Assembly (NCBI GenBank): GCA_036785375.1
Contig: JAWMAR010001053.1
Coordinates: 186,001 to 250,000 of the forward strand
Length of the DNA: 64,000 nucleotides
Source of the DNA: Leucoraja ocellata
Taxonomy: Eukaryota
Direction: 5' to 3'
Position 1 is the first letter of the stretch; each line of letters starts with the position of its first letter. The position numbers and the translations under genes were made by a program. The notes beneath the pieces are model-generated. The model did not search any database and was not told where the DNA came from. It saw only the letters and a program-made list of their open reading frames with translations. Positions 1-64,000 of the stretch are shown in pieces.

Positions 1-997
1 GATGCAGGACACGTGGGCACTTGAGTTTGGATAAATGGACACAGATCACACATCAGTATAATGTGTCCATAAATAATGTTGGCCTGTATGTTTTTGTACT
101 TGTATTATGTTTGAAGTTTAAAGTTTGAAGTATGAAGTTTATTGAAGCTCAACGACCCTCCTTGGGGTATGGGAGTACAATTTTATGTGATTATAATATC
201 TTTATTTTTGTATGCACAGTTGTATGTTTTTATAATCTAATAATAAATTAAACTTTCTTTATTGTTAAAGTTATGATTCTTCCTAGATTTATTATAGGTA
301 ATTTCAATTTTAATGTGGTTATATTGTATGTTCTTATCAACCTTTTTTGTTGTTAAAACCTTTGTTTGCTTCAATATCAATAAAGTAAATGCGTGACATT
401 TTGACGGAAAATTGATGTATGAACATTTATTTCAGATTAGTGTCTCATGACATTACTTTCAAATATTTAAATCTTTTTTTTAATCAATAAAACAAACAAA
501 CACAAGCGTTACACTGCACTGAAAAACAAACTCTTTTCATATATTTTCATCAATAAAACAAACACAAATACAAGCATTGTACTGCATTGAAAATTATAGG
601 AAAACTGTGATTCCACTGTTTTAGAGGCCAAAATGATGTCACTTATCTTCCCTCGTCTTCAGGTGTCACCGTCAGGGTCGTAGCTTGTCGTAGCTTGTCG
701 AGGGTGGACGTAGGTTGACCGGCTGTCATATGTTGTCGTCTGTGTTATGGTAAGTTGTGGTAGGCATCATGAAGGTTGTTGTAGGTGTGGTCGTAGGTTG
801 ATGTCCTAGTCGTGAAGATTGTGGTCGCCGGTTGAGTCGGTAGCTTGCCACAGCTTGACGTCAACTAGGTGATAGGTTGTTGTAGCTTGTCGTAGACATT
901 GTCATGGGGGGTCCAGTCGCAGGCTTTTCTGCGATCTGCTACGACTATGACAGTCGCCGGCAGTCATCTAAAAAATCATCTAAGTAGGACAGGCCCA
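1..997. mobile_element. PIF/Harbinger-type non-autonomous DNA transposon, right part (left end outside window)
   Basis: Terminal sequence agtcgccggcagt...aagtaggacaggccca (952-997) followed by TTA. The same terminus occurs at 20350, 59034 and 61824. Subterminal gtcgta-rich motifs at about 660-950. Confidence 0.6.
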
Positions 998-1221
998 TTA
1001 CTCTAAATGCATCCAATCTGTCTTTTGTATGTACACCTCAGCATAAAATCTATCCTAAGCACAAAATCAAAAATATTCACAGAAGGAAAAACCACATCTG
1101 AAGTGCTGCACAAAGATGAAAGGTAATAACAGATGTTTTGAGTCGATGCTAAAGAGGAATTCAAAGAATTATATGGAAACATGTACGATCCTTTAGCAAC
1201 AATATCTCTTTAGGAGAGAGT

Positions 1222-1433
1222 TTTTTGCCACAGAAGGCTGTGGAGGCAAAGTCAGTGGATATATTTAAGGCAGAAGTAGATAGATTCTTGATTAGTACGG
1301 GCGTCAGATGTTGTGGGGAGAAAGCAGGAGAATGGGGTTAGGAGGGAGAGATAGGTCAGCCATGACTGAATGGCGAAGTAGACTTGAAGGGCCGAATGGC
1401 CTAATTCTACTCCTATCACTTATGATCTTATGA
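1222..1433 (+). mobile_element. CR1 (HER1-like) LINE 3' fragment
   Basis: End of ORF2 (ttgccacagaaggctgtggagg...) and the 3' UTR motif gggccgaatggcctaattct, followed by a short-repeat tail. Confidence 0.8.
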
Positions 1434-3004
1434 ACAACAAATCAAATGTCTTCCTGTTGGCTCTGTCTGAATACTCTACTCCAGATTTATGATAGTGTTC
1501 ATTACTTGGGATACAGGGAGAAATTTGAGTGAATTGTTTGGAAACATTCAATGAAACCTTTGACTCTGTTTACATGCATCACTGGACAATTCTAAAGCAT
1601 TTTAATGTGAAGTGCAGATTATGTGATAGAATAATTCTGCAGAATGCATTATTTTCCCATAATGATTCCAAAATGGGGAGCAACTCGAATGAAGACGCTC
1701 ATACCCATCTCAGCTTTAGAGTAACTTATAGAATTTGCTATTAGTTCATTTTATGAATCGGCAATATATCTGCTAGAGTTCTAAAGGACCTAAATTAGCT
1801 CAAATATTATTTAAAAACCCTTGGTGCTCGCTTTCAATATTTCTTTTATAGAAATGCTTTTTCTTTTCTTTCACTGTTATAATTATTGCACAGGACATTT
1901 TATTCAATGGAGCATTCTTCGTGTTTGATCCAATGGATTAGTTGGTTCTGATGCTTTTTTTCCTGACATTGTTGTTCTTTTCAAATTCAGGGCAGTGTTC
2001 GGGAAACTGTCCAAAAGGCATTGGCTGTCATTTGGTGTGAATTTGCCAGCTCACACTGGCTTGGTTCCAATTTCTTTCATTAGATGCAGAATTGGAATCA
2101 GCTCATGCCTGTTGTTCTGAACTGAGCAAATCCTAAGAAGCCGCTGGTGCAAATGAAGAAGTAAAATCTGAATGGAATTCAAATCTGCAGATATTTTCCA
2201 GGGAGATTGTTTGGTTGATTATCTGTCTCTATTTCCTGCAGGGATCATATAGCTTTGGTCCCATTTTACTCCCATTTACATCAATGATTGATAGCTATGA
2301 ATCTATTGCCCAAAAATGTTGTTTTAAAATGAGAAATTATGAGTTACCCAAGAGTTATTTAAAACAGATGAAAGGCCAACTCTTTTCTGATTTTTGTTAT
2401 ATTTGACTACCAAGATCAAATTTGTCTATCAAAGTAAATTTTTAGCAAAATTTCAAGCAATGATATGGATTGACAATAAAATATAGGCTGAGGACAACTT
2501 TGCCGATGGCTAGTCTCAGTGATTCTGTCCAAATTGCTTTGACTGGTGTCCTACGGTGGTGCTCACTCCCCCTGCCCCCAATCCCTCATCCCCAGTTGAC
2601 AATAGCTACAGTGTAGCAGCCATGGAGGTCACAGCAGGCGAAATTGGTTCTTTCTGAGATCCCCTGGTATTTATGCTGATAAATTGGCTTCAACACCTGA
2701 ACTAAGCAGGAACAGAAGCCTTGATGGTATTGACATCAATGAGAATTTTAGAGCTGCTAGGAAGAAATTAAGGAGAAGGTAAATGCCTATTTTTTCAGAA
2801 ACAAAGGTTTAATGCGTTTAATTATTTAGAATATTTTACATTTTCGATCAGGCTTATATTTTAATCGATGTATATCATTTTGGAATGTTTTAAATTCATT
2901 TTCTCGCTTTCAAATGTTCCTGAATGAAAGACACAAAAAATAAATATCAAAGATATTTACAATTCCTGAGAGCTTTGAAAGCTGCTGAAGTTGGGAAAGT
3001 AGTG

Positions 3005-3155
3005 TTTAAAAGTCATTTGGATAGGAAAGATTTAGAGGGATATGGGCAAACGCAGTTAAATGGGAGGGCAATTTAGTTGGGAGACATCTTGATCGGCAGG
3101 GGGGGGGGGGGGGGGGGGGGGTTGGGCCAAAGGGTCTGTTTCTATAGCTCTATGA
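3005..3155 (+). mobile_element. CR1 LINE 3' tail fragment
   Basis: tttagagggatatggg...ttgggccaaagggtctgtttct...ctctatgac matches the other CR1 tails in the window. Confidence 0.65.
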
Positions 3156-3394
3156 CATCACTGCCTTATCAAAGGCATGTAGAGGGGCTTGTTCTTATTC
3201 ATCGACTTTATCATGTTGTGTGGCTGGAGTAGATTTGCTGATCTCTTGGCAATTTGAGTGAGCAAGATAGGGCAACTGCATCTGGGTCAGGTAGGACTAA
3301 CAGATGGTGATTGGTGACTGCGGACCCAAACCACCCTAACCAGGATATTATTTTAAAATTAGGTTAGTTGAGAGATACTGTGTGGAAACATGTC

Positions 3395-3636
3395 CCTCAG
3401 CCTACTGAGTCCACACCGACCAGCGATCATCCATACACTAGTATGGCAGAAGTCAACTAACCTACAAACCCACATACCCACATAGAATGTAAGAGGAAAC
3501 CGGAACACCTGGAGAAAACCCAATCGGTCATAGGGAGAACATGCAAGCTCTGCAAATATTGCGTCCAAGGACAGGATTGAATCAGGTCTCTGGCACTATG
3601 AGGCAGCAGCTATACTGCCACACCATTGTGCTGCCC
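3395..3636 (-). mobile_element. HE1-type tRNA-derived SINE
   Basis: Minus-strand head gggcagcacaatggtg...gctgctgcctcatagtgccagagacctgattcaatcc (box A/B-like) and a body shared with the other copies. Confidence 0.75.
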
Positions 3637-3879
3637 TGTGAAGTATTTTGACATTGATCGATTTTTAATGGAGGGGAGTTCATTATAGTCTGATCAGGAG
3701 TGAAAGGGCCTTTTTATAGCTATAATGTAATGTCAAGCTGAAATATCAATTGAGCATACATTTATTGCAAAACATCATCAAAGGAAAAGATTTGAAGCAG
3801 ATGCTGTGATTTGTCACTAAAAGGAATAAATTAACTTAAATTGCCTTGAGTTTCTCTTTCTCTTTTTCTTCTTTTGCAG

Positions 3880-4115
3880 GAGATGCTTCTTTAAGGCAGA
3901 GATGAGGTGATTTTTTATTTATTTCACAGGCCGATGATTTTTGGAACTCGCTTCCTCAAAGGCGATTGTAAGTAAAGTCTTTAAATATTACATTTTAGCA
4001 GAGGTAGATAGGATTTTGATAAAGTAAGGGGACAGGTGGGGTGGCAGAAGCGAGATTACAATTGAACAAATGTCATGGTCTCAAAGGGTTGAGTGGCCTT
4101 TTTCTGCTGCTAATT
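3880..4115 (+). mobile_element. Old degenerate CR1 3' fragment
   Basis: Degenerate ORF2 end (ttggaactcgcttcctcaaa, gcagaggtagatag) and the tail aagggttgagtggcct. Confidence 0.55.
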
Positions 4116-4593
4116 TATATACTTGCATGTATGTTCATATATCTACAGGCATTTGGTCCATGATTTCTAGCAGCTTGTTATGAACTGTTATTGTCACAGC
4201 AAGGTATTGTGCAATGGCCCTTTATTTTGCAAATGTTAAATGTAAGATCTATACTCATGTAGACTTTAATACCAAATTAACAATGACCTGTGAATGTTGT
4301 GTACATGCATGTGTGCAAGCATTATCTCTAAAATGCATCTTGACAACTGAAGGTGGGTGGAATCCTGGCTCAGGTGCAGAGGCAACATGGGCTGAATATT
4401 TGCTCAAAAAGCCTTTGGAGCAAATTATATCCCCCCTGATGACCTAAGGTGGGGGTCCCCAAATTATGGCACACAGGCCACAACCGGCTCGCCACGATAT
4501 TTTATTCAGCCAGCAGCAAGCTCTTAACACGTTCCGTGCGGCGGGCTATTTAGCGGGTTCTGTGGTAGCATGGGAATTACTCGTCAGTTTGCT

Positions 4594-4902
4594 CTAAACT
4601 TTAGAGACACAATGCGGAAACAGGCCCTTCGCTCACCCCCACCACCACCACTAATATTATCCTACACACGCACACACACTAGGGACAATTATACCAACCC
4701 AATTAATCTACAAATCTTTGGTGTATAACCAGCATATGTAGTTCCTTCCTATACAAACCTGAAAGTATTTGGAGTGTGGGCGGAAACCGGAGCTCCAGAG
4801 ATAATTTATGCAGGTCACTCTGTACAGACAGCACCTGTATTCAGGAACGAACCCGGCACCCCTATATGGCAGCAACTTAAGACTGTGCCACCATGCCACC
4901 CA
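4594..4902 (-). mobile_element. HE1-type SINE
   Basis: Tail tttagagacacaatgcggaaacaggccctt and head ...ctgtgccaccatgccaccc, homologous to the other copies. Confidence 0.8.
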
Positions 4903-5059
4903 ATTAACTTGTACAACTGTAACTTAACAAATTATTGCAGCTGTTCTTAAAATCCCTCCGATATTTTTTTACAAAAGGCAGATTCTCCCCTTACATTTTG
5001 ACTGTGGGAAAAAAGAGAAAAAGTTCAATTATTCGCGGACCAATTACCTTGTTGTATTT

Positions 5060-5296
5060 GTTCAAGAAGGAACTGCAGTTGCTGGAAAATCAAAGGTAGA
5101 AAAAAGTGTTGGAGAAACTCAGTGGGTGCAGCAACATCTATGGAGCGAAGGAAATAGGCAATGTTTCGGGTCGAAACCCTTCTTCAGGACTGAAGAAGGA
5201 TTTTGGCCTGAAACATTGCCTATTTCCTTCCCTGCCGTACTTTCCCTATTTCCATAGATGCTGCTGCACCCGCTGAGTTTCTCCAGCACTTTTGTC
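5060..5296. mobile_element. Palindromic Penelope-derived non-autonomous element with hammerhead-like cores
   Basis: Inverted arms centred on ttcttcag-ga-ctgaagaa. A CTGAAGA..GAAAC core is present on both strands. 15-bp direct repeat taccttgttgtattt at 5045-5059 and 5297-5311. Confidence 0.75.
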
Positions 5297-5377
5297 TACC
5301 TTGTTGTATTTATTGGGCCAAAGGGTAAATTATGTTGGAGCAACCTATTGAAAGCTATCATATGACCATGCATTTAT

Positions 5378-5830
5378 ACAGGGGCCTGGTGAGACCACAC
5401 CTGGAGTATGTGTGCAGTTTTGGTCTCAAAATTAGAGGAAGGACATTCGTACTATTGAGGGAGTGTAGCGTAGGTTCACAAGGTTAATTCCCGGGACGGC
5501 GCGACTGTCTATGCTGAGAGAATGGAGCGGCTGGGTGTGTAGACTCTGGAATTTAGAAGGATGAGAGGGGATCTTATTGAAACATAAAAGATTATTAAGG
5601 GTTTGGACATGCTAGAAGCAGGAAACATGTTCCCAATGTTGGGGGTCCAGAACCAGGGGCCACAGGGGTAAGCCATTCAGAGAAGAGGAAACACTTTTTC
5701 ACACTGAGAGTTGTGAGTCTGGAATTCTGTACCTCAGAGGGCAGTGGAGGCCAGTTCTCTGGAAACTTTCAAGAGAGAGCTAGATAGGGAAATTGATGAT
5801 AGCGGAGTCTGGGGATATGGAGAGATGGCA
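5378..5830 (+). mobile_element. CR1 ORF2 3' fragment (degenerate)
   Basis: Codes LVRPHLEY and EFRRMRGDLIET motifs, with frameshifts. Confidence 0.85.
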
Positions 5831-5832
5831 GA

Positions 5833-8362
5833 ATCTCAATTTGAGAAGGAGAAGGTTAAATCGGAAGTGTCAGTGATGCAGTTGAACAAAGGGGACTATG
5901 AAGGCATGAGAGGGAAGCTGGCCAAGGAAGACTGGAAAGGGATCCTAGCAGGAATGCCGGTGGATTAGCAATGACAGGAATTTCTGGGCATAATCCGGAA
6001 GACGCAGGATCATTTCATTCAAAAATGGAAGAAAGATTCTAAGGGGAGCAGGAGGCAACCGTGGCTGACAAGAGAAGTTAGGGATAGAATAAAACTAAAA
6101 GAAAAGATGTATAACACAGCAAAGAGTAGCGAGAAGCCAGAGGATTGGGAAACTTTCATAGGACAACAGAAGGAAACAAAACGGGTAATACGGGATGAAA
6201 AGATGAAGTACGAAGGGAAGCTGGCCAGGAATATAAAGAAGGACAGTAAAAGCTTCTTTAGATATGTTAAGGAAAAAGAGAAGCAAAGTCAAATGTGGGT
6301 CCCTTGAAGGCAGACACGGGTGAAATTATTATGGGTAACAAAGAAATGGCAGAAGAGTTATATAGGTACTTCGGATCTGTCTTCACTGAGGAAGACACAA
6401 ACAACCTCTCAGATGTACTGGAGGACAGTGGATCTAAGGGGGTGGAGGAACTGAAATAAATTTTCATTAGGCAAGAAATAGTATTGGGTAGGCTAATGGG
6501 ACTGAAGGATGATAAATTCCCTTGACCTGATGGTCTGCATCCCAGGGTCCTCAGGGAGGTGGCTCTAGAAATAGTGGATGCATTGGTGATCATTTTCCAA
6601 TGTTCAATAGATTCAGGATCAGTTCCTGTGGATTGGAGGATAACTAATGTTATCCCACTTTTCAAGAAAGGATCGAGCGAGAAAACAGGGAATTACAGAC
6701 CAGTTAGCCTGACTTCAGTTGTGGGAGAAATGCTGGAGTCAATTATTAAAGATGTAATAGTGGGCCATTTGGATAGCAGTAAAAGGATTAGTCCAAGTCA
6801 ACATGGATTTATGAAAGAGAAATCATGCTTGACTAATCTTCTGGAATTTTTTGAGGATGTGACAAGTAAAATGGATGAAGGGGAGCCAGTGGATGTAGTG
6901 TAGGAGTACAAACTCCTATATCACCAGGGACTAACTTTACTGTACCATTCTACAGCTTTTATTTAAAATTGATGTTATTAATTTCCCTTTTCCTTCTGCC
7001 CACAATATTAAATATGTAAAAGAATATGTGATTCTGTTCCATTCTGTTTGTAGTTTGTTTGGTTGTTTGTTTTTTTGCACAAAGTTTGCGAGCATGGCCA
7101 CTTTTCACTTCACTGCACATCTCGTATGTGTATGTGATGAATAAAATAAACTTGAACTTGTATCTAGACTTTCAGAAAGCCTTTGAAAAGGTCCCGCACG
7201 GGAGACTGGTGACTAAAATTAGAGCACATGGTATTGGGGGTAGGGTGTTGACATGGATAGAAAATTGGTTGGCAGACTGGAAGCAAAGAGTAGGAGTGAA
7301 CGGGTCTTTTTCAGAATGGCAGGCAGTGGCGAGTGGAGTGCTGCAAGGCTCGGTGTTGGGGCTGCAACTGTTTACCATATATATTAATGATTTGGAAGAG
7401 GGAAATAGGAGCAACACTAGCAAGTTTGTGGATGACACAAAGCTGGGTTGATGTGTGAACTGTGAAGAGGATGTTAGGAGGTTGCAGGGTGACCTGGACA
7501 GGTTGAGTGAGTGGGTAGATGCGTGGCAGATGCAGTACAATATAGATAAATGTGAGGTTATCCATTTTGGCGGCAAAAACAAGGGAGCAGATTATTATCT
7601 CAATGGGGTTAGGTTAGGTAAGAGGGAGGTGCAGCGAGACCTGGGCATCCTTGTACACCGGTCACTGAATGTTGGCTTACAGGTACAGCAGGCAGTGAGG
7701 AAAGCTAATGGAATGATGGCCTTCATAACAAGAGGATTTCAGTATTGGAGTAAAGAGGTTATTCTACAGTAGTATAGGGCTCTGGTGAGACCACATCTGG
7801 AGTATTGTGTATAGTTTTGGTCTCCTAATTTGAGAAAGAACATCCTTGTGATTGAGGCAGTGCAGCGTAGGTTCACGAGATTGATCCCTGGGGATGGTGG
7901 GACTGTCATATGAGGAGAGATTGAAAACACTAGGCTTGTATTCACTGGAGTTTAGAAGGATGAGGGGGAATCTTATAGAAACATATAACATTATAAAAGG
8001 ACTGTACAAGCTAGATGCAGGAAAAATGTTCCCAATGCGGGGCGAGTCTAGAACCAGGGATGACGGTCTTAGAATAAAGGGGAGGTCATTTAAGACTGAG
8101 GTGAGAAAAAACTTTTTCACTCAGAGAGTTGTGAATTTATGGAATTCCTTGCCACAGAGGGCAGTGGAGGCCAAGTCACTGGATGGATTTAAGAGAGAGT
8201 TAGATAGAGCTCTAGGGGCTAGTGGAGTCAAGGGCTATGGGGAGAAGGCAGGCACGGGTTATTGATAGGGGACGATCAGCCATGATCACAATGAATGGCG
8301 GTGCTGGCTCGAAGGGCCAAATGGCCTCCTCCTGCACCTATTTTCTATGTTTCGATGTTTCT
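5833..8362 (+). mobile_element. 5'-truncated CR1 LINE, ORF2 pseudogene, interrupted at 6901-7160
   Basis: ORFs 6559-6903, 7059-7451, 7455-7772 and 7894-8265 give [27 protein letters not shown] and FVDD motifs. Ends with a tttctatgttt tail; a short extra 3'-end copy follows at 8363-8450. Confidence 0.92.
6901..7160 (+). mobile_element. Short 3' fragment of a Rex1/Babar-type retroposon inserted in CR1
   Basis: Splits the CR1 codons VDVV|YLDF. Ends with a hairpin plus aataaaataaacttgaacttg. tgta is present at both junctions. Confidence 0.6.
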
Positions 8363-9354
8363 AATCGGGGTACTGATTGTGGATGATCAGCCATGATCAC
8401 ATTGAAGTCCGTATGGCCTACTCCTGCACCTATTGTCTATTGTCTATTTATTGTAGGTTGGTATATAAGCGGCGATGTTGCTGCAGATGAATGTGTCAAG
8501 GCAGTGTTTGCCGAACATCTTTGTCAGGAGTTTACCCTAAATATTAATGTGGGAATTTGTGTGCAGAGAAACTAAAATCAAAAGTCTATTGAAAATAACA
8601 CGCATGGGAATCGAATCCCAGTGGAATCACATGGTGAGCAATTTTGCATCAACCCATACAATGCTGCACCTATACATTGAACTGATCGCGCAGCCATTCG
8701 ATGTAATAACCTGGATAGATATGTTAATTGCTGATGCGCATTAACGCTTACTTTCTTCTGTCACTTGACGGTCACCTAACTACAGAACAACTTGTGCGCT
8801 CCATTAATAGGAAATCTCTATTTTGGATGTAGCCTTCAGAGCCTTTTAAACATTTATATTTAGAGTAACCCGGGTAAAGCTGCTTCTCCCGCATCCATTG
8901 GTAGCTGTCTTTTAGGACGCGTCACTGCTTCCTCCATCGGGTTTGGTTGGAGTTGCCGTGGGTGTGGGGAGAGAGAGAGGGGGGGCAGACTGTTGGGGGG
9001 GGGGGGGGGGAGGGGGGGCAAGATTTAGCCATGCTCCCAACTTGCTGCAACAAATCCTCTCGGTGGGGAACCGGCAAGTGTGTGCACGTGTGTAAAATAA
9101 ATTCATTCACTCGCCCTTTAGTTTAAAGTTTAACCTTGGTTGATGGCTACAAGTATTGATTTGAATGTCTTCCATTTGTTTTACTTAAGTTCTTTTTTTA
9201 GTTCATTAAATTTATAAAACTGTGCCAAAATGTGCCAAATGTATAATGTGGCCCTCATGCTGAAAGATTTGTAGGCCCCTGATCTAAGGCTTGGTGGAGG
9301 GGAACGGAGATCACAAATCCACAACTTCGTACAAAATATAGAGAGTAGAACATG

Positions 9355-9560
9355 CCTCAGAGGGCGGTGGAGGCCGGTTCTCTGGATACTAGATAGGGCT
9401 CTTAAAGATAACGGACTCAGGGGATATGGGGTGAAGGCAGGAATGGGGTACTGATTGGGGATGATCAGCCAAGATCAAATTGAATGGCGGTGCTGGCTCG
9501 AAGGGCCAAATGGCCTACTCCTGCACCTATTGTCTATTGCCTATTGTCTATTGTCTATGC
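9355..9560 (+). mobile_element. CR1 3' fragment
   Basis: CR1 3' UTR and (ctattgt)n tail. Confidence 0.85.
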
Positions 9561-10022
9561 CAGAGAACATCAGAGACATTGATTTTATTACCACTTTCAA
9601 GACATGGGAGAATCCAACTGCAGTAACCATAGAGTGACTCCTATCTGTTTTCCACAGATAAAGATAATGCTAAAGATAGACACAAAAAGCTGAACAGACA
9701 GCATCTCTGGAGAAAAGCCAGAGGATTGGGTAACTTTTAAAGAGCAACAGAAGCTAACTAAAAAGGCAATACAGGGAGTAAGGATGAGGTACAAAGGTAA
9801 GCTAGCCAAAAATATAAAGGAGGATAGTAAAAGCTTATTTAAGTATGTGAAGAGGAAAAATTAGTTAAGACCAAAGTTATACCCTTGAAGATCAAAAAAG
9901 GTGAATTTATTATGGGAAACAAAGAAATGGCAGACAAGCTGAACAGGTACTTTGGATCTGTCTTCACTAAGGAAGACACAAACAATCTCCCTGATGAACT
10001 AGTGGTCAGAGGATCTAGGGTG

Positions 10023-10226
10023 TGTAGATAGCTAGTGCATGTGCCTTTAACATAGTGACCTCACCACCCTTAACCACTCCCCTTATTAGGTGTATAATTG
10101 CATGTTCCCTCCCTGGGGTCGCTCTCTCTAGCTCCAGTGACAGACCACGTACAGCTAGTATAGCAATTATGTGAACAGTTAATAAAAGCTACAGTTAAGA
10201 CAATGTGTTGTTGAGACTTCTTTACA
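10023..10226 (+). repeat. 5' LTR
   Basis: tgtagatagc...ttctttaca. Contains tataat and aataaa. Identical by eye to 14497-14700. Confidence 0.97.
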
Positions 10227-10246
10227 TGGTGTCTCAGCTGTGAGAC
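10227..10246 (+). promoter_or_regulatory. Primer-binding-site region
   Basis: tggtgtc directly after the 5' LTR; TGG is complementary to the tRNA CCA end. Confidence 0.6.
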
Positions 10247-10320
10247 CCTGCGCCTCCTGTTTGCCGGTTTTCTTTTAGTTTATACCCCAGTACCCTTATC
10301 CTGCTTCCTTCCCTCGTGCC

Positions 10321-12771
10321 ATGGCAAACTCGTGCCGCAAGCCCGACCCGCTTGTGTTTGATGGGGACATTGCCCATCGATGGGATGTCTTCCGACGTGA
10401 TTTTCAGCATTGTGTGACCATCGCCCACCCTGCTGCCACCGCTGAGACGCGTGCATCTCTGCTCCTCAACTTGGCCGGTCCCGACGCCCTGGAACGGTCC
10501 GAGTCGTTTGTGTATGCTGCTGGTGAGAGTGCCCTCGATCCGGTATGTCTCATTGCTAAGTTCACTGCCGTGTGTGATGTTCCCACCAACTCTATTTTGG
10601 AGCGGTTCAAAATGTTTGGCCGTCGGCAGAGCGCTGACGAGTCCGTCACTAACTACATCGCCGCGTTGAGGCACCTGGCTCGGCGCTGCCGCCTTGATGC
10701 CCTGACCCCCGAGCAGCTGACTCGTGATATCCTTGTATACGGCCTCCGCGATACCAAACTGAGAGCAGAACTTCTCAGAATGCCCGAACTTTCTCTGGAT
10801 GCGGCTCTACACGCTGCACTCATGGCTGAAGCTGTCGCCTCTACCCTGCCACCCGAGGACACTCATGTCGACTTAGCCTCTGCCACCGGCCGCCCAAGAA
10901 ACGTTGCCCCGCGGCGACAACAGGGTCCACCCTCACCCAGGTCCGGCGTCGCCCGCCGCTGCCCCAACTGCAACTTTGCTACCCATCAATTCAACGTGTG
11001 CCCTGCCCTGGGGAAGACCTGCAATTTCTGCAGAAAGCTAAATCATTTTTCTGCAGCCTGCCGAGCCCGCGGGAATCAAGCCCCCCCTTTTCGGAGAGTG
11101 CCGGTCAACCTTGCTCAGGCTGATAGTACTGTCTCAGAGCACCTGCCTGATGATCTCACCCTTTCTGATATCAGTTCCTCCGAAGGGGAGGCCAGCGTGT
11201 TTTCGCTTCTAGACTCTCATGCTTTGGTTGCTAACCCTTCTGTCCGTGTGACCGTTAATGGTACGACCTTCTCAGCTAAGTTGGACACAGGCGCTTTTGG
11301 AAATGTTATGTCAACAAGCCTGTTTCGCAAGATAAGGTCTGGTGAGAAAGTGTCTCCTGCTCACTCCCGCCTGCATGCATATGGGGGAGCTGTCCTCGTT
11401 CCTGTGGGAAAGACAACTCTGCACTGCAAGGTCCTGGAGGCCTCTCGGCCCCTCACTTTCTACCTGCTAGATTCCGACAACGTGACCCTGCTCGGCGCAC
11501 GAGCATGCCAGGACCTCGGTTTGGTCTCCTTTCATCACGACATCCATCAGGTGCAGACCCTCATGGACCCCCTACGTGAATACCCTGATCGCTTCGATGA
11601 CAGGCTGGGCAAGCTGCCCAGCTGCTACAAGATTGCTGTCGACTCCAGCATTGAGCCTGTGGTCCGCCCGCCACACCGCGTCTCCTTCGCCATGAAGGAC
11701 AAGGTGAAGTCTGCGTTACTGAACATGGTCTCCAAGGGCATCCTGAAAGAGGTGAGCGAGCCCACCCGGTGGGTCTCCACCATGGTGGTGGCGGCGAAGA
11801 AGGACAAATCTGAGATTCGCATTTGCATCAACCCCAAGGACCTGAACCTGGCAATCAAACGCCCGCACTACCCGATGCGCACAGTAGAGGACGTCGCTGC
11901 ACAGGTTGGCCTGGCCACTGTCTTTTCGGTCCTCGATGCCAAAAGCTCTTTCTGGCAGATACCGTTAGATGAACGTTCTTCCTACCTGACGACCTTCAGC
12001 ACACCGTTCGGAAGGTTTCGATTTCTGCGCATGCCATTCGGCATCAACTCTGCCAGTGAGGTGTTCCAGCGGACCATGGAGCAGCTGTTCGCCGGTCTGC
12101 CGTGTGCTATCATAGTTGACGACATCCTGGTCTATGGCAAGGACGTGGCTGAACACGACCTGAACCTCCGTAAAGTCCTAGATCGGGCCCGGGACATTAA
12201 TCTGAAACTTAACCCAAAGAAATGTCGATTCCGCGTTAAAGAAGTTACTTACGTGGGCCACGTCTTTACCGCCTCGGGGCTGAAGCCCGACCCGGAGAAA
12301 ACTGCTGCCGTCTCTGGAATGTCCCCTCCTACCGATGTGCCCGCTCTGCAGCGTTTCCTGGGCATGGTGAACTACCTGGGGAAGTTTATCCCCGACCTCA
12401 GCGAACTGAGTGCGCCCCTGAGGGAGCTCATCAAAAAGGACACTGCCTGGGCTTGGTTCCCGCAACACCAACGCGCCTTTGACGTCCTGAAGTCCCGACT
12501 GGTCAGTACCCCCACACTCAAGTTTTTTGACCTACAGCACCCCATTGTTCTCACCTGTGACGCTTCCAAGTTTGGCCTCGGCGCCGCTTGCATGCAGCTC
12601 CACGACGGTCAGCAGCTGCCCGTTTCCTATGCGTCCCGCACCATGACCCCTGCCGAGCAGCGCTATGCTCAAATTGAAAAAGAACTCCTTGCTGTGGTGT
12701 TTGCTTGCTCGAGGTCAAGGACTACATTCTGGGCAATACCTTCACGATTGAAACGGATCACCAGCCGCTAG
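10321..12771 (+). CDS. gag-pol: Gypsy Gag-Pol polyprotein, N-terminal part (Gag, zinc knuckles, protease, RT, RNase H start)
   Basis: 816-aa ORF with CPNC..H..C and CNFC....H....C knuckles, protease LDTGA, RT LDAKSSFWQ, RMPFG and IVDD, and RNase H TCDAS and YAQIEKELLA. Confidence 0.93.
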   Translation: MANSCRKPDPLVFDGDIAHRWDVFRRDFQHCVTIAHPAATAETRASLLLNLAGPDALERSESFVYAAGESALDPVCLIAKFTAVCDVPTNSILERFKMFGRRQSADESVTNYIAALRHLARRCRLDALTPEQLTRDILVYGLRDTKLRAELLRMPELSLDAALHAALMAEAVASTLPPEDTHVDLASATGRPRNVAPRRQQGPPSPRSGVARRCPNCNFATHQFNVCPALGKTCNFCRKLNHFSAACRARGNQAPPFRRVPVNLAQADSTVSEHLPDDLTLSDISSSEGEASVFSLLDSHALVANPSVRVTVNGTTFSAKLDTGAFGNVMSTSLFRKIRSGEKVSPAHSRLHAYGGAVLVPVGKTTLHCKVLEASRPLTFYLLDSDNVTLLGARACQDLGLVSFHHDIHQVQTLMDPLREYPDRFDDRLGKLPSCYKIAVDSSIEPVVRPPHRVSFAMKDKVKSALLNMVSKGILKEVSEPTRWVSTMVVAAKKDKSEIRICINPKDLNLAIKRPHYPMRTVEDVAAQVGLATVFSVLDAKSSFWQIPLDERSSYLTTFSTPFGRFRFLRMPFGINSASEVFQRTMEQLFAGLPCAIIVDDILVYGKDVAEHDLNLRKVLDRARDINLKLNPKKCRFRVKEVTYVGHVFTASGLKPDPEKTAAVSGMSPPTDVPALQRFLGMVNYLGKFIPDLSELSAPLRELIKKDTAWAWFPQHQRAFDVLKSRLVSTPTLKFFDLQHPIVLTCDASKFGLGAACMQLHDGQQLPVSYASRTMTPAEQRYAQIEKELLAVVFACSRSRTTFWAIPSRLKRITSR

Positions 12772-14411
12772 TAACCATTCTTAACAAGCCGATCCACGCT
12801 GCTTCCTCCAGGTTGCAGCGTATGATGTTGCAGCTGCAACGGTTTACTTTTACCATCGTTTACCGAAAAGGCAAAGACATGTTCGTTGCCGACACACTGT
12901 CCCGCGCCCCTCTGCCTTCCTCTGCCCGCCACCCCTACGAGTCGTCGGACCTAATGGTGCTTAATGTCAACTTTGTGCCTTCCAAGCAGATGCAGTCCCT
13001 CGTCTCCCACACTGCCAAGGATCCTACCCTGCAGCTACTGTCCGACATCATCATCCAGGGTTGGCCTGAACGCCGCTCCTCCTTGCCGGCCAGTGTAGTC
13101 CCATACTTCCTGGTCCGCGATGAGCTCGTCCTGCACGACGGCGTGGTGGTTAAGGGGCACAAGGTCGTAGTGCCCGAGTCACTGAGGGTTGCCTATTTTC
13201 AGTCTGCCCACAACGGTCATCCTGGGGCCGAGGCCACTCTGTCAAGCGCCCAGGGCCAGTTCTACTGGCCCAGCATGGCCAACGACATCCGGGAGTGGGT
13301 CTCTGCTTGCCCTTCTTGCAACAGCCTGGCCCCACATCAACAACGTCAGCCGCTGCTGCAACAACCTGCCCCTGATCTCCCCTGGACGGCGGTCGCTACT
13401 GACATTTTCGAGTGGCGTGGGAAACACTTCCTGGTCCTCGTCGACTCCTATTCCAACTGGTTTGAGGTCGACCAACTCCACTCCCTTTCCTCCTCGGCTG
13501 TCATCGGGAGGCTGCGTCGCCACTTTGCCACGTTTGGCTCCCCTGCTCGCCTCCAATCCGACAACGGCAGCCAGTTCACCAGTGCCGAGTTCCAGCGTTT
13601 CGCTTCTCAGTGGAACTTTAAACATTTTACCAGCAGCCCTGAGTACCCGCAAAGCAACGGCCTGGCGGAGCGTGCAGTCCGCAGTGCTAAGGGTTTGCTG
13701 GAGCACTGTCGGCTGTCCAAGTCGGACTTCCACCTGGCCCTGCTTAATCTCCGCAACATTTCCCGCGACCCTGCCCTGGGTTCGCCGGCACAACGACTGC
13801 TGTCTCGCAGAACTCGCCCCCCCCTCCCTGTTGCCCAGCAATCCCTTGTTCCCTCTGTTCTCCCCCCTGCTACTGTCCAGGAGCGTATCACCACCAAGCA
13901 TGACTCGCAGAAGCGCTCCCACGACCAGTCCTGCCGCCCCCTGCCGCCCCTGTTTCCCGGCCAGATCGTCCGGATGCAGACTGCCTCTGGCCACTACAAG
14001 CTCGCCACGGTGGTCGGTGATGCCGGCTCACCGCGGTCTTACTTGGTGGACCACGACGGGGTCATCTACCGCCGTTCCCGCCAGCATCTGCTGCTCGTTA
14101 ACGAGCCCCGACCTCCGCCTGCTGCCCCCTTCTCCCCTCCCTTGTCTGTTTCCGCTCCTGCCGTTCCGCAGATGCCCAGATCCCTCCCTTCGCCGTTGAT
14201 TAAGCCCCCGTCTCCGCCTCCCAGCCCTCGTTCTCCCTCTACCCCGCCGGCGGGTGGGTCTTCTCCTGCCTCTTCTCCCCCTGTATCCCCGGTTTGCTCG
14301 CCTGCCCCGGCCCCGGCTGCTCTTGTTCCTGCAGGGGGAGGAGGTGGCGAGCTTCGCACCTGGTCAGGCAGGCTGGTCAAGCCGCCTGTTCGCTACGGGG
14401 ATTTTGTTTAG
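12705..14411 (+). CDS. pol: Gypsy Pol, C-terminal part (RNase H end, integrase), separated from the upstream ORF by a 1-nt frameshift near 12712
   Basis: ETDHQPL and VADTLSR motifs, HHCC (HNGH...CPSC), DDE core (TDIF, SDNG, AERAV), Pro-rich tail ending RTWSGRLVKPPVRY. Confidence 0.93.
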   Translation: MLEVKDYILGNTFTIETDHQPLVTILNKPIHAASSRLQRMMLQLQRFTFTIVYRKGKDMFVADTLSRAPLPSSARHPYESSDLMVLNVNFVPSKQMQSLVSHTAKDPTLQLLSDIIIQGWPERRSSLPASVVPYFLVRDELVLHDGVVVKGHKVVVPESLRVAYFQSAHNGHPGAEATLSSAQGQFYWPSMANDIREWVSACPSCNSLAPHQQRQPLLQQPAPDLPWTAVATDIFEWRGKHFLVLVDSYSNWFEVDQLHSLSSSAVIGRLRRHFATFGSPARLQSDNGSQFTSAEFQRFASQWNFKHFTSSPEYPQSNGLAERAVRSAKGLLEHCRLSKSDFHLALLNLRNISRDPALGSPAQRLLSRRTRPPLPVAQQSLVPSVLPPATVQERITTKHDSQKRSHDQSCRPLPPLFPGQIVRMQTASGHYKLATVVGDAGSPRSYLVDHDGVIYRRSRQHLLLVNEPRPPPAAPFSPPLSVSAPAVPQMPRSLPSPLIKPPSPPPSPRSPSTPPAGGSSPASSPPVSPVCSPAPAPAALVPAGGGGGELRTWSGRLVKPPVRYGDFV

Positions 14412-14485
14412 CTCTGTAATCATTGTATGCCTGCTTGTAGCGCATGAGACGTGGTCGCCCTGTCACTGTTATATTGCTTTGTTCC

Positions 14486-14496
14486 AAGAGGAAGGA
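14486..14496 (+). promoter_or_regulatory. Polypurine tract
   Basis: aagaggaagga immediately before the 3' LTR. Confidence 0.85.
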
Positions 14497-14700
14497 TGTA
14501 GATAGCTAGTGCATGTGCCTTTAACATAGTGACCTCACCACCCTTAACCACTCCCCTTATTAGGTGTATAATTGCATGTTCCCTCCCTGGGGTCGCTCTC
14601 TCTAGCTCCAGTGACAGACCACGTACAGCTAGTATAGCAATTATGTGAACAGTTAATAAAAGCTACAGTTAAGACAATGTGTTGTTGAGACTTCTTTACA
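14497..14700 (+). repeat. 3' LTR
   Basis: 204 bp, same sequence as the 5' LTR. Confidence 0.97.
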
Positions 14701-14944
14701 GGTGATAGAGGAATTGAAGGAAATTCACATTTGGCAGGAAATGATGTTGGGCAGACTGAAGGCTGATAAATCTCCAGGGCCTGATGGTTAGCAGTAACAG
14801 GATTGGTCTGAGTCAGCATGGATTTACGAAGGGGCAATCATGCTTGACTAATCTTCTGGAATTCTTTGAGGATGTAACTAAGAAAATGGACAAGGGAGAG
14901 CCAGTGGATGTAGTGTACCTGGACTTTCAGAAAGCATTTGATAA

Positions 14945-16119
14945 TTAAAATAATAAGCCTTTATTAGAAATACAACAAAATTATGAGTGCTACTCCTGAT
15001 CAGTGCAACCAAAACAAGTCCAAACAAGACAAAATCACATCCAATGCGTTCAATACGTTATTTTGCACTGGGAGAATATTACACTTTAAATTTAGTAAAT
15101 ACTTTAAAGGATTTTAAAAAAGAGGAAATATTAACTCAGTGGTCTGTTTTATAGTGGAATTGATGACAGCATTCTCATGTCGTGTGGATAGTTGAGGAAT
15201 TTAGAGCTCTAATGGCCCAGGGAAGGAAACTGATCTTGAGTCAGTTTGTCCGGCTTTTGAAGCACTTGTACCGCCTACCAGAGGGCAGGAGGTTGAACAG
15301 TGACTGTCCTGGATGGAAGGGGTCTTTGATTATTTTCCTGGCTCTACGGAGGCACCGAGAACTGGAGATGTCTTCCAAGGAAGGCAGAGGGCCTCCAATG
15401 GTTTTCTGGGCCATTTTGATCACTCTCTGCAGTGCTCTCCTTTCTGCTGGTGAGCAGCCGACACCACACCGTGATACAATATGCCAGCACTCTCGATGGT
15501 GGAGAGGTAGAAGGTCATCAGCAGCTCTCCTCTAGACTGTTCTTCCTTAGCACTCTCAGGAAGTGCAATCGCTGCTGGGTCTTTTTTTACCACCGCAGAA
15601 GTGTTGGCAGACCAGGAGAGGTCCTCCGCGATGTGTGTTCCCAGAAATTTGAAGGTGGAAACCCTCTCGGCACAGTCCCCGTTGATGAAGAGCAGGGCAT
15701 GGTCCGCTCTGTGCCTTCTGTAGTCGATGACCATTTCTTTGTTTTGCTGATATTAAGTGCTTGGTAGTTCGCGGAACACCACTCTGACAGCTTCAGGACC
15801 TCATCTCTGTACACTGCCTTGTTTCCTCCTGATATGAGTCCGATCACTGTGGTGTCATCCGCGAATTTAATAATGGAGTTTGTGGAGTGGATGGGAGTGC
15901 AGTCGTAAGTGTACAGAGCATAGAGGAGTGGACTCAGCACACAGCCTTGTGGAGAACCAGTGCTGAGAGTGAGTGTGGAGGAGCAGTGGGGGCCCATTTT
16001 AACTGTTTGTGGTGGTTATTGAGGAAGTCCTTTATCCAGGCGCAGGTGAGAGGGGGGATGTCTAAGTCCAACAGCTTGTTGACTAGTATGTCAGGGATGA
16101 TTGTATTGAAAGCTGAACT
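14945..16119 (-). mobile_element. 5'-truncated Rex1/Babar LINE (RT pseudogene)
   Basis: Minus-strand ORFs give SSAFNTIIP, GSPQGCVLSPLLY, KFADDTTV and LLPSGRRY. AATAAA tail near 14960. ataa is present at both junctions. Confidence 0.88.
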
Positions 16120-16639
16120 ATAAAATCCCACGTAGGAGATTAGTGGGCAAAATTAGAGCACATGGAATAGGGGGTAGGGTACTGATATGGATAGAAAATT
16201 GGTTGGCAGACAGGAAACAAAGTGTAGGGATAAACGGGTCCCTTTCAGAATGGCAGGCAGTGACGAGTGGGGTGTCGCAAGGCTCGGTGCTGGGACCGCA
16301 GCTATTTACAATATGCATTAATGATTTAGATGAAGAGATTAAAAGTTACATTAGCAAATTTGCAGATGACCCAAAGCTGCGTGGCAGGGTGAACTGTGAG
16401 GAGGATGCTATGAAGATGCAGGGTGACTCGGACAGGTTGGGTGAGTGGGCAGATGCATGGCAAGTGCAGTTTAATGTGGATAAATGTGAGGTTATCCACT
16501 TTGGTGGCAAAAGCAGGAAGGCAGATTATTAGCTGAATTGTGTCAAATTTGGAAAAAGGGAAGTACTGCAAGATCTGGGGTCCTTTTCATCAGTTACTGA
16601 AAGAAAGCATGCAGGTACAGCAGGCAGTGAAGAAAGTGA

Positions 16640-18580
16640 ATGGCATGGTTTTCAAGGGAAATTGGACACTTGGTTCGGAAAAAGAGGGAGATCTACAATA
16701 ATTATAGGCAGCATGGAGTAAATGAGGTGCTTGAGGAGTATAAAGAATGTAAAAAGAATCTTAAGAAAGAAATTAGAAAAGCTAAAAGAAGATATGAGGT
16801 TGCTTTGGCAAGTAAGGTAAAAGTAAATCCGAAGGGTTTCTACCGCTATATTAATAGCAAAAGGATAACGAGGGATAAAATTGGTCCATTAGAGAGTCAG
16901 AGTGGACAACTATCTGCAGAGCCAAAAGAGATGGGGGAGATATTGAACAGTTTCTTTTCTTCGGTATTCACCAAGGAGAAGGATATTGAATTATGTGAGG
17001 TAAGGGAAACAAGTAGAGTAGCTATGGGAACTATGAGGATCAAAGAAGAGGAAGTACTGACACTTTTGAGAAATATAAAAGTGGATAAGTCCCCAGGTCC
17101 GGACAGGATATTCCCTAGGACATCGAGGGAAGTTAGTGTAGAAATAGCATGGGCTATGGCAGAAATATTTCAAATGTCATTAGAAACGGGAATAGTGCCG
17201 GAGGATTGGCGTACTGCGCATGTTGTTCCATTGTTTAAAAAGGGGTCTAAGAGTAAACCTAGCAATTATATATCTGTTAGTTTGACGTCAGTGATGGGCA
17301 AATTAATGGAAAGAATACTTAGAGATAATATATATAAGCATCTGGATAAACAGGGTCTGATTAGGAACAGTCAACATGGATTTGTGCCTGGAAGGTCATG
17401 TTTGACTAATCTTCGTGGATTTTTTGAAGATGTTACTCGGGAAATTGATGAGGGTAAAGCAGTGGATGTTGTGTATATGGACTTTAGTAAGGCCTTTGAC
17501 AAGGTTCCACATGGAAGGTTGGTTAAGAAGGTTCGATGGTTGGGTATTAATGGTGGAGTAGCAAGATGGATTCAACAGTGGCTGAATGGGAGATGCCAGA
17601 GAGTAATGGTGGATGGTTGTTTGTCAGGTTGGAGGCCAGTGACGAGTGGGGTGCCACAGGGATCTGTGTTGGGTCCACTGTTGTTTGTCATGTACATCAA
17701 TGATCTGGATGATGGTGTGGTAAATTGGATTAGTAAGTATGCAGATGATACTAAGGTAGGTGGGGTTGCGGGTAATGAAGTAGATTTTCAAAGTATACAG
17801 AGAGATTTATGCCAGTTGGAAGAGTGGGCTGAAAGATGGCAGATGGAGTTTAATGCTGATAAGTGTGAGGTGCTACATCTTGGCAGGACAAATCAAAATA
17901 GGATGTACATGGTAAATGGTAGGGAATTGAAGAATGTAGGTGAACAGAGGGATCTGGGAATAACTGTGCACAGTTCCCTGAAAGTGGAATCTCATGTAGA
18001 TAGGGTGGTAAAGAAAGCTTTTGGTGTGCTGGCCTTTATAAATCAGAGCATTGAGTATAGAAGTTGGGATGTAATGTTAAAATTGTACAAGGCATTGGTG
18101 AGGCCAATTCTGGAGTATGGTGTACAATTTTGGTCGCCTAATTATAGGAAGGATGTCAACAAAATAGAGAGAGTACAGAGGAGATTTACTAGAATGTTGC
18201 TTGGGTTTCAGCAACTAAGTTACAGAGAAAGGTTGAACAAGTTAGGGCTTTATTCTCTGGAGCGCAGAAGGTTAAGGGGGGACTTGATAGTGGTTTTTAA
18301 AATGATGAGAGGGATAGACAGAGTTGATGTGGAAAAGCTTTTCCCACTGAGAGTAGGGAAGATTCAAACAAGGGGACATGACATGAGAATTAAGGGACTG
18401 AAGTTTAGGGGTAACATGAGGGGGAACTTCTTTACTCAGAGAGTGGTAGCTGTGTGGAATGAGCTTCCAGTGAAGGTGGTGGAGGCAGGTTCGTTTTTAT
18501 CATTTAAAAATAAATTGGATAGTTATATGGATGGGAAGGGAATGGAGGGTTATGGTCTGAGCGCAGGTATATGGGACTAG
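16640..18580 (+). CDS. CR1 ORF2, uninterrupted RT-containing portion (endonuclease domain missing)
   Basis: 646-aa ORF with KSPGPD, QHGF, YMDFSKAFDKVPH, GVPQGSVLGP and YADD. Confidence 0.85.
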   Translation: MAWFSREIGHLVRKKREIYNNYRQHGVNEVLEEYKECKKNLKKEIRKAKRRYEVALASKVKVNPKGFYRYINSKRITRDKIGPLESQSGQLSAEPKEMGEILNSFFSSVFTKEKDIELCEVRETSRVAMGTMRIKEEEVLTLLRNIKVDKSPGPDRIFPRTSREVSVEIAWAMAEIFQMSLETGIVPEDWRTAHVVPLFKKGSKSKPSNYISVSLTSVMGKLMERILRDNIYKHLDKQGLIRNSQHGFVPGRSCLTNLRGFFEDVTREIDEGKAVDVVYMDFSKAFDKVPHGRLVKKVRWLGINGGVARWIQQWLNGRCQRVMVDGCLSGWRPVTSGVPQGSVLGPLLFVMYINDLDDGVVNWISKYADDTKVGGVAGNEVDFQSIQRDLCQLEEWAERWQMEFNADKCEVLHLGRTNQNRMYMVNGRELKNVGEQRDLGITVHSSLKVESHVDRVVKKAFGVLAFINQSIEYRSWDVMLKLYKALVRPILEYGVQFWSPNYRKDVNKIERVQRRFTRMLLGFQQLSYRERLNKLGLYSLERRRLRGDLIVVFKMMRGIDRVDVEKLFPLRVGKIQTRGHDMRIKGLKFRGNMRGNFFTQRVVAVWNELPVKVVEAGSFLSFKNKLDSYMDGKGMEGYGLSAGIWD

Positions 18581-19131
18581 GGGAGGCTTCAGAGGGTAAC
18601 CAGGACAGCGCAGAGGATCATTGGCTGCCCTCTCCCCTCCCTGATGGACATCTACATCTCCCGCTGCCTTAGCAGGGCAAAGAATATCATCAAAGACAGC
18701 TCCCATCCTGCGTTTGGACTGTTCGACCTGCTGCCCTCTGGAAGGCGCTATAGGTGCATCAAATCCAGGACAAACAGACTCAGGAATAGTTGCTTTCCGA
18801 GAATTATATCTACTATAAATTCAAATTCACACATGCACTGACTACACCGCCCAACACGGACTTCCATCTGTATATATGTATATATGTATGTAGCGCCGCA
18901 GAATTTGTGCACCTATTCCCCCCCCCCCCCCCCCCCATCTCCCTTCTGTTTTTTGTTTTTTCTGTTTCTTGTTTTTTTGTGCTAAATTGTATGTATGCAC
19001 TGAGTACGAGCAGCTTTCAGTTTCACTGTACATGTATAGTGACAATAAATGGCATATCATTATGTGTTCGGCACGGACTAGAAGGGTCGAGATGGCCTGT
19101 TTCTGTGCTGTAATTGTTATATGGTTATTAT
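16648..19131 (+). mobile_element. Second, younger CR1 family member (5'-truncated) inserted in the host CR1
   Basis: Distinct CR1 sequence with its own 3' tail (ggcctgtttctgtgctgtaattgttatatggttat). The host resumes at 19132, with atg at both junctions. Confidence 0.88.
18586..19058 (+). mobile_element. Rex1/Babar LINE 3' fragment inserted in the CR1 3' UTR
   Basis: Codes ...AKNIIKDSSHPAFGLFDLLPSGRRY... and ends with the hairpin cactgtacatgtatagtg followed by acaataaa. Confidence 0.85.
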
Positions 19132-20068
19132 ATGTTGGCCTTCATAACACGAGGAGGAGTATAGGATCAAATAGGTCTTTCTGCAGTTGTGCAGGACCCT
19201 ATTGAGACCACACCTGGAGTATTGTGTGCAGTTTTGGTCTCCAAGTTTGAGAAATGACATTCTTGCTATTGAGGGAGTGCAGCATAGATTCACAAGGTTA
19301 ATTCCTGGGATGGTGGGATGCTGATAGAATGGAGTGGCTGGGATGGTATACTCTGTAATTTAGAAGGATGAGAGGGTATCTTATTGAAACATGTAAGATT
19401 ATTAAGGGTTTGGACATGCTGGAGGCAGGAACCATGTTTCAGATGTTGGGAGAGTCCAGAACGGAGGGCCACAGTTTAAGAATGAGGGGTAAACCATCTA
19501 GAACAGTGATGAGGAAAAACTTTTTCACACAGAGTTGTGAATCTGTGGAATTCTCTTCCTCAGAAGGCAATGGAGGCCAATTCTCTTGAGGCTTTCAAGA
19601 GAGAGTTAGATAGATCTCTTGAAAGAGGAGTGAAAAGATATGGGAAGGCAGGAACAGGGTACTGATTGTGGATGATCAGCCATGATCCTAGTGAATGGTG
19701 GGGCTGGCTCGAAGGGGCAAATGGCTTATTCCTGCACCTATTGTCTATTGTCTTTTGTGTATTGTCTTTTGAAATCTTCATTTTAAATCTGATACTATTT
19801 GATAAAAGTAAGATGTTGTAAGCTATCAAGGTGAGGTGTGACCCTTGTTGCTCCTGCTTACTTTGTGCAAAGCGGGCACTCTTGAAACTATTACTTGTGC
19901 CCTTTGATCCCTTAAGTCTTGCCTCCCCAGCCACACTTCTTGCAGGATCTGGGAGGAATTGTGCCCCAGATATCAGGTTTTTAGAAAACATCAATCGGTG
20001 CTCTGTGGACATCATACCACATCAAAACTCTGCACAGAAACCCTCTATTTGACTGATGCAATGCCTTA

Positions 20069-20350
20069 AGGACCTGTCCCACTGTACGAGCTAATTTCCT
20101 GATTCTCTTGATTCGAACTCGGAGAATTACGGTAGGTACTCGGTGCTCTCGTGGACATTTTTCAATATGTTGAAAAATCTTCACGCGCTTACCGCATTTT
20201 CCGAGTACCTGCCGTTAGCATTATGAGCCGCTAAGAGACGTCCCGAACTCCGACGTACCCGCTACATACTTTCTACGTGCTTACCACGAGTTTGTTTTTT
20301 TTTAAACTCGGGAGAGCTCTTGAATTACCTCGTACAGTGGGACAGGCCCT
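20069..20350. mobile_element. PIF/Harbinger-type MITE
   Basis: TIRs ggacctgtcccactgtacgag (20070-20090) and ctcgtacagtgggacaggccc (20329-20349), with TWA flanks. Confidence 0.8.
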
Positions 20351-20769
20351 TAACTTGGAACTCAAAAATCAAATTGCATTTTTACTACTATTTTATAGGC
20401 TTGGTTGGATTTAGCAATCATAAGAGTATTTATTATTATTTGTTATTTTACTATTTAATTTGTTTTCTGACAAACTTATTTTAGGATGGAACTGTTTGCC
20501 AGAGTAGCTTCACAAATAGCAAAATTACAGTAATTGTATTTTAGGAGATTTGCCTTTTTGTTTACATGCATCTATATATCTTGAAAATTGGTTTATTGAG
20601 GATAATATGAATAATAAAGATTCACTACCCTGTACAGATCAACTTTGCAACCGTTAAATGTGGAGCCATGGCATATTATTCAATGGCCATACACGGTTGC
20701 CAATACAACTTTTTTACAAAAATAAGATATTAAATCTTTTTGAAGATGTGCGGCAATACAATATTTCAA

Positions 20770-21236
20770 AGACTACAGGAACGTCCAAAGATGTACAGGT
20801 ATGAGGTTAATTGGCTTGGTGTAAGTGTCAAGTCAAGTCAAGTCAAGTGGCCTTTATTGTCATTCAGACCTTGCGGTCTGAACGAAATTCTGTTGCCTTG
20901 CAGTCCTACATATGGTAAAAATGACAAAAACACACAATAAACACAAATTAACATCCACCACAGTGAGTTCACCAGGCACCTCCTCACTGTGATGGAAGGC
21001 AAAAATCTTAAGTCTTTGTCTCATTCTCCTTCTGCGCCGAGGCGATCCAAGCTTCAGATGTTATGACCCCACCGGGCGATGGTAAGTAATGTCAGTCCCG
21101 TGGCTGAATCCTGAATGTGTAAATTGTTCCTAGTGTGTGTAGGACAGTGTTGATGTATGGAGATCGCTGATTGGTGCGGACTTAGTGGGCCGTGGGGCCT
21201 GTTTCCGTGCTGTATCTCTAAACTAAACTAAACTAA
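20770..21236 (+). mobile_element. HE1-type SINE, 5'-truncated, interrupted at 20829-21116
   Basis: Body aggttaattggcttgg...aaattgttcctagtgtgtgtagg and tail cctgtttccgtgctgtatctctaaactaaac. Confidence 0.8.
20829..21116 (-). mobile_element. Non-coding retroposon 3' fragment with Rex1/Babar-type tail
   Basis: Minus strand ends with a hairpin, tgacaataaa and (cttga)n. Confidence 0.65.
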
Positions 21237-21491
21237 AAATTGAAATAGCAGGAACCAAAACTGCTGATCTTTAGGTCACATCACTCAAGTGGAAACATAA
21301 TAAAAAATATCCCACTGTGAATCTAATTTTGTAACTGTCACGTCACATTGTATTACTGTAAGAAGAAAGGAAATGTTCATGTAACCTCTTCATAGACCCC
21401 ATTGACTTTACAAATGCACCAAATGTAATATACTTCAAACCATTTCAGACGTAATTTGAATTCCTTAACAAGAAAGCTGACATTCCAATAG

Positions 21492-21671
21492 ATCTCTGGA
21501 GAGAAGAAATGGGTGGCGTTTCGTGTCGAGACCCTTCTTCAGACTGAAGAAGGGTCTCAACACGAAATGCTACCCATTTCTTCTCTCCAGACATGCTGCC
21601 TGTCCCGCTGAATTACTCCAGCATTTTGTATTTATCTTCAGTGTAAACTAGCATCTGCAGTTTCTTCCTAC
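21492..21671. mobile_element. Palindromic Penelope-derived element with hammerhead-like cores
   Basis: Centre cccttcttcagactgaagaaggg. Imperfect direct repeat acattccaatag / acattcgtatag at 21480-21491 and 21672-21683. Confidence 0.75.
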
Positions 21672-21979
21672 ACATTCGTATAGTTAAGTTTGATTGTACA
21701 TATTCTTAATTCATCAGAATATGTTTATCTCCTTCTAATGTATCCAAGTGAACTCTATACATTAAAAACATAAAACTACAATGATTTCTGGAACTGTAAA
21801 TGTTGAATATTATTCTCTCAAGGTTATTAACTTCTCCCAGACCACATTACGTGGTCAGATTATAGTTATTAACAAAATATTGCTTCTGTACAGTCAATGT
21901 TATATTATCCTACTCAAATTAGAATCTATTTGGTTTACATTTACTAGAGTGAATGCCATCAGATCCACCAAATATGTTG

Positions 21980-22078
21980 AAGAAATGTCTGAAGAAGGGT
22001 ATCGACCTGAAACATCTCCTATTCCTTCCCTCCAGAGCTGCTGCCTGTCCCACTGAGTTACTCCAGCATTTTATGTCC
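21980..22078 (+). mobile_element. Single-arm Penelope-derived element with hammerhead-like core
   Basis: ctgaagaagggtatcgacctgaaacatc. 17-bp TSD atccaccaaatatgttg at 21963-21979 and 22079-22095. Confidence 0.75.
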
Positions 22079-23718
22079 ATCCACCAAATATGTTGCCTTT
22101 TTATAAACGTTTAATGAGGATATAAACCTGTTCTCAGAATTCTGCAAAATCTCTTGCCCGGCATCATCACATTAACTTATTGCCAAACATTACGGGGGAG
22201 AGGACAGTGAGTCTACCCCAAGATACCAGGGGGAAGAGTTGTATAGTTTGATAGCCACAAAGGAAAAGGATCTCCTGTGTCATTCTGTGCTGATAAAAGC
22301 TCTCATAAAACCTCTCTGCCTCTACCTCTCTTTTCTCCGTTAAGGTTATCCTATACCCATCCCCTTCAACTAAGCTATTAGAAATCTTCCTAAATCTCTT
22401 CTTAAATGACTTGGTGTAAAGCATTTTGACATGTTTACTATGATAAAAGCATAAGGGAACAAGTGAATCAGAGACAGGTACAGGCTATTCCGCACCTCCT
22501 GTCAGCTCTGCCATTCAATAAGATTGTGGCTGATCTGACTGCATAGGCAATTAATATCCCCAGCTTTCTCCAATGATATTTCATCCTCTTGATTATATTA
22601 ATGATGCAACATAAATTAAAGTTGTTGTATTTGTTGATGTGCTCATTCCTATGGTTATGTATTCTTTCCTAAAAATCCATTCTTGGTGTGCATTGCTAAA
22701 AACACTATATAGTCACGGGACTGAGATGAATTTCAGAGAGGTATAATATGATGACACCACAGCTGGGGATAATTTTACGGTAAGACATTCCCTCCTGCAG
22801 TAGATGATCAGAGTACTCTCTTGGGGACTGTATTAACCAAATGAATATGCAATAAAAGCAAACATTCTGGGGGAAGGTGATTAAAGCAACAATGAATGAC
22901 AAATAATAATCAAGACAGATTCCTTCCATCAAAATTAGTTTTGCTCCCGGAATGAGGAATCAATGCTTCTGAATCACAAAAAAACATTGTCTACATTAAT
23001 TCTGAAAACTTTTCATTAGAGCATTGTACATTCCAGTATAGGCCAAATCCACATAGGAGAGCAACCTATAATTGTCTTTGAGATTTAATCAAACTTGTAA
23101 ATATTTAAACACATGTTTATACTAAATGAGATTTAGAGATGTGGGAGCATTTCTCCAACTTCTAAACTAATTATTTTTTGCTTCCTGAGTCCATATGATT
23201 TCCAGCCAAGTTTCCAGCAATTTATGTTGCATCATTAATAGTCTTAAAATTACCAAATGATCAGTACTCAATCATAGTTGAATCCAATCATTTCACATTT
23301 GACTCCCAGCTCAATTGACTTTCTTCCCAAAATGGATGGACTTCTGAATGTCTCTCCATTGGTCATTCTATTTGCCTCTTCCTTCCTGCTGTTCCCTCAC
23401 TGCCTTCTCCAAATGAAGGCAAATGTTCAGATGTTGCCTGCAGGGTTAGCTGGGTTAACCTGTTCTGCTAATGAATTTGGATTCAGGTAAATACAGTTGT
23501 GTCATTTGCTAATTTTCTCATTATGTTACACTATATTATAGAGCATGTTAGAGTACAAAGTGTATCACCATCCTTATCAAACAAGTCAGCACTGGTTTGC
23601 ATAACTGAACTAACAAGCACTAAACAAACATCCCACAGGAATCTTCTTTCAGCAATAGTCTATTTTCACAGGGGACCACAAGATTTGAGCAACATTTTCA
23701 GTGATGGTGGAGGTATCT

Positions 23719-23864
23719 CCTTCTTCTTCTTCTTGCGTATGGCGTGCACAGCCTAAAGTTGTAGGACAACTTGTTCTATTTGATCTTATTTGATTGTGCA
23801 CGCCGGGTTGATTGTATTCGTTGAAACAGGGTTGATCACGTGAAGGTTGCAATCTCCCAACCCA
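23719..23864 (-). mobile_element. Short non-autonomous retroposon with (AAG)n tail, probably RTE-dependent
   Basis: Minus strand ends gccatacgcaagaagaagaagaag. TSD aggtatct at 23711-23718 and 23865-23872. Confidence 0.6.
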
Positions 23865-24302
23865 AGGTATCTACTTAATAGACAACAAAGGAACACTCCA
23901 TGGTAATCAGCAGCTGAGTTAAGACCATCACCATGGCAACCAGAGCCTTAATTGAACAAAAGATGTGTTAGTTATTAGGCCTACTGACCTTAATCAAATG
24001 CATCTGTAAAGTACATGACAATCATGCGGAGAAGGTAATATAAGAAGAAAATGACTGTGAATATATTACCCTATTGACCTTATACTTGGAATATGGGCCT
24101 CTCATGGGTCCTCCATTTCTCTGCTTTAGGTGAAAGATAGTTCATATATAAATGAATTTGCTTGTTCTGAGAACAGACAGTGTGAGTGAGTGACTCTTCT
24201 GCTCTATGAAGTTTGGTGCAAATAGTTGAATCTTCCCCGTAAAGAGATATATGGCAGACCAGAGCATTAACTGGATGAGAATAGTTTTAAATACCAACTA
24301 TA

Positions 24303-25688
24303 AATAGTAAGATTAAACGAGAACTTACCAGTTTGAAGTTTGATCTGTATTTTATGAGGAGTTACGATGAGGGATTGCGTGAAGAAGCCCGCCAGGATGC
24401 ATGTTTAGAGTACCGGGCCTTCAAGCTTTCACCAGTTCTGCTGGTGGGTGCGTAGGGGTGCTGTCTTTGGCTGTAGTGGGTTTTTGTTGGAGTCCCTTTT
24501 ATTAGTCCCAGGGTTTTTGCTTCCTCATCAAGCTCCTTGACTTGCTTCGATAGGTTGCCTCCAAACAATAGTATTGGTGGTTTTGTGGTCCCAGGTTTCC
24601 ACAGTCCCGTGAATTTTGGGTTTAGTGTGGGTTGAATGGCACTCTTCCTGATGTTATTTATTTCATGTTGAGTGTTGCAGAGAAGTGCCAGTGCATCTTG
24701 TTGGTCCTGGGACATGTCCTTGTCATCCACTGTACGGGCAAATGCTGTTATCCCTGCAGTCAGGAGTTTCAGTATTTTTTGTAATTTGACGTCCATACTT
24801 CTGACTCCTGTTCCAATGTGTTTCTATATACAGTTGTTTACTATTGGAACAATCAGGGATATGCAGTTGCCAGGTGTCTTAATGTGGTGTCCAGTACAGC
24901 CTGTTCTTGTAACTGGTTTAGAGACATGTAGTCTATACTGGCAGCAAGCTTTGGCTCCAGATTTTGACCAGTCTGGTCTGGCTGTATAAAATTGGCCACC
25001 ATGTCCAGTAGGTTCTCTCGTTCCTGCACTCCTTGCACACTTGTCTTTCCTTCTGCGGACCCCTCTTCCAGGTCAGCCCAGAACTGACCCGCAGTGCTCT
25101 CCTCTGATGAGGTAGAAGCACTGTGCAGCCCTTCAAGAGGTACTGCTGTGGGTTTATCATAGGGCCCACTGTGACCCGACTCCATCTCCCGGAGTCTGTC
25201 ACGTTGGAGCAAATGCTCCACACATCGCTCCATCCGGCTCCAGTGCTCTTGGTCTCTGGCCGCCCGCGGTTGTTCAAAGTCGGACTCCTCTGAGTCCACG
25301 ACCTTGTTTGTTTTGTGTCTAGCCTTACCGCCCGGCCGCGTGGATCTGGCCGGTGTGGAGGCGACATCGGGCACAGCTGATCCCACTATCGGTGATCCAA
25401 GTGCCGCTGGCTGCTGCTGGCTGCCAGCTGCTCCGCGGCCCTCCCTCACGAGCTTTGTCGCAGCCCTTGTCTTCTTTGTTTTATCCATGTTCCCACCTGT
25501 AGTTGGAAATGGAAACAAAAAAGACCGCAGAGTAAACTCTTACCTGCAAGTTGCGGCTTTTAAAACTGCTGGTGCGGGGGAACGTCGTTTCACCGCGTCT
25601 GACGTTTCACAATGCGTGTAGCGATATGACACGCATGCGTCCTGGCGGGCTTCTTCACGTAGTCACTCACGTGACTCTGAAGTAAAAT
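24303..25688 (-). mobile_element. DIRS1-type retroelement, internally deleted (ITRs and gag only)
   Basis: Inverted repeats cgtgaagaagcccgccagga.gcatg at about 24378 and 25635. Termini match the DIRS element at 46869-51124. AAT is present at both ends. Confidence 0.8.
24400..25488 (-). pseudogene. DIRS ORF1/gag-like pseudogene (frameshifted)
   Basis: ORFs 24853-25518 (MDKTKKTRAATK...) and 24362-24796 (DVKLQKILKLL...LLFGGNLSKQVKEL). Position after the left ITR and helical character fit DIRS ORF1. Confidence 0.65.
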
Positions 25689-26749
25689 TTGATATAAATC
25701 AATCAGCCTGGTGAGAACTGGTCCATACTTGATCAGGCTGTAAGGTGATGTAGATTTTTTGTGATGCACGTAGTAAGAAAAGCATATGCTGTGTACAAGA
25801 GGCCCATGATCATTAAGGCAGGGGCAGCTAAAATGGAGCTTGAGGTGAGTACTGGGGTGCCAGGAAATTGTCCTGAGGGATCATTAACTAGATTTTTCAA
25901 ATGGAAAGCACCAAAGGGTAATACACTGAACGAAAATAAAATTTAGGAGTATCTGATCTGCGATCCTCAATATAAATAATTTGATGGAACAAACCGCATA
26001 GAGAAATGGAGAAAAGATAAGAGCTATGATAATAAGATGTTACAAAATGTATATGGATACAATGAAACATGCCAGAAGAACTGAAGCAACTTGGGTTTTC
26101 TGTTCAGCGATAAGCCATCAATCTGAGGTTATCACTAGGATGGTGGAAGCCCAGGACTTGAAACACTTTTGAAGGTGCAGGGAAATATAATGTTTCAAAG
26201 ACAACAATAAGAACAAACAGCATGAGCTGTGACTACTGATCTTCAGGTCATTCAACTCCTGTGGATTCATAGGGGAAAAAAAATCACTTGACTTGCATGA
26301 GAGATTCTCTCGCTCCACAAAAGAAACTAGTTCTTCAGTGCACTTGTGACATATTGTCAAGATATACCAAGGGTTATTGCAGTAAGTAGAAAACATAATC
26401 ATTATGATCAGATAGATGGTAAGGCAAAATTATATATTTTTAACCGAGACACCCCATTAATTTTTGATAGATTACATTTAATTTTATAATTACAAGAAAT
26501 ATCCAACATTTGGGAAATATTAAAACATAAGTTAATAGATATAATTCTGTATCACATTATGTGTTTGCACACTCAACTTGTTTATATCTCACCCACTTCT
26601 TGTCAGCAAGGTTAGAAATTTTAATGTTGATCTCCTTGTTCAATTCATCGGGGTACATTGTGAATAGGTCAATGTCAAACACTGTGCCTTGTGGTACCAA
26701 TCGGAGGGAATTTTGTGTTTAATCTGTACCCTGAATTTGGCATACATGC

Positions 26750-28410
26750 CGTAACTCAGCAGGACAGGTAGTACCTCCGGATAGAAGGAATGGGTGACAA
26801 TTCGGGTTACATAGAAACATAGAAACATAGAAATTAGGTGCAGGAATAGGCCATTCAGCCCTTCGAGCCTGCACCGCCATTCAATATGATCATGGCTGAT
26901 CATCCAACTCAGTATCCCGTACCTGCCTTCTCTCCATACCCTCTGATCCCCTTAGCCACAAGGGCCACATCTAACTCCTTCTTAAATATAGCCAATGAAC
27001 TGGCCTCAACTACCCTCTGCGGCAGAGAGTTCCAGAGATTCACCACTCTGTGTGAAAAAAGTTCTTCTCATCTCGGTTTTAAACGATTTCCCCTTAACCT
27101 TAAGCTGTGACCCCTTGTCCTGGACTTCCCCAACATTGGGAGCAATCTTCCTGCATCTAGCCTGTCCAACCCCTTAAGAATTTTGTAAGTTTCTATAAGA
27201 TCCCCTCTCAATCTCCTAAATTCTAGAGAGTATAAACTAAGTCTATCCAGTCTTTCTTCATAAGACAGTCCTGACATCCCAGGAATCAGTCTGGTGAACC
27301 TTCTCTGCACTCCCTCTATGGCAATAATGTCCTTCCTCAGAATTGGAGACCAAAACTGTACGCAATACTCCAGGTGTGGTCTCACCAAGACCCTGTACAA
27401 CTGCAGTAGAACCTCCCTGCCCCTATACTCAAATCCTTTTGCTATGAAAGCTAACATACCATTCGCTTTCTTCACTGCCTGCTGCACCTGCATGCCTACT
27501 TTCAATGACTGGTGTACCATGACACCCAGGTCTCGCTGCATCTCCCCTTTTCCTAGTCGGCCACCATTTAGATAATAGTCTGTTTTCCTGTTTTTGCCAC
27601 CAAAATGGATAACCTCACATTTTTCCACATTATACTGCATCTACCAAACATTTGCCCACTCACCCAGCCTATCCAAGTCACCTTGCAGTCTCCTAGCATC
27701 CTCCTCACAGCTAAGTTGAGACCCTTCTTCTGACTGAGCATCAGGGGAGAGGGAGTTACAGAAATAAAGAAGTGTAAGAGTTCAAAAGAGATGAATATCA
27801 AGGAAAATGTAGAATAGACCATTGTTAGCTATGAGAAGTTGACAACAAAGCAAACAGAGATAAAATGTAATCAGGGGGACAGTTTGACTGGTCGAAGAAC
27901 TGGGAAGGGGGAAGGATGGAGAGAGAGGGAGAGCGGGGTTACTTGAAGTTAGATGTCAATATTCACACAGCTGGGGTGTAAGCTGCCCAAGTGAAATATG
28001 AGGTGCTGTTCCTCCAATTTGTGCTGGGACTCAATCTGACAGTGGAGGAGGCTCAGGACAGCACACCGCTGGGATGTAAGCTGCCCAAGCAAAATATGAG
28101 GCTCGTCGATCGATTTGCTGAATACCTCCGCTCAGTTCACCTAAACCTACCAGATCATCTGGTTGCTAAACACATTATCTCCCCATCCCATTCCCATCCT
28201 GACCTTTCTGTCCTGGGTCTCTTCCTAGCTAACAATGGTCTATTCTACATTTTCCTTGAACTTCATCTCTTTTGATCTCTTACACTTCCTTTCCTCTGTA
28301 AATCCTCTCCCCCAGTCTGGAAAACGGTCTCGACACTAAATGTCACCCATTCCTTCTAACCAGAGATACTGCCTGTCCTGTTGAGTTATTCCAGCATTTT
28401 GAGTCTATCT
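26750..28410. mobile_element. Penelope-like element 3' remnant with internal inversion (GIY-YIG C-terminus plus pLTR arms)
   Basis: Plus strand RLVDRFAEYLRSVHLNLPDHLVAKHIISPSHSHPDLSVLGL; minus strand LEEQHLIFHLGSLHPS. Hammerhead-bearing arms at both ends. A further short minus-strand fragment lies at about 28420-28580. Confidence 0.75.
26808..27713 (-). mobile_element. Young CR1 3' fragment inserted in the Penelope hammerhead motif
   Basis: ORF 27068-27640 and a (catagaaa)n tail. The flanks ttcgggtt and gagacccttc rejoin to the pLTR motif. Confidence 0.92.
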
Positions 28411-29537
28411 GTGGTCTATTGTTTGCTGGGGACAAGGTGATAACGAAGGAATATAAATGGTGAAATTAGCAAGAGGACGAGGGTGGGGGAGGGACAGGGA
28501 GAGAGGGAATGCAAGGGTTACTTGATGTTAGAGAAATCAATATGTATGCCACTGGGTTGTAAGTTGTTGCCCAAGCAAACTCTTTTTAGTTCTTATGTAT
28601 AAATTCTAATTACAAATCTTTTATGTGGTAACTTATCAAATGCCTTCTGGAAGCACATATATACCACGTCAATTGCAATTTCCTTATCAACCCTCTGTTA
28701 TGGTTTCAAAAAACCTCATTCAAATTAGTTAAATACTACTTAATTTTACAAATAATTGATGCCCTTCTCCAATTAATCTGCACTTGTATGACCTATTGCA
28801 AATTTTCTCCCTGATTATTATTGCTAGAACTTTCCCATACTACGGAGATAACTGGGTTTACGCATCACACTCTTTGGAACAATAGTGCAATTTTAGCAAT
28901 TTTCCAGTCCTCAGAATCAAATTGCATTATTTATCCTAACTAGGATATGTGACCCAAAATCCAGCTTTACAGATGTGCCTCATGTGCTTGGTCAATGTTG
29001 TTGTCAGCTACTTAACCTCAGCCTAATGTGGCTTCCTAGTTACTGCTCATGCTGCTGATTTTTCAGTCAATTCACATTTTTCCACACATATCTATACCTG
29101 TAGAATGCTAAGTTTTTATACCTAAGTAGTGAACATTCATCTCTTATTCTATTATGCTCAGGAGCATGTAAAGCAGGCACAGGGATTTGTCTGCACTGTG
29201 GATTTTCCAACAGTGCTGGCATTCCTAGACATTACACTAGTCCTAATTGAGATGGCCTTGGAGAATTTCCTGCCACGGTTGCCTGGCTGAGGGCCTTTGA
29301 GGCAAATTTGCAGGGAAAAAACAAGTCTCCTGCAGGTACTTGCCTATCCCACTTAATCCTTAGAAGCAATCGCCATGCCTTCCTATCACTGCAGCATCTT
29401 CTAGTGCAAGAATGTTGTTCTAATTACAATAAGCCCTCTTAAGATCTTGGTGCAATGATTGCACCTATAATGCAGCTAAGAACTGCAAAATGTGCAGCAC
29501 TTCAATAGGAAATGTCACACTGAAATATCTATCTCAG

Positions 29538-29880
29538 AAGAGGACATAAAGTGCTGGAGTAACTCAGCGGGACAGGCAGCATCTCTGGATAGAAGGACTG
29601 GGTGAAGTTTCGGGTCGAGAACCTTCTTCAGTCATTCTTCAGGTTAATTGGCATGGTATAAGATTAAATCGTCCCTAGTATGTGTAGGATAGTGTTAATG
29701 TGCGGGGATCACTGGTCAGTGTGGACTCGGTGTGCCAAAGGGCCTGTTTCCGCGCTGTATCTCTAAAACATAAGAAGGGTCTCGACCTGAAATGTCACTC
29801 ATTCCTTCTAACCAGAGACGCTGACTGTCCCGCTGAGTTACTCCAGCTTTTTGTGTCTATCTGCAGTTCTTTGTATCTAC
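29538..29880. mobile_element. Palindromic Penelope-derived element with an HE1 SINE fragment (about 29640-29770) at its centre
   Basis: Inverted arms. TSD tatctatctcag / tatccatctcag at 29526-29537 and 29881-29892. Confidence 0.72.
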
Positions 29881-30254
29881 TATCCATCTCAGTGCTGATT
29901 TACACAGAGAAGCCCAATGACATTGTTCCATGAGCATTGTTTTAAACAAACACAGTTAGTGATCACTACAGTTGGTGATCTCTGAACCTCAATAGAAGTT
30001 TTTGCTCTTCATGCAACTTTCACAAAATGTATTAGGCTGTTTACACAACAATGTTTTGATTTTTTTTTTAATGACAAGGACTAATTTCCAGCTTGCGGGC
30101 AAATGCACACTGAATGTTATTGAGACAAATTATTTATCTTGGAAGTATACAGTATACCATGAGTTATTCTGTGGGAAATATATTATTTACTACTAATAAA
30201 GATTTGATGAAAATGTTATATTAGGCTGGATTATGTTGGATTGGGCTAATATAT

Positions 30255-30690
30255 GAGGAATGTGTGATGGCTGAGCCTGTACTTGCTGGAGTTTAGGATG
30301 AGGGGGGAATCTCATTGAAACCTACTGAATAATGTAGGGACTAGGTAGAGTGGAGATGGAGAGGACGATTCCAATAATGGGAGAGTCTCAGACCAGAGAG
30401 CATTGCCTCAGAATAAAAAGATAAGATGAGGAAGAATTTATTTTAGCCAGAGGTTGGTAGATCTGTGGAATTCATTGCCCAGACAGCTGTAGAGGTCAAG
30501 TTATTGGGTATCTATAAAGCGGAGATTGATAGGTTCTTGATTAGGAAAGGTGTCAAAGATTAAGGGGAGAAGGCAGAAGAATGGGTTAAGAGGAAAATAG
30601 ATCAGCTATAATCGAATGGCGGAGCAGACTCGATGAGCCGAATGGTCTAATTCTTCTCACGTGTCTTATGATTATGATGATCTAATGGTT
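30255..30690 (+). mobile_element. CR1 3' fragment (degenerate)
   Basis: LYLLEFR/LIETY-like coding remnants and a CR1 3' UTR. Confidence 0.8.
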
Positions 30691-32003
30691 ATATTTGATC
30701 TGACCATTTGGTCTCTATCTGGACTCCAATTGTCAATAAATAAATAAATACATCCAAGAAATAACAAGATTACATTAAACTATATTAAAAATTATATGGC
30801 TAAAACCATTAAACTGTTGTTAATTGAATTTATAATTATTGTAGGATTAACTTATCATTGTGGGTTGGTAAGTGAGTCTGCACCTGATTCACTGACAATA
30901 GTCAATTAAAAGTACCACTATCAATGTCATGTCTTCACAATTTCAAGATGATCATTATGAAAAGGTTACAATGATGGCGTGGTAGTGATTTCAACATAGT
31001 AATGTCAGAATATCAAAGAGAAACACTAAACTTTGTTATACCTTATTGGATTCCTGAATGTTGTATTCTTTGGCAATAGTTTTCAATTTGTGCTTAGGCA
31101 TCAGTCCAATTGCCAACTTTGGATTTGCACCGTTTACAAAAATGGGAAAAACCTTGTTAGGCACAGGATGGGGCCAAGTTTGATAATCTTTAAAATGTAG
31201 GCAGGAGATCATAAATTGCGATTAACTCGTGTTCATTCAGTACAGCACAGCCAGCTGGGCATTATCTTAATCTTACCCACAGATTTCATCAACTGGCCAC
31301 AGAGAATGTTATAGAACATTGAACAATACAGCTCAGGAACAAACCCTTTTGGCCCACAATCTCTGTGAATATGATGACAAGGCCAATTGTTATCTGCCTG
31401 CACATATTCCATACTCCTCCATTGCCTGCATATCTATGTGCCTATAGATATAACAGATGATGGAAAGCATTTTGGAATGGATCCTGTCTTGGGATATAAT
31501 ACCCTTGGGGTATTACCTGGGAAAGGTCTTTGATGCTGTACCGGAGGCCTGAGGGGAGGAGTCCTTGTGTAGGAATGGTCAGAAACTCCATTGGCATTCA
31601 AGGCAGAGGATGCAGATACTCTTTATATTATGAAGTGCAATGATGGAAATGATGCAAACTGGAAAGAAATAGTATGGATTATCTATAAAATTAAGTATGA
31701 GGTAGAGGCAAGAGAGATGCCCCAGTAAGGTCAGAGCAAATGTTGCCTCATTTCTTGTGCAGAGGCAGATTTCCTCTTGGGGTATGATGTCAGGATGTCA
31801 GTTATTATCTGAGGTATGAGAATGAGGTTAGGCATAGCACATGTGATGGAAGTGTCTTGAATGGAGTCCCTGGTTCCATGTTCTCTTTAATCACCTTCTC
31901 TGTAATGGGCCAGCTACGTTTTGCTGCTCCTAATTTGCTGAACAGGTTCTCAGCATAAATGAGTGCGTTGCTGTTGAACCATTAATAAGTTATTGTTTCA
32001 TTT

Positions 32004-32240
32004 GCATTGCCCTGTTTCAACATCTCCTCACACAACCCTGTCTCATCAGACCCTCACACATTTGCACTGTCTCATCACATCTTTTACACATCGCCCTGTC
32101 TATTAAAATCCTCGTCCACTACCCAATTTCATCAGACTCTCACACATTGCCCTGTCTAATCAGCCTCTAGTACATTGCCCCATATCATCAGACCCCTCAT
32201 ATTGCCCTGTCTCAGCAGCCTCCTTATAACTTTCCCCATT
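32004..32240. repeat. Degenerate minisatellite, unit about 28-29 bp, about 8 copies
   Basis: Recurrent cattgccctgtctcatcagaccctcaca-like units. Confidence 0.65.
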
Positions 32241-32499
32241 TCAATATGCTGTATTCTCCTTCTACCCATGGGCCTTGCAATGAAGTCCCAACAATTCCTT
32301 GTGGAATTACATTTATTCCTTCCATTATTAACTGTTAAAATGAACGGTTAAATCTGGAATTTTGGATGATACCTCTTTTTGTGAGATTTCCTCTGTAGAA
32401 TTGGTCTGAGGAATTATGATCAACAGGACAGTAGAATTATTGAGGCACGGCTTTGTCCTATTCCCTAATCATAACTTCGAGAAATAAAGTAAGGAAATC

Positions 32500-32910
32500 T
32501 CAGTCATACAGCATGAAAACAGACCCTTCAGTCCAGCTAATCCATACCAACTACAATGCCCCATCCAAGGCCAGTCCCATTTTCCTGTATCTGGTCCATA
32601 TCCCTCTAAACCTTTCCTATCCATGTATCTGTCTAAATGCCTTTTAAATGTTGCTATTAAACCTGCCTCAACTACTTCATCTGGCAGCTCATTCAATATA
32701 CCCCACAACCTTTGTTTAAAAACGTTGCCCCTCGGGCTCCTCATCTTCCTCCTCTCACCTCCCCTCTCATTTCTCCCGTCACGTTAAACCTATGGCCTCT
32801 GATTCTTGATTCCCCTGCCCTGGGAAAAAGATTGTGCAATTGAAATTCCCCTCATGACTTTATACACCTCTATAAGATCCAAGGAAGCAAGTCCTAGCCT
32901 GCCCAGCCGC
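32500..32910 (-). mobile_element. CR1 3' fragment
   Basis: ORF 32469-32744 reads NELPDEVVEAG...FKRHLDRYMDRKGLEGYG. Confidence 0.8.
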
Positions 32911-33261
32911 TCCCTTTTGTTTCAATGCTGTGTCTTTTTCTGAGCCGATCACTTCATAATGCAATTTATAAATGTTTTCACCTACACCTTGGAAAATGCA
33001 GTAATGTTTTATAGTATATCCAGTAAGACTACCTGTTTTTATATTATTTAATTTGTTATAAGATGTATTATTTATAACAAATATTTTCAATCCCAACTCT
33101 CTAACCACTTGAAAACATTCCTAGCTTGTTGCTTTATTTTAAAAGACAAGCATTCCTATCAAGTCATTTGTCTATGCTTCCACTTCACATTGCCTTGGCA
33201 GAGATGACTGAGCATTGAAATAACAATGAAAGTATTGTCAGATAAATGTGGGTAAGCAATT

Positions 33262-34411
33262 ACATAGAAACATAGAAACATAGAAACATAGAAATTAGGT
33301 GCAGGAGTAGGCCATTCGGCCCTTCGAGCCTGCACCGCCATTTAATATGATCATGGCTGATCATCCAACTCAGTATCCCGTACCTGCCTTTTCTCCATAC
33401 CCTCTGATCCCCTTGGCCACAAGGGCCACATCTAACTCCCTCTTAAATATAGCCAATGAACTGGCCTCAACTACCCTCTGTGGCAGAGAGTTCCAGAGAT
33501 TCACCACTCTCTGTGTGAAAAAAGTTCTCCTCATCTCGGTTTTAAAGGATTTCCCCCTTATCCTTAAGCTGTGACCCCTTGTCCTGGACTTCCCCAACAT
33601 CGGAAACAATCTTCCTGCATCTAGCCTGTCCAACCCCTTAAGAATTTTGTAAGTTTCTATAAGATCCCCTCTCAATCTCCTAAACTCTAGAGAGTATAAA
33701 CCAAGTCTATCCAGTCTTTCTTCATAAGACAGTCCTGACATCCCAGGAATCAGTCTGGTGAACCTTCTCTGCACTCCCTCTATGGCAATAATATCCTTCC
33801 TCAGATTTGGAGACCAAAACTGCACGCAATACTCCAGGTGTGGTCTCACCAAGACCCTATACAACTGCAGCAGAACCTCCCTGCTCCTATACTCAAATCC
33901 TCTTGCTATGAAAGCCAACATGCCATTTGCTTTCTTTACTGCCTGCTGCACCTGCATGCCTACCTTCAATGACTGGTGTACCATGACACCCAGGTCTCGC
34001 TGCATCTCCCCCTTTCCCAATCGGCCACCGTTTAGATAATAATCTGCTTTCCCGTTTTTGCCACCAAAATGGATAACCTCACATTTATCCACATTAAACT
34101 GCATCTGCCAAACATTTGCCCACTCACCCAGCCTATCCAAGTCACCTTGCAGTCTCCTAGCATCCTCCTCACACCTAACACTGCCCCCCAGCTTAGTGTC
34201 ATCCGCAAACTTGGAGATATTGCCTTCAATTCCCTCATCCAGATCATTAATATATATTGTAAATAGCTGGGGTCCCAGTACTGAGCCTTGCGGTACCCCA
34301 CTAGTCACTGCCTGCCATTGTGAAAAGGACCCGTTTACTCCTACTCTTTGCTTCCTGTTTGCCAGCCAGTTCTCTATCCACATCAATACTGAACCCCCAA
34401 TGCCATGTGCA
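33262..34411 (-). mobile_element. Young 5'-truncated CR1 with uninterrupted ORF2 C-terminal half
   Basis: 338-aa ORF 33370-34386 with GVPQGSVLGP and FADD, and a (catagaaa)n tail. Confidence 0.95.
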
Positions 34412-35164
34412 TTGTGAATACAAGCTATTCTTTCAAGACATTATTGCAGACCCTGATGCTTGAGATATGTTGGCCAGAGACATGACTGCTGCGAAAAATG
34501 TCTTAATACAGTTTTGCTGAAGGAGCATGTGACCCAAGGTTTTGAATGAGGTAGAACAAGCCATAAAACCCACCAGTGAAGTGAATGGCGATATTGGCAG
34601 TGAGGAATGGTGTTGTTAAGTGATCGATGTGGAAGGCTGGGGTCTTGGGAAGGGATTGCAAGAGGGATTTGCAGGGGAAAGAAAACATGCGGGCAGGATG
34701 ATTTTCAGGATGCAGGAGAGAGTGCTGAGAAAATACACAGATATTCCCTTCTTTCCCCCTCTGGCTGGAATGCCTGGATTTAAAAGGGGTAGGCTGATGA
34801 GGATCATGTAGCCCAATTCAATATCTGCTAATTGGACCAATTTGTTACTTATTTGGTTGTGGACTCAGCTCAATGGTGCTGCGGTTTGGCCTCTCCTACC
34901 CTGCTTGCTGGTGATGGGGATCTGAGCAGCATCCGAGGTAGGGGGCGCTGTCACACCATGTTCTAGTTTCGTATCTAGATTTTATGCCATATTTGATGTC
35001 CAAATTTTCAGATTTAGTGCCTGAAATGTTTATATCAGGCCACTAAATGATTAAAATAATTTCCCAGTATAATTAAATCCAGGATAAAAATAAGGAACCA
35101 CAACAAAATTGGAAAAAGGTTTCTTAATATTATTATTTGAAGATCATATACCAAAAATACAATA

Positions 35165-35502
35165 ATAGAAACATAGAAACATAGAAATTAGGTGCAGGAG
35201 TAGGCCATTCGGCCCTTCGAGCCTGCACCGCCATTCAATATGATCATGGCTGATCTTCCAACTCAGTACCCCGTACCTGCCTTCTCTCCATACCCTCCGA
35301 TCCCTTTGGCCACAAGGGCCACATCTAACTCCCTCTTAAATATAGCCAATGAACTGGCCTCAACTACCCTCTGTGGCAGAGAGTTCCAGAGATTCACCAC
35401 TCTCTGTGTGAAAAAAGTTCTCCTCATCTCGGTTCTAAAGGATTTCCCCCTTATCCTTAAGCTGTGACCCCTTGTCCTGGACTTCCCCAACATCGGGAAC
35501 AA
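35165..35502 (-). mobile_element. Young CR1 3' fragment
   Basis: Nearly identical to the 3' end of 33262-34411. acaataa is present at both flanks. Confidence 0.92.
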
Positions 35503-35866
35503 TAACTCAGTGATTGCAAGGTTGAAGAGATTGGCTCCCACTTCAGGAGATAAAAGTATTGCCAGGCTAATTATACTATTAGTATACGATAGATTAAAGA
35601 AACATCTACCTGGTCATTCTATGTAGAGTTAATACTTCAAAAGGCAGTAGTACTGTTGTCACAACAGTTCTATCTCTAATTTATAGAAACTTTTCTTTAG
35701 TGCTTCCTCAGTTATTTTTCTTCTCATATATCTGTATTTGTAATGTAACAGCAGTGACACATATGATAGTATCATTTAAAGGAGCAATTATTCAATCTGA
35801 AGAATTTAATTTCAGTTTTCTAAATTTACTTGATGACCATCATTAATATAAATAAAGTAGTTTGCT

Positions 35867-35957
35867 ACTGAAGAAGGGTCTCAACCCGAAACGTAATCTA
35901 TCCATGTTTTCCAGAGATGCTGCCTGTCCCGCTGAGTTACCTTAGCACCTTTTACCC
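35867..35957 (+). mobile_element. Single-arm Penelope-derived element with hammerhead-like core
   Basis: ctgaagaagggtctcaacccgaaacgta. TSD tagtttgct at 35858-35866 and 35958-35966. Confidence 0.75.
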
Positions 35958-36019
35958 TAGTTTGCTTTCATATTGATTACCTTTGTGCTCTGCATCTCTA
36001 ATCTCTCAATGTTGATCTC

Positions 36020-36365
36020 TGTCATGCAAGAAATTACCAGGCAGACAGATGAAAAGATTCAAGATATGCTCAAAGTCTCTTTGAGAAAATGCAGCATCCT
36101 CACTGACGCCTTGGAATCACTGGCCAATAAATGCTCAACATGAAGTATCTTGAATGCTTTTGAGAATCTTGAGTCCAGGTATTGAAAACATGTGAAGTAT
36201 TTCATAAATATAGAACAACACCACACCTAAGTATACATGATGGGCATTCCTGAGCTCTAAGTGATAAAGCTTGTGATTCCCACATTGGCCTCATCAGTTA
36301 CATCAGTTAAATTAGAGTGGAAACAAATAATCTCCAATCCACAGTGAATGTATAAGAAGAAAAAG
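36020..36365 (+). mobile_element. Old RTE (BovB-like) LINE 3' fragment
   Basis: Coding remnants like KRF.DMLKVSLRKCSILTDA.ESLA and HIGLIS, followed by an aagaaga tail. Confidence 0.6.
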
Positions 36366-36599
36366 TACCTCTAATTCATGTTCAGATCAGTATTATTTGA
36401 CTTTATGTAAGAATTAACTTAAACAACTCCAGCATTTCTAGTTCAAAAATAATCAATGCTTGGATAGCAGTGCAAGCAGTCTGCACTGCTTTCTTTATGC
36501 AGCTAACCACAATCTTTGAAGATTATATTTTTTGATCTGAAGTTGTGATGCTCATGTTTAAAAAGTGTACTTTATTGATCGAGCAATTTGTCTTATCTG

Positions 36600-38300
36600 A
36601 TCAATTTCAGTTATTTGTATTCATCATTCAATGGTTTAAAGGAAGTACAGGAAAAAGGGATCTTATTTGAGTAGATTCAAATTGTTATAAGATATAGAAT
36701 CAGTTTTAATGGCGCTAAGAAACAACAAGGAGCAAAATACATTAGTGTGTTTTTTATAGGCTTCAAAATTGCAATGTTAATGAATGGTGTAGAATAAATT
36801 TGAAAGTTAAAGGCACACGTAATAAAAGTTATACAATAATTAAAGGTGATATCAGTTTATATATAACAAACCAAATTAGCATTTGATGATGAAATCAAGG
36901 AGTTTAAACAAGATGTTTTTCATTTATTGAGGAACAAGATGAATTTAAATTTAGTAAAGGGCCTTTAGAGGGGAAGCGCATTAAGGCCAAAAATGATTTA
37001 GTTGAATCCAAAACCAGTAGTCTTAAACTAAACAAAGTCAATTATGGTAATATTTTGGCAGAGACAATTAATGCCATAATTTGGGAAACCACACAAGACA
37101 AATTAATTAAAAAGTGAAGACAACTTATGAATTGATAATTCGTTTAAGGTGTAAAACCCCAACAAAAAATCTATGATTGAAAAGACCAGTTAAAGATAGT
37201 ACTAGTCCAAAAGAAAACTCCTACTAAAAGGAACTATAGATCTGGCGATTAGGAAAAAATAGGATATTAGGAAAAATGAGCAAATGAGGATAAAGAAAGG
37301 CAAAGCAAAGTGAGGTAAGGCAAGGGAAAGTGGACTATGAGTGCATACTGATTGTAAAAAAAATCTATTGATAGATAAAGAAAAATATTGGCTCCCGACT
37401 GACACAGGAGAAATGATATTCAGGTGTATGGAAACAGCTGAGAAAAGCACCAAATATTTTAGATTTCTTACAGAGACCAAAACACAAGGCAGTGTGGAAA
37501 ACAAAAATGTGAATAAAGAACTGAATGAAATTAGCATTAATTATTTAAAAAATGCATAATCAGTGAACAAGAAGACAATTAATTCCCAGGAACTTGATGG
37601 CCTACATCACAAGGTTTTGGGAGAGGTGGTTCTGAATGTACCAGCGGCATGGATTGCCATTTTCCAATGCTCCAAGATTCAGGAATGGTTCCCACAGATT
37701 AGAAGTTGATAAATAGATCGCCCATACTTAAGAAGATCAGTAAGAAATGCAAGTGCAGTAAGCAACCGAAAATGTGAATTCACTGCAAGAAGATTTAAGT
37801 GCAAGAGTAAAGACATCTCACTCTAATTATGTCAAACTTCATTTAAAGTGCCTCTCGTAAATTGTGAGCACGTTCCAATCTCCCAATCGAAGGAAAGTTA
37901 TATTTACAATATTGGGGTACAATCAAGGACCACCTGACACAGGGGGATTTGGTCTTTTAAGAGAGATTAAGAAAATTCGCTACAATTTAATACTTAAGTA
38001 GTGAGCTCACTAAAATAAAATAAACTATTTTGTGGCTTGTCTCGGTAAATGCAATGGTATTTTCTCTGGTTGTGGTGTTTAGAATCAGAGGTCATGGTCT
38101 CAAAATCTGTGGTTGGCGTTTGGAGGCCTGAGGTAGGAAGAAAGTTCTTCACTCAGATGGTAATTAATCTTTAACAACCTCTATCCAAGTGGGCTGTTGA
38201 AGGATGAGCTGTTGAATATATAGAAGACAGAGATCAACAGATCCACTCGAGATCCTGAGCAATCAAGGACATCAATTGATGTTGCGATGAGAACTATAAT
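36600..38300 (+). mobile_element. Ancient, highly degenerate CR1 ORF2
   Basis: Remnants in CR1 order: DTGEMI, gatggcctacatc, ggaatggttcccacagattagaag, agaatcagaggtcatggtctcaaaat, ttcttcactcagatggtaattaatct. Confidence 0.55.
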
Positions 38301-38384
38301 AAATAGCAGGACTACTCAATGAAATCAGAAGGGGGCTTAACTATTTCCCCTTAATTCAATGGAGCATTTTGAGACAGCGGTTAA

Positions 38385-38850
38385 GTGATAGGAGCAGAAT
38401 TAGGCCATTCAGCTCATTAAGTCTACTCTGCCATTCAATCATGGCTAATCTATCTCTCCCTCCTAACCTCATTCTCCTGCCTTCTCCCCATAACTCCTGA
38501 CACGCGCACTAACAAGAATCTATCTATATCTGCCTTAAAGATATCCATTGACGGCATCCACAGCCTTTTGTGGCAAATAATTCCACAGATTCACCACCCT
38601 CTGACTAAAGTAATTCCTCCTCATCTCCTTCCTAAAGGAATGTCCTTCAATTCTGAGGCTATGACCTCTGGTCCTAGACTCTCCCACTAGTGGAAATATC
38701 CTCTCCACACCCACTCTATCCAAGCCTTTCACTATTCTGTAAGTTTCAATGAGGTCCTCCCTCATCCTTCTAAACTCCAGCGAGTACAGGCCCAGTGCCG
38801 TCACACGCTCATCATATGTTAAACCACTAATTCCTGAGATAATTCTTGGG
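38385..38850 (-). mobile_element. CR1 3' fragment
   Basis: ORF 38535-38804 reads LGLYSLEFRRMREDLIETY...FSQRVVNLWN. Confidence 0.88.
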
Positions 38851-39264
38851 AATGATCAATCCGGGTGATCAATCTTTGCTTCACAATGAAGGGATATACT
38901 CAGTATGCTAATGGTCTCTAGAAATTTTAGCCACATCTCCAGCACTACATCCTATTTGACATTTGAATTTACATAATTAAAGTTGCATGCGCAAGTGTAC
39001 TTTGACAGCTATCATCATATTCAACTGCTTCTTCTAAGTCTCTGCAAATGAAACACAATATTGGGGTTGTGCAACAATAACTTCAAGAACTTACATACCC
39101 ATCTCAGATTGTTTTTATCTAAACAGTGGCTTTTGGATGCCAGACACCTCTTAAACATAAACAACAAGACATGAAAATTTGCCACTCCATATCTTACAGT
39201 GTCATGTTCGCTCATGTACGATCTTCCTTATATTTGCAGCCATTCACAACTTACTGACTACTGG

Positions 39265-39442
39265 AGATAGACACAAAATGCTGGAGTAACTCAGCTGGAC
39301 TGGCAGTATCTCTGTCTGAAGAAGGGTCTCGACCCAAAATGCTACCCTTTCTTTCTATCCAGAGATGCTGCCTGTCCCATTGAGTCACTCCAGCATTTTG
39401 TGTCTATCTTTGGTTTAAACCAGCATCTGCAGTTCCTTCCTC
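39265..39442. mobile_element. Penelope-derived element, partial inverted arm plus hammerhead arm
   Basis: ctgaagaagggtctcgaccc. 18-bp TSD caact(t/c)actgactactgg at 39247-39264 and 39443-39460. Confidence 0.75.
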
Positions 39443-39949
39443 CAACTCACTGACTACTGGTTCTGCCTAAGGTAATAGACTCATTGTAGTGTTACTGTGT
39501 GTTAGTGTTGGATTCCTGAGCAAAGACTGCCTCTGCAGTAAGTTAACATATTAAACCTTTGAACTGTCTTTGGGGGTTCAGTGAGATTGTTAATCTTAAA
39601 GTCAGGGTAGCCCAACAATTGCAAGATGGTGCCAGCAGCACTGATTGCTTTCTGAATCAGATTCTGAGAAGTAACTCGGGTGATTCTGTTTGTCATTGAC
39701 ACAGTTGGGCACAACATCTGAGAGCCAATACCAGGTCCCACCCATTGTGAAACATGCCTCTCTAAACTGGCCCCTTGTCTCTTGGTGCCCCTATCTGAGC
39801 TGGTGCTCTCCTAGGAGAGGCACACTTCAACAATAGGTGCTCTTCCCTTGTAAAAACTGGTGTAGCCATCTCCTCTTCTTTTCAGATGACTGTAGATCCT
39901 TTGTGGCACCAGGCTGTGTGGAGTGCCAATGTATAGCAAAGGAAAACAA

Positions 39950-40195
39950 AGGGGTAACCTTTTCACAAAAAGGGTGGTGGGTGTATGGAACAAGCTGCCA
40001 GAGTAGGTAGTTGAGACAGGGACTATCCCAACATTGAAGAAACACTTAGTCAGGTACACGGATAGGGCAGGTTTGGAAGGATATGGACCAAACGTGGGCA
40101 GGTGGGACTAGTGTCGCTGGGGCATGTTAGCCGGTGTGGACAAGTTGGGTCGAAGGACCTGTTTCCACGCTGTATCACTCCATGACTCTATGAAA
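39950..40195 (+). mobile_element. CR1 3' fragment
   Basis: ggggtaacctttttcacaaaaagggtggtgggtgtatggaacaagctgcc and a CR1 tail. Confidence 0.8.
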
Positions 40196-40309
40196 AGAGT
40201 ATCACCTGAAAATATTCATTGCCAAGCAACCTTGTAGCTACATTGAGAACTGAAGTCTACTGTGATTTACACCTTTCTGCAACTATTGCATTTGGACCAT
40301 ATTCCTGAT

Positions 40310-41100
40310 TAATGTTTCCTGTCCATGTACTGTCCAAATGTCTTTTAAATGTCACTACACTGACTGCCTCAATTTCCTCCTCTGGCAGCTCTTTCCATAT
40401 ATCCACCAACCTCTGCATAAAAAAGTAGCATCTCTAACTTTGATTTAATCTTTCCCCTCTCACTTTAATTCTATGTATTGGCTCTTTATTCCCCCACTCT
40501 GGGTAAAAAAAAACCTGTACATTTACCCCATCTATTCCCCTCATGATTTGATCCACCTCTATCGGATCACCCCTCATCCTCCTGCACTCCAAGGAATAAA
40601 GTTCTAGCCTACCCAACCTATGGCTCAGGCCCTCGTCCTGGCAACTTCCTTCTGAATCTCTTGTGTACATTTTCAAAACTTAACAACATCTTCCATAGAC
40701 ATAGAAACATAGAAAATAGGTGCAGGAGTAGGCCATTCGGCCCGTAGAGCATGCACCACCATTCAATGTGATCATGGCTGATCATCCTAAATCAGTACCC
40801 ATTCCTGCCTTCTCCCCATATCCCTTGATTCCGTTAGCGCTAAGAGCTGTATCTAACCATCCCTTGAAAACAAGTATAGCAGGGTGATCAGAACTACTCC
40901 AAATGCAGCCTCACCCTGTGCCTTGTACAGCTGCAATATAACATTCCAACTTCTATACTCAATAACCTGACTGAAAGCAAATGTGCCAAAGGCCTTCTTG
41001 ACCTATCTACCTTTGATTCCACTTTTGATTAACTATGTTGCTGCACTCCTAAATCCCTCTGCTCTATAACAGTCCCTGGAGCTCTGCCATTCACTATCAT
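40310..41100 (-). mobile_element. Older CR1 fragment with a younger CR1 tail inserted at about 40695-40870
   Basis: ORF 40434-40676 reads LYSLECRRMRGD. An internal (catagaaa)n-tailed piece is present. Confidence 0.75.
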
Positions 41101-42419
41101 GTTCACCTGTGAATGGTTAGAAGTGTTACCAAGACACATAAACAGATGTCACATTGTGACCTTCTTGGATAATTACAGAGAATAGTTAAGGATGAGCTGT
41201 TGGCATACTAAAGCGGTGAGGGACAAGATATACTGTTGAGGCCACGTGTGAATGAGTAAGTTGGTGCAGCGGTAGAGTCATCATCAATGGCATCTTCGAT
41301 TATTTTTGGCACTGGTCACCAATGTGGGCAATGTTTCTACCAGGGATGAACTCCCAGGCAAGCTCCGGCTGGTGTCACCTTGAACATAGGACAATCTTAG
41401 AGCAAAATAGTCCACGTATCCTTTAAGGTTGCAGCTATATAACTAAGTGCCAGCAGGTGCAAAAATCGAATCAGAGCTATTCAATAACACCTACTGTTTC
41501 TGAATCAACAGTGAAGAATTTCTAGCCCCTTGTTACCATTACCAGAAAGTACAGGTAATAAACCTGTCAATATAACTCTGGGAGACGAACTTTTGAGCTG
41601 CCAACAAGACTGAAAAAATAATTGTTAGCACTTTGGAATAAATACAGTTATTGGAATACATAATGCTGAGAAGTGGACAATTATCTTTCTGTTCACATCG
41701 CTCCCCAGTCATTTGGACCATATTCAGCTCTCTTTGCAGTACATGGAGAGTCACTTTACTAATAAATCCTTTTCAAGAGACACATTTGTCTGGCACAGTA
41801 GAGGATGGCAAACAATATTGTCCTTTTTAAAATATTTCCTACGGCCTTAGAAGCACTGGTGAACTTGGATGCTGGGAGAAATAAATCAAGGCAGCCAGGC
41901 TAATAATAATGATGAGTTGCCCTTGGGTTGTATTTAGACGAGATTAGGGCTGGATTTAGATGAAGAGAGGCCCTAAGCTATTTCACTTGTGAGCCATCCC
42001 CCCACCCACCCAATCCCCCACCCCCACGACTAGAGGTCCATGACTATCCGATAGTGACAGTGTGACACTTTTAGATCCGACTGTATGTTGTCATTAAACA
42101 GATGGTTTTAAAATACATATTGGATTCACCGCGGAGCGAGAAATGCCTTACCTGGATCGCCGTTTGAAGCTCCAAAGTGTTGGGCCTGCTGCTTCAACAT
42201 CATGGAGCTGTGGTTTGCGGAGGTCACAACCTCGGGCCGCGCTAATTTTAATATCGCGGAGCCTTGGGAACCCTTTGCCGAGGGTCGCAGGCGTGAATCT
42301 CCACCCAGCACAGCCTGTGGACTTTGGGAGCCGCGGTCTCCGGTAGGAAGTGGCCGATTCGGATGTCCAAGCTGCTGAGAATGTTCTCCCGTTCCAACAT
42401 CGGATGGTGACCCCCAAAT

Positions 42420-43060
42420 GTCATTGTACCAATGGCCCTGAGGGGGGGGGGGGGGGAGTGGTCCAAGAGGAGGGGATCCGTTTGGAGACGGGAAAAGGCA
42501 TCATCAATGGGGGCGAGGACTCCTTCCCATGAAATAACGGTGTGAGGCGGGAGCGACAGAAGAAGAGCTCCAAATTGTGGTGGCCGCGAAACTCATTGAG
42601 GTGGGGATGGAGGGGGACAAAGGTGAGGCCTCTGCTGAGGCCAGACCGTTCGGGATCTGAGAGGGGGAGATCAGGGGGGATGGTGAACACACGGCAGGGA
42701 TAGGGGTTGGGGCCAGAGGCAGGTGAGTAGACTGAGGCCAAGGCGGTGTCTGGTGGATGGGTGGTGGGTGTTCAGGGGGTAGGGGGGTATTAGAACTGTA
42801 GTGTGGGTGGGGAGGATCTGTGGGTCACATGGTTTGAGGGGAATGGGGAAGACCCATTGGAACAGCCACTGAGATTACCAGGGTTGGGGGGGTGGAGGCT
42901 AGCACTTGAAGCCAGCGGTCAAACCCAGGGGAGTTGGAGTCTGCAGCATGGAAGCAATGGGTCCGGTGAGGTAGCGAGGTGAGTAGGCCCCCCTAGATCT
43001 CGAGGTCCTAAGCATAAGCTTGTCTAGCTTACACATAAATCTGGCCCCGGATGAGATGCC
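42420..43060 (-). mobile_element. Penelope-like element ORF fragment (region upstream of RT)
   Basis: ORF 42421-42741 reads VFTIPPDLPLSDPERSGLSRGLTFVPLHPHLNEF, matching the LS.GL.F.P motif that precedes Penelope RT. Confidence 0.65.
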
Positions 43061-43404
43061 AGCCATCAATAATATTTTTGGGTCAAAATGTCTTTATTAT
43101 CAGACAAATTATTAGAATTGATTTAAGCATGCATATTACTTCATGGTACTATTTGAAAAATTAAACGGTAAACGATAAGATTTGTGTAAGACCAAGACAT
43201 TTATATCAATTATTTTCCATTGTTAATCTTGACTCCATTTTGTAGAAGGCAAAATATCCATAATTTAAACACGGAATGGGTATTTTTGATTATATTCCAT
43301 TGTGCAAATGAGCAAACCAATTGAACAGGACATAAATTGGTAGCCCAAAAGCAAAAACGAAAAGCTGGAAGGCAGCAACTCAGAAATCATGTGATATGTA
43401 GATT

Positions 43405-44010
43405 TTGACCATTCGGCCCATCAAGTCTACTCCAGCATTCAATCATGGCTGATCTATCTCTCCCTCCTAATCCCATTCTCCTGTCTTCTCCCCATAACCC
43501 CTGGCTCCTGTACTAATCAAGAATCTATCTATCTCTGCCTTAAAAATAGCCATTGACTTGACCTCCACAGCTTTCTGTGGCAAATAAACTTTGTTGGAAA
43601 TATTTAGCAGCATATGTGCAGAGAAAAATATGAGTCACGTTAGAACGTAGAACAGTACAGCACAGGAACAGCCCTTCAGCCTACAATGTCCATGCCCAAC
43701 ACGATGCCAAGTTAAACTAGTCACATCTTTTTGCATAAGATCCATATCCTTATATTCCCTGCAAATCCATGTGCCTATCCAAAAGCCTTGTAAATGCCAC
43801 TATCATATCTGTCTCCACCATCATTCCTGGCAACATCTTCCAGGCACCGACCATACCCTGTAAAACCTGCCCTGTATATTTCCTTTCAACTTTGCACCTG
43901 ATGCTCTGCCTTCTAGTTTTTTTTTCACATTTCCACCACCCAAAACAATTCTGACTGTCTACCTGATCTATGCCTCTCATAATTTTATATATGTCTAACA
44001 AATCTCCTCT
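43405..44010 (-). mobile_element. Two adjacent CR1 3' fragments (about 43405-43590 and 43640-44010)
   Basis: CR1 3' UTRs; ORF 43750-44055 reads RGDLLDIYKIMRGID. Confidence 0.75.
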
Positions 44011-44174
44011 TGGGCCCCATTGATGAACTTTGGTAAACTTAATTTTTTTTTTCAACTTATTTTGCTTATTTTAGTCATTTAAGTTATTTATTTTTGTTCT
44101 ATTTTTTTTAATTATTTCAGTAATCTTAGTAGTTCTGTCATGGATATGTAAATAGGCTCTTAAACTATTTTATG

Positions 44175-44330
44175 TGAAGGAACTGCAGATGCTGGTTTAT
44201 ACCGAAAATAGACATAAAGTGCTGGAGTAACTCAGCGGGTCAGGCAGCAACTCTGGAGAAAAAGGATGGTGACATTTCAGGTCGGAACGTCTGAAGAAGG
44301 GTTCCGACCTGAAACGTCACCAATCCTTGT
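44175..44330. mobile_element. Penelope-derived palindromic element with well-preserved hammerhead core
   Basis: ctgaagaagggttccgacctgaaacgtc at 44291-44318, with an inverted arm upstream. Confidence 0.75.
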
Positions 44331-44654
44331 CAAACTCCACCTCAATTCTCTCCTCCTAGTTTTGTGAGTGAGACCCACAGGTTGCTGAGACCTAACGAGA
44401 CAGTGGAATAGTTGGGAAATGAGTAGTTATCGTACTCAGCCTTATTAAAGTGATCAGGTAAGTGTGGATGGTCAGCTATCAGGGCGCTGAGCCAAATTCA
44501 GTTTGATTCAGGATGCCAAAGGTAAAAAACTTGAAATAATGCGATGAGAGTTCTTGCATTCACCCACGAGAGTTTCAAAATGATTTATCAGCCACAAGAG
44601 AGCAACTTCATTCTTGCAATATTCCCCTCATCATTGCATTAGGGTCTTGTTCTG

Positions 44655-44755
44655 AGTTGGATGATCAGCCATGATCATATTGAATGGCGGTGCAGGCTCG
44701 AAGGGCCGAATGGCCTACTCCTGCACCTAATTTCTATGTTTCTATGTTTCTATGT
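44655..44755 (+). mobile_element. Young CR1 3' tail
   Basis: 3' UTR followed by (tttctatg)n. Confidence 0.85.
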
Positions 44756-44944
44756 TTGTACACAGATTTTTGAATGGGGATTGAACTGAGGAGAAGCTGT
44801 CACTGAATGTTTCAGTATTTTCAAGCATGAACAAATCATGCAGAAAGTGGACACCTTGTCTTGATGTTCTATCATTCTCAAACTTAAGCATATCAAGTCA
44901 TTCTGAGACCAATTTATGTTGGTGGAGGGGAAGTGATAGGCTGG

Positions 44945-45085
44945 AAAAGTGGAGGGCACGTAATCCCTCGACATAACTCCTCATAAAATAAAGATCAAAC
45001 TACAAACTGGTAAGTTCTCGTTTAATCTTACTATTTTACTTCGGAGTCACGTGAGTGACTACGTGTAGATTTTAAAGATCTGTGA
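44945..45085 (-). mobile_element. Isolated DIRS internal complementary region (ICR) fragment
   Basis: Matches 47080-47215, including the ICR-specific flanks ggagggcacg and gattttaaagatctgtga. Confidence 0.8.
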
Positions 45086-45464
45086 CCTAACCCAATGCAA
45101 TAAAATCCTGTAAACCACTTCTAAATGAAAAAGATTTTCCCAGTTGTTTGGAATGCAGATATATGTTGCAAAACCTAATTGGCCGCAAACTGCACTCACT
45201 CTACAAGCTAAGGGATACACGTGATGCAGTCATGGCTGTTTTTTTTCGCAAGGCTTAGTTGATTAGTACAAGTGTCAGAGATTATGGGGAGAAGGCAGGA
45301 GAATTGGGTTAAAAGGGAGAGATAGTCATGATTGAATAGCAGAGACTTGATGGGCCGAAAGGCCTAATTCTACTATTCCATATTATGACCTTATGACTTT
45401 ATATTATTGTAGCAGAGTAGAGAAAATCTGGCCTACACAATTGACTAAGAAAAATTGAAGCTAA

Positions 45465-46725
45465 AATAGTAAGATTAAGATACAAGATACAAGATACATT
45501 TAATTGTCATTTGGACCCCTTGAGGTCCAAACGAAATGCCGTTTCTGCAGCCATACATTACAAACAAATAGACCCAAGACACAACAACACAACATAATTT
45601 ACATAAACATCCATCACATCATTGTGATGGAAGGCCAAAACACTTATTTCTCCACTGCACTCTCCCCCCCCCACGACGTCAGAGTCAAAGTCAAAGCCCC
45701 CGGCTGGCGATGGCGATTGTCCCGCGGCCATCAAAGCCACGCCGGGTGATGCGAGGTCGCACACCGGGTCTTGCTGTTAGAGCCCCCGGCGTGCGCTCGC
45801 ACAGTCCCGAGGCCATTCCAAGCCTCGCGGGGTGGTGCTGTAAAGGCCCCGCTCCAGGAGCTCTTCAACCCCACAACTCGGGCGGGGGAAGTCGCCATTG
45901 CGAGAGCCCTGAAAAGCGGTCTCCCTCCAGGGAGCCGCGGGCTCCCGGTGCCGCCGTCCACAGACCTGCCGTTGGAGCCTCCGACTCTCCGGTAGCAGCA
46001 GCAGCAGCAGCAGCATCAGCGCTCCTCCACCGCTCCACCCGCTCCGGTCTCGGCCAGCCCCGCGACGGCGACGGTGAGTCGTAGCACCAGAGTCCCCGGC
46101 TTCTTCCTGTTGGAGGCCGCTCCTCGTTGCGGCCCCAACGACAACGGAAACCCGACGAAAAAAGGTCGGGTCTCCAGTGCAGGGAGAGATTTAAAAAGTT
46201 TCCCCCCCCTCCCTCCCCTCCCTCCCCACCCCCACCCCCCCACACACACACACCCCAACAAAAAATAACAAAAACTACATTAAAACACAGACAAAAAATA
46301 ATAAACCGCGGACAGACTGCAGAGGCCGCTGCTGACGAGAGTCGCGCCGCCCACCGGATTTTATGAAGAGTTACGTCGAGGGATTACGTGAAGACCCCGC
46401 CAGCACGCATGCGCGACATTCTTCAAAGCAGTGGTGTGAAATCACAGCCAACAGTAGATGAAATAAACATAGTAAGATAAGAAGAACTAGGATACCAGTT
46501 GATCTTTATGATAGAGGGTGGGAGCGGAGGGCATGTAAACCCTCGACGTAACTCCTCATAAAATAAAGATCAAACTTCAAACTGGTAAGTTCTCGTTTAA
46601 TCTTACTATTTTACTTCGGAGTCACGTGAGTGACTACGTGAAGATTTTAAAGATCTGTGATTTCAAGCCGTGGAACAATCCATGCTTCACTCACTGCCGA
46701 AGTAATCCAACGGAGGAAGTATGTT
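45465..46725 (-). mobile_element. DIRS 3'-end fragment (right ITR plus ICR), interrupted by 45477-46357
   Basis: aatagtaagatt at 45465. The sequence resumes with attttatgaagagttacg at 46358 and parallels 46915-47285. Confidence 0.78.
45477..46357 (-). mobile_element. GC/CpG-rich non-coding retroposon with Rex1/Babar-type tail
   Basis: Minus strand starts ggtgggcggcgcgactctcg and ends with a hairpin, tgacaattaaa and (tgtatct)n. No recognisable protein in its ORFs. Confidence 0.65.
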
Positions 46726-46868
46726 ATCATACTTGCTGCAGCACAACAGAATATGTGAAAATAATGGGGGGGAAAAGAAAAAGTTCAATAAATAACAAAT
46801 ATAGTGCAAATAACAAATAATAATACAGTATTTTGCAGTTCAGAACTCATAGCTTATTTGTTGTGTTT

Positions 46869-49800
46869 AATAGTAAGATTAAACGAGAACTTACCAGTTT
46901 GAAGTTTGATCTTTATTTTATGAGGAATTACGATGAGGCATTATGTGAAGACCCCGCCAGTACGCATGTGCGACATTCTTCAAAGCAGCGGTGTGGAATC
47001 ACAGGAATAGTAATTGAAATAAACATAGTAAGATAAGAAGAACTAGGATACCAGTTGACCTTTATAATAGAGGGTGGGAGCGGAGGGCACGTAATCCCTC
47101 ATCGTAACTCCTCATAAAATAAAGATCAAACTTCAAACTGGTAAGTTCTCGTTAAATCTTACTATTTTACTTCGGAGTCACGTGAGTGACCATGTGAAGA
47201 TTTTAAAGATCTGTGATTTCATGCCGTGAAACGAGTCCATGCTTCACTCACTGCCATAGTTGACCAGGGGAGGAAGTATGTTATCGTATTCAGACATGAA
47301 TAATGACAATAGTAACCTCCCTCACCTGGGAGGCACTATGAACAGAACTTAACATAGAGTTCGTAAATACCCCCGATCTGGTAATGGGTTAGTACTAATG
47401 TGTGGAACATTGCTAGATTGACCATCCTGCAACCGCTAGGATGTGGTCCCGCTAACTTCCACCCTGCTGCTGAGGTTGTTGCAGCCTTAGTGGAGTGACT
47501 TGAAATGTCAGTATTTACTCCTGTATAAGCCAGACCCATAACCACCTGAAGATGGTCTGTAGTGATACCTTCTTTGGAGGCTAGATGTAACTAACAACAT
47601 TGCCAGTTCAGAGTCTCTAGGCTCTAGTGATCTAACATTCTGGTGTAGATGTGTGACCATACACAATCGATGGTTCATGGGATATGTGAACATCTAGTTT
47701 GAGACATGGTGCCCCTGGTCTATACTGCTTGACTAAGTCATAACATAGGTGTTATTCAGCCTGCAGATATAATCACCCTGTCCAGTCAACATTTATGCAA
47801 TGACTGGACCCATAGCGCTGTGAGCTTAACCACTTGCAGCGCTATGAGCGTAACCACTTATAAGTGAGTTAGTCCAAGGACAGGGATGTAGTTGGAGCCC
47901 TTCAGTGAAGCGACGTAGCGCAATGTTAACACCCCATACCTCTGCGTCCCTAGGCCTGGGACTTTTCGAGTTGTAGATATCCTTCATAATCTAGAACTCA
48001 GAGGGTGAGACCCGACAGAGTGGATTCTTCTCCTCCCAGCCAGTATGATGAAAGCACTTTAGGCATAGTAGATGGCACTTTAAACATAATGATTGTTAAG
48101 CCCTCGTATGAGCCTGAACTACAAGACGTGAGTCATCCATGCCGAATTATGTAATATAATCATAAAACAAATACCTCCCATCTCCTTATGAGGAAATATT
48201 GTTTTTTTTTGTTTGTTTGTTTTTTTTGGTGCTATCCATGCGATCTGCATCGAGCATGTTCATGCTTGGTTTAACAACCTAAGCCGCAGGAACGGTCTTC
48301 TCAGTCTCTGTAAGTCAATGAATTGATTATATCATGCTGAGGATGGTTTCTCGCAACACCATCTTTAGAAGTGTGTTCTAGAAATAACCTTATAAGGTTC
48401 TTTCATTCCCCATATCAGTGGGTACCATGGCTGGCTAAGCCCGGCAGGCACTATAAAAATGCCTGAGGCGGGAACTGGCTGTATTTTGCAACCCCGTCTG
48501 ATGAGGCAGAAATGGAGGAAGACATAAAAGAACATTCCTCCTTAGTGTAGCTAGAATGTAACCATTGCTACTGATATGCCTCATTTAAACAAACAAACAT
48601 TTCACTGGTGATTGAGCCTGGATGCAACCATCTTGATCTTCAACGTTCACAATGTATTTTAATACTTTGTGATCCAACACCCATATTGTGTACCGAAATG
48701 AGGTTTGAGTAAACTATCACTGGATATTTTGACTTATTTGCACCCATGTGAATAACATTCACCACCACTGAAGTGTATCAACTTGGACTAGAGCATGCAG
48801 ATTAGGCATATTCGCATAACCTTTAATCCACAGAATGCACCCAGTGTCTATAGGTACCATATAACTGAAGAATTGGTAACTCTCCCATCCACCTCTGTAA
48901 CTAGATGGTAAGAGCAATTTCCCATCCTGAGCAATAGCATCAGTTTGTAATTTAACTGAAGATTTACTGATTTAGTGGAAAGATGCTGAATACTGTTCGT
49001 CCACCGTGTTAATTATGGTAGTTTCAGGTGGGAATAGCATAGAGTTGGTAACAATGACCTTGAGTGCTTACTTCTTTTGCATGCTGTATAGTTCTGATTG
49101 TGCAAAGGCCCAAATAGCACAGCTGTAAGTCAATATAAATAGTCAATTACACTTGATGAACAGAAGGCTATTTGATAAGGTTTGTTACGGGCTTCAATTC
49201 ATTCCAATCCCTTACCTCAGGGCGGAGTCCCAGATGATTAATATTTAAAGGTAATCCCAATAATCAATAATTTCAGTTGGTATCAACAAATTTATCTGGA
49301 CAGATGAGAACCCAATTTCTCAAATAGGTTTCGTGGCTGATATAGCTAAATTAGCAAAATACAGCGTTTAATCTCATCCAGATAGTTCTTAACAATATCT
49401 TTTTTTTTTTTTTTTTTTGCTCTGAGCAGCCAAAGCACTAATTTAGTAAATAACCTGGAAGCTGAAGTTAGCCTATTTTGCAATGTTTTTAACTGTATCA
49501 TTGCTCCATCCAGTTAAATTTCAGATATTTCCGGTGCCCTGTGAATGAAAGCTGACCCCATGTGAATTAATAGTCACAAAATTACAATGTCTATACTGCA
49601 CATGCGAGTTGAGCTTGTTGATAACGAACAGGCCACATCTGTCATAATAGCGAGCCTGCCTAAAGAGGTAACTCCAGCCTATTCCGACTGCCTCGCTTGT
49701 GTACTGTGCAGTATGAACTATCTCATCCAACCTTCTTGTAAATGGTCCACAACCCCACATTTCGGAATGAACTAGACCCACCAACCGTCATGGCTACCGG

Positions 49801-51124
49801 TGGCTTTATGTTAAGCCCAAAAGGCCCCTGATGCGGGTTCGATTTCCGTCCTCGATTGGAGCGCAGGGCTGCTGGTGTATGTGGACCCATGTCTTTCTAG
49901 GTGCATGGTATCTCCCAGCCGGCACCTGTTCCTCGGACTTGCTTCCGAGTTCAGAGTCCGTTGCCAACTGACCTCTCGCACTCACCTTCACAGAAGAGAG
50001 TTTTGTAGGCAGCCCTGAAAAGGGTGCTGCAACGGGCTCTCGAGGAGACCTGCGCTGATATGGCCCTCCATGGCCAATCAGGATGGATAAAACGTCCGAG
50101 GACATACCCATATCGGAGGGGAACCCTCCTTGCCTGACTACAGTCTAGGCCTTTCAGACTCCTGTTTTAGCTCTTACCCTCCTCGGGCAGCTGGAGTCTA
50201 AATTAGCTGCCGGCTACCCGCACTTCTGTGTCATAGCCGTGTCTTCCACATGGTCCCCGTAGCTGAGCTTTCCACCAGACATGGTTCTACCTGTGTTCTT
50301 CGCAAGGTTCCTGTAGCTTGGTTATCCGCAGTCTTCCCACGGTCCCTGAAGCTGGGTTATCTGTGGTCTTCCCATGGCCCCCGAGGCTGGGTTATCCGCA
50401 GTCTTCCCATGGTCCCTGAATCTGGGTTATCTGGGATCTTCCCACGGTCCCTGAAGCTAGGTTACCTGTGGTTTTTACCGTGGTCTCTGAAGCTAGGTTA
50501 CCTGTGGTCTTCCCGTGGTCTCCGAAGTCGGGTTACCTGCAGTCTTTCCGTGTTCTCGGAAGTCGGGTTACCTGCGGTCTTCCCGCCGTCTCGGAAGACG
50601 GGTTACCCGCGGTCTTCCCGCGGTCTCGGAAGGCCAGTTACCTGCAGTCTTCTCAGGTTCCATGGTCCCCGCAGCCAGGCTTCTCCCCATGGGTCAGGAT
50701 TCCCCCGCGGTTCTTGTAGCAGGGACCCGAAATGATGGAGAAACTCAACGGGTGCAGCAGCATCTTGTGGAACCTTGTAGCAGGGACCTTGCAGTGTCAG
50801 GAGCCGGGATTTCCCCTGTTTAATGCTCCCTTATGTTTTGGGCTTCCCCCGAGCTGGCGTGGCTTAGAAACAGGGTTTTCCCCTGCGGTCGCTGTAGAAG
50901 GGAGCCGGGTGATGCTGGGGTTCCAACCCCGGACCTCCAGCAGGAGCTCTGAAAGCTTCCTGCAATAAAAATGAGACCTGGAAAAGTAAAACTTACTTTC
51001 AGGTCCAAGCTGTTGGAAGCAGCGCTCCAGCAGCCTATCGTTTGCGCAATGCGAGAGACGATATGTCGTGCATGCGTGCTGGCGGGGTCTTCACGTAGTC
51101 ACTCCCATGACTCCAAAGTAAAAT
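46869..51124 (-). mobile_element. Full-length degenerate DIRS1-type retrotransposon
   Basis: Left ITR at about 51065-51124, right ITR from 46869, ICR at about 47085-47215. Remnants of RT (LQNRLTSASRLFTKL, NYLDE), RNase H (LQTDA), MT-like domain (VASRLNHQ) and tyrosine recombinase (SHSTKAATTSAA, ILAVAGWS). Confidence 0.88.
50250..50720. repeat. 35-bp minisatellite within the DIRS 5' region
   Basis: gtta(t/c) recurs at 50321, 50356, 50391, 50426, 50461, 50497, 50532, 50567, 50602 and 50637. Confidence 0.9.
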
Positions 51125-52319
51125 TGTACATATTTCACCACGCACCATTGATGTCCCTCACCTAAATGAAACAGAATTGACTCAGATGGCACAATTCAAG
51201 TCTTGTGACCAAGAATGTTCTGTTACTACTTTGGTTCAGTGGGATTTGAGGTTCGTGATGTACGGCAGAAATTTCCACAGGTGGGGTAGATGATGCTCGC
51301 TGAGTGGTTAGTGAGATGATGTGCTCCTTCCTCTGTCCATCTTTGATTTTTGAGTGCTCCAAGCAAATTAAACTGAAGTTTTTATAGAGGCAGTGCCACT
51401 CCAAACGCGCCTTCTCCACTTTGAGTGGTCATAGTCAGTCATTCCAGAGTCAGTGGGAACATTGCACTTTTTTCAAGAAAGCATCAAGAACATCCTATAT
51501 TTGCTTCAATGTTTATCCAGTTGATTACACGCTTGAAAATTAGTTTAAAAATTGCTTCCAAACAAAAGGGAGAGTTCCACATTCTGATCTTTTATATATA
51601 TTTTTTAATATATTTTTTATATCTTTTAGATTAAATATTTGATTAAACCCCTATCTAACCATTTCTACTGAAGAGAACTGTCAAATTTCAAAATAATATT
51701 ACAAGAGCAGTGAGTTTTCTCAGCCTCCTGTTTAAAATTCTTTGTTCATTCATCACCCTAGAAACAGATTTACTGATTGTTTGTCTCATTTATTGTTCGA
51801 AAGAAATTTGCTGTGTGCAAAATGGCTGTCAAGTTAACCACAGACCAGTTAGTTATAAATGAATCCCTATGAGATATGACGAACTGTTACATGAATAAAA
51901 TATATTTTTTGAAAATCATTATGCAAATGATTTTTTTAGAGATGTAGAATAAACTTTGTCTGCTTTATCACAACTTTAGTCTTACATGGAACAGTCATTT
52001 GTGTTTCTTACAACTAACAACATATTTGGATTAATTCTCATATTGTCTCTTTTGTAACAATAGCATTTCCTTGCAGCCTCTCCCTGGTCTACCTGGAGTT
52101 TTGTTCTATGCCATGAAGGAGCAAGTTGATGTTCTGAAGGAGCAGTAATGTGGGGAATTTTCAATGCAATTAGATGCTCCGAATGAACACAGGGATGCAA
52201 ATTTAAAAAGAGCTCACTGCTCCAGTGGGATAAAGTGAAGTGGTGCATGTTCCATGTACAGCTAGATGCTGTGTATGATGAGATTGCTTTCCAGCATGAG
52301 CAGAAGGATGCAACTAATA

Positions 52320-52551
52320 AGTCTATAGATAACGCATGGAAACAAGCCCTTTGGTTCACTGAGTTCACGCCGATCATCGTTCACCTGCTCACTTTCTTAA
52401 CCACATTACAGGCACCTTTACAGAAGCCCATTAGCCTACAAACCCACACAGCTTTGGGATGTGGAAGAAAACATGCAAACTCCACACAGACTGCATCCAT
52501 GCAGACAGCTGTGAGGCAGTGGCTCTACCAGTTGCGCCACAGTGCCAGCCC
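52320..52551 (-). mobile_element. HE1-type SINE (degenerate)
   Basis: Head ...gtgaggcagtggctctaccagttgcgccacagtgccagccc and tail gcatggaaacaagcccttt. Confidence 0.7.
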
Positions 52552-52559
52552 TGTTGATC

Positions 52560-52960
52560 ACTCTCCAACAAAAACTGAGATATGGCTTTATTCTGCAGTA
52601 TCACTAACATGCCCATCCTCAAGTCATCGTCATGCATTTCTAGAATTGAGTCGAACCTATCCCAAAGAATCATCTGCAATGATATTTCTGCCATGGATTT
52701 AAGGCTTGCAGGCCTATATTTATCTGGGCTATTTCCTATTGCCCTTCTTAAATAAGGAAACAACATTGGCTGTTCTTCAGTCCCCATGGACCTTCCATGT
52801 GGCGAGAGAGGATTCAAAGAATTCTGACAAGCCCCTGCAATCACTACTCTCAATAGCCTAGGGTATATCCCATCAGGCCTTGGGGCCATATCAACCTTAA
52901 TGTTCTCCAAAAGACCCAGCATCACATCTTTCTCAATATCAACCTGCTGTGGATTATCAG
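52560..52960 (-). mobile_element. Old CR1 internal fragment
   Basis: ORF 52431-52925 reads LENIKVDMAPRPDGIYPRLLR and PDKYRPASL. Confidence 0.7.
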
Positions 52961-53202
52961 CATATCCCCCACTATCCCTTAATTAGTTCCCAGAAATGAA
53001 ATTACAATGTATTTAAGGTGCCGTGTTTGCTGCTCATGGCACAGACAAATCCACTGAAAGCCTCTGGTCTGTTCACATATAGGATACCATGTTCTCTGTC
53101 ACTTGACAATCAGTTCAACATTCCTGACCTTTGGCCTTCTGCATCTACTCTTAGTGAGGTTTGACATTTATTTTGGGATCTTTTCTGTTGAGCATGTCCA
53201 CA

Positions 53203-53520
53203 TTTAGTTTTAGTTTTAGTATTAGTTTTAGAGATACAGTGCGGAAACTGGCACTTCGGCCCACCGAGTCCACACCGACCAGCGATCACTGCACATTAAT
53301 GCTACCCTCCACACTAGGGACAATTAACATTTATACCAAGCCAATTACTTTACAACCTGTACGTCTTTGGAGTGTGGGCAGAAAACTGGAGCACCTGGAG
53401 AAAACCCACATAGTCACGGTGAGAACGTACAAACTCTGTACAGACAGCACCCATAGTCATAATTGAACCTAGGTCTCTGGCGCTGTAAGGCAGCAACTGT
53501 ACCACTGTGCCTCCATGCTG
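53203..53520 (-). mobile_element. HE1-type SINE, full length
   Basis: (tttagt)n tail, conserved body and tRNA-like head. Confidence 0.85.
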
Positions 53521-53871
53521 CAGGAGGAGGAGAAGGAGAATAATGCATCACCTCTCCACCTTTAATTGTTTACTGTCTTTTATACAATTCACACCTGAGC
53601 TACATACTGGGACTTCCATCGCATGGATCATCCCACCTGTGTGAGACCATAGCATAGGACTTGATGGTGCCAGACCATTGCATGAGGCTGCCCGCATACA
53701 CTGAGCATTGCCATGTCCTTCCACCCCCTGTGCCAGCTTGCTATTCCTCCTCTCCACCGCAACACCATTATGCAGCTGTTCTGTAGCTGCCATGGGGGGG
53801 ATTCCCTTGAAGATCCGATCATATTCCCAGTGATTAGCTTGGCACAGGCTCGAGCTGTTCCAGCAGATCCT

Positions 53872-55039
53872 GACAATAGACAATAAACAATAGACAATAG
53901 GTGCACGAGTAGGCCATTTGAGCCAGCACCGCCATTCAATGTGATCATGGCTGATCATCCACAATCAGTACCCCGTTCCTGCCTTCTCCCCATATCCCCT
54001 GACTCCACTATCTTTAAGAGCCCTATCTAGTTCTCTCTTGAAAGTATCCAGAGAACCGGCCTCCGCTGCCCTCTGAGGCAGAGAATTGCACAGACACAAT
54101 TCTCTGTGAGATAAAGTGTTTCCTTGGCTCCATTCCAAATGGCTTACCCCTTATTCTTAAACTGTGGCCCCTGGTTCTGGACTTCCCCAACATCGGGAAC
54201 ATGTTTCCTACCTCTAGCGTGTCCAAACCCTTAATATTCTTATATGTTTCAATAAGATCCCCTCTCACCCTTCTAAACTCCAGAGTATACAAGCCCAGCC
54301 GCTCTATTCTCTCAGCATATGACAGTCCCGCCATCTCGGGAATTAACCTTGTAAACCTACGCTGCACTCCCTCAAAAGCAAGAATGTCCTTCCTCAAATT
54401 AGGAGACCAAAACTGCACACAATACTCCAGGTATGGTCTCATTAGGGCCCTATACAACTGCAGAAGGACCTATTTGCTCCTGTACTCAACTACTCGTGTT
54501 ATGAAGGCCAACATGCCATTCTCTTTCTTCACTACCTGCTGTACCTGCATGTTTACTTTCATTGACTGATGAACAAGGAACACCAGATCCCTCTGTACTT
54601 CCCCTTTTCCCAACTTGACGCCATTTAGATAATAATCTGCCTTCCTGGTTTTGCTACCAGTGGATAACCTCACATTTATCCACATTAAACTGCATCTGCC
54701 AAGCATCTGCCCACTCGCCCAACCTGTCCAAGTCACCCTGCATTCTCATAGCATTCTCCTCACAGTACACATTGCCACCCAGCTTTGTGTCATCTGCAGA
54801 TTTGCTAATGTTACTTTGATGCCCTTCATCCAAATCATTGATGTATATTGTAAATAGCTGCGGTCCCAGCACCGAGCCTTAGCCTCAGTAGTCACTGCCT
54901 GCCATTCTGAAAGGGACCCGTTAATCCCTCTCTTTGCTTCCTGTCTGCCAACCAATTTTCTATCCATGTCAGCACTCTACCCCAATACCATGTGCCCTAA
55001 TTCTGCCCACTAATCTCCTATGTTGGACCTTATCAAATG
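53872..55039 (-). mobile_element. 5'-truncated CR1
   Basis: ORFs 54654-54872, 54470-54736 and 54023-54457, with a (caataga)n tail. Confidence 0.92.
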
Positions 55040-55903
55040 ACAGAATCAAGCAGGTCCGCTCTTACCACACGATTTGTTGTTTCCACTGTATTTTTTTCAA
55101 TTCCACCATTTTTTTTCTGGAGAAAGGATTAAGCATTAAGACTATACACAGCACACGCTACGCACTTCGGAGGAGGATCTCCAGGCACATTTCCCTTTCA
55201 CGGGGAGGTCCTCAATGTGATCTACATCATGCTGTAGCCACAAAGCTGTGGTGGAATTAGCTGCCTAGTGGCAGTGGAGATTATTGTTTGTGAATTTCTA
55301 TCCTTGTTCCTCAGTTTAGTCTCGATGCTGGAGACATGTTTAGCATCTCATGAATATGTAGTACGCTGCTGTATTATGGAGATAACAAAGGATATCAGCT
55401 TTAGGAGAGCCGAACTAATCTCCTGTTCTTTGAGAGGGACAGCGGCAGATAATCTGTGCATGGAGTCTTAAAAATGGTGGACTTCCCAGTTAAGAAAGGA
55501 TCAATCAAGTGCACTAACATCCCCTCAAGGATGTTGCAGCAAAACCCCTGAAGTACACAGGAACTCTAATTATTATCACACGTTGCTTGCCCAACTGGTT
55601 TTCACTGATCTTAACAAAAAACAATGGTGAATCACCCCTCTAGGGACTCTAGCCAGGACTTGTTTATGATCTGGTTATCAGAAGACAGGAGAGATCAGAT
55701 GACTAGCTCTTCATACAAAGTTGAAGCTCATGCAAAAGACAATGGTCAGGCATCAAATTATCATCAAATATATTATAGAGCAAACCATTTGATTCATCTA
55801 GTATTGCTTCCACAACGTTGAAATTCGTGATAGTGAATTGTAGCTAGTGCAGAGAGGGTGCCATCATTCTTTGTTGACTGTTAAGTTCTATCAAGCTGTG
55901 AGG

Positions 55904-56220
55904 TTAGTTTAGAGGTACAGCGCAGCAACAGGCCCTTTGGTCAACCGAGTCAATGCCAACCAACGATCCCCATGCACCAGCACTATTGTACACATGAGGG
56001 ACAATTTAGAATTTTTACGATAACTACTTAAGTTACAAACCTGTCCGACTTTGGAGTGAGGTAGGAAACCAGAGATCCTTGAGAAGACCCATGCAGTCAC
56101 GGTGAAAACGTACAAACTCTATACAGATAGCGCCTGTAGTCACTAACCATCTGCCCCCACAAAACCAGATCTCTGGCACTGAAAGGCAGCAACTCTACCA
56201 CTGCACCATTGTGTCGCCCC
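55904..56220 (-). mobile_element. HE1-type SINE
   Basis: Tail, body and head as in the other copies. Confidence 0.82.
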
Positions 56221-57120
56221 TCATACAACTAGCCCAGCTAGTGAGGGGTCATCCATTGCAGTGACCTGGGTGCAGAAAGTGGCAGAACTGGTGGAGAAAG
56301 AGAGAAAAACAAGTTTGGTGGTCCGTGTGCATATGCAATTATACTTCAAAGAGATCCAGACTTTGGCTTGTGACATCCATGTCCTATAATTATCAGATGT
56401 CCTATAATTATCAGAAGACTGGGATGCAAGCAGAAGCCTCCACGTGGCATATCCCGGGCAATGTTGATGACAGAAACTGTACCACAGTGACTGACTGAAG
56501 TAACCCATTCTGCAACCACAGACCGTCAACCGTCACTGACCGACCGGAAAGACGTGATATAGAAGATGGCCGGACACGAGGAAGAAGGTCAGAAGACTTC
56601 TTTCTCCAACAATAGAATGTCTAATCACCTCCTACTGACATGGAAAATCATTACATTCACTGAATTCCTCAAGATTAACATTTTAAAGACAGTTGCTATA
56701 CCTGGACTAGCAACATAAAATATTGTTACTGTAAGATTAGAGCAAAGGCTCGATGTTGTCTAGTAAGTTACTGAATTACTGTCCCATAAAGCTGTCCTAG
56801 CAATTATTGGTCACATGCCAGGGCTTAATGGAAAACCTGGCTGATGAATGTAGCTCAAACTCTCAGCATACTTTACACCACCCAAGACAAAATTATTTGC
56901 TTGAATGGCATCCATCCAACACCCTAAATATTTATTTCCTCTCGCAAAAAAAGTCTCAGTGCATATCATTGACAAACTTGGTGCAATAACTCATCCACGC
57001 ATCTTCGGCAGTATGTGTAGCAATGTTTTCAACAAAATTTTGGGATTTAAAAAATCAAGTTGCAATTTATCCCATGAGATAAAGCATACCAATAAGTTTA
57101 ATTTGACACCTAATTCACTT

Positions 57121-58195
57121 TCCCGATCTTTCAAGTAAGATTTGAACCAGTCCAGCACAGAACCAGAGAGTCCCGCCCACTTCTCCAGTCTGTTAAGCAG
57201 TATGTTGTGGTCCACCGTATCAAAAGCAGCACTGAGATCTAGAAGTACCAAAACTGAAACTGTTGATGCATCACTGTGTAGATGTATGCCGTTTAGGACC
57301 TTAGTGAGTGCAGTCTCGGTGCTGTGATGTGGCCAAAATCCCGACTGGAAAACATTAAAAATATTGTTTTGGGTCATAAAGCAGTAAATTTGTTGGTAAA
57401 CCACCCTTTCAATAATCTTTGCCAAAAATGCTAAATTAGATATGGGCCTGTAGTTGCTCATAGCTGAGGCATCCAAATTAGGCTTCTTCAATAGGGGCTT
57501 GATCACTGCTGTTTTTAAGGCTTCGGGAAAATGCCCCAATTGAAGGGAAGTGTTTACTATGTTCAGTACTTCTGGTGCAACACTGTTAAAAATATTCTTA
57601 AAGAATCTTGTGGGCAGCAGATCAAGACAGCAGGTAGTGGACTTTAGCTGTTGAACAGTTTCAGTCAGAGATGCACAATCTAAAAGTTTAAAATGTTGTA
57701 GATTCATTAGTGAATCTGGAGGCATAGGTGACAAAGCCATGTTCCCTGAGGTGGAGCTAGACATTGTTTGTCTTATCTTCAGAATTTTATCGGTGAAGAA
57801 ATCTGCAAAGTCATTGCACGACTTGCTGGACAGGAGCTCAGGAGGGACTGATGATGAGGGGTTTGTCAGTCTATCGATAACAGCAAACAGGGTGCGGGAA
57901 TTATTATTTTTGTTGATAACCTCTGAGAAAAAGGACTGCCTTGCCCCTTTCAATTCCTGATTATAGATACGGATGTTGTCCTTGTAGATGTTGTAGTGGA
58001 CCTGTAGTTTGGTTTTTCGCCACCTACGTTCGGCCTGTCTACACTTTGTTCTTTGGGATTTCACTGCTGTGGCATTTCTCCATGGTGACGTTTTCCTTCC
58101 AGATAAAACCTTGGTCTTTAGTGGTGCAATAGTATCCATAAGAGTCATAACATTGGAGATAAAACCATCCACAAGGTCATTGCTAGTATGTGTAG
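57121..58195 (-). mobile_element. L2-clade LINE ORF2 internal fragment, uninterrupted
   Basis: Lies within ORF 56991-58214: PLLKKPNLD, NYRPISNL, FQSGF..HHSTETAL, LLDLSAAFDTVDH, WFKSYL. Confidence 0.9.
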
Positions 58196-58254
58196 GGCCT
58201 GAGACCCTTAACACTTAGGATAAGGTCAGTTGAGCCATGATTACCGAATGATGC

Positions 58255-58342
58255 TCCAGCGATGCAGCCAGACCCGCAGAGATACTCCAGCACTTTGTGT
58301 CTATTTTCTGTATAAACCAGCATCTGCAATTCCTTCCTGCAT
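58255..58342 (+). mobile_element. Penelope-derived pLTR fragment
   Basis: ctccagcactttgtgtcta...aaaccagcatctgcaattcc matches the other copies. Confidence 0.6.
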
Positions 58343-58462
58343 GGAACCATCATTATATGCAGATTCACCCACAAGACCCGCACTAATCTGACTTGGAAAT
58401 TTATTGTTGTACTCACGTTGCTGTTGAGTTCACATTCTGCAGTTCCCTTGCTGTTGGCGTTA

Positions 58463-59034
58463 AGTCCCTGTCCCACTTTCACGACCTAATGGCAACCTCT
58501 GCCGAGTTTGCCCTAGACTCATACTCGCACCATGATCACCATGAGGTCGTTGGAGGTTGCAGGAAGTCTTCGTAACTGTTCCTCATGCTCGTGAGTGGCC
58601 TCAAGTAGGTCCCGGCGTTTTTTCCATCCTGATAAAAAATGCCCATGAGTAAAAAAAAGGTTGACATGAAAAAATGTATACTCTTTACTCGTAGGTAGAT
58701 CGTAGGTGGGTCGTAGTAGGTCATGATGGTAGTCGTAGATAGTCGTAGGTAGTCGTAGGTCGGTAACTGGCCCAAGAAAAAAATGCAAACATATAATTTT
58801 ATCATGTGATCATTTTCCACACGTAGCTAGTTGTAGTCGGTCTGAGGTGTGGAAGACTGAGGTCGAGGGGGTCATCGGAGGTCGTAAACGTAGTCGTAGG
58901 AGGTCGTAGACATAGTCGTTGGAAGTCGTAGGAGGTCTTTTACTTTGGTGAGTCAACACTACCTTGACATTTTTTTCAACTCGTCTAGAGTCTTCTAAAC
59001 TCGTATATTAGGTTGTCTAAGTGGGACAGGCCCT
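58463..59034. mobile_element. PIF/Harbinger-type MITE
   Basis: TIRs agtccctgtcccactt and aagtgggacaggccct. TTA TSD at 58460-58462 and 59035-59037. Internal gtcgta(g) arrays. Confidence 0.8.
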
Positions 59035-59809
59035 TTAGGAGTATCTTCAAAACATGAACTGTTGTGGTACATTGTCACTTTCTCAAGGACAATTAAAGGT
59101 GAGCATTAAATTGTATAAAGTTATGGCAGGGCAGACATGTATGCAATGCTTAATTTAAAATTACAGCCATCCCATTAAGAAACAATCAATGAAGTTTCTT
59201 ACCCCAGGCAAAATCATTTGGAATGTTTAAAGGTCATATGAGCATCACAGCTGAATATGCTGTAGTGTTACAGAATGGAAAGTAAATAAATATGTCTTGA
59301 TAATTCATGCAATCAACACATTTATTCTATTTGCTAAGTACTTCAGTTACAGGAAACAAGCCTGATTTCAGTTCATTCAGTTCTACATGGATTAAGACTC
59401 TGGCACGAGGCCATTTAAAGACTTATCTAAAGAAAGAACTCATGTGAGACTGCAAATTATTGAAGGATCATTTATGCCCATGGGTTGAAAAGATGAAGTT
59501 GTATAATGTTGGTTTATCTGGTGTGATGTTCTGATGCGGAGAAATTAATCTCTATGAAATGAAATATTGCAACATCATTCTTGCAATTTCTTGCGCGGTG
59601 AATTGTCACAAAAAAGGCAGTTTGTTACTTGGTGAGGTGTCTTCATAGAAAGACGAGTTTCATTATGATATTGAAAGGTGAAGCAGGCAAGAGTTTCATT
59701 ATAATATTGAAATGTGAAGCATTGGGAATCTATGTTCTGTTTTGTACTATACATAATGATATGTTTCTGCTCTTTGGGTACATTAACAATGTCAGAAGAA
59801 AAGTTGTTT

Positions 59810-60300
59810 AGAAAGGTTGTATAAGATATTGTGTTAAGTTCTGGGCACAATGTTGCAGGAAAGATGTTGTCAAGCTGGAAAGGGTGCAGAGAAGATTTAC
59901 GAGGATGATGCCAGGACTAGAGGCTCTCTAGGGAGAGGTTGAGTAGGCTGGGTCTCTATTCCTTGGAATGCCGGAGAATGAGGGGTGATCTTAGAGAGGT
60001 GTATAAAATTATAAGAGGAAATTGATCGGGTAGATGAACAGCATCTCTTGCCCAGAGTACGTGCATCGAGGACTAGAGGACATAGGTTTAAGGTGAAGGG
60101 GAAGAGATTTAATAGGAATCTAAAAGGTAACTTTTTCACCCAAAGGGTGGCGGGTGTATGGAACAAGCTGCCAGAGGAGGTAGTTGAGGCAGGGTCTATC
60201 CCAATAATTAAGAAACAGTTAGACAAGTACATGTTGGCCGGTGTGGCCAAGTTGGTGTGAAGGGCCTGTTTCCATGCTATTTCACTCTATGTTTTTATGA
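59810..60300 (+). mobile_element. CR1 3' fragment
   Basis: ORF 60048-60260 reads RTRGHRFKVKG...FFTQRVAGVWNKLP. Confidence 0.85.
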
Positions 60301-60419
60301 CTAAATAACTTATAACTAAATGACTTACACAACCAAAGCATTATCTCGATTTTCCTATTTAGGTATTTTGTTTTTTATCAGCTTTTTCTATTTTTATTTT
60401 AGAGATCCCATTGGTTCAC

Positions 60420-61015
60420 TTTGTCTTACCCTGACTATGCGACAAATATTTTGAACACAGTACTCCAAATTTGGCATGACCAACTTCTTGTACAACTGTA
60501 ACATAATATCCAAATTTCTATACTCTATACCCTAATTGATGAAAGCCAATGTACCAAAGGCCTTTTTGACCACCCTACCTGTGACACCACTTTCAGGGAA
60601 TTATGTACCTGTACTCCTAGATCCTTCTACTTTACAACATTCTAATGGGGCCTTCCATTTACCGCGAAGGTCTGGCCTGGTTTGACTACCCAAAAGGCAA
60701 CATCTTACAGATATCTGCATTAAGCTCCATCAGCCATTCCTCAGTCCACTTGCCCAGCTGATCAAGAGCCTATGGTAATTTGTGATAATCATCTTCACTA
60801 TCTACAAAACCACCCACTGTAATATCATCTACAACCTTACTGATCATGCTTTGTACATTATCATTCAAATCATTGATATAAACCACAAATACCAATGGGC
60901 CCAGCACCGATGAGTGTTTCTCGGATTGAAAGCCTGTTACTAGTTGTGTGCCTCAGGGATCAGTGATTGACCCATTGTTGTTTGTGGTTTATATCAATAA
61001 TTTGGATGAGAATGA
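60420..61015. mobile_element. CR1 RT fragment (minus strand, 60420-60910) abutting an oppositely oriented overlapping fragment (plus strand, 60911-61015)
   Basis: Both pieces include the PL.FVVYIN.L coding region, in opposite orientation. Confidence 0.7.
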
Positions 61016-61072
61016 ACAATCCACCACCCTTTGCTTCCTTTCATGAAGACAAATGGTTGTATGGGACGAGCT

Positions 61073-61272
61073 NNNNNNNNNNNNNNNNNNNNNNNNNNNN
61101 NNNNNNNNNNNNNNNNNNNNNNNNNNNNNNNNNNNNNNNNNNNNNNNNNNNNNNNNNNNNNNNNNNNNNNNNNNNNNNNNNNNNNNNNNNNNNNNNNNNN
61201 NNNNNNNNNNNNNNNNNNNNNNNNNNNNNNNNNNNNNNNNNNNNNNNNNNNNNNNNNNNNNNNNNNNNNNNN
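61073..61272. other. Assembly gap (200 N)
   Basis: Run of N. Confidence 1.
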
Positions 61273-61824
61273 TCCCTCCTCCAATCATCGCGCTGAATGA
61301 TCATGACTTTAAACTTTAAACTTTAAACTTTAAACTTTAAACTTAACACAAGGATAAAAACATACAGGATTTAACATCATTACACTCAGGGATGATCTGT
61401 GTCCATTTATCCAGTAAAACTCAGTAAAACATTGAGCTGTCCCTTCCTTCTCCTTGGAGCCATTTTACAATGCTCAAGGTCTCCAACAAAAAATTCTGGA
61501 AGTCCACGCACTTTATTTTTACCTGATCATGTGTTTTTCCAAAGTCGCTGCTTCACTTCTCTTGACTTCTCTTGATGCCAACCCGACGACAACCTACGAG
61601 AACACCTACATCAGGGGATGACAAGTTACGACAAGCCCACAGTCGCCGACTGACATCGAAAAGTTTTGAACATTTCAAAATCTAGCAGGACCAGAAAAAT
61701 ACTACGACTCTTTGGGTGACTGAGGAGACTACTCACAACCATACAGCCGACACCTCGGCGACCGTGTGGCGACTGCCTAGTCGCCGGCAGTTGCCTAAAA
61801 AATCACCTAAGTGGGACAGGACCT
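61273..61824. mobile_element. PIF/Harbinger-type non-autonomous element, truncated by the gap
   Basis: TIR agtcgccggcagttgcctaaaaaatcacctaagtgggacaggacct followed by TTA. Internal similarity to 1-140 in reverse orientation. Confidence 0.65.
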
Positions 61825-62314
61825 TTAGATGATCAAATTAGGAAATAAAAAGCATGACTGTGATTTTTTAAATCTTTTGAAGCATGAAATAGAGATTAGG
61901 ATGTGCATATGAGTACAAGGTAAACCAAGATGTCATACAACCAAACTTTAAAATACAAATTAGAGAATTTTTTTAATGCATGGAACTTTGAAAGGTATCT
62001 GAGGAACTTGCAGCCTGCAGATAAGACATAATTTCAACTGTTAGAGGGTCTTTCAAGCAGTTGAAAACCAAGTCCAATAGTTCAATGTGTACCAAGGTAC
62101 AGTAAAATACTTTTCTATCTCAGTCCATAGGACCTGATATTTTCGGAGATTCTTTACCTTAGGCCCAGTTCTGAAATAGTTGAAATATGGAAAAAAGATG
62201 CTCGAAACACTTAGCAATCAGGCAAGACCAGTGGAAAGAGAACCAGGGTTAATGTTTCTGTTTATATTTCAGATTTCCAGCACCTGCAAATTTTGATCGT
62301 TTCAACTGCTGCTG

Positions 62315-62910
62315 AAACATAACAACATAGAAAATAGATGTAGGAGTAGGCCATTCGGCCCTTCGAGCCAGCACCGCCATTCAATATGATCATGGCTGAT
62401 CATCCAAAATCAGAACCCCGTACCTGCTTGTTCCCCATATCCCTTGATTCCATTAGCCCTAAGACCTAAATCTAACTCTCTCTTGAAAATATCCAGCAAA
62501 TTGGCCTCCACTGACTTCTGTGGCAGAGAATTCCACAGATTCCACAACTCTCTGGGCAAAAAGGGTTTTCCTCATTCCAGTCCTAAATCTTATTCTTAAA
62601 CTGTGACCTCTGGTTCTGGACTCCCCCAACTTGGGGAACATTTTTACTGCAACTAGCCTGTCCAATCCCTTAAGAATTTTATAGGTTTCTATAAGATCCC
62701 CTCTCACCCTTCTAAATTCCAGTGAATACAAGCCCAGTCGACCCATTCTTTCATCATATTTTAGTCCAGCCATCCCAGTCATTAACCTGGTGAACCTACA
62801 CTGCACTCCCTCAATAGTAAGAATGTCCTTCCTCAAATTAGGAGAGCAAACTGCACACAATACTCCAGGTGTGGTTTCACCAGGACCCTGTACAACTGCA
62901 GTAGGGCCTC
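62315..62910 (-). mobile_element. CR1 3' fragment
   Basis: ORF 62459-62920 and a catagaaa tail. Confidence 0.9.
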
Positions 62911-63613
62911 CAAAACTCAAAAACTGAAATAGTTGCAGTTCTTCTGCATTAGGGAGAAGCAGCCGTAATCAGAAAATATAAAGTTCAAGATACAGTGGTC
63001 ATGAAAACCTATCATAAGTAAGCCACACGGCCATCAGTTTTTAAATTAAAAGATGGGCTGCATGAATAAACACCAATGACTGAAACGAGCTGGCTGCTGG
63101 TTCACAGCACAAGGCCACTGAACACTGAACAGATACAGTAGACTTTGGAAACTTACCAGACCATGAAAATATCTTGTATGCATTGGCCAAATGTAAAAGG
63201 CAATGGTGCAGTGTTAATCAACCTACGTCAAACCAGGCATCAGACATCTTCAGCTAAGATAGTTTGCACCTATATGACAGTGATCAAATATTGTTTCAGC
63301 CTGGCTATTTTGCCATTCAGCACAATAGACATGGTCTTCAGCATATTTTTTCTGTCAGCCAAAAATTTGGTTATTTGTGTAGCCGTAGGGTTGTCCTGCA
63401 ATACTGTGATTAAATAAGTTTATTTTGATTGTCTGGAGTTTTATGCTGAAAAGCGTTTGGACCATCCAGTGAATATGTCTCAACAAAAATATTTGAGGAT
63501 GTCAAAGGAGTCTTGTCAGCTAAAATCTGCTCCTTTCGTAAATATATAATTCTACAAAATGATTTGCCTACTACACCCAAAAATATTGAAATGAACCATG
63601 CATTTGAAACAAT

Positions 63614-63920
63614 TTAGTTTAGTTTAGAGATACAGCGCAGAAACGGGCCCTTTGGTTCACCCAGTCCACGCCGACCAGTGATCCCCGCACATTAACACTA
63701 TTCTACACACGAGGGACAATTTACAATTTTACAAAGCCAATTAACCTACAAACCTACATGTCTTTGGAATGTGGGGGGAAACCGGAGCTCCCGAGGGAAA
63801 CCCATGTAGGTCATGGGGAGAACATATAAACTCCGTACAAACAGCACCCATAGTCAGGATCGTACCCGGCACTCTGGAGCTGTAAGGCAGCAAATCTACG
63901 GCTGCACCACTGTGTTGCCC
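63614..63920 (-). mobile_element. HE1-type SINE, full length
   Basis: (tttag)n tail, conserved body and head ending ctgtgttgccc. Confidence 0.85.
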
Positions 63921-63949
63921 TAATCATTGAAACTGTATTTATTGAAACA

Positions 63950-64000
63950 AAGTACAAAGGCCAAAGGACATTTATTGTCACACACACACCGATTGGTGCC
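63950..64000 (-). mobile_element. 3' tail of a Rex1/Babar-type retroposon (continues beyond window)
   Basis: Minus strand reads gtgacaataaatgtcctttggcctttg. Confidence 0.45.

Follow-up and report, generated by a model that had tools for sequence, protein, structure and literature searches.

The small hammerhead-bearing insertions in a 64,000-nt stretch of Leucoraja ocellata DNA (contig JAWMAR010001053.1, positions 186,001 to 250,000; hereafter the window) are probably extremely 5′-truncated pLTR-tip insertions of Neptune-type Penelope-like elements (PLEs), with hairpins built anew at insertion by twin priming on one RNA. Penelope-like retrotransposon tips are a known kind of element; the value of these copies lies in their geometry, which likely records twin priming and so bears on mechanism, the way in which PLEs produce tandem and inverted insertions with a one-sided tail having been called undefined (PMC8557442). 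The observed basis consists of arm identity with the pLTR of an intact element, two fixed 3′ ends, flanking direct repeats (TSDs) of 9–19 bp, a one-sided tail and variable junctions. The first-pass annotation had proposed either non-coding ribozyme retroposons or truncated pLTR insertions, mobilised by PLE RT/GIY-YIG. The truncated-pLTR reading and the mobilisation are borne out; the independent family is not, given young subfamilies on ORF copies, varied junctions, 5′ ends off the cut site and rare tandems.

An arm is the last 95–135 nt of the PLE and opens with a minimal hammerhead. Arm 3′ ends are bimodal, lying at +93 to +96 (short, S) or +130 to +134 (tailed, L) from the first C of CTGAAGA, with a tail of about 37 nt (36–38 nt). 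Seven small insertions had been placed at 5060, 21492, 21980, 29538, 35867, 39265 and 44175, and all were found there; a profile search brought the arms in the window to 17, more than had been listed. Five of the seven units (5060, 21492, 29538, 39265 and 44175) are head-to-head inverted pairs, a feature absent from the earlier description. Direct repeats of 9–18 bp had been claimed for six units: five are good (15/15 at 5060, 17/17 at 21980, 9/9 at 35867, 17/18 at 39265 and 11/12 at 29538), one is marginal (10/12 at 21492), and none is present at 44175. Starts 1–10 nt before CTGAAGA were confirmed for the units at 21980 (9 nt) and 35867 (1 nt), as were remnants of autonomous PLEs, comprising EN-coding pieces in both orientations at 27951–28269 and an N-terminal piece at 42462–42950. 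The features are as follows.

5060..5296, head-to-head pair nearer a second subfamily (B-like; helix II GGGT-TTCG-GCCC): tailed (L) arm on the minus strand at 5060–5187, short (S) arm on the plus strand at 5190–5296; 15-bp TSD at 5045–5059 and 5297–5311.
9668..9738, minus strand: decayed arm fragment.
21492..21671, head-to-head pair: clipped arm on the minus strand at 21492–21546, tailed arm on the plus strand from 21540; marginal 10/12 repeat at 21480–21491 and 21672–21683.
21980..22078, plus strand: solo S-ended arm with core at 21989; 17-bp TSD at 21963–21979 and 22079–22095.
26747..28418, longer inverted PLE insertion of arm, 3′UTR and EN end: minus strand at 26747–26808 and 27715–28061, plus strand at 28098–28418; interrupted by a LINE at about 26809–27714.
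29538..29880, head-to-head pair: arms on the minus strand at 29541–29633 and the plus strand at 29772–29869, with other repeat DNA (about 138 nt) lying between them; 11/12 TSD at 29526–29537 and 29881–29892.
35867..35957, plus strand: solo S-ended arm with intact core at 35868 lacking the helix I partner; 9-bp TSD at 35858–35866 and 35958–35966.
39265..39442, head-to-head pair: 50-nt S arm on the minus strand, tailed arm on the plus strand with core at 39316 and G12 lost; 17/18 TSD at 39247–39264 and 39443–39460.
42462..42950, minus strand: N-terminal coding remnant of an autonomous PLE, with 72% amino-acid identity over 74 residues (42475–42696).
44172..44329, head-to-head pair: tailed arm on the minus strand at 44172–44288, 3′-clipped arm on the plus strand at 44289–44329; a TSD was searched for and none was found.
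44291..44318, plus strand: best-preserved hammerhead core of the window, with G10.1-C11.1 changed to G-U and a predicted cut after 44318.
50724..50766, minus strand: decayed arm fragment.
58252..58341, plus strand: 5′-clipped tailed arm without hammerhead.

An intact parent occurs in the genome as a tandem unit of 3,946 bp. Its RT and GIY-YIG frame spans 1,233 codons, with a stop codon followed, after 119 nt, by an arm identical in kind to the window units and a first Met some 165 nt downstream of the hammerhead core. By motif reading, the protein carries DKG, YIDD, a CX4CxxC linker and a CCHH GIY-YIG; RVT_1 was the sole Pfam match on the parent copy, the GIY-YIG assignment coming from these motifs and from PF01541 on homologues. 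A single ORF with RT plus, at its C-terminal end, a GIY-YIG bearing the CCHH motif, joined to the arm, is the makeup of an EN+ PLE, and EN+ PLE insertion features are likewise present: a pLTR from partial tandems, an inverted 5′-truncated copy, a 30–40-bp tail and variable TSDs. The linker, C-x4-C-xx-C at residue 1100 between RT and EN, fits the CX2-5CxxC definition for Neptune/Nematis; because this Zn-finger linker is present, the partner element is of Neptune/Nematis type rather than Penelope/Poseidon. Neptune is tentatively preferred to Nematis on the strength of the vertebrate host. The nearest named proteins are from sharks and rays, and of 394 arms whose start is intact, 81 have an ORF end 37–241 nt upstream.

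An unselected genome sample of 799.4 kb yielded 370 arms by profile against 0 in the reversed sequence. Adjacent arms (within 30 nt) were head-to-head in 69 of 77 pairs and tandem in 4. In the unselected sample, 66 pairs comprised 47 L+S, 3 L+L, 1 S+S and 15 unscorable, placing the tail on exactly one arm in 47 of the 51 scorable cases (P = 1e-10 versus independence), and young long inverted copies were also L+S (4/4 scorable in one set and 9/9 clearly scorable in the other, judged by eye). Pairs 60–1,200 nt apart, some of them chance neighbours, obey the one-tail rule less strictly, with 14 L+S, 8 S+S, 2 L+L and 5 unscorable. Non-consensus letters were common to both arms of a pair in 129 of 344 cases versus 20% across pairs, and TSDs of at least 9 bp flanked 25 of 70 pairs versus 1 of 205 mismatched flanks. 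The 47 L+S pairs have 46 distinct junctions, and the S arm reaches at least 10 nt further 5′ in 18 of them, the L arm in 10. As both arms are non-nested in those 18, neither can there have been copied from the other. The one-sided tail, the diversity of junctions and the non-nested arms together make it likely that the hairpins were rebuilt at each insertion.

An alternative route to such hairpins is that the first cDNA folds back at the TCAG/CTGA palindrome, by self-priming (PMC3846280), with the endonuclease resolving at the short site (compare the resolution in PMC8557442). Folding back would likewise give a tailed arm next to an untailed one; the short palindrome does lie at the core edge and is where several pairs are joined, and 29 of the 47 pairs are compatible with this route. 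We nevertheless regard it as quite improbable, given that the untailed arm has 5′ sequence missing from the tailed arm in 18 pairs and that solos end at S about as often as at L (92 versus 87). Three of the mini tandem loci described below, in which a private internal joint is common to both inverted arms, speak on both sides: L323 and L337 are fold-back-compatible, whereas L289 fits neither order, so that folding back of one arm or the other could not have produced it. Reading the hairpins as a MITE (a DNA transposon whose terminal inverted repeats are long) can be practically discounted: they are short, palindromic and very abundant, but their ends are asymmetric, they have neither a fixed structure nor a fixed centre, and they are continuous with an RT-coding element. 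The 2-bp TA TSDs named earlier as the sign of such a transposon were not seen, the TSDs being 9–19 bp and variable rather than short and constant.

Twin priming, the preferred reading, would proceed from a staggered target cut, both ends of which would be primed on one RNA by the RT/GIY-YIG protein, using the short site for one and the tail site for the other. The two cDNAs would be made without ribozyme cleavage, and short homology would join them at their 3′ ends; solos would arise when only one target end is primed, and the hammerhead would be a passenger kept by selection in autonomous parents. Old copies are poorly resolved, because few solos (23 of 170 with a near TSD) and not all pairs have TSDs; many pairs lack one. 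Distant TSDs gave 9 hits among 180 arms, most spanning the PLE body and none clearly host DNA, which lends no support to capture of host flank upstream of solos.

Could the short units instead form a non-autonomous SINE- or retrozyme-like family of 100–250-nt units that is transcribed from a promoter of its own, relies on the hammerhead for processing and is moved in trans? Short arms are far commoner than long copies, arm RNA is abundant, of 23 solos verified by TSDs 21 begin no more than 11 nt from CAGT, and 7,120 exact copies start at AGT without the preceding C (32,828 with it), at a TCAGT that we take to resemble an initiator. Yet every young arm subfamily is also present on ORF-bearing copies, and no young lineage is solo-only: among 8 arm clusters, 5 include ORF-end copies and 2 more probably do, all 7 mixing solos and pairs, and a small old cluster of 5 arms has solos only. 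The near-private junctions, the 4 tandems in 77 adjacent pairs and the 2 of 370 arm starts at the cut likewise count against such a family, as do arm reads, which come from both strands, continue into unrelated sequence in 82–95% of cases and show no start pile-up, in RNA runs whose species may differ from that of this genome. We therefore consider an independent family unlikely. A cap-derived extra G was also rejected, the base preceding AGT being G in 31, A in 41 and T in 28 of the first 100 AGT-start copies listed (hand count), near background. An AGT start for the autonomous mRNA is weakened by the 0 of 20 resolved long read-through copies, counted by eye, that stop at the core edge. An intron (suggested by a polypyrimidine tract and a CAG that precede the core, an arrangement known from D. 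virilis) is tentatively set aside: the spacer was absent in 0 of 81 ORF-end genomic copies, and several subfamilies lack the donor GT.

Identification of the motif as the PLE minimal type I hammerhead is upheld by the subfamily consensuses, which show the core, an unpaired nucleotide before helix II, G10.1-C11.1 and a palindromic helix III. As a motif common to all units it stands as a consensus: the core is kept in 5 of 10 window copies, and 0 of 10 combine core, G10.1-C11.1, palindromic helix III and both helix I pairs. Genome-wide, at least 112,500 exact descriptor matches retain an intact core (control 0), and a 30-mer has 16,420 exact matches versus 0 for the reversed pattern, which speaks against chance. 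The extra A before helix II had been raised as a doubt on activity; it is no argument against it, because PMC4209133 lists the unpaired nucleotide as a conserved trait of PLE minimal hammerheads. The features that would speak against activity, as read from the sequence, are a helix I of 2 bp (every subfamily seen has G-C together with U-A or U-G), decay at CpG sites and base-pairing to the antisense arm. Arm clusters differ from one another at N7, loop II, the U-A/U-G pair, H17 and CpG positions; the helix II covariation check returned a one-sided U-A/U-G change between subfamilies, and RNAalifold prefers another fold (covariation term −0.58). Helix II pairing probability is at most 0.08 in 7/7 folding contexts, intact parents included, so that an active fold standing by itself has no backing from thermodynamics. 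An Rfam scan of the window and of the intact pLTR gave 0 hammerhead matches and only chance miRNA/snoRNA matches. In the 44291 copy the cut is predicted where it had been placed before, and the core is predicted by folding to be masked by the antisense arm; in short copies the hammerhead is mostly decayed or predicted masked. Cleavage-defined 5′ ends are rejected, with only 2 of the 370 arm 5′ ends in the unselected sample at the predicted cut, none of the 36 mini-array joints described below there, and no RNA read pile-up at that site.

Twin priming leaves the pile-up of short copies at the core edge, where none of the 20 resolved long read-through copies stops, unexplained: the majority of short cDNA ends lie only a few nt from the 5′ edge of the core. 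A stop of the RT at the edge of a protein-bound RNA domain is our preferred cause, at somewhat under even chances, followed by an RNA whose 5′ end lies at TCAGT, which is initiator-like; this second cause we hold to be possible at about one chance in three. Elsewhere in the genome we found 36 young mini tandem insertions, with units of retrozyme-like size (200–700 nt), a retrozyme-like layout in 33 and nearly one joint per locus; two lack a core, and 0/36 joints lie at GT/AG, against back-splicing as their origin. Some derivatives may move by themselves, because one joint occurs at two loci (L312 and L332). In an anole PLE, two adjacent RT start sites bound the tail, both strands are extended, a dimer is predicted and cleavage is not needed (PMC11167929). 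We tentatively suggest that a PLE dimer, one protomer per start site, primes both target ends on one RNA and may copy a small RNA circle round and round, or else leap from one end of a single fragment to the other; joints would then be unrelated to the ribozyme, retrozyme-like arrays would arise in one insertion with or without a hammerhead, and the genome would hold about a million such records.

The role of the PLE hammerhead is open (PMC4209133, PMC11167929). Here the pair counts separate twin priming from fold-back and cleavage is shown not to set the ends, and the genome offers for in vitro study a Neptune-type element of a vertebrate that is young and intact and whose start sites are sharply mapped. 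By extrapolation, some 1.6 million arms should be annotated as PLE ends, not as MITEs, miRNA precursors or active ribozymes.

PLE minimal hammerheads have a CUGANGA/GAAA/UH core, an unpaired nucleotide 9/10.1, G10.1-C11.1 and palindromic 15.2-16.2, lie in the pLTR and include many dispersed single copies, some on opposite strands (Cervera and De la Pena 2014, PMC4209133), all of which recurs here. Helix I is 4–5 bp in schistosome families and 2 bp in D. virilis, with thousands of copies in coelacanth and Xenopus (PMC4209133); in the skate, helix II has 4 bp and a 4-nt loop, helix I has 2 bp, and core-intact copies exceed those thousands. Metazoan non-LTR retrozymes, as described in PMC7229834 and bioRxiv 10.64898/2026.07.22.740005, are PLE-derived, hammerhead-bearing and non-coding, as here. 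Retrozymes are head-to-tail repeats, each with a hammerhead, whereas the window units are solo or head-to-head (0 tandem) and the retrozyme-like mini-arrays differ in their joints, nearly private to each locus and away from the cut. An RNA circle of full length, closed seamlessly after self-cleavage, would leave no such trace. With EN+ PLE insertions (PMC3846280, PMC8557442) these copies share the Neptune/Nematis linker, partial tandem, inverted 5′-truncated neighbour, tail and TSD range; most, however, are cut to their last 95–135 nt, and their numbers permit counting of the tail rule and of non-nesting. Anolis Poseidon PAc (PMC11167929) also has two internal start sites bounding a tail downstream of the hammerhead and an uncleaved template RNA, but belongs to another clade, with its first Met in stem II rather than well after the core; and whereas no difference in start site between strands was seen there in vitro, the genomic pairs here suggest one site per target end.

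All seven units that the first-pass annotation placed in the window (5060, 21492, 21980, 29538, 35867, 39265 and 44175, named by position) are present there, and the direct repeats, which it described for six of them, are clear at five units but only marginal at 21492; 44175 has none. Their building block, which we call the arm, is the last 95–135 nt (pLTR tip) of a Neptune-type Penelope-like element (PLE) and opens with a minimal hammerhead; arm positions are counted from the first C of the CTGAAGA core, with the predicted cut after +28. With a profile of the arm, we found 17 arms within the window. A genome sample of 799.4 kb, made up of stretches at round-number coordinates at 80 places on contigs C1–C1000, contained 370, against none in reversed sequence; extrapolation to 3.44 Gb gives about 1.6 million arms genome-wide. 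One exact arm 30-mer had 16,420 genome matches and the core descriptor 112,500 (control 0 for each). The window units are a real and very abundant set of PLE ends, and the element kind is already known. In the 29538 unit, about 138 nt lie between the two arms (window 29634–29771); this DNA, which is probably similar to the 3′ portion of a shark SINE, was either captured during insertion or arrived later. Other repeats in the window are as follows.

10279–14411: Gypsy-type LTR retroelement, long gag-pol frames split over two frames (Pfam: protease, RT, RNase H, integrase)
16640–18580, 26809–27714, 33263–34440, 53872–54880 and others: LINE pieces
56991–58214, minus strand: RT frame of another LINE family (Pfam RVT_1)
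50264–50685 and about 61000–61270: 35-bp tandem repeat and assembly gaps (the window has 200 N)

The LINE pieces of the second line, which are numerous, are presumably CR1-type; one carries a 646-codon frame, and the piece at 26809–27714 splits a long inverted PLE insertion.

With a window remnant as the search query, we recovered many long frames in the genome. At loci L091–L092 (G000:C8, about 5.606–5.617 Mb), an intact Neptune-type element of 3,946 bp is repeated in near-identical tandem copies with a period of 3,946 bp; it has a 1,233-codon frame and 119 nt from stop to arm, and the array is a mark of very recent activity. A long proline-rich stretch precedes the RT in this element, and the parent protein has RT motifs DKG, YTSI, GVAMG and YIDD, a linker of the form C-x4-C-xx-C and two cysteines inside its GIY-YIG region. 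Its closest named relatives are from Chiloscyllium, Rhincodon, Mobula and Hypanus, which makes a cartilaginous fish the likely host. Judged from its sequence, the parent is of Neptune/Nematis rather than Penelope/Poseidon type by the definitions in PMC8557442. An ORF end lies upstream of the arm in 81 of the 394 arms with an intact start among the collected loci. The ORF-to-arm spacers of those 81 copies (37–241 nt) are widely divergent, unlike the CAGT-plus-core stretch, which is nearly constant, and this difference is the best evidence for selection on the motif in parents. Clustering of 316 arms gave eight groups; copies with an ORF end occur in five and probable ones in two more, and solos (single arms) and pairs (two arms) are mixed in these seven, one old group of five arms containing solos only.

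The arm consensus hammerhead combines the core with an unpaired A, a helix II of 4 bp with a closing G-C pair, a palindromic ACGU, GUC or GUU at the cut, and a helix I of just 2 bp. The unpaired A corresponds to the nucleotide between 9 and 10.1 that PMC4209133 describes as conserved in PLE minimal hammerheads, motifs whose activity it gives as low even with dimers. Of ten window copies, five keep the core and none the full feature set. The hammerhead of paired units is predicted to be buried inside a long hairpin (z −7.5), and in intact parents, too, predicted folds other than the hammerhead are preferred. Two of 370 arms begin at the base after the predicted cut, and long copies extend through it; neither arm starts nor long copies give any sign of cleavage shaping insertions. 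In three raw RNA runs, whose species may not match, arm coverage was about 1,200–5,600-fold per orientation and ORF coverage mostly below 20-fold, 82–95% of arm reads ran into unrelated sequence, and there was no pile-up of arm read starts or ends; the arm reads fit passenger transcription of scattered copies.

Most short copies begin near the 5′ edge of the core: among 23 solos verified by target-site duplication (TSD) out of 170 examined (control 1/170), 21 start within 11 nt of CAGT. We gauged upstream-base loss by exact-match counts on the 27-nt core, and matches diminish at each upstream base: G(−2) is absent in 5,662 copies versus present in at least 45,602, and C(−4) is absent in 7,120 versus present in 32,828 (1,885 of those with a purine at −5). 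RNA reads end loosely at −3 and −2, and none of 20 resolved long copies stops at the short-copy edge. Tests of an intron and a cap as the source of the edge gave no support.

At the 3′ side, arms of young copies end at two places, S (no tail, +93 to +96) and L (with a tail of about 37 nt, +130 to +134), a gap equal to the known 30–40-bp PLE tail. Neighbouring arms at most 30 nt apart (n = 77) are head-to-head in 69 cases, tail-to-tail in 4 and tandem in 4. The 66 unselected close pairs comprise 47 L+S, 3 L+L, 1 S+S and 15 unscorable ones (P = 1e-10), and wider pairs are noisier (14 L+S, 8 S+S, 2 L+L). Of 70 pairs, 25 are flanked by TSDs of at least 9 bp; with shuffled flanks such repeats turn up in 1 of 205. 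Junctions vary among the 47 L+S pairs, 46 being distinct, and both arms of such a pair have subfamily letters in common. The untailed arm reaches at least 10 nt farther at its 5′ side than the tailed arm in 18 of the 47, and in these neither arm can have been copied as DNA from the other. PMC3846280 and PMC8557442 describe inverted pLTRs with a one-sided tail and explain them by self-priming or endonuclease resolution; from the pair counts we infer, and favour, a scheme in which two RNA-templated cDNAs would be made, one per target end. Six long copies (L299, L308, L311, L335, L339 and L342) have 5′ ends at +80 to +89, near the S site, a position due in part to search-pattern bias. From about +49 to +116, all subfamilies have a predicted 8-bp helix around the S site with a small inner hairpin; no covariation was found in this helix across arm subfamilies, and the structure is a candidate protein-binding or priming element.

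Just 143 young arms continue into the ORF. Of 73 loci examined from the first 100 listed of these, 36 (L263–L343, e.g., L272, L286, L289 and L312) are young, small tandem insertions of pLTR fragments, here called mini-arrays, in which a point 201–586 nt downstream of the core is fused to one in the range −266 to +21. They repeat 1–4 times with an identical joint within each array, end at S in 24 cases and at L in 11, and have an exact 9–17-bp TSD at 28 of 36, one of low complexity. Joints are nearly private to each array, a single one being common to two loci, and their downstream points concentrate at +241 and +266, the upstream ones at a few points. None of the 36 has a joint at the hammerhead cut site or at GT/AG, and two lack the core entirely. 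Both inverted arms carry the identical joint at L289, L323 and L337, and at L289 fold-back is impossible in either order. These observations suggest a single RNA molecule as the template for both arms, with more than one round of copying on it, by way of a covalent circle or of repeated end-to-end jumps, which are indistinguishable here. By hand count, 4 of 15 multi-round arrays (L263, L272, L286 and L312) end no more than 20 nt from the site at which they were primed and have lengths near whole multiples of the unit, as would be expected of a rolling copy reaching its own start. At L268, a mini-array lies next to a solo arm and has an identical target repeat, which suggests two insertions into one site.

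In PMC11167929, the ribozyme is dependent on protein and uncleaved RNA is the substrate; the arm ends here are likewise without a sign of cleavage. Circular templates are proposed in PMC4209133, by way of ribozyme cleavage, and bioRxiv 10.64898/2026.07.22.740005 traces vertebrate retrozymes back to pLTRs, with unequal crossover cited for their expansion. A literature search, most subscription journals and Repbase aside, returned no count of the tail rule and no description of such joints; what our analysis adds is the quantification of the end rule, together with the joints of the mini-arrays.
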